From contig NZ_CP180230.1 in assembly GCF_047555085.1 (NCBI RefSeq), forward strand, positions 690,001 through 722,000: a stretch of DNA of 32,000 nt. Direction: 5' to 3'. The notes below the pieces were generated by a model that worked only from the letters and a program-made list of their open reading frames with translations, had not been told where the DNA came from and searched no databases. Shown piece by piece: positions 1 through 32,000 of this stretch (positions are counted from its first letter, which is position 1; every line of letters starts with the position of its first letter). The stretch is from Candidatus Saccharimonadota bacterium (GTDB lineage: Archaea; Nanohalarchaeota; Nanosalinia; Nanosalinales; Nanosalinaceae). Both the position numbers and the translations under genes were made by a program.

Positions 1-1
1 T

Positions 2-157
2 TCCACAGAAAATGGAATAATCAGAGAAAAAGACCCTTATAGAGAAATAAGCTATCAATTGAGTGAGTTAGATGATGCTGTCAGGGGTGTAGGGAATGCC
101 TTGGCGGAATTCAAAAGGTACGTACAGCGAAGAGATTCAGAAAGTTCTGAAAATTAG
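2..157 (+). CDS. 3' end of a hypothetical protein; the ORF runs off the left edge
   Basis: Frame 2 is open from the window edge to TAG at 155-157 (...ELDDAVRGVGNALAEFKRYVQRRDSESSEN*). Too short for the ORF track. No recognisable motif. Confidence 0.3.
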   Translation, partial: STENGIIREKDPYREISYQLSELDDAVRGVGNALAEFKRYVQRRDSESSEN

Positions 158-311
158 ATATTTGGTAGATTTTAGCTCAACATATTTGGCTCTAAGCCGG
201 AAGGCCTCTGGGAGCTTCCTGTTTTTCATACCTTAGAGAGAATTCCAGTACTCCGATAGATATAGTCCCTCCCTGTCAATATAGGAAGATTATCCTCTAT
301 CAGATATTTTT

Positions 312-542
312 ATGTCATTAGAATACTGCCCGAACTGTGGAGAAGATCTCACCCAGTACAGAAGTGAGGACGAGGAAGAAACCTCGATCTCGGATCTCGA
401 TATGTCAAAGGAAGAAGTTAGAGCATTCCTCCATCTCGCCATAATGAAGCGTGAAAGAGCCGAGGAGCTGAACGAGAGAGTTGATAACGATAAGATACTC
501 GAATGGAAAGACGCTATAGAGGAGAAAATAGAGAAAAAATAA
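312..542 (+). CDS. Small acidic protein with an N-terminal CPNCG half zinc-ribbon motif; hypothetical, carried on the element
   Basis: 76-aa ORF, convergent with the integrase (13-nt gap). CxxC at residues 6-9. Charged helical C-terminus. Confidence 0.5.
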   Translation: MSLEYCPNCGEDLTQYRSEDEEETSISDLDMSKEEVRAFLHLAIMKRERAEELNERVDNDKILEWKDAIEEKIEKK

Positions 543-554
543 GGGAGTCGCCCG

Positions 555-1976
555 TCATATACTTCCCTTTAACTCCTCGATCACGCCTTTTTCTTCTATA
601 TAATCACTTATTGCTTCCTCCAGCTTCTGTTTCTCTTCATATGCATCTCCTCCAGATTCGGATCTGTTGTGGCACTTTAACTCTTCGTCAGCTTCCTCTC
701 CACAGTCTGGACAGTATTTCTGTAGGTCCGAAACCAGTTTTCCGCAACTACATTCCCACGGCTTCAAGCTGTTGTCATTGAACTTTCTCTCACTTTCAGT
801 CAACTCTTCTCCGTAGTCTTCTCTTACACCTGCAAGAACACTCTCCTGCATTAATTCGATGTAGTGCTTAGGAGCATCTGAAGTCTTACTCCACCCAAAA
901 AATGCTCGAAGAAAGTTCTCGTTTTTATCCTGTGCCGCCCAGTATAGGGCTCGAGCATCTCTCCAGAACCAGTGTGGCTTCTTCGTAAGTTGGTCAGGAA
1001 CTATATCTTCTCGTTTGGCCTGTTTCAAAATTCTCTGTAATACCTGTCTCATATCGTTTCCTGTCATAGGCTTCCTTCTTTTATCCGCCTCGGCCGCTTT
1101 ACCTTTCCAAGAGCAACCATCTCCCTGACAATGATACGTTCTCCGGTGGTATGCAGTATTCCTGTCAGCGTCTAAATCTTTGGTACCGCATTTCGGACAT
1201 CGATTCTCCTGATTATTCTGCTGGAAAACAGGTTCTGAAAGATCTGGATTTTCCCTATTTTGCAGCTGCTTCATAACGGGCATTGAGGCCCGTACAGGGA
1301 TTTCTCTTTCACCGCTTTTACCTCGAAGTGTTACATACATCTCGCTGCCATCGAATCTGATGTCCTTCCACTTAATCGGCTCTGGATGCTGGTGGTGGTC
1401 GGCTGTTTTACCCATTTCTCCTATCCTTGCTCCTGTTGCCCATCCGAAAAGTATCAGACAACGGTCACGAATGTTATTTGCCTGCTCTGCCACCAACTTG
1501 ACGTGTTCTGGAGTAGGCCGAGTATGGATGTCAATAGTAGTAGAAAGATCTACATTTACATCGAGGTCATCGACTAGTTCAGGGCCATCAAGCTCTTTGT
1601 TAAATCCTTTGCCCTGCTTCTTGATGAATTTGTTGTAGAAAACTCTTACAGCTTTCCAGAAATCATTCTTACTGTGGTCACTGTAACACTCTCCGTTCAT
1701 CTTCCTTAATCCATCAGTGTTCAATGCGTTGACGATCCCCTCAATATCTTTCTTTTCAGCTTGATCGAGAGGAAAGTCAATCAGTTCGGCGAGTCTGTTG
1801 AACCGGCTTGCATAATCTTTCAATGCAGTTTGTCCGGTCCCTTTGCTCCCCATCTTGCGGAAGAACTCGTTAAGGACTTGTTTGTTGTGATTGCTGATTT
1901 TAGAATTTTCAGAAAGTTTACGGTGGTTCTGTTCTACAGAGTCGAATGTCATATTGTCCGGTTCTTGGGTCGCCAT
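555..1976 (-). CDS. int: Tyrosine recombinase / phage-type integrase with inserted zinc-ribbon motifs
   Basis: 473 aa. The catalytic-domain layout is typical of Xer/phage integrases: GARIGEM (Arg), HWFWRDARALY (H-x-x-R region), and SDAPKHYIE (Tyr). Two Cys clusters are present: CPKCG...CQGDGC and CSCG...CPDCG. It lies adjacent to a tRNA. Confidence 0.85.
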   Translation of the reverse strand: MATQEPDNMTFDSVEQNHRKLSENSKISNHNKQVLNEFFRKMGSKGTGQTALKDYASRFNRLAELIDFPLDQAEKKDIEGIVNALNTDGLRKMNGECYSDHSKNDFWKAVRVFYNKFIKKQGKGFNKELDGPELVDDLDVNVDLSTTIDIHTRPTPEHVKLVAEQANNIRDRCLILFGWATGARIGEMGKTADHHQHPEPIKWKDIRFDGSEMYVTLRGKSGEREIPVRASMPVMKQLQNRENPDLSEPVFQQNNQENRCPKCGTKDLDADRNTAYHRRTYHCQGDGCSWKGKAAEADKRRKPMTGNDMRQVLQRILKQAKREDIVPDQLTKKPHWFWRDARALYWAAQDKNENFLRAFFGWSKTSDAPKHYIELMQESVLAGVREDYGEELTESERKFNDNSLKPWECSCGKLVSDLQKYCPDCGEEADEELKCHNRSESGGDAYEEKQKLEEAISDYIEEKGVIEELKGSI

Positions 1977-1996
1977 ATGTTAGATTTCGAAAGGTT

Positions 1997-2011
1997 CCTC
2001 TTTTAAAGAGG
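1997..2011. promoter_or_regulatory. Palindrome CCTCTTTTAAAGAGG containing a TATA-like TTTAAA, upstream of the integrase
   Basis: 7-bp perfect inverted arms around one base, located 21-35 nt upstream of the int ATG. The A/T core resembles an archaeal TATA box. Confidence 0.3.
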
Positions 2012-2040
2012 ATTAACGAAATCCCAAGACCGGGTAGCTA

Positions 2041-2113
2041 TGGCAGGACCCGGATTTGAACCGGGGTCTGGCCGTCCCAAACGGCCAATGATAGTCCACT
2101 ACACCATCCCGCC
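2041..2113 (-). tRNA. tRNA-Pro (anticodon UGG)
   Basis: Hand-folded cloverleaf. Acceptor GGCGGGA/TCCTGCC. Anticodon stem GGCCG/CGGCC with loop TTTGGGA. T-arm CCCGG-TTCAAAT-CCGGG. Discriminator A. No encoded CCA. Confidence 0.9.
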
Positions 2114-2253
2114 ACGTGTTACGCTACGTGAACGCAAGCAGCCATTCAAAAAGTAATGGCTCTGAAAAGTTGACTGTATAATCTGTGTCGTGCTGAAGTC
2201 TTTTAAACCATATCTTGTGTGAGGCCTTCTGGATGCGTGGATTTGTTAGATAG

Positions 2254-2260
2254 TTTTAAA
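2254..2260 (+). promoter_or_regulatory. TATA-like box (TTTTAAA) for the oxidoreductase gene
   Basis: The A/T heptamer is centred about 33 nt upstream of the ATG at 2290, which fits a leaderless or short-leader archaeal transcript. Confidence 0.3.
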
Positions 2261-2289
2261 CCGGAGGCCTGAAAATTTTAGTTGTAGAG

Positions 2290-3324
2290 ATGGATAAGGA
2301 TACTGTTGTTGCTGGTGGAGGTGCTGCAGGATTGAACGCGGCGCTGGAACTGGCGAGGAGAGGCCTTGAACCGGTTCTTATTTCACGTAACAGTCGTCAT
2401 ACTTACAGAAACGCTTTACACCATATGATCTCCGGCGGGGATCTGGAAAGTCTTTCTATAGATCTCAAGGAGTTCCTTGACGGCACGCCTGTCGAGTTCG
2501 TGGAAGAGGAGATCGAAGGATTCGACCCGGAGAAAAAAGAAGTGGAGACAGCTGAACAGAGTTTCAGCTACGAGAATCTTGTCGTGGCACTTGGAAACCA
2601 GGCCTCATCCGATATTCCAGGCCTTGACTACACTGAAGATTTTTACACAGGTGAAAACGCACGGCAAGCAGTTGAATCACTTGAAGATGCTGAGAAAGTA
2701 GCTGTAGTGGGTGCAGGAAGGAAAGGCGTACAGGTAGCCGGGGAACTGCACAAAAACGGATACGATGTAACTCTTGTAGACAGTTCCACAAGGCCTCTTC
2801 CCAGAGAGTCAAGTGAGGCCTCTAAAAAATTACTTGAAGTATTCAACGAAGAAGATTTGAGTTTCAGAGGAGGCTCCACAGTCAGAGAACTTACAGGCTA
2901 CGGTATAGAGTTCGAGGACGGCAGCGAACTGGAAGTAGATGAAGTAATCTGGTGCGGAGGCCTTTCATGCAACGAAGTAGTTCAGAGAGACTTCAACTGC
3001 GGCGATGAAGGCCTTGAAGTTAACAGAGGTCTCTCCGCTACAGGTTTTGACGGCGTTTTCGCTGCCGGAGGATGCTCAAATCTTGAGGACAGATCCTTTG
3101 GATCAGCTGTTAAACAGGGCAGACACGCCGCTAAAAATATTGCGGAAAGTTCGAAGCTTCTGGAGGAGTATGAGCCCGGTGAACTGAAGCTTTTCAGTAT
3201 GGGAAAGTACGGAGTCTACATAAGGAACGAAAGATGTCATATAAGCCGTGCTACAGGATTACTGACGCGTTACCAGCACAGGAAATACCTTCTGGATCTC
3301 AGAAGGCAGGGATTCTTCCTGTAA
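2290..3324 (+). CDS. FAD-dependent pyridine nucleotide-disulfide oxidoreductase, NDH-2 (type II NADH dehydrogenase)-like
   Basis: 344 aa. Two Rossmann dinucleotide motifs: VVAGGGAAGLNAALELARRG at the N-terminus and VAVVGAGRKGVQVAGEL at mid-protein. GD-type FAD motif FAAGGC near the C-terminus. Confidence 0.75.
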   Translation: MDKDTVVAGGGAAGLNAALELARRGLEPVLISRNSRHTYRNALHHMISGGDLESLSIDLKEFLDGTPVEFVEEEIEGFDPEKKEVETAEQSFSYENLVVALGNQASSDIPGLDYTEDFYTGENARQAVESLEDAEKVAVVGAGRKGVQVAGELHKNGYDVTLVDSSTRPLPRESSEASKKLLEVFNEEDLSFRGGSTVRELTGYGIEFEDGSELEVDEVIWCGGLSCNEVVQRDFNCGDEGLEVNRGLSATGFDGVFAAGGCSNLEDRSFGSAVKQGRHAAKNIAESSKLLEEYEPGELKLFSMGKYGVYIRNERCHISRATGLLTRYQHRKYLLDLRRQGFFL

Positions 3325-3327
3325 GTT

Positions 3328-3855
3328 TCAGTGAAGTGTTCCTTCACGTTTGTCGACATCGTAGGCGAAAAGAGCGTAGCCTATGTCCACAGGCCTGTAT
3401 CCTGTCTCATCAGCTATTTCTCTGATAGGATTCATCATCGTGACGTAATCAGAGGCCGTGAAACTTTCCTTGCGGCCTTCCAGATAATCCAGTCTTTCAA
3501 GAGAGGCCCATACACGCGTATCAACTACTGCATGATTTTCTGGATCGAAGGCTGCTACTACACACGACGCTGTCGGCGCCTTGAATCCTTTCAGGGCCTC
3601 TATCAAGGCTATCTTCGAGAAATCATCTTCGACTTTCAGAACGTTCCCAGTCACCGTCCTGCATCGTTCCTCAGGATTTTTCCGGACGTGATACGCGCTT
3701 CTGGTGCTGGATTCATACGCTATCTCGTAAAGCTGTTCTCTAGTAAGAAATCCCTGATCCCTGTAACTCTGCCCGAACACCTCAAGTCTCTCCGGCAGAA
3801 GGCCCTGCGTCTCAGAGTAAAAATCAAGATACTTCTCCACAGTTTCCCTGTCCAT
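3328..3855 (-). CDS. Hypothetical protein, possibly a helix-hairpin-helix-like DNA-binding fold
   Basis: 175-aa acidic ORF. The segment KGFKAPTASCVVAAFDPENHAVVDTRVW resembles HhH-type motifs (recalled from memory, weak). The fully overlapping + strand ORF is basic and Cys-rich and is rejected. Confidence 0.55.
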   Translation of the reverse strand: MDRETVEKYLDFYSETQGLLPERLEVFGQSYRDQGFLTREQLYEIAYESSTRSAYHVRKNPEERCRTVTGNVLKVEDDFSKIALIEALKGFKAPTASCVVAAFDPENHAVVDTRVWASLERLDYLEGRKESFTASDYVTMMNPIREIADETGYRPVDIGYALFAYDVDKREGTLH

Positions 3856-3894
3856 ACAAGGCCTCTAGAATAACAACTTGAAAAAATTTCAGGC

Positions 3895-4572
3895 CTACAG
3901 AGTTCTTTCACTGGAGACATGAAGGCCTCTCTTTCCGACGCTGTAGAGATACTGGACTTCCTGCGGTGTCAGAGCGTGGTCGTAGATTCTGACATGCTGT
4001 ATTTTTCCACTGAAGAAGTTGTTATTTGATCCATAGTCATCGTATCTCCCTATTAGAACATCATTTATACTTCCCGTCAGCTTACCATGAGAAACAGTGT
4101 CCAGTAGCTCGCCGTTTACATAGAGATAGGCAGTAGCACCATCATATACTCCTGTAACGTGTTGCCAGTTGCCTTCGCTGTAACTTGAAGGCGATCTAGC
4201 GGATTTCCATTCACTCCCATTATAAATCGCAAATTCCCATCTATCTCCGTTATACGCCCTCAATACTGCATCGTAATATGTTGGATCTGGCAGTCTTCTC
4301 TGAACAAGTGCCGCCCAAGCCTGCTGTGTCTCCTGAGGTAGCGTCCAGGCAGAGAAGGAAACTGAGTTTTCAGCTGAAATAGATTCCGACTGAGGTACAG
4401 AAACGTAATCATTGTTGCCATCGAAACTATAACAGTTACTGCCAAGTATCCCTGTTCCCCCAAGAACCGTAGAGTCTCCGCCATCACCAACTGAGCCATT
4501 ATTTCCATTTCTGACGTCGTATGCAGTTGATCCTGAAGTCTCATCTAGAGGCCAGTATGCTTTCAGTACCAT
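3895..4572 (-). CDS. LamG / concanavalin-A-like lectin domain protein (Laminin_G_3-type), single module
   Basis: 225 aa. Family hallmarks: N-terminal YWPLDETSG, FDGNNDYVSV, W..VTGVYDG....LYVNGEL, and a C-terminal IQHVRIYDHALTPQEVQYLY. The start abuts the stop of the upstream paralog (TAA-ATG). Confidence 0.8.
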   Translation of the reverse strand: MVLKAYWPLDETSGSTAYDVRNGNNGSVGDGGDSTVLGGTGILGSNCYSFDGNNDYVSVPQSESISAENSVSFSAWTLPQETQQAWAALVQRRLPDPTYYDAVLRAYNGDRWEFAIYNGSEWKSARSPSSYSEGNWQHVTGVYDGATAYLYVNGELLDTVSHGKLTGSINDVLIGRYDDYGSNNNFFSGKIQHVRIYDHALTPQEVQYLYSVGKRGLHVSSERTL

Positions 4573-5952
4573 TTAGTGGTTCACCAGGTGTTTTCTCATG
4601 TCGCGGCCTCTCGTACCGTAATGGTATATCTGGAAAATTTCTCTTCTACTCAGCGTTCTGTCGAATACACGTACGTCGTCCACCTTACCGGTCCCGTAAG
4701 CATCATAAGAATTATCAGAGTCATCGTAACGTGCACCTATACTGTCTCTGACTCCATTATTACTGGAAAGACTGTTTGTCCACGAACCTGCGTACAATGA
4801 GTTTTTGAACACTTTATGAGTTCCAGAATCGTTAACTACAGTAACATGGTGCCAGTTACCATCGTTAGCACCTATATTAACTCCTGGCTGTCCTCCATCA
4901 AATGATCCTGCCGTTTTACCGTTGATCAAGAGATCGTCGTGATCAAAAGTATGGCCTGATGCATACATCACGTTCTCAAAGTTATTTGTTGGCGAAACAT
5001 CAGTGCTCAGCCACAGAGCAACAGTATAATCCTGCCCTGCACCAGTAAGATTACTTAGCCCTATCGAAGAACTACCATTAAATTTTGCTGCCTGCCCTCT
5101 TATTGCATCATTTGTGAAAGTTACACTATTTGTCGTTCCATCGTTGGCGCCCCATGAATCCGTTGCATCGCCGTCTAACTTGTAGTATGATACTCCATTA
5201 TTTGGAGGCCTCGCGTAGTCTCCCGATCCCCATTTGTACAAAGTCTGGATTTCAGAATTTGAGAGCGCTCTATTGTAGGTGCTACATTGCGCTATAACTC
5301 CATCTAGATGAGATATGCTACCGCTACTGTACAAGAGTCTGCCGATTTGGGCATTTGATACATTTGGGAAAGGCCTAGAGTGAAGCTGTGTATTCTCGAG
5401 TTCTCCGTTCACGTAAATACGAAGTTCATTTGCTGTAGCCACTCCGACTATATGGTGCCATTCTCCGATTACTTCTGTATTGCTTTTTGATGTAACAGGA
5501 GTGTTCTGCTGTCCTCTAAGATAAAGAATAGCTGTAGCAGGATCTCCTCCTATATCTAATGCAAGTATATTATCTCCATTTGAACTCGTCGATTCTGAGT
5601 ATATACGGCCTGTGCCATCAGCTTTTACCCATGCAGAAATAGTTACAGGGAAAGACGAATTCTCCGCACCGGACACATCCACGTAATCATCACTTCCATC
5701 AAAAGACATCGCTTGGAGGCCTCCTTTTCCTGCGACGCCTGTCGTCACACCGCCGTTCAAGCTTCCATGATTTTCGTTGCCACTGTAGTCTGTCGCATTA
5801 TCATCGTTCAACGGCCAGTATCCTATCAAGCCAGAAGAAAGCGGAGGCCTGTCTCGCGAGTATCCTTGACGTAGATCGCCGTTCCGGCCTGTAGTTCCAC
5901 TCGAATCCTGATTATTTTTCCAGTCGCTTTCCGAATCCCATCTTATTGCCAT
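4573..5952 (-). CDS. Tandem double LamG / concanavalin-A-like lectin domain protein
   Basis: 459 aa with two modules. Module 1: GYWPLNDD...FDGSDDYVDV...RIYVNGEL...NRALSNSEIQTLY. Module 2: YYKLDGD...FNGSS...WHHVTVV...VDDVRVFDRTLSRREIFQIY. No N-terminal signal peptide. Confidence 0.8.
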   Translation of the reverse strand: MAIRWDSESDWKNNQDSSGTTGRNGDLRQGYSRDRPPLSSGLIGYWPLNDDNATDYSGNENHGSLNGGVTTGVAGKGGLQAMSFDGSDDYVDVSGAENSSFPVTISAWVKADGTGRIYSESTSSNGDNILALDIGGDPATAILYLRGQQNTPVTSKSNTEVIGEWHHIVGVATANELRIYVNGELENTQLHSRPFPNVSNAQIGRLLYSSGSISHLDGVIAQCSTYNRALSNSEIQTLYKWGSGDYARPPNNGVSYYKLDGDATDSWGANDGTTNSVTFTNDAIRGQAAKFNGSSSIGLSNLTGAGQDYTVALWLSTDVSPTNNFENVMYASGHTFDHDDLLINGKTAGSFDGGQPGVNIGANDGNWHHVTVVNDSGTHKVFKNSLYAGSWTNSLSSNNGVRDSIGARYDDSDNSYDAYGTGKVDDVRVFDRTLSRREIFQIYHYGTRGRDMRKHLVNH

Positions 5953-6012
5953 GAAAAATTTCGAGGCCTCTGGAACTGTTTATATTTACGTGGATATTAA
6001 ATTTTTCACTTT

Positions 6013-6405
6013 TTATCGGATACTTTTCTGCTGTACAGTTATTACGGCCTGATCTGATATTTCGTGGCCGTTCCTGTAGATGTATCGTCCTGAATCACTG
6101 AAGCTGTAACTGTAATTCTGTATATTTTCACAAGAGGAGAATCCTTCTGCAGGACACTGTGTGTCGTACTCTGTAGTTATGAAAAGTTCTCTGCTGGAAC
6201 GATCTATCCATCTGACAGAGTCGCCTTCACGGATAACAATATTTTCAGGAACAAATCCTGAATCAGTGTATTTTACAGTAAAAACGTCTGATTCAGAGGC
6301 CTCCTGTGCCGCATTCAGGCCTTTTTCTGCGTCCTGTGATACGTCGCTGGTGCATGCGGATAATGCCAGTGTAACTGCGATGAGTACGGTCAGCCAGTAT
6401 TTCAT
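6013..6405 (-). CDS. Secreted lipoprotein, probably with a small beta-sandwich (cupredoxin-like) domain
   Basis: 130 aa. Signal peptide with lipobox (LALSAC). The segment FVPENIVIREGDSVRWIDRS resembles cupredoxin/EfeO-like strands, but I could not identify a clear Cu ligand set. Confidence 0.55.
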   Translation of the reverse strand: MKYWLTVLIAVTLALSACTSDVSQDAEKGLNAAQEASESDVFTVKYTDSGFVPENIVIREGDSVRWIDRSSRELFITTEYDTQCPAEGFSSCENIQNYSYSFSDSGRYIYRNGHEISDQAVITVQQKSIR

Positions 6406-6485
6406 TCTCTGGACAAGTTTTTGTTCAGGCCGGAATTAAATGAACAGGGTAAAAAATTAGAGAAAAATAAGGAGAGAAAAAATTT

Positions 6486-6866
6486 CTAGACTATAGCTTC
6501 TTCTTTTTTGGAGGCCTCGCAGAGGTTTTCTTCTCCCCAGTTGATCATCTCCTGTATAGCAGATTCCAGTTTTCTTCCTCTTTCCGTCAGCTGGTATTTT
6601 ACTCTGAAAGGTTTCTCGCTTACTACTTCCCTGTTGACGATCCTTTTCTCCTCAAGATCTTCCAGGCTTTCCGACAGGACTTTTGATGAGATTCCTCCGA
6701 CTTCGTCTTTGAGCTGGTTGAATCCCATTCCTCCCTGTGATAGAAGCCTGTGGATTATCACCGGATGCCATTTCTTGGAGACTATGCTTGCCGTCGCTGT
6801 CAGCGGACACCATTCCTCTCCCGAGCACCAGGTCGGCATCTTGCCTTCTTCAAGTTCTTCTGTCAT
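6486..6866 (-). CDS. HxlR-family winged-helix transcriptional regulator
   Basis: 126 aa. Classic HxlR layout: CPLTATASIVSKKWHPVIIHRLL, GFNQLKDEVGGISSKVLSESLEDLEEKRIV, then a wing (FRVKYQLTERG). Confidence 0.85.
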   Translation of the reverse strand: MTEELEEGKMPTWCSGEEWCPLTATASIVSKKWHPVIIHRLLSQGGMGFNQLKDEVGGISSKVLSESLEDLEEKRIVNREVVSEKPFRVKYQLTERGRKLESAIQEMINWGEENLCEASKKEEAIV

Positions 6867-6881
6867 ACCGACGGTTTGAAC

Positions 6882-6898
6882 ACTTAACGTTATTAAGT
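6882..6898. promoter_or_regulatory. Inverted repeat ACTTAA-N5-TTAAGT, a candidate HxlR operator
   Basis: 6-bp perfect arms, 16-32 nt upstream of the hxlR-like ATG. It lies in the 365-nt divergent spacer towards the disulfide reductase gene. Confidence 0.25.
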
Positions 6899-7045
6899 TA
6901 CCTAACGAAACCGTGATCTATAGGGGGCCGAGCGAATGGTAACCGGTGGATACAAAAATACCTGAGGCCTATTACAGTTTCACGGCGAAAACAAGAGATA
7001 GTTTTTCGCGTATAAAAACGATATTTCAGAGGTGAACTAAAGAAA

Positions 7046-7147
7046 ATGGGAGAATCAGAAGACGACGATGTCTGCATCGCATGCGGCGATGGAGCTGACT
7101 CAGCGGAAGAACTTCAGGAACTGATTGAGGAGCAGAAAGAGGCCTGA
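7046..7147 (+). CDS. Possible 33-aa acidic CxxC micro-protein
   Basis: ATG...TGA ORF encoding MGESEDDDVCIACGDGADSAEELQELIEEQKEA. It lies 85 nt upstream of, and co-directional with, the disulfide reductase. Coding status is unproven. Confidence 0.25.
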   Translation: MGESEDDDVCIACGDGADSAEELQELIEEQKEA

Positions 7148-7231
7148 AAAAAACCAGAAGTTTTTTGACCGGGAAGAGAAGGCCTCTTCCTCTACAATTT
7201 TTCACAAATTTTTAACGGAGACGAGCTAATA

Positions 7232-8575
7232 ATGGAAGAATACGATCTAATTGTCATTGGAGCCGGTTCAGGTCTTGACGTGGCCTCAGCCTTCGCAAGC
7301 AGAGGAAAATCAGTCGCAGTAATCGAGCCAGGGCCTCTCGGCGGAACATGCCTGAACAGAGGATGCATCCCGTCAAAGATGCTGATACACAGGGCAGACG
7401 TCGTCAAAGAGATACAGAACTCTGAAAAATTCGGTATAGAGGCCTCTGTAGACGACATACATTTCTCTGAGATGGTCGAAGAGGTCAACGAAGAAGTACG
7501 CCAGGACTCGAAAAATATCGAGGAAGGAATCAAGGCCTCGGAAAATCATACTCTTTATAGGACGGAGGCAGAGTTCATCGACAACAGTACGCTTGAAGTC
7601 GACGGCGAAAAGATCACAGCGGATAAAATCGTTGTCGCAGCCGGTACAAGGCCTTTCATTCCTCCTATCGACGGCATAGAGGACGTCGATTACATGACGA
7701 GTAAAGAGGCTCTGGAGATGACGGAGAAGCCGGATGATATGATCGTTGTCGGCGGAGGATACATCTCCAACGAGCTGGCACATTTCTTCGAGGCCATGGG
7801 AATCGATGTAACTATACTTGAACGCGGTGAGAGACTTCTGCGTAACGAGGACCGTGAAGTCAGCATTAAATACACTGAACTCGCCAGTGAGCGTTTCAAC
7901 GTCGAGCTGGAGACAGAGGCCTCTGAAGTATACGAGGAAGACGGCAGAACGATCGTTGTAGCGGACGGGAAAGAGTACGAGGCCGATGAGCTTTTCATCG
8001 CAGCAGGCAGAGTACCGAATACCGATTCTCTAAAGGTCGGGAATACGGATATCGAGACAGATGAAAGCGGCTACATCGAAGTAGACGAATACATGAACAC
8101 CTCCGTTGATCACATCTATGCTCTTGGAGATATAATCGGGAAGCATCCTTTCAAGCACGCTGCGAACAAGGAGGCGAACGTTGCCCTGATCAACGCCTTT
8201 GTCGGAAACAAGAAGGAGATCGATTACACGGCGATGCCGCATGCAGTCTTTTCAGCACCTCAGATCGCTGGAGTCGGAAAGACCGAACAGGAGCTTGAAG
8301 AAGAAGATACAGAGTATGTAAAGGCCTCTTACGAGTACGAGAAGACAGGTATGGGTATGGCTCTGAAGGATGAGGACGGCTTCGTGAAAGTTCTGGCTTC
8401 GGAAGAGGGAGAGATCCTTGGATGCCACATCATCGGGCCTCATGCATCGCAGCAGATCCATGAAGTCCTTGTAGCGATGAAAGCCGGAAGTGGAACAGTA
8501 TCCGATATACAGGATACGATCCATATCCATCCTGCGTTGAATGAGGTTGTGCAGAGAGCTTTCAATCAGCTGTAG
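7232..8575 (+). CDS. Class-I pyridine nucleotide-disulfide oxidoreductase (dihydrolipoamide dehydrogenase / glutathione-reductase-like family)
   Basis: 447 aa. FAD motif IVIGAGSGL. Redox-active disulfide GGTCLNRGCIPSK. NAD motif VVGGGYISNELA. C-terminal dimerisation His-Pro motif HIHPALNE. The substrate cannot be assigned from sequence. Confidence 0.85.
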   Translation: MEEYDLIVIGAGSGLDVASAFASRGKSVAVIEPGPLGGTCLNRGCIPSKMLIHRADVVKEIQNSEKFGIEASVDDIHFSEMVEEVNEEVRQDSKNIEEGIKASENHTLYRTEAEFIDNSTLEVDGEKITADKIVVAAGTRPFIPPIDGIEDVDYMTSKEALEMTEKPDDMIVVGGGYISNELAHFFEAMGIDVTILERGERLLRNEDREVSIKYTELASERFNVELETEASEVYEEDGRTIVVADGKEYEADELFIAAGRVPNTDSLKVGNTDIETDESGYIEVDEYMNTSVDHIYALGDIIGKHPFKHAANKEANVALINAFVGNKKEIDYTAMPHAVFSAPQIAGVGKTEQELEEEDTEYVKASYEYEKTGMGMALKDEDGFVKVLASEEGEILGCHIIGPHASQQIHEVLVAMKAGSGTVSDIQDTIHIHPALNEVVQRAFNQL

Positions 8576-8611
8576 AAAATCATTAGGCCTGAGATAGGCC
8601 TCTAAATATTT

Positions 8612-9487
8612 TTACTCTTTTCTCTGGGCTACGGCTAGAGCGCCGTAGAGGCCTAGTTTGTTTCCTAGTTCAGAGATCTTCATCTCTGGCTCCGGATTTA
8701 CGGATAGTTCTGCGGCTTTTTCGAATGAGTTCTGCATGAATTCCAGATTGTTGGTTGCTACAGATCCGGAGAAAGTTATCAGTTCCGGGGCGTATAGATC
8801 GATTAGAGTGGATATGCCTCTGGCGTTTAGTTCGGTGAGGGTGTCGATGTGTTGCTGGGATATGCTGTTTTCACGTGCTTTTCTGAATATTTCCTCTGCT
8901 GTGGCATCTTCAGGAATAGTTTCTTCGTTGAGTATACTTTTCATGTATCCTGGCATATTTTCGCCTCCTACTGATTGATCCCATGTGGTATCGTTGTCCA
9001 CGTTTATTCCTGCTGGCTCCGGGCTTCTGCCGTCTTTTTCACTTCCAAGAAGATTTCCCGAGTAGTATACTCCTCCTCCGATCCCGCTGCCCAATATAAC
9101 GGTTACAATATTTTCCAGTTCTTTTCCTTCGCCGTAGAGCTTTTCTCCCATGACTGCGGCGTTTGCATCGTTCTCTATACTGAAATCTATACCAAGTTCA
9201 GACAACTTGCTGAAGGAGAGCTCATCCAGTGCATGAGCGTATTCTATCTTTTTCTCCTCCACGTTGATGAGGCCTGGAACACCGATTCCTATAGCTTCGA
9301 TAGAATCCTGTGAGACTTCATTTTCCTCCAGTAACTCTACTATCAGATCGACGAGGCCTTCTTCAGACCAGTACTGTTCCGTGGGAACAATCTTGTTCGT
9401 GTCAGAGTAGAGCTCGTTTTCGTCTCCTAAACCGATCCTTATGTTCGAGGCTCCGACATCTACACCGATGTAAAGTTTCTCATTCAT
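8612..9487 (-). CDS. ROK-family sugar kinase (glucokinase-like)
   Basis: 291 aa. ATP-binding motifs IGVDVGASNIRIGL, ENDANAAVMGE and ILGSGIGGG. Overlaps ribE by 4 nt (ATGA). Confidence 0.8.
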   Translation of the reverse strand: MNEKLYIGVDVGASNIRIGLGDENELYSDTNKIVPTEQYWSEEGLVDLIVELLEENEVSQDSIEAIGIGVPGLINVEEKKIEYAHALDELSFSKLSELGIDFSIENDANAAVMGEKLYGEGKELENIVTVILGSGIGGGVYYSGNLLGSEKDGRSPEPAGINVDNDTTWDQSVGGENMPGYMKSILNEETIPEDATAEEIFRKARENSISQQHIDTLTELNARGISTLIDLYAPELITFSGSVATNNLEFMQNSFEKAAELSVNPEPEMKISELGNKLGLYGALAVAQRKE

Positions 9488-10089
9488 CCATCGATACCTC
9501 CTCTACCTTCCATCATCTTCTTCACGTACTTTCCCATCATATCTGTTTCAATATTAATTTTATCTCCCTCATATCTGTCAGAAAGATTCGTCTCCCTCCA
9601 TGTCTCCGGTATCACAGTTACCGAGAAGGAGTCCTCAGTTACATCCGTCACCGTCAAACTGATGCCTTCAACAGCTATGAATCCCTTGTAAACCACCAGA
9701 TCCTGAAGATCATCCGGCAGGGAGAAAGTCATGTTCCACCCCTCCTCCAGCTCTTCGACATCCAAAACCTCAGAAACAGCCTCCACATGCCCCTGAACTA
9801 TGTGACCTCCCATCCTGTCCTGAGGCCTCAAAGCTCTCTCAGCATTCATTTCATCGCCTTCCTCCAGCTTCGAAAACCAGGACTTCTCCAGAGTTTCCTC
9901 CGCAAGGAAGAAACTTATCGACCCAGAATCGAAGGCCTCTACAGTAAGGCAGACACCGCTCAGAGATATACTCTCCCCTTTCGAAAGTTCCTCAAAGCTT
10001 TGTGGACGCGTGACAGAGACTCGAAGGCCTTCACCGGCCTCCTCAATCTCCTTGACACTGACTGTTTCCTTAATTATTCCGGTGAACAT
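9484..10089 (-). CDS. ribE: Riboflavin synthase, bacterial/eukaryotic-type alpha chain with two lumazine-binding repeats
   Basis: 201 aa. MFTGIIKE start. Repeats SLSGVCLTV and EGISLTVTDV. GGHIVQGHV motif. Collinear with E. coli RibC/RibE as recalled. Confidence 0.85.
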   Translation of the reverse strand: MFTGIIKETVSVKEIEEAGEGLRVSVTRPQSFEELSKGESISLSGVCLTVEAFDSGSISFFLAEETLEKSWFSKLEEGDEMNAERALRPQDRMGGHIVQGHVEAVSEVLDVEELEEGWNMTFSLPDDLQDLVVYKGFIAVEGISLTVTDVTEDSFSVTVIPETWRETNLSDRYEGDKINIETDMMGKYVKKMMEGRGGIDG

Positions 10090-10145
10090 GCAGAAATTTT
10101 CTTGTAGAAGATTCTTAACAGGCCCGGTGACTCAACAGTCACCTG

Positions 10146-10523
10146 TCAGAAAACAATCCTAACACTGTCACCGTCTTCAAGGCCCAGCTTATCTCTCAAG
10201 TTCTCTTCCGCAACTATCTCCACGACTTCAGGCCCGTAATCAGTTACATCCATCCTGAGAACAGCAGCCTCCACCCCTTCAACTTCAACAGGATAAACAT
10301 CGATTCCGCTGTATTCCTCATCTTTGAACTCGAAACCCTCTATCCTGGAGGCCTCAGAACTTTCCAGAACCTCCTGTACTTTTTCTTCCTTGACTCCGGT
10401 GTTGAGTGTTCCGGGGAAAGGCCTGAAACCTGTGATCGATTCGATCTTATCCTGATACGGCTTCATCGAGATATATTCTTTTCCTACACCCATTCCGGTG
10501 AAGATTTTTCCCTGAAGTTCCAT
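10146..10523 (-). CDS. ribK: Archaeal CTP-dependent riboflavin kinase (MJ0056 family)
   Basis: GKIFTGMGVGKEYISMKPYQDKI..GFRPFPGTLN matches the archaeal RibK signature. I prefer the ATG at 10523 (MELQGK). The track ORF extends to 10568, which would overlap the protease stop. Confidence 0.8.
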   Translation of the reverse strand: MELQGKIFTGMGVGKEYISMKPYQDKIESITGFRPFPGTLNTGVKEEKVQEVLESSEASRIEGFEFKDEEYSGIDVYPVEVEGVEAAVLRMDVTDYGPEVVEIVAEENLRDKLGLEDGDSVRIVF

Positions 10524-10560
10524 GAGAAAAAGTTGAAAGTGAAAAGTTAAAACGACTTTA

Positions 10561-13215
10561 CTAACCAAAGATCGCGAAGAACATTCCTACAGGACCAGCA
10601 GGGCCTCCAGTACCGGAAGGAGAACCTGAAGCTTCCGGCGGACCACCACCTGAAGAAGCATCAGGCCTGGAACCAGGAGAAGGACCTGAAGATCCTGAAC
10701 CCCCAGGATTCTGTGTAGATTGATCGTTCTCACCTGCTGTATCGGAGGAACCTGTATCAGGCCTTTCACTGGAACTATCTGACTCAGAATGTGTTCCTTC
10801 GCTTTCCGAGTTATCCGGACTCTCTGGAGCTACTTCAGGCTGTCCCCGTGAATTTTCATCTGTCTCTTGATCCGTCTCATCGGCACCGGATTCCTCCCGA
10901 TTCCTCTGATCCTGCTGATTGCTTTCTGCATCAGATCCCGAATCAGGAATCTCTACATCATCCGAAGGTGTTCCGGGAGCTACAGAAGGATTTCCAGGTC
11001 TTTCGCTCTGCTGCCGATCTTCTCTATCCGGAGCCTGTGCCGACCCCTGTCCGTTTCCAGGCCTTTCAGGGCCTACATCATCCTGCTGATTACCGGGAGG
11101 AGTAACTCCATCAGCCGGCCTTGTATCCTGACCTGATCCCTGACTGGCGGAACCTTCACCAGGATTTCTAGGCCTCTGAGATCGCTCTGTATCATTCTCC
11201 TCGTCTCCATCATCCGAATCACTACGTCCTGGAGCCTCAGGCCTTCCTGTAGAAGGCGTATCCTGTGGCCCTCCAGGCGTTCCCTGCCCCGGATTCATGC
11301 TTAACTGTCTTTCAGCGTTTTCAAGGCCTCTGATCTTCTCCGTGATATCTCTACTGGAGTTTGAGTCATTGTCACGTTCCGCTACTTCTCTTGCCCTCTG
11401 TACATTGTTCCTGTAATCCTGAATAAGGCTCTGCCTCAAAGGATTGTCTTCCTCAAGCTGCGAGGCCTCAGCCAGTCGTCTTTCAGCATATTCAAGACGC
11501 TTCTGAGCTTTTCTCTCCGGATTGAAAGTTAAAGCCAGACTTACTGACTCCATAGCTCTCCTGACTCCGTAAAGAACGCCTCCCGGATTCGCAGGCGTTT
11601 CGTTAGTGAATGCTGGAGGAAGCTCCTCTTTATCCTGAAGGCCTGGTGGCAAAGTTCTGTTCCGTGTTTCGTTGTCACGTGTCTCATTCTCCCGTGTTTC
11701 ATTGTCTGACTCGTTGTAATCCGCTGCAGTCGTGAAAGGAAGATTCTCAGTTACTACAGTCGAGTTTTCATCGCTTGCCTCAACATACCATTCGTACGAC
11801 GTGTTTTCAGGAAGATCTTCAATCTGGTGCTCTGCCTCAAGCGGAGAAGCTCCTGTAAAGCTCTGGATCTCTGTATCGTTGGCGAACGAGAAAGTAACGC
11901 TCAGATTCTCGGAATCATTATCCGAAACTACAGCTGAAAGATCAACATCAACTCCTTCGCCATCATCTGTGTCATTGACAACTGTATTGATCGGAGAGGC
12001 CTCCTCAACTACAGGAGGAAAGTTTTCAGTCTGATTTGTTTCATTCGTACCGTTCTCAACTACTACCTGCTGATAGGCCTCATATACGTCGACAAGGCCT
12101 TGTCCCTGATCGTTCTCAGCGAATCCCAGATCCTCTGAACTGTTCATAACTATGCTTTTTGCCTGTTCAACTGTAAGCGTGGAGTTCGAGGCGAAAAGCA
12201 GTGCTGCCGTGCCGGAGACGTGAGGTGTTGCCATCGATGTTCCTGAAGCAGTTTCAAATCCTCCGTCGTTCCATGTAGAGGTGACTGATTCTCCCGGAGC
12301 AACTACATCCGGCTTAACTCTTCCATCCGCTGTAGGGCCTCTGCTGGAAAAAGAAGAAATACTGTTGTCGCTTCCTACAGAGCCTACTGTAAGAGCATCT
12401 TCAGCACATCCAGGAACAGTAATAGTTCCCGAGTCAGGGCCTTCGTTTCCTGCTGCTACGACAGGAAGCGTTCCCTGGCTGTATGCATTGTTGATGGCCT
12501 CTGAAAGAGCATCTTCTCCATCACACTCCTCTACAGGCGCTCCAAGGCTGAGGCTTATGATATCTGCATCATTTTCTACAGCCCACTGGATGCCGTCGAT
12601 AACGTTCGATGCTGATCCTGTTCCATCCGAACTGAGAACTTTTACGTCGAAAAGATCTGCGTCATAAGAGATGCCTGTATATGTGCTGTCCTGTGAAGCG
12701 ATGATGCCTGCTACGTGCGTTCCGTGGCCGTTGCCGTCGTCAGTTCCTTCTCCAGTAAAATCAACTTCCTGCTCAACATCAAGAACACTGTTCGAGTTAC
12801 TGATCCCTGTATCAAGTACAGCCACGTCAACATCTTTACCTGTGGCATTCTCACTCCAGGCCTCTGCTGCATTGATCTGTGAAGCAGTTGAATCAAGCAC
12901 AGTAGTCATCTCGAAGTCAGGATCTACACGTTCCACAAAAGGCCTGTCAGCGATATTTCTCGCCGCAACTTTTGGAATAGTAACTGCAACACCGTCGATT
13001 ATCGAGAAACGTTTGTTAACAGTTCCTCCTGCATTCCTTACTGCTTCAGCGGCCTGATCAGAAGCAGCTGTCTGTATAATTACATCGATTCTTTCCGTAT
13101 CCGGGCCCTGATTCAAACGCTGTTCAAGATCCGGACTTACCTGCGCAGATGCAGTAAATCCAATTATAGATGTTAGAATAACAAGTACCGAAAGCCTAGA
13201 CAGATTATTTTTCAT
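10561..13215 (-). CDS. Secreted subtilisin-like serine protease (peptidase S8) with an I9 propeptide, a beta-sandwich domain, a helical domain and a long disordered acidic/Pro-Gly-Ser tail
   Basis: Catalytic triad motifs VAVLDTGI, HGTHVAG and SGTSMATPHVSG, plus the oxyanion Asn in AAGNEGP. Signal peptide from the ATG at 13215 (MKNNLSRLSVLVILTSIIGFTASA). The track start at 13275 adds 20 unlikely residues. Confidence 0.9.
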   Translation of the reverse strand: MKNNLSRLSVLVILTSIIGFTASAQVSPDLEQRLNQGPDTERIDVIIQTAASDQAAEAVRNAGGTVNKRFSIIDGVAVTIPKVAARNIADRPFVERVDPDFEMTTVLDSTASQINAAEAWSENATGKDVDVAVLDTGISNSNSVLDVEQEVDFTGEGTDDGNGHGTHVAGIIASQDSTYTGISYDADLFDVKVLSSDGTGSASNVIDGIQWAVENDADIISLSLGAPVEECDGEDALSEAINNAYSQGTLPVVAAGNEGPDSGTITVPGCAEDALTVGSVGSDNSISSFSSRGPTADGRVKPDVVAPGESVTSTWNDGGFETASGTSMATPHVSGTAALLFASNSTLTVEQAKSIVMNSSEDLGFAENDQGQGLVDVYEAYQQVVVENGTNETNQTENFPPVVEEASPINTVVNDTDDGEGVDVDLSAVVSDNDSENLSVTFSFANDTEIQSFTGASPLEAEHQIEDLPENTSYEWYVEASDENSTVVTENLPFTTAADYNESDNETRENETRDNETRNRTLPPGLQDKEELPPAFTNETPANPGGVLYGVRRAMESVSLALTFNPERKAQKRLEYAERRLAEASQLEEDNPLRQSLIQDYRNNVQRAREVAERDNDSNSSRDITEKIRGLENAERQLSMNPGQGTPGGPQDTPSTGRPEAPGRSDSDDGDEENDTERSQRPRNPGEGSASQGSGQDTRPADGVTPPGNQQDDVGPERPGNGQGSAQAPDREDRQQSERPGNPSVAPGTPSDDVEIPDSGSDAESNQQDQRNREESGADETDQETDENSRGQPEVAPESPDNSESEGTHSESDSSSERPDTGSSDTAGENDQSTQNPGGSGSSGPSPGSRPDASSGGGPPEASGSPSGTGGPAGPVGMFFAIFG

Positions 13216-13441
13216 ACATATACAGTGATGAGCCAGCACACTTAATTCTTGGCCAGAGCCTGAAAGAACGTTCAATAAACATTTCAGAGGCCTATACCGG
13301 ATTTACGGAAAAGTTTGAGACCCGTATATCTATAAGATATGCTTCGACCAAATTTTACTATGGTAGAATTCGAGACCCGCATCTTCCCAAAAAGGGAAGA
13401 GTGCTTAAATTAAACTCTACCAAACTTCTTCGTGATCAAAA

Positions 13442-13714
13442 ATGGTAGAGTTTGAAACTATCGAGAATGAGAGAAAAGACTACGGAAACTTTCCAGGAGA
13501 AAAATTCATCGAAGTAAGCAGGAACAAGGCCATCCAGGACGACGGAAGCGAAAACTCGTTCATACAGATCGCCACAGGATACTACGACGAAGACGAGCCA
13601 CGATACAAGAAAAGATTCACAGTACCTACAGACGATAAAGCAGTAGATCATATCGTCGAGAAACTTCCTGAGATGCTGGAAAAGGAAAAAGAAGAGGCCT
13701 CAAGCGAGGAATAA
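13442..13714 (+). CDS. Small acidic protein, possibly PC4/YdbC-like ssDNA-binding
   Basis: 90 aa. The pattern KFIEVSRNK...SFIQIATGYYDEDEPRYKKRFTVP resembles the PC4-like beta-sheet/helix layout (recalled from memory, weak). Convergent with the Rad50-like gene. Confidence 0.55.
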   Translation: MVEFETIENERKDYGNFPGEKFIEVSRNKAIQDDGSENSFIQIATGYYDEDEPRYKKRFTVPTDDKAVDHIVEKLPEMLEKEKEEASSEE

Positions 13715-13723
13715 AACAGGCCT

Positions 13724-15691
13724 CTAGAAATCCAGGCCTTTAAGTTCCTTTACTTCTGTTTCTTCTTCCAGAATTTCTCTTACATCGTCTCTGAACGTGA
13801 AGTATATTATCTGCCAGCCTTCTTTCTCAAGTTCCTTCAGGAAATCTATCTCCTTCCTTATTCTTTCAGTATCAGAATGTACGAACGCGTTATCAAGTAT
13901 CAGGAATCCAGGCTTTCCGAGTATCTCTTTGGCCAGTTTCAGTCTTACTGCCATGTAAAGCAGATCATAGGTTCCCTGGCTCAGGTCCTGTGGATCAAGT
14001 TCTCTGCCATCCTTTCTCTCAACCTTGAGCTTCCTTGAGGCCTTGTCATAGTTTATATCCGTGTAGTTGCCGTCTGTTGCCTCACGGAACATCTCCACAG
14101 CGTAACTATCGTCCCTGAATATCCTGTTGAACTCGTCCTCCTCCTCGGCCTCCATCTCCTCCAGAATCTTTATCGCATTCTTCGAGGCCTCCACCATCAC
14201 ATTCAGAGAGGATACGAACTCTTCTAGCTGGCGTAAAGCCCTGTCGAGATCCTCTACAGAGTCTACAGAAACAATACTTTCATCCATGAACTTTTCCTCA
14301 AGTACCTCTGAAACACCCGAGTCAAACTCCCTCAAATTTTCACCGTACCGATCTATCTCACTCTCAAGGCCTTCCTTCTCATCCTTCAACCGCTTCAGCT
14401 CATCCCTCTCATGCTGGAGATCTTCCTCACTGAACTCTCTGTCGACCGATCGGAAACTTTCGGAGAAATCATCCAGTACCTGCTTCCATTCACGTGGATC
14501 ATCCCTGTTAGCATCGAAAAGGCCTTTCAACTCCCCGACAGCGCTGTTTCTTTCCCTGTTGATCTTTTTCTCACGCTTATCTAAATCGTTCTCGTAGCTA
14601 TCGATAGCGTCAACTACTTCAGGAATCGTGGAGGCCTCTACACCTCGTGCTCTGGCCTCTTCAATTATATTTTCACGCTCGTTCTCCTGTATCTTGACTT
14701 TTCTGGAGGCTTTCCTGTACTCGTTTAGAGTATAACCAGCCGCAGCCAGGAAAACTACAGCACCTCCAACAAGGACAGGTACAGGATTCAGCAACGCACC
14801 AACAAGCGAAACACCGGATAAAAATCCTGAACCGATGGATGCATACTTCAGAATATTTTTTTCGGAGGCCTCAGCTTCAAAGCCTTCAGCCCCCCTCCGG
14901 ATAGTTTCAAGATCTTCAAGAGCCTTCTTCTCATTCTCAAGATCTTCTTTCCTTCTTTCAGCCTCTTTCAAATCCTCCAGAAGCCTCTGGCCTTTCCTGT
15001 ACTTCCTCTGCTCCCTTGCGTTTTTCAGCTCCTCTATAGCTTCTTTTCTGGCGCTTATCTCATTCTTCAGAGAGTCAATCTTCGAGTACTTCTGGAAAAG
15101 GCCTTCATCCTCAATCCTGTTCATGAAACTCTGAATATCATTCTTCATATCCTCTGCTCTATCCCTTTTATCCCTTAACTTCCCTGTTCCTTTAGTATTC
15201 TCCAGTTTCGCATCACTGGACGTATTCGTGAGATACCCTACTTCAGCGATCTCATCCCTCAAGGCCTCAATCTTTTTCGTCTTGGATCCCAGGACTCTAT
15301 CAGTCACATCGTTGAAGTAATCACCGTTCCCGAAATCATTCTCCCTCTCAGGAAGCCTCAGATCAAAATCACGTACGATAAAGGCATTCTTCACATCCTC
15401 AGGGCTAACATCGCCGAAAATCTTCTCCAGGCCTTCCTGAGACGCATCAAACTCTTCACCGCCGTTCTCGATAGTCAGAAGCCCGTTAGGCTGCTGGGAG
15501 ACCCTGCCGATCCCATCAAAATCCGAGGAATCATCGACAAGCATCTTCGTGATAGACTCGACCAGAAGAGTCTTACCAGACTCGTTACGGCCGTAGAAAG
15601 CATTGAATCCGGAATCCAGATCTATATCAACGTCAGTCAGAGGCCCGTAATGACTGACTTTCACCCTCTTGATCCTTACATTATCGCTCAT
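13724..15691 (-). CDS. Short Rad50/SbcC-like SMC-family ATPase with a central membrane hairpin (YhaN/SbcE-like architecture)
   Basis: 655 aa. Walker A GRNESGKT. Long charged coiled-coil arms. Signature LSQGTYDLL. Walker B/D-loop GFLILDNAFVHSD. Two hydrophobic helices (YASIGSGFLSGVSLVGALL-NPVP-VLVGGAVVFLAAAGYTL) sit at the coiled-coil apex. The whole protein contains no Cys. Confidence 0.8.
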   Translation of the reverse strand: MSDNVRIKRVKVSHYGPLTDVDIDLDSGFNAFYGRNESGKTLLVESITKMLVDDSSDFDGIGRVSQQPNGLLTIENGGEEFDASQEGLEKIFGDVSPEDVKNAFIVRDFDLRLPERENDFGNGDYFNDVTDRVLGSKTKKIEALRDEIAEVGYLTNTSSDAKLENTKGTGKLRDKRDRAEDMKNDIQSFMNRIEDEGLFQKYSKIDSLKNEISARKEAIEELKNAREQRKYRKGQRLLEDLKEAERRKEDLENEKKALEDLETIRRGAEGFEAEASEKNILKYASIGSGFLSGVSLVGALLNPVPVLVGGAVVFLAAAGYTLNEYRKASRKVKIQENERENIIEEARARGVEASTIPEVVDAIDSYENDLDKREKKINRERNSAVGELKGLFDANRDDPREWKQVLDDFSESFRSVDREFSEEDLQHERDELKRLKDEKEGLESEIDRYGENLREFDSGVSEVLEEKFMDESIVSVDSVEDLDRALRQLEEFVSSLNVMVEASKNAIKILEEMEAEEEDEFNRIFRDDSYAVEMFREATDGNYTDINYDKASRKLKVERKDGRELDPQDLSQGTYDLLYMAVRLKLAKEILGKPGFLILDNAFVHSDTERIRKEIDFLKELEKEGWQIIYFTFRDDVREILEEETEVKELKGLDF

Positions 15692-22449: not shown

Positions 22450-22845
22450 TTACAGGGATTCTACGTCGACTTCTCCTTTCTGTTTCTTGAATGCTGAAGG
22501 CAGATCGATGTGGTAGACTCCCTCGCTCTTCGAGATAATCAGCGGCATCTCATTGAGTAGACGGGAGATATTCAGCTCGTAGACGCCTTCGTCCTTGACT
22601 TTTATTGAGTCAAGATCGAACTCTATCTGGATGTTACCACGTTCCTCTTCTCCCTCTATAATCATGTCCTGGATGTCGGATTCGACTTTCTCTTTCTCCT
22701 CGTTCAGTTCGCTCTCCGATTTCTCCGGATCGCTTTCGTACATGAAAAGCGAGCATCCGCAGTCACATCCGTCGATAAGTTTGTCGGAATCGTCTTCAAA
22801 TACTTCTCCACAGTTCATGCATCTGTGTGGCATTCTAGAAAACAC
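22450..22845 (-). CDS. Archaeal Zn-ribbon protein (DUF2072-like)
   Basis: 131 aa. N-terminal CMNCG...CDCGC ribbon followed by an acidic linker and a small domain. Third gene of the GTPase/DUF2073/Zn-ribbon arrangement that I recall as conserved in archaea. Confidence 0.65.
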   Translation of the reverse strand: MFSRMPHRCMNCGEVFEDDSDKLIDGCDCGCSLFMYESDPEKSESELNEEKEKVESDIQDMIIEGEEERGNIQIEFDLDSIKVKDEGVYELNISRLLNEMPLIISKSEGVYHIDLPSAFKKQKGEVDVESL

Positions 22846-22886
22846 CTCTCTGTGAGAGGCCTCTGAAATTTTTCTCTGGCATATCC

Positions 22887-23270
22887 TTACTCCTCCTCAA
22901 GTTTTGCAAGGAAGGATACTGCATCACGTTCTTTCTTGACTTTCTCCATGACACGGGAGTTGCCGACGATGGTGATTCCTTCCCTGTAACGTTCGTTAAG
23001 TACTTTTTCGTAAAACATTTTCTTGGCCCGGTTAAGTCTTGAGTCCCTATCCGTCAGGCCCAGGAACTCAATTCCAGGGAAGTCCTCATCGATTTCGTCC
23101 ATGGCACTCTGGATAAGCCTTCTCTCCTCTTCATGACTCCATCCCTCCTCCAGGACCAGTACTGCGTTTTCTTTAACTCGTTCTATTACTGTTTCTACCT
23201 TCTCATCGAACGATTTGTCCTGAAGTTTTCCCTTGGACAGAAACTCTATTGTAACGCCGTCGTCTCCCAT
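22887..23270 (-). CDS. Conserved archaeal protein (DUF2073-like)
   Basis: 127 aa. Its start abuts the GTPase stop (23270/23271). The family assignment rests on gene context and size, so it is tentative. Confidence 0.55.
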   Translation of the reverse strand: MGDDGVTIEFLSKGKLQDKSFDEKVETVIERVKENAVLVLEEGWSHEEERRLIQSAMDEIDEDFPGIEFLGLTDRDSRLNRAKKMFYEKVLNERYREGITIVGNSRVMEKVKKERDAVSFLAKLEEE

Positions 23271-23933
23271 CTAACTTAACCTTTCGATTATCTCCTGATA
23301 AAGTTTGTCGATGTTTTCTCCCTCCTTCGCGGAAATTTCAAGGACAGGATGCTGAGGGAAAGCATCACGGACACGCTCAGGATCAGAGTCCTCAAGATCT
23401 GTCTTGTTAGCAAGCACAAGGATTGGAATATCCTTCGCTTCAAGATTTCCGATTATAGTAACGTTTACCTGAGTGTACGGATCCTCTGTAGAGTCAAAAA
23501 TTACAAGACAGGCATCAACATCGTCCAGATACTTAACGGCCTCCACAATACCTTTTGTGGCTTCTTTGGCACGGCCTTTGGCATCGTCTTCCTCTATGCC
23601 GTGTTCCTTGAAATCCTTGAAGTCAACGTTAGTTGTGATCCCTGGCATATCCAGAAGATTGATGTCGATTGAACGGCCGTCATCCGACTCAATGGCAACT
23701 TTCTCCTTTTTCTCAACGGCACGAGTTTCATGCGGTACCTCGGAGACGTTACTCATTTCCTCACCAGTCAAATCCTGAGAAATCTGATTTGCAAGAGTTG
23801 ATTTACCTGCGTTCGGAGGCCCATAGATACCGATAGAGATATCCTCCTCTGAATCCTCGAATAGACTGGACAGAATCTTCTTCAAACGACCTATCATTTT
23901 GACCATTTTGACACCTGACAATAATAAATCCAA
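23271..23933 (-). CDS. Small TRAFAC-class GTPase
   Basis: G1 GPPNAGKST, G3 DMPG, G4 NKTD, G5 SAK. Alternative starts at 23906 or 23897. Confidence 0.85.
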   Translation of the reverse strand: MDLLLSGVKMVKMIGRLKKILSSLFEDSEEDISIGIYGPPNAGKSTLANQISQDLTGEEMSNVSEVPHETRAVEKKEKVAIESDDGRSIDINLLDMPGITTNVDFKDFKEHGIEEDDAKGRAKEATKGIVEAVKYLDDVDACLVIFDSTEDPYTQVNVTIIGNLEAKDIPILVLANKTDLEDSDPERVRDAFPQHPVLEISAKEGENIDKLYQEIIERLS

Positions 23934-24087
23934 CAGGGAGATATAAAAACTATTCGTCTACAGGCCTCAATGAAGATAGAAGAGGCGTCAAAAAAGCCCC
24001 GCCACAGAGAAAAATCGAGCAGAGGCCTCTGTAAAGAATAGCGAAATTGAGTGACGTTAAAAAAGCTGGAAGGAAAGATCAAGAATT

Positions 24088-24531
24088 ATGAGAACTGAAA
24101 AAGGCGTAGCAATAATAGCATACAAGGAATCACGGGGCTCGAACCGTTTCCTGGTGCTCAAGCGGACGAAGAACTGGGAGGGATGGGAGATCCCGAAAGG
24201 CCACCTGGAGGAAGACGACTACAGGAAGACAGTGGAGATCGAACTGAGTGAAGAGGCCGGCATCGATGAAAGTGATATCGAGAGTATAGAAGGCCTTGAC
24301 AGCGATCTTGAGTGGAGTTTTGAGGACGAAGGAGGAAAAGTGAAAAGAGAGTATCGCGGATTTCTCGTAAAAATCAGTGAGGAGGCCTTTGTCGACGTAT
24401 CCGGCAATCCTTCAGATGAGCACGAGACAGGATTTTTCATGAAGTACGAGGACGTTGAAAGTCTTCTGACGTACGACAATCAGAGGGAGCTTCTGGACGA
24501 AGCAGTTACCCATTTGAAATCACTGGCTTGA
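24088..24531 (+). CDS. NUDIX hydrolase
   Basis: 147 aa. Slightly degenerate Nudix box GHLEEDDYRKTVEIELSEEAGI, preceded by the typical FLVLKR...W.IPKG strand. Confidence 0.8.
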   Translation: MRTEKGVAIIAYKESRGSNRFLVLKRTKNWEGWEIPKGHLEEDDYRKTVEIELSEEAGIDESDIESIEGLDSDLEWSFEDEGGKVKREYRGFLVKISEEAFVDVSGNPSDEHETGFFMKYEDVESLLTYDNQRELLDEAVTHLKSLA

Positions 24532-24558
24532 AAAACTTCCAGAGGCCTTTGTTTTTCT

Positions 24559-24807
24559 ATGACAGAACCAGATGAACTGCTGGAGCTTTACCAGTTTGAA
24601 GGATGTCCTTACTGTGGAAAAGTCAGACAGAAGATGACAGAGCTAGGCCTCGACTTCATCGCACGTCAGGTCGATCCGGATGATCGTACACGTGTCGAAG
24701 AGGTATCAGGTCAGACAAACGTTCCTGTACTGAAGGATCCGAACACCGACACAGTTATGCCCGAAAGCGATGATATAGTCGAGTACCTGGAGGAGCACTA
24801 CGGATAA
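24559..24807 (+). CDS. Glutaredoxin
   Basis: 82 aa. CPYC active site at residues 16-19. The downstream TNVPVL (cis-Pro loop) fits a thioredoxin fold. Confidence 0.85.
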   Translation: MTEPDELLELYQFEGCPYCGKVRQKMTELGLDFIARQVDPDDRTRVEEVSGQTNVPVLKDPNTDTVMPESDDIVEYLEEHYG

Positions 24808-24933
24808 AGAAAAAGGGAATTCCCTCCCTTGTTCATATTTTTCTTCTCACAGCTCTCTGAAAGGCCTGTCTATGAGAAAATTTTTTGCTGAAAAAGACAA
24901 GATATATAATAATTACTTTCTGGTAACAACAGT

Positions 24934-25527
24934 ATGAATTCAGAGAGTTTAACTCAGATTGCCGATCTCGGGCATCTTGAACAGTACGGTATGGGGGCCG
25001 ATGACGTAGAGGCTGTTCTAGATGAGTTACCGGAGTACGCAGTAATTGAGAACAAAGGCCAGTTAGCCGAGTCAAGCGATTATCCTTTCGACAGTGAAGG
25101 CGCACTTGATGCAGATGAAGTACCAGAGCCGAGAGGACGGGAAGGCGAATCAAGTCTTGGAATCGGCTACAGCGACTTCGAAGTCCTGTACGCAGGAATG
25201 GCCGGAGAAAGAGACTTCAATCTGGATGCCCAGATGCTTGACGTACCGGAAGAAAATACAGAAGAGGCACTTGGAGCACTTTTCGGAACCTCATATGCAC
25301 TTTTCAGATATGAAGTCATGGAAGGAGGCCTTCCTGCCGATCACAGCACATTCAGGCAGGATATAGATACACAGGAAGAAAAAGAGAAATTCTTGGAGGA
25401 AGGCGCAGTAGAGATTCAGGGCGAGATAATGGGGCCTTGGGGGTACGACCACGACCTGATGAACGAAGTCATGGACGCACAACAGGCACTGGAAAGCTAC
25501 CACACGACAGCAGACCAGCTAGTCTAA
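24934..25527 (+). CDS. Hypothetical very acidic protein
   Basis: 197-aa ORF with host-like composition and no recognisable motif. Confidence 0.5.
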   Translation: MNSESLTQIADLGHLEQYGMGADDVEAVLDELPEYAVIENKGQLAESSDYPFDSEGALDADEVPEPRGREGESSLGIGYSDFEVLYAGMAGERDFNLDAQMLDVPEENTEEALGALFGTSYALFRYEVMEGGLPADHSTFRQDIDTQEEKEKFLEEGAVEIQGEIMGPWGYDHDLMNEVMDAQQALESYHTTADQLV

Positions 25528-25554
25528 TCCCCAAAAAATTCTCTTTTTATTTAT

Positions 25555-25971
25555 TCACTTCATAGAATGCCGCAGATTGGCGCCGTCAACATCGACAATA
25601 TCAGGATCACCAGGTATGCCGATCTCATCCGGCTTGTGACTTCCCGTATACTCATGGCGAAAGTTTTCAAGCCTCATCAACGGGCCTTTGGCGACAGGCC
25701 TCCTTGCATCGTAAGACTCCTTGTACAGAACCGCCACGTATCCTTCTAAACCGTTTTCACGCTCTGAAAGAAGAATCTCGCCCGTACCGACTTCGGCATC
25801 GTAGTCCAGGCCCAAGGCCTCTGCTTTTTCATCCAGAGCTCCTTCGAAAAGACTTCTGACTTTCGCCCAGCCGCCGATGCCTCTGTACTCGGTTTCAAAA
25901 GTTGAGAAGCCTTCCTCCAGAGCTTTCGAGTACGTGTCCGGCACATCGTTCCAGCGCATTATATCAAGCAA
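25555..25971 (-). CDS. Hypothetical protein
   Basis: 138-aa ORF. Last gene of a co-directional trio (26758-27519, 26022-26693, 25555-25971). Confidence 0.5.
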   Translation of the reverse strand: MLDIMRWNDVPDTYSKALEEGFSTFETEYRGIGGWAKVRSLFEGALDEKAEALGLDYDAEVGTGEILLSERENGLEGYVAVLYKESYDARRPVAKGPLMRLENFRHEYTGSHKPDEIGIPGDPDIVDVDGANLRHSMK

Positions 25972-26021
25972 TACGGTTTTGAATGATTAAATCATCTTTG
26001 CAAGAAATAGCCGGTAGTTTT

Positions 26022-26693
26022 TCATATCCCGAATTTTTCGTAGGCCTTTGGCTGAAGCATGAAAATCGAGTCCTCTTCGCCGTTTTCTATGAATTCTTTG
26101 CATTCATCCGTGAATCGGTAGACTCGTTCAGCCTCTGATTCCACGACTCCTCTCTCAGTCAGGATATCAAGGTCGTACGGCGCATTTTCCACGTGGAAAG
26201 TCCTGTAAGGATCTACATCAGTCAGGTCACGTGAGCCGAAGCTTTTGATATATCCAAAGCTTCCCCACGTATTCTGGTAGTCGATGATAGTTTCCAGGTC
26301 ATCTTTGTCAAAGACTCCGCCAAAATTTTCATGGATCTGATGCGCCAGCTCTGCCGAATCCATATGTTCAGTCCGCTCATCAAGATAGTAAGTCCCCCAG
26401 ACATCGTAGCCCGCTTCCTCAAAGAAATCTATTATATCGTCCACCTGGCGCTCAGCCTTTACATTATCATTTCTTGTAGTCTTAACTTCCAGTACAAAGG
26501 CCTCTGTTCCGTTAACAAGCGCAAGATCAACTTCACGTTCCAGAGAGGCCTCTGTATCCAAGTGCTTCGAAGGATTAGACTCCTCAATAAGAATAGAATC
26601 CCAACGGACACGATCATCGTTCAAAAACGGAGAAAAATGATTTGCAAGATCCTCTACGGCATCAGTATGCTGGGAATCGAAATCACGGCTCAC
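26022..26693 (-). CDS. Hypothetical protein with a PD-(D/E)xK-nuclease-like N-terminal core
   Basis: 223 aa. EVDLALVNGTEAFVLEVKTT fits the D...(D/E)xK strand pattern of restriction-endonuclease-fold proteins. The C-terminal half is unassigned. Confidence 0.5.
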   Translation of the reverse strand: MSRDFDSQHTDAVEDLANHFSPFLNDDRVRWDSILIEESNPSKHLDTEASLEREVDLALVNGTEAFVLEVKTTRNDNVKAERQVDDIIDFFEEAGYDVWGTYYLDERTEHMDSAELAHQIHENFGGVFDKDDLETIIDYQNTWGSFGYIKSFGSRDLTDVDPYRTFHVENAPYDLDILTERGVVESEAERVYRFTDECKEFIENGEEDSIFMLQPKAYEKFGI

Positions 26694-26757
26694 TGAGAAA
26701 AATTTACTATGAAGAAGTTAAAAATGAATCGATTGAGATTGAAAAGGAGTGGATTTT

Positions 26758-27519
26758 TCAGGCATAATCGCTGAGAGACATGTCTTCGATATCTCTGATC
26801 TTCATTCTCATTTTATGTAGGTTATGAGGATCCTTCATGCCGAAGAAACGTCCTCCGAAACTGTACAGATCTTTCGCCACTTGCTTTGGATCTTCTCCAA
26901 GCTGTAGTCTTTCCTCAGCTGATCTCAGTTTCTTATCTATCATCTTGAGATCCTGTTCAAGACACCTCATAATCTGATCGTAGTAATACGTTTTTTTAAC
27001 GAAAAATCTTTCGGCTGCCGATACCTCGGCATCCATTCCGTATGGAGTCCAGCCGTTACCTGCGACAAACCTGTTCTGGAACTTCGTGCTACCTCCGATC
27101 TCCATATAGTCCTCTACAGCACTGTTGCCGTTTTTCTTTTCGTGAGCCAGATACTGCCTGAACGATCCACTGAACACCCGGACATCCTCCTTGAATTTCT
27201 TTATGTCGCGTTCAAGACTGCTCTGAACAGCTTTCAGCTCCTCCTCAAGTTTGACTCTGGAATCATCAATAAACTCGTAGAAATCATCGTAGCCATTTCC
27301 CATAGCCCTGTGCGCGATATCAGTCAGCACACCCTTGTTATAAGACTTCAAATCTCCGATTATATCCTCAGCTGCATCAACAGCCTCCTCAATATTCTCC
27401 TCAATCTCGTCAGATCGCTCATCCAGCATATGTAACTCATCTCCCTCCTGCCCAGAACCAGAGGCAGAAGCAGAAGAATCCTGATCCTGTGAACGAGATC
27501 TATGCTCCGCTTTCGACAT
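26758..27519 (-). CDS. Hypothetical coiled-coil protein
   Basis: 253 aa. Ser/Asp-rich N-terminus followed by long charged helices. The gene contains no AGGCCT. Confidence 0.55.
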   Translation of the reverse strand: MSKAEHRSRSQDQDSSASASGSGQEGDELHMLDERSDEIEENIEEAVDAAEDIIGDLKSYNKGVLTDIAHRAMGNGYDDFYEFIDDSRVKLEEELKAVQSSLERDIKKFKEDVRVFSGSFRQYLAHEKKNGNSAVEDYMEIGGSTKFQNRFVAGNGWTPYGMDAEVSAAERFFVKKTYYYDQIMRCLEQDLKMIDKKLRSAEERLQLGEDPKQVAKDLYSFGGRFFGMKDPHNLHKMRMKIRDIEDMSLSDYA

Positions 27520-27608
27520 AACGATAGAAAATTACAGATTCTCGCTTAAAAAATTAGACACACCAGAGCAAACAGGCCTTCCGTACAAAAATTGTCCGAG
27601 AAATTTGA

Positions 27609-27683
27609 TGGACCGGCCCAGATTTGAACTGGGGATCTCCACGTTATCAGCGTGGCGCTTTAACCTGGCTAAGCCACCGGTCC
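27609..27683 (-). tRNA. tRNA-Ile (anticodon GAU)
   Basis: Acceptor GGACCGG/CCGGTCC. D-arm GCTT-AGCCAGGTTA-AAGC. Anticodon stem CCACG/CGTGG with loop CTGATAA. T-arm CCCAG-TTCAAAT-CTGGG. Discriminator A. Confidence 0.9.
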
Positions 27684-27762
27684 CTGTGTAAATGGAGTGG
27701 TGTGGGAATTTTTTTAACGTGTCCGATTCCCGTCGGAGCTGTGATAATGGAAATATGTGGAG

Positions 27763-27785
27763 GAGAGGCCTTTGAAGGGCCTCTC
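27763..27785. terminator. Hairpin GAGAGGCC-TTTGAAG-GGCCTCTC just downstream of the aEF-2 stop
   Basis: 8-bp perfect stem with a 7-nt loop, 5 nt beyond the stop at 27790-27792 and between fusA and tRNA-Ile. No strong T-run follows, so a processing or terminator role is uncertain. Confidence 0.3.
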
Positions 27786-27789
27786 TGTG

Positions 27790-29973
27790 TTATTCTTCGA
27801 GTGAAGGCATTTCCTGTTTCATGCCTTTTCTTTCTCTGATCTGCAGGATCTTTTCTTCCTGTAGATTCATTGGCAGTGGCTCGAAGATGATGTCGATCAA
27901 GCTGAAGAATCCCTGTCCGTTTGTTGCGGACTTCAAAGCGGCTTCGAATCCGAACAGTTCTTCGACTGGAAGCTTGCATTTGATGACTGATGAGTCGCCT
28001 TCTTCTTCCATGTTGATGACGTCTCCTCTTCTGTTGGAGACTTCTGTCATGGCTTCTCCCATCGTGTCCTTCGGTGTGTCGATTCTAAGCTTCTGCTTTG
28101 GCTCGATCAGTTCAGGGCCTGCCTGGAGGAATCCTCTCTTCATGGCGTCTTTTGTTGCCGGGATCATCTGGCTTGGGCCTCTGTGGATTGCGTCCTCGTG
28201 TAGCTTTGCGTCGTGAAGCTTGACCTTCAATCCGATTACAGGCTCTCCTGCTAGAGGGCCTTCGTCGCAGAACTCGTGGAAAGCATCTACAAGGTATTCC
28301 TGGATCTCTCTCAGGTTCTTGATTCCTCTGGATGCGTTGATGAACAGGTTCTCCTCGTAGGCCTCTATGATGTTGTCTGCTTCGTCCTGATCAAGGCCTG
28401 CTTCGACAAGTGCATCTCTGACTTCTGTCTGATCATCAGCCTGCATCTTGATTTCCTCGTATTCCTCCTTCAGGAACTTTCTGACTTCTTCATCGATAGG
28501 TTCTACAGTGATGTCAAGCTTGTTGTGGCGGTTCGGGGACTTTCCTGTGACTTCAGGTGAGTCCTCTGTGATTCCTTCACGGAATACGACGATCGGCTCG
28601 GAAACTTCGATGTCGATTCCCTGTTCTTCAAGATGTCTCTCAACTTTCGCCTCGATGTGAAGCTCTCCAAGGCCGGAAACTGTTGTCTCTCCTGTTTCTT
28701 CGTCGATGGATACCTGGATGGTGTTGTCTTCCTTGGAACGCTTACGCAGCTCTTCAATCAGCTTCGGAAGATCGCTTGTACGCTTCGGCTCAATAGCCTT
28801 TGTAACAACAGGCTCGAATACGTGCTCGATCTGTTCGAAAGGCTGGATCTCATCTGCTTCCTTTGCGATGATTGTCTCTCCAGTAGAGAAGTCAGGTCCT
28901 GTGATTGCTGCGATGTTACCTGCTGGAACCTCATCAACTGTAAGCTTTCGTGGTCCGGAGTAGATTCCTACCTGCTGAGCTCTTTCAGTCTTGTGAGATT
29001 CGATTCCGTACAGTTCGTCTCCCTCGTGGACTGTTCCGGAGAAGATTCTCGCGGTTGCAATTGTACCTGCGTGCTCGTCGTCTTCAACGTTTGTGACAAC
29101 TCCGACGAAAGGCCCGTCCTGATCTTGCTTGGCCATCGACTGTCCTACTTCACTTTCAGCGTCTCCCGGCCAGATAGCTGGAATTCTGTACTGTGCAGAT
29201 TCCTGTGGATTGTTGAGGTGCTTGACAACCATGTCAAGTACGACTTCTTCAATCGGTGCATCGCTTGAAAGTCCGTCGTGGTCTCCCTCGTTGACTCTTT
29301 CGATTATATCTGAGAAAGTGATTCCGGATTCCTGCATGTAAGGAGCAGAGATAGCCCAGTTCTTCAGTGCAGAACCGAATGCGACTGTTCCATCGTTTAC
29401 AGCCATACTCCACTGCTCAGCTGTCTCTTCATCTGCGTACTTTCTCAGGATGTTGTTAACTTTTCTTATGATTTCAGTAAATCTTTCCTGCATCTCCTCA
29501 GGAGTCAACTGCATCTCTTCGATCAAACGATCGACCTTGTTGATGAACAGTACCGGCTTGACGCCCTCATTCATCGCCTGCTTCATGACAGTCTCTGTCT
29601 GAGGCATGACGCCGTCAACGGCATCGACAAGAACTACTACTCCATCGACAGCACGCATAGCACGTGTAACGTCTCCTCCGAAGTCAACGTGCCCCGGAGT
29701 ATCGATAAGGTTGACCAGATAGTTGGCCCCATCGTACTCGTGGACCATCGAAATGTTCGCAGAATAAATAGTAATACCTCTCTCCGCTTCCTGATCATCG
29801 AAGTCCATGAAGCGCTGATCTCCAGCAAGCTTCTCCGAGATCATACCAGCTCTCGCCAGCAGATTATCTGTTAAAGTTGTTTTACCGTGGTCAATGTGCG
29901 CCGCGATGGCGATGTTCCTGATATGCTCAGGATCATTAATTACCTCCTGAATTGCGTCAAGCTCTTTACTCAT
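27790..29973 (-). CDS. fusA: Archaeal translation elongation factor 2 (aEF-2)
   Basis: 727 aa. G1 AHIDHGKTT, DTPGHVDF, NKVD. The diphthamide-site His lies in HEDAIHRGPSQ. The archaeal EF-2 domain order is present at full length. Confidence 0.95.
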   Translation of the reverse strand: MSKELDAIQEVINDPEHIRNIAIAAHIDHGKTTLTDNLLARAGMISEKLAGDQRFMDFDDQEAERGITIYSANISMVHEYDGANYLVNLIDTPGHVDFGGDVTRAMRAVDGVVVLVDAVDGVMPQTETVMKQAMNEGVKPVLFINKVDRLIEEMQLTPEEMQERFTEIIRKVNNILRKYADEETAEQWSMAVNDGTVAFGSALKNWAISAPYMQESGITFSDIIERVNEGDHDGLSSDAPIEEVVLDMVVKHLNNPQESAQYRIPAIWPGDAESEVGQSMAKQDQDGPFVGVVTNVEDDEHAGTIATARIFSGTVHEGDELYGIESHKTERAQQVGIYSGPRKLTVDEVPAGNIAAITGPDFSTGETIIAKEADEIQPFEQIEHVFEPVVTKAIEPKRTSDLPKLIEELRKRSKEDNTIQVSIDEETGETTVSGLGELHIEAKVERHLEEQGIDIEVSEPIVVFREGITEDSPEVTGKSPNRHNKLDITVEPIDEEVRKFLKEEYEEIKMQADDQTEVRDALVEAGLDQDEADNIIEAYEENLFINASRGIKNLREIQEYLVDAFHEFCDEGPLAGEPVIGLKVKLHDAKLHEDAIHRGPSQMIPATKDAMKRGFLQAGPELIEPKQKLRIDTPKDTMGEAMTEVSNRRGDVINMEEEGDSSVIKCKLPVEELFGFEAALKSATNGQGFFSLIDIIFEPLPMNLQEEKILQIRERKGMKQEMPSLEE

Positions 29974-30055
29974 TTTAGATATACACCGAGTTTATACCGA
30001 AAAATTCTTTACAAGATTTAAAAAAGGCCTACTAAGAAAAACACAGGAAAAATTC

Positions 30056-30697
30056 TCAAAGGCCTCTAACATCCGACTGAGAAAATCCTCCACGCGAAGC
30101 ATTATACAAGGCCTTTATCGAGGCCTCCGGAAGAGGATAATCCCAGACACGGACATGAGCCAGTTTTCCTCTGCCATAGCTACCTCCATTTCTATTCTCA
30201 CATATCTTATATGCATTGAACTGTCCAGAAGTCAAGTTAGAAGAAGTATCCAGAAGTTCACCATTCCTGTATGCCTTGGCACCATTGGGGCCGACTTTCC
30301 AAACAATATTTACCCAGCCTGCTCCGTTAACATTATTCCATCTAAGTCTAGTATTGGATACTTCATTCAGAACAAGATTGCTTCCATTGTAATATAGCTG
30401 AAGAGAATTAGATACAGTGTAGTCATCAGTTGTAGAAAAATATGAATTCTGTATATTATCTGTTTTCAGCCAGATAGAAACCGTATGACTCCCATTCCAG
30501 TTAGGCGCAGAAGAATAAACGCGGCCATCCTGTCCATCAAACTCGTACGCAGATTCTCCCAGAGGCCCGGAAACGTCCTGCGTAACACCAACACTCAAAG
30601 AACCATGATGCTCTCTCCCCGAATAATCCAAAGCATTTCCAGAGGCCTCCTGCAAAGGCCAGTATCCAACAGTCCGCGTAAATATTTTCGATCTCAT
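30056..30697 (-). CDS. LamG / concanavalin-A-like lectin domain protein, single module
   Basis: 213 aa. GYWPLQEASGNALDYSG..HGSL, EFDGQDG, AYRNGELL, and a C-terminal LAHVRVWDYPLPEASIKALY. Paralogous to 3895-5952. Confidence 0.8.
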   Translation of the reverse strand: MRSKIFTRTVGYWPLQEASGNALDYSGREHHGSLSVGVTQDVSGPLGESAYEFDGQDGRVYSSAPNWNGSHTVSIWLKTDNIQNSYFSTTDDYTVSNSLQLYYNGSNLVLNEVSNTRLRWNNVNGAGWVNIVWKVGPNGAKAYRNGELLDTSSNLTSGQFNAYKICENRNGGSYGRGKLAHVRVWDYPLPEASIKALYNASRGGFSQSDVRGL

Positions 30698-30706
30698 AAA
30701 TTTGAT

Positions 30707-31456
30707 TCAGCTCCTCGAAAATCCCCAATTAGCATTTCTCCCAACATTATACAGCTTCCAGACCTGCTGCTGAGACAAGGCCTCAGAATAAATCCTTACT
30801 TCATCGATCTCTGAGTTCCCTGATGTTACGCTGCCATTACTGTCATCATATCTGGCGCCTATTTGTGTATCCTTGGAATGTGATATAGATCCATAGGATG
30901 CCGGCGAACCCGGATCATATGCAGTGGTTTCGGCCTCTGTACCATCCAGTAAAATCCTCATACTGTCTTTATCATTATCTCTCATAACCACTGCATGATG
31001 CCAGTTTCCATCAGCGACCACTTGAGTTGTCCTATATACAATCTCATCATTGCTTCCATCATCTATGGAAATTCTTAGATATCCTTGAATAATCCAGCTG
31101 TAAAAACCTGCAAAGCCTGCACTTTCATCCCTGTTATCAATAATAGGGACATTTCCGCTTGTATCGGAGGTCTTAAACCAAAAAGAGACACTGAATGATG
31201 AACTGCCGAATGTACTGGCAAAGCTATGTGGCACATTCACGTAATCATCGCTCCCATCAAAACTAAAGGCCTCAGAGCCTCCGACACCGGAAGCGCCTGT
31301 AGTAATTCCACCATTCAAAGATCCATCATTGCTCCCCCAGGAGTCACTGATAACACCTGAAGATACATCACTTGAATCCATACTCCAGCGACTAACAGCT
31401 GAAGAAGGCCTGACTTTGTCCGGATGTACAGTTGCCTCATTCAGATTTTTAGTCAT
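30707..31456 (-). CDS. LamG / concanavalin-A-like lectin domain protein, single module
   Basis: 249 aa. SWGSNDGSLNGGITTG...FSFDGSDDYVNV, WHHAVVMRD, and IDEVRIYSEALSQQQVWKLY. Overlaps the upstream paralog by 4 nt. Confidence 0.8.
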   Translation of the reverse strand: MTKNLNEATVHPDKVRPSSAVSRWSMDSSDVSSGVISDSWGSNDGSLNGGITTGASGVGGSEAFSFDGSDDYVNVPHSFASTFGSSSFSVSFWFKTSDTSGNVPIIDNRDESAGFAGFYSWIIQGYLRISIDDGSNDEIVYRTTQVVADGNWHHAVVMRDNDKDSMRILLDGTEAETTAYDPGSPASYGSISHSKDTQIGARYDDSNGSVTSGNSEIDEVRIYSEALSQQQVWKLYNVGRNANWGFSRS

Positions 31457-32000
31457 ACATCAAGGCCTCCCATCTCAACAATTTTTTGGATTTCACTCTG
31501 AGTTAGAGGCCTGTTGTATATACGGAAGTCTGATATCTTGCCGTCCAGGTGTTCGTAGTTGTAGCCTCCGAGAGAGATAAATTCCGGGGAAAGGGTTATT
31601 CCTGCGTCTGTTAAAGTATTCTTTTTCTGGCCGTTGTAGTAGAAGTCAACATCGTTTCCTGTGCCGTGATTTACAAGAGTCACAAGATTCCAGGAATTGT
31701 TCTCCCATTCAGAGACCGGCATCAATCCATCTCCCCACGGAGACTGGATCTTATCAGTCGCAGAATCATAGATATACACTCTATCCGAGTTATCAGGAGA
31801 ATCAAATAGATAATCCCCGTTAGTTCCATCTGCAGAAAGATTCTCCGTATTTGCCCAGAAAGAAATCGTATAAGTAGAAAGGCTTAGGGCGGAAGTATCT
31901 AACTGAACTTCTTCATTGTTAGCCGAATCAAAACTTCTGGCCTTCGCTCCTCCAAGGCCTACAGCCGTACTCGTACCTGTCACACTCGTAGAATCAAAAT
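31453..32000 (-). CDS. LamG / concanavalin-A-like lectin domain protein, 5'-truncated by the window edge
   Basis: The frame stays open upstream of the track's GTG at 31983 (..FDSTSVTGTS..). C-terminal ISDFRIYNRPLTQSEIQKIV. The family N-terminal YWPL segment must lie outside the window. Confidence 0.75.
   Translation of the reverse strand, partial: FDSTSVTGTSTAVGLGGAKARSFDSANNEEVQLDTSALSLSTYTISFWANTENLSADGTNGDYLFDSPDNSDRVYIYDSATDKIQSPWGDGLMPVSEWENNSWNLVTLVNHGTGNDVDFYYNGQKKNTLTDAGITLSPEFISLGGYNYEHLDGKISDFRIYNRPLTQSEIQKIVEMGGLDV

What the first reader, a model, noticed from the sequence alone, without database searches (positions are those of the whole stretch)
1..32000. About 20-fold excess of the palindromic hexamer AGGCCT, in all frames and concentrated at gene boundaries
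Scanning every line by eye, I counted roughly 125 AGGCCT sites (my error is perhaps plus or minus 10), or about one per 250 bp. A zero-order expectation for a roughly 45% G+C sequence is about 6 in 32 kb. This signal is not protein-driven. In a single gene (2290-3324) the motif appears as AGG-CCT (R-P), xAG-GCC-Txx (Q-A-S, E-A-S) and xxA-GGC-CTx (G-L). It occurs in genes on both strands. Roughly a quarter of the copies lie in the roughly 11% of the window that is non-coding. Many intergenic spacers carry one to three copies, for example 8585-8601, 13718-13739, 16810-16895, 22390-22430 and 23950-24020. The flanks are biased, giving R-AGGCCT-Y and often GAGGCCTCT. Short palindromes are normally avoided in prokaryotic genomes because of restriction-modification pressure, so selection or drive in favour of one is unusual. 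Possible explanations, all inference: (a) the target of a solitary methyltransferase coupled to a very-short-patch-type mismatch repair that drives near-cognate sites to the motif; (b) an uptake or recognition sequence for DNA exchange; (c) a binding site for an abundant chromatin or boundary protein. The site is also the StuI-type recognition sequence.
Basis: partly seen in the sequence, partly recalled or inferred. Interest (0 to 1): 0.8.

Follow-up and report, generated by a model that had tools for sequence, protein, structure and literature searches.

The report
Hyper-abundant AGGCCT palindrome in nanohaloarchaea
This stretch of a tiny salt-loving symbiotic archaeon carries the six-letter palindrome AGGCCT about 20 times more often than expected; some sister lineages have this excess and others lack it, which makes it an archaeal counterpart of the long-unexplained cyanobacterial "HIP1" repeats and gives a way to find the genes responsible.

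Summary
The window has 128 AGGCCT sites against about 6 expected. A shuffle that keeps amino-acid sequence and codon usage gives about 20 in coding DNA, where 111 are observed. The window comes from a nanohaloarchaeon (DPANN). Among about 35 related genomes the trait is bimodal: 12-20-fold excess in three separate clades and about 1-fold in the rest. One lineage (L023) nested inside an enriched clade has lost it. In enriched genomes, 61-70% of peptide contexts that allow AGGCCT synonymously carry it, against 5-9% in the others. At four-fold degenerate positions the motif-completing base is favoured about 35-fold over each of the other three bases. This argues against a classical T:G (Vsr-type) repair drive. 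Non-coding DNA shows a similar boost (O/E 41), so the concentration at gene boundaries mostly reflects relaxed constraint, plus sites abutting stop codons and hairpin-forming pairs. Site positions are conserved between enriched genomes (60-77% against 24-33% for control hexamers). A tRNA-linked integrase island lacks sites. Best reading: a HIP1-like hyper-abundant palindrome maintained by a gain/loss-prone AGGCCT-recognising system, probably methyltransferase-linked. I could not identify the gene, and no methyltransferase lies in the window. I found no prior report of it in archaea.

The parts
1..32000 (.). 128 dispersed copies of the palindromic hexamer AGGCCT (4.0/kb), in coding DNA in all frames and in non-coding DNA
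   Evidence: Exact count and positions. Codon-aware nulls of 19.8 and 8.4 against 111 observed in ORFs. Spacing is roughly Poisson with CV 1.23 and no even spacing.
2290..3324 (+). Pyridine-nucleotide disulphide oxidoreductase gene with 7 sites in all three frames; 7 of its 10 synonymously permissive peptide contexts carry the motif
8585..8601 (.). AGGCCT-GAGAT-AGGCCT pair in the 36-bp spacer between convergent genes; it can form a 7-bp hairpin
   Evidence: Fold z-score -2.6.
27766..27782 (-). AGGCCT / GGGCCT imperfect pair just after the EF-2 stop codon, forming an 8-bp hairpin. Other enriched genomes have AGGCCT-pair hairpins at the same place.
   Evidence: Fold z-score -5.2. Comparison of EF-2 downstream regions across relatives.
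16826..16894 (.). Three sites in one intergenic region; the first two form a hairpin
   Evidence: Fold z-score -3.4.
13695..13739 (.). Cluster of three sites where the 3' end of the Rad50-like gene (stop at 13724) meets the upstream spacer
3859..3928 (.). Three sites spaced 32 bp apart across the ends of two convergent ORFs
30025..30126 (.). Four sites around the junction between the EF-2 upstream spacer and the 3' end of a LamG-domain gene
1..2114 (-). AGGCCT-poor island: a tyrosine-recombinase (integrase) gene at 555-1976 abutting tRNA-Pro at 2040-2114. It has 1 site against 8.5 expected, and the integrase has only 1 permissive peptide context in 473 aa. Read as young foreign DNA that has not yet acquired the motif.
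   Evidence: Poisson P = 0.0013.
16956..17981 (+). Two low-GC (37-38%) ORFs without family matches and without any AGGCCT; a second motif-free patch
27790..29973 (-). EF-2 gene, highly conserved, with only 2 sites (0.9/kb). It served as the marker for the cross-genome comparison.

Best explanation
AGGCCT is a lineage-specific, hyper-abundant palindrome of the same kind as the cyanobacterial highly iterated palindromes (HIP1 and its alternates), here in a subset of Nanohaloarchaea.

Shown. A genome-wide directional force favours completing the hexamer about 35-40-fold, whichever base has to be replaced. It acts on each potential site independently and is limited only by coding or regulatory constraint. 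Sites arise by substitution, not insertion. Enriched genomes keep them in place. They decay once the force is lost.

Inferred. The force is present or absent between sister lineages, and the same hexamer recurs in three clades. I therefore infer a discrete, easily gained and lost determinant that recognises duplex AGGCCT. The most likely candidate is a StuI-type DNA methyltransferase. Its mark would bias which allele survives repair or recombination, either through an Elhai-type methylation/mismatch-repair ratchet or through methylation-dependent uptake or integration of conspecific DNA, as now proposed for HIP1. The excess at gene ends and the hairpin-forming pairs are secondary consequences. 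Unconstrained DNA reaches the full boost, stop codons supply part of the motif, and hairpin stems are free to adopt the palindrome.
For: Reality and context independence. GGC makes up 89% of Gly codons in the A|GGN|CT context against 19% elsewhere in the same genes.

Near-saturation: 61-70% of synonymously permissive peptide contexts carry the motif in enriched genomes, against 5-9% in non-enriched ones. Those contexts are also 1.4-1.7 times more frequent per codon, so protein sequences have shifted too.

One parameter fits both sequence classes: the synonymous odds boost is 33-43-fold and the non-coding O/E is 40.7.

Independence of sites: short gaps occur at the Poisson expectation (25 observed, 23 expected) and spacing is not even. 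This argues against selection for coverage or regular spacing.

On/off distribution: three enriched clades each have non-enriched sisters on the EF-2 tree. L023 is nested in an enriched clade and has one-off variants at sites shared by four relatives.

Maintenance: 60-77% of sites are conserved between enriched genomes at about 78-82% nucleotide identity, against 24-33% for GC-matched hexamers. Only 0-12% are conserved against non-enriched relatives.

Foreign DNA lacks the motif.

One-off variants are skewed to the outermost base pair: GGGCCT/AGGCCC is 3.9-fold up, while central variants are 0.7-fold. Elhai reported the same skew for HIP1 (PMC4390886).

Precedents: HIP1 is 15-300-fold enriched and positionally conserved (PMC5861425). 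An alternate HIP, CAGGCCTG, contains the same core. AGGCCT-specific methyltransferases exist (PMC12128166). HIP1 enhances transformation in a methylation-dependent way (bioRxiv 10.64898/2026.06.24.733823).
Against: No methyltransferase, Vsr, MutH-like or uptake gene was found in the window or in about 700 kb of nanohaloarchaeal loci, and I could not inspect whole genomes. The determinant is therefore pure inference.

Positional conservation and the 35-fold boost are equally expected if each site is under natural selection for an unknown function, which is how Xu et al. read HIP1.

The density (3-4/kb) is well above the roughly 1/kb saturation predicted by Elhai's mismatch-repair coverage argument.

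The phylogeny rests on one protein (EF-2, neighbour joining) plus 10-15 kb syntenic alignments.
Confidence: 0.5

Rival explanations
1. DNA uptake or self-recognition sequence without any role for methylation (DUS/USS-type molecular drive). A receptor or recombination protein prefers AGGCCT-bearing DNA, so alleles with the motif replace alleles without it.
For: The force is base-agnostic and acts on each site independently. The motif is poor in young foreign DNA. Inverted pairs sit just after genes, as in Neisseria and Haemophilus. The force is strongest at central positions and weakest at the outer ones.
Against: Known uptake sequences are 9-12 nt, non-palindromic and occur about once per kb. 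A 6-mer gives little discrimination against foreign DNA. The same hexamer recurring in three clades is easier to explain by transfer of a restriction-modification-type specificity gene. No competence genes were seen, and natural transformation is unknown in DPANN archaea.
Confidence: 0.2
2. Each site is a functional binding site for an abundant chromatin, boundary or termination protein (or the sites act as RNA hairpins), and ordinary natural selection maintains it.
For: Positional conservation is well above control motifs. There is a peak of 11-14 sites/kb in the 30 nt after stop codons, and 44 of 157 genes have a site within 35 nt of the stop. Hairpins built from site pairs fold better than shuffles.
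Against: 80% of sites are inside genes in all frames. Non-coding density is about what the synonymous-site boost predicts, so no extra boundary function is needed. About a third of post-stop sites simply abut or overlap the stop codon, which supplies part of the motif. Spacing is Poisson-like with no sign of diminishing returns. Non-enriched sister lineages with the same gene order do without the sites. Close pairs are only about 2-fold over expectation in non-coding DNA.
Confidence: 0.15
3. One reading: a solitary cytosine methyltransferase plus Vsr/Mig-type T:G very-short-patch repair that converts deamination-type near-cognates (AGGTCT, AGGCTT) into the motif.
For: The mechanism is known to raise cognate-site frequency modestly in E. 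coli (established knowledge of Dcm/Vsr). An archaeal GGCC methylase with a T:G glycosylase has been described in Methanothermobacter (from my own knowledge, not checked here).
Against: At the four-fold site, C is favoured 43-, 35- and 33-fold over A, G and T respectively, so there is no T-specificity. Central near-cognates with T, A or G are depleted equally, 0.66-0.71-fold. Known VSP effects are far weaker than 20-fold. No Vsr homologue was found in any locus held.
Confidence: 0.05
4. Compositional, codon-usage or dipeptide artefact, or a dispersed mobile repeat (MITE/REP) that carries the hexamer.
For: A maximal-order Markov model gives 115.6 expected.
Against: That figure is circular: it falls to 5.6-10.6 once the motif is masked. 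The synonymous shuffle gives 19.8 against 111 observed. GGC usage is context-specific. Flanks beyond +/-1 are not conserved. Sites align to single-base variants in relatives without indels. The excess appears in independent assemblies, including a complete genome.
Confidence: 0.01

Closest known systems
Cyanobacterial highly iterated palindromes: HIP1 (GCGATCGC) and alternates, including CAGGCCTG in Synechococcus sp. PCC 6312
   Same: A short GC-rich palindrome enriched 15-fold or more. It occurs in all reading frames and between genes, spreads by substitution, and is positionally conserved between related genomes. One-off variants are skewed to the outer positions, and its distribution among relatives is patchy. 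One alternate HIP contains the very same AGGCCT core.
   Different: This one is in Archaea (DPANN) rather than cyanobacteria. It is a hexamer, not an octamer, with no central GATC. It is 4-10 times denser (3-4/kb against 0.3-1/kb). Synonymous contexts are near-saturated. It switches on and off between sister lineages at about 80% nucleotide identity. The cognate methyltransferase is not yet identified, and large-scale periodicity cannot be tested in 32 kb.
DNA uptake sequences (Neisseria DUS, Pasteurellaceae USS)
   Same: Genome-wide accumulation by a drive limited by coding constraint, scarcity in recently acquired DNA, and inverted pairs at gene 3' ends that can act as terminator-like hairpins.
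   Different: DUS/USS are 9-12 nt, non-palindromic and occur about once per kb. They are tied to a known competence receptor, and nothing of that sort is known in nanohaloarchaea.
Dcm/Vsr very-short-patch repair bias (E. coli CCWGG)
   Same: A methyltransferase target whose frequency is raised by a repair bias.
   Different: VSP is T:G-specific and its effect is small. Here the bias is equal against A, G and T and is about 35-fold per site.
StuI-type (AGGCCT) restriction-modification systems, for example in Alcanivorax borkumensis SK2
   Same: The same recognition sequence, with methylation of the second C on both strands reported there (PMC12128166).
   Different: In A. borkumensis the site is not hyper-abundant. 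Restriction-modification targets are normally avoided rather than accumulated.

Membership tests
HIP-type hyper-abundant palindrome | Short GC-rich palindrome over-represented 15-fold or more across the genome | tested here: met
   O/E is 19.9 in the window, and 12-18.5 in eight other loci from enriched genomes, pooled 16.0. Only 10-32 kb per genome was examined.
HIP-type hyper-abundant palindrome | Present in all three reading frames and in non-coding DNA; arises by substitution, not insertion | tested here: met
   Frames 27/47/37. Sites align without indels to one-off variants in relatives.
HIP-type hyper-abundant palindrome | Site positions conserved between related genomes more than control motifs | tested here: met
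   60-77% against 24-33% for GC-matched hexamers in eight enriched-enriched pairs, p from 1e-7 to 2e-2.
HIP-type hyper-abundant palindrome | One-off variants skewed to the outermost positions | tested here: met
   GGGCCT/AGGCCC is 3.9-fold up in enriched against non-enriched genomes, and central variants are 0.66-0.71-fold.
HIP-type hyper-abundant palindrome | A DNA methyltransferase specific for the palindrome or its core is encoded in the genome | not testable with these tools
   None in the window or in the related loci held. Whole genomes could not be read. The M.HaeIII-seeded protein search returned only close bacterial relatives.
HIP-type hyper-abundant palindrome | Quasi-periodic distribution at the 10-90 kb scale | not testable with these tools
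   The window is 32 kb. At short range the spacing is Poisson-like.
DNA uptake sequence (DUS/USS) | Non-palindromic 9-12 nt motif at about one per kb | tested here: not met
   The motif is a palindromic 6-mer at 3-4/kb, and flanks add little.
DNA uptake sequence (DUS/USS) | Frequent inverted pairs just downstream of genes | tested here: inconclusive
   9 of 13 close pairs are non-coding, against 4.6 expected. Hairpins follow EF-2 in four enriched genomes. Any two copies of a palindrome form an inverted repeat anyway.
DNA uptake sequence (DUS/USS) | Preferential uptake by a competence receptor | not testable with these tools
   This needs an experiment. No competence genes are in the window.
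Dcm/Vsr very-short-patch repair target | Bias specific to T:G mismatches, so T-containing near-cognates should be selectively converted | tested here: not met
   Odds boost for C over A, G and T is 43, 35 and 33-fold. Central near-cognates are depleted equally.
REP/MITE-type dispersed repeat | Conserved sequence extending beyond the core; copies appear as insertions | tested here: not met
   Flank composition is near background beyond +/-2, and there are no indels at sites in alignments.
Type II restriction target under avoidance | Recognition palindrome under-represented in the host genome | tested here: not met
   It is 20-fold over-represented. By contrast, GGGCCC, CGGCCG and TGGCCA are depleted in both enriched and non-enriched genomes.

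The most novel reading that the evidence does not exclude
AGGCCT is a 'self' watermark of the symbiont's chromosome. A horizontally mobile recognition module, a methyltransferase or reader coupled to recombination, uptake or a processive nuclease, lets these DPANN cells tell their own or conspecific DNA from the haloarchaeal host DNA they depend on. The module drives its own target to near-saturation. On this reading it would be the first archaeal system functionally analogous to HIP1, DUS or Chi, and one that can be switched on and off in evolution.
Probability: 0.15. Interest if true: 0.9.

Novelty: new variant of a known kind. Interest (0 to 1): 0.72.

Why it matters
Hyper-abundant palindromes such as HIP1 have gone unexplained for about 30 years, partly because almost all cyanobacteria carry them, which leaves few contrasts to exploit. 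Here the same kind of signal appears in a different domain of life, in 1-Mb genomes, at higher saturation. Closely related lineages have it, lack it or have just lost it. Simple presence/absence profiling across a few dozen small genomes could therefore identify the responsible gene or genes and show whether methylation, repair bias or DNA exchange is the cause.

The motif also has practical consequences:
- It is a sharp compositional marker for binning nanohaloarchaeal lineages and for spotting recently acquired DNA.
- It distorts codon usage and even amino-acid content, with 1.4-1.7 times more R-P, [KQE]-A-x and x-G-L contexts. Models of codon bias and phylogeny in these organisms should take this into account.

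Tried and rejected
1. Methyltransferase or repair gene in the window. Pfam and NCBIfam scans of about 38 ORFs found none.

2. Methyltransferase in related loci. tblastn with M.HhaI, M.HaeIII, E. coli Dam and Vsr, plus a regex for beta-class N4/N6 methyltransferase motifs, over all loci hit only unrelated viral contigs.

3. Protein-database search seeded with M.HaeIII (GGCC). All 120 rows listed were close HaeIII relatives, and the few that carried an organism name were bacterial, so it gave nothing for nanohaloarchaea.

4. Scans for AGGCCT triplets in the viral and metagenome collections, meant to harvest enriched-lineage DNA. Results were mostly chance matches and tandem repeats. Only L178 and a few short contigs were genuinely enriched, and none carried a methyltransferase.

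5. Looking up the source contig by exact protein. Three window proteins were not on record.

6. Literature. Full-text searches found no report of an AGGCCT excess in archaea. The nanohaloarchaeal methylome papers report only GDGCHC, plus a second Dcm-like enzyme with no assigned motif.

7. Ideas rejected on the evidence: a codon or dipeptide artefact, a MITE/REP element, a T:G-specific VSP drive, and a spacing or coverage function. The spacing is Poisson-like.

8. The maximal-order Markov 'expectation' of 115.6 was rejected as circular.

Full report
CHECK OF THE OBSERVATION. The window contains exactly 128 AGGCCT sites, or 4.0 per kb. The zero-order expectation is 6.4, and the next most common hexamer palindrome has 24 copies. 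AGGCCT is the most frequent of all hexamers in the window. Of 217 GGCC tetramers, 128 sit inside AGGCCT, and the three other NGGCCN palindromes are rare.

Markov models of order 1-4 predict 7.1, 24.7, 56.6 and 115.6 sites. The higher orders are circular, because the motif supplies most of its own sub-words. When the motif is masked before sub-words are counted, all orders give 5.6-10.6.

Inside ORFs there are 111 sites. A shuffle that keeps every protein sequence and each gene's codon usage gives 19.8 +/- 3.7, with a maximum of 32 in 500 shuffles. A codon-order shuffle gives 8.4 +/- 3.1. All three frames are used. With ORFs of 80 aa or more plus tRNAs counted as genic, 10.8% of the window is non-coding and holds 26 sites (20%), at 7.5/kb against 3.6/kb in coding DNA. 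The R...Y flank bias is real in the window (93/128 and 100/128) but is weak or absent in another enriched clade. The unit is therefore the hexamer.

WHAT THE ORGANISM IS AND WHO SHARES THE TRAIT. The genes point to an archaeon: class I LysRS, EF-2, Mre11/Rad50, OapABC, LamG surface proteins and an intron-containing tRNA. EF-2 is 94% identical to a Nanohaloarchaeota MAG and 77-91% identical to more than 30 other nanohaloarchaeal genomes.

I counted the hexamer in the 10-23 kb held around EF-2 in each genome, and the distribution is bimodal. O/E is 12-18.5 in eight genomes, including the complete genome SG9. It is 4.6 in one genome and 0.2-2.0 in about 27 others.

On an EF-2 tree the enriched genomes form three separate clades, each with non-enriched sisters. 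The per-genome fraction of permissive contexts that carry the motif is equally bimodal: 0.49-0.91 against 0.02-0.15. A metagenome contig found by pattern search (L178, which encodes MetRS, ValRS, aRF1 and SufBD) reaches 0.91.

HOW STRONG AND WHAT KIND OF FORCE. I pooled nine enriched loci (158 kb, 499 sites) and 27 non-enriched loci (478 kb, 100 sites). In the enriched set, 61-70% of all peptide contexts that could encode AGGCCT synonymously actually do so, against 5-9% in the non-enriched set. The contexts are R-P, [KQE]-A-[T-initial codon] and x-G-L. These contexts are also 1.4-1.7 times more frequent per codon in enriched genomes, so amino-acid sequences have been pulled along.

The effect is strictly context-specific. 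GGC makes up 89% of glycine codons in A|GGN|CT contexts but 19% elsewhere in the same genes. In non-enriched genomes the figures are 17% and 23%.

At that four-fold site the odds of C rise 43-, 35- and 33-fold relative to A, G and T. Other synonymous positions of the motif give boosts of 9- to 183-fold, some of them from small counts. The force is therefore base-agnostic. Central one-off variants with T, A or G are depleted equally (0.66-0.71-fold), whereas the outer-position transition variant GGGCCT/AGGCCC is 3.9-fold up.

Non-coding DNA has O/E 40.7 and coding DNA 13.8. The non-coding value is close to the synonymous-site boost. A single parameter, about 35-40-fold in favour of the complete hexamer, thus accounts for both classes, and coding DNA sits lower only because of constraint.

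Site spacing is close to Poisson: CV 1.23, with 25 gaps of 50 bp or less against 23 expected. There is no even spacing and no sign of diminishing returns. This argues against a coverage or spacing function and for a process that acts on each potential site on its own.

GENE BOUNDARIES. A metagene profile over 157 genes of enriched genomes shows 11-14 sites/kb in the 30 nt after stop codons, and 44 genes have a site within 35 nt of the stop. About a third of these abut or overlap the stop codon (TAA|AGGCCT, TA[A]GGCCT, T[AG]GCCT), which supplies part of the motif or its preferred flank.

Close pairs (AGGCCT-N3-10-AGGCCT) can form hairpins. Nine of 13 lie in non-coding DNA, against 4.6 expected. 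Downstream of EF-2, four enriched genomes have hairpins built from such pairs, while several non-enriched relatives have hairpins of unrelated sequence followed by T-rich tracts at the same place. Three of the six window regions I folded beat shuffled controls, with z-scores of -2.6, -3.4 and -5.2.

My reading, which is inference, is that 3' regions are the least constrained DNA and that terminator-like stems, which need only self-complementarity, have been converted to the palindrome. A dedicated boundary function is not required, though it is not excluded.

MAINTENANCE, LOSS AND FOREIGN DNA. In eight pairs of enriched genomes at 78-82% nucleotide identity, 60-77% of AGGCCT positions are conserved, against 24-33% of GC-matched hexamers (p from 1e-7 to 2e-2). 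Against non-enriched relatives at the same divergence only 0-12% are conserved, which is below background.

L023 is the closest relative of enriched L019. It carries single-base variants at positions where L019, L016, L014 and L004 all have the motif. Its realised fraction is 0.15 and its O/E is 4.6. The parsimonious reading is that L023 lost the maintaining force and its sites decayed.

In the window, the integrase gene that abuts tRNA-Pro has no sites and only one permissive context in 473 codons. The 2.1-kb island holds 1 site against 8.5 expected (P = 0.0013). This is the pattern expected for young foreign DNA that the process has not yet reshaped.

MECHANISM. What is shown: a strong, base-agnostic, site-independent directional force, specific for AGGCCT, that switches on and off between sister lineages.

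What is inferred: a discrete determinant that recognises duplex AGGCCT and is easily gained and lost, a behaviour typical of restriction-modification and orphan methyltransferase genes. AGGCCT-specific methyltransferases exist (A. borkumensis, PMC12128166). A methyltransferase that REBASE predicted by bioinformatics to be AGGCCT-specific was found experimentally to methylate GGGCCC (PMC6700114).

The closest described phenomenon is the cyanobacterial HIP family:
- It is 15-300-fold enriched, in all frames, and positionally conserved (PMC5861425).
- Its one-off variants are skewed to the outer positions, and cognate methyltransferases are present (PMC4390886).
- It includes an alternate HIP, CAGGCCTG, that contains this very core.

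For HIP1 two mechanisms are under discussion. One is a methylation/mismatch-repair ratchet (Elhai). The other, more recent, is methylation-dependent enhancement of transformation, that is, an uptake or integration watermark. Both are base-agnostic and fit the data here.

I could not find the determinant. There is no methyltransferase, Vsr or competence gene in the window or the loci held. A protein search seeded with M.HaeIII gave only close HaeIII relatives. The window's own proteins are not in the contig index. Site-wise natural selection for an unknown binding function remains a live rival, because it predicts the same conservation.

NOVELTY. Full-text searches found no report of an AGGCCT excess in nanohaloarchaea or any archaeon. 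The published nanohaloarchaeal methylomes report only GDGCHC, plus a second Dcm-like enzyme with no assigned motif.

I class this as a new variant of a known kind. It is a HIP-like palindrome, but in a DPANN archaeon, with a hexamer core, 4-10 times the density, near-saturation of synonymous contexts, and natural on, off and just-lost sister lineages.

LIMITS.
- Gene maps are ORF-based.
- Each related genome is represented by 10-23 kb.
- The tree is a single-protein neighbour-joining tree, although the key contrasts are backed by 10-15 kb syntenic alignments.
- The selection-versus-drive question and the identity of the determinant are unresolved.

Noticed in passing
window 555-2114: A tyrosine-recombinase (integrase) gene directly abuts the 3' end of tRNA-Pro(TGG). 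This looks like the edge of an integrated element extending off the left end of the window. The element is AGGCCT-poor.
   Followed up: partly
window 18015-18173 (- strand): A tRNA gene with an 86-nt insertion after the anticodon region, presumably an archaeal intron. Rfam found it (48 bits) but ARAGORN missed it. An AGGCCT site overlaps the first four bases of its acceptor stem.
   Followed up: partly
window 22450-23933: A cluster with matches to origin-associated proteins OapC and OapB plus a GTPase that I take to be OapA (it matched only generic GTPase families). In haloarchaea this cluster sits next to replication origins. No Orc1/Cdc6 gene is in the window. None of the three ORFs contains an AGGCCT site; one site (22857) lies in the short spacer between the first two.
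   Followed up: no
window 16900-17500: The regions upstream of two unrelated small low-GC ORFs (16956-17402 and 17496-17981) share a near-identical stretch of about 45 nt (...CAGAAAGAAATGAAAGAGTTrGCAGA..TGTAGTGTArAAGATGG), and its tail recurs after 17981. The proteins themselves are not similar.
   Followed up: partly
window 3895-5952 and 30056-31983: Two clusters of tandem LamG/concanavalin-like domain proteins, probably surface proteins of the symbiont.
   Followed up: no
loci L009, L015, L017, L042, L005: Some non-enriched nanohaloarchaeal genomes have fewer AGGCCT sites than expected (O/E 0.2-0.5, realised fraction 0.02-0.04). This hints at avoidance, as if they face an AGGCCT-cutting restriction enzyme. 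Counts per locus are too small to be sure.
   Followed up: no
all nanohaloarchaeal loci: GGGCCC (O/E 0.09-0.17), CGGCCG (0.27-0.46) and TGGCCA (0.5-0.6) are depleted in enriched and non-enriched genomes alike, and GGCC overall is 0.61 in non-enriched genomes.
   Followed up: no
L046 (IMGVR_UViG_3300029432_000018), L051 (IMGVR_UViG_3300025172_000014), L131: Contigs from the viral collection with a dispersed AGGCCT excess. L046 has 13 sites in 3.6 kb at 36% GC (about 32-fold). L051 is a 6.6-kb element whose two ends repeat each other (suggesting a circular replicon), has a Rep (ORF2/G2P-like) gene and carries three sites 28 bp apart in the repeat (about 8-fold overall). L131 is a plasmid-like contig (Rep3, ParA, DnaB-primase, integrase) at 53% GC (7.6-fold). 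Their hosts are unknown.
   Followed up: partly
window 3328-3873: Two near-full-length ORFs overlap on opposite strands (3328-3855 on the - strand and 3331-3873 on the + strand). Neither has a family match, so which one is the real gene is unclear.
   Followed up: no
window 26022-26693 (- strand): A 223-aa protein with a weak Hjc-like (PD-(D/E)XK nuclease) match (E = 0.006). It is only about 35% identical to its counterparts in L001 and L028, whereas the neighbouring genes are 72-97% identical to their L001 counterparts. It appears to be a fast-evolving putative nuclease.
   Followed up: partly
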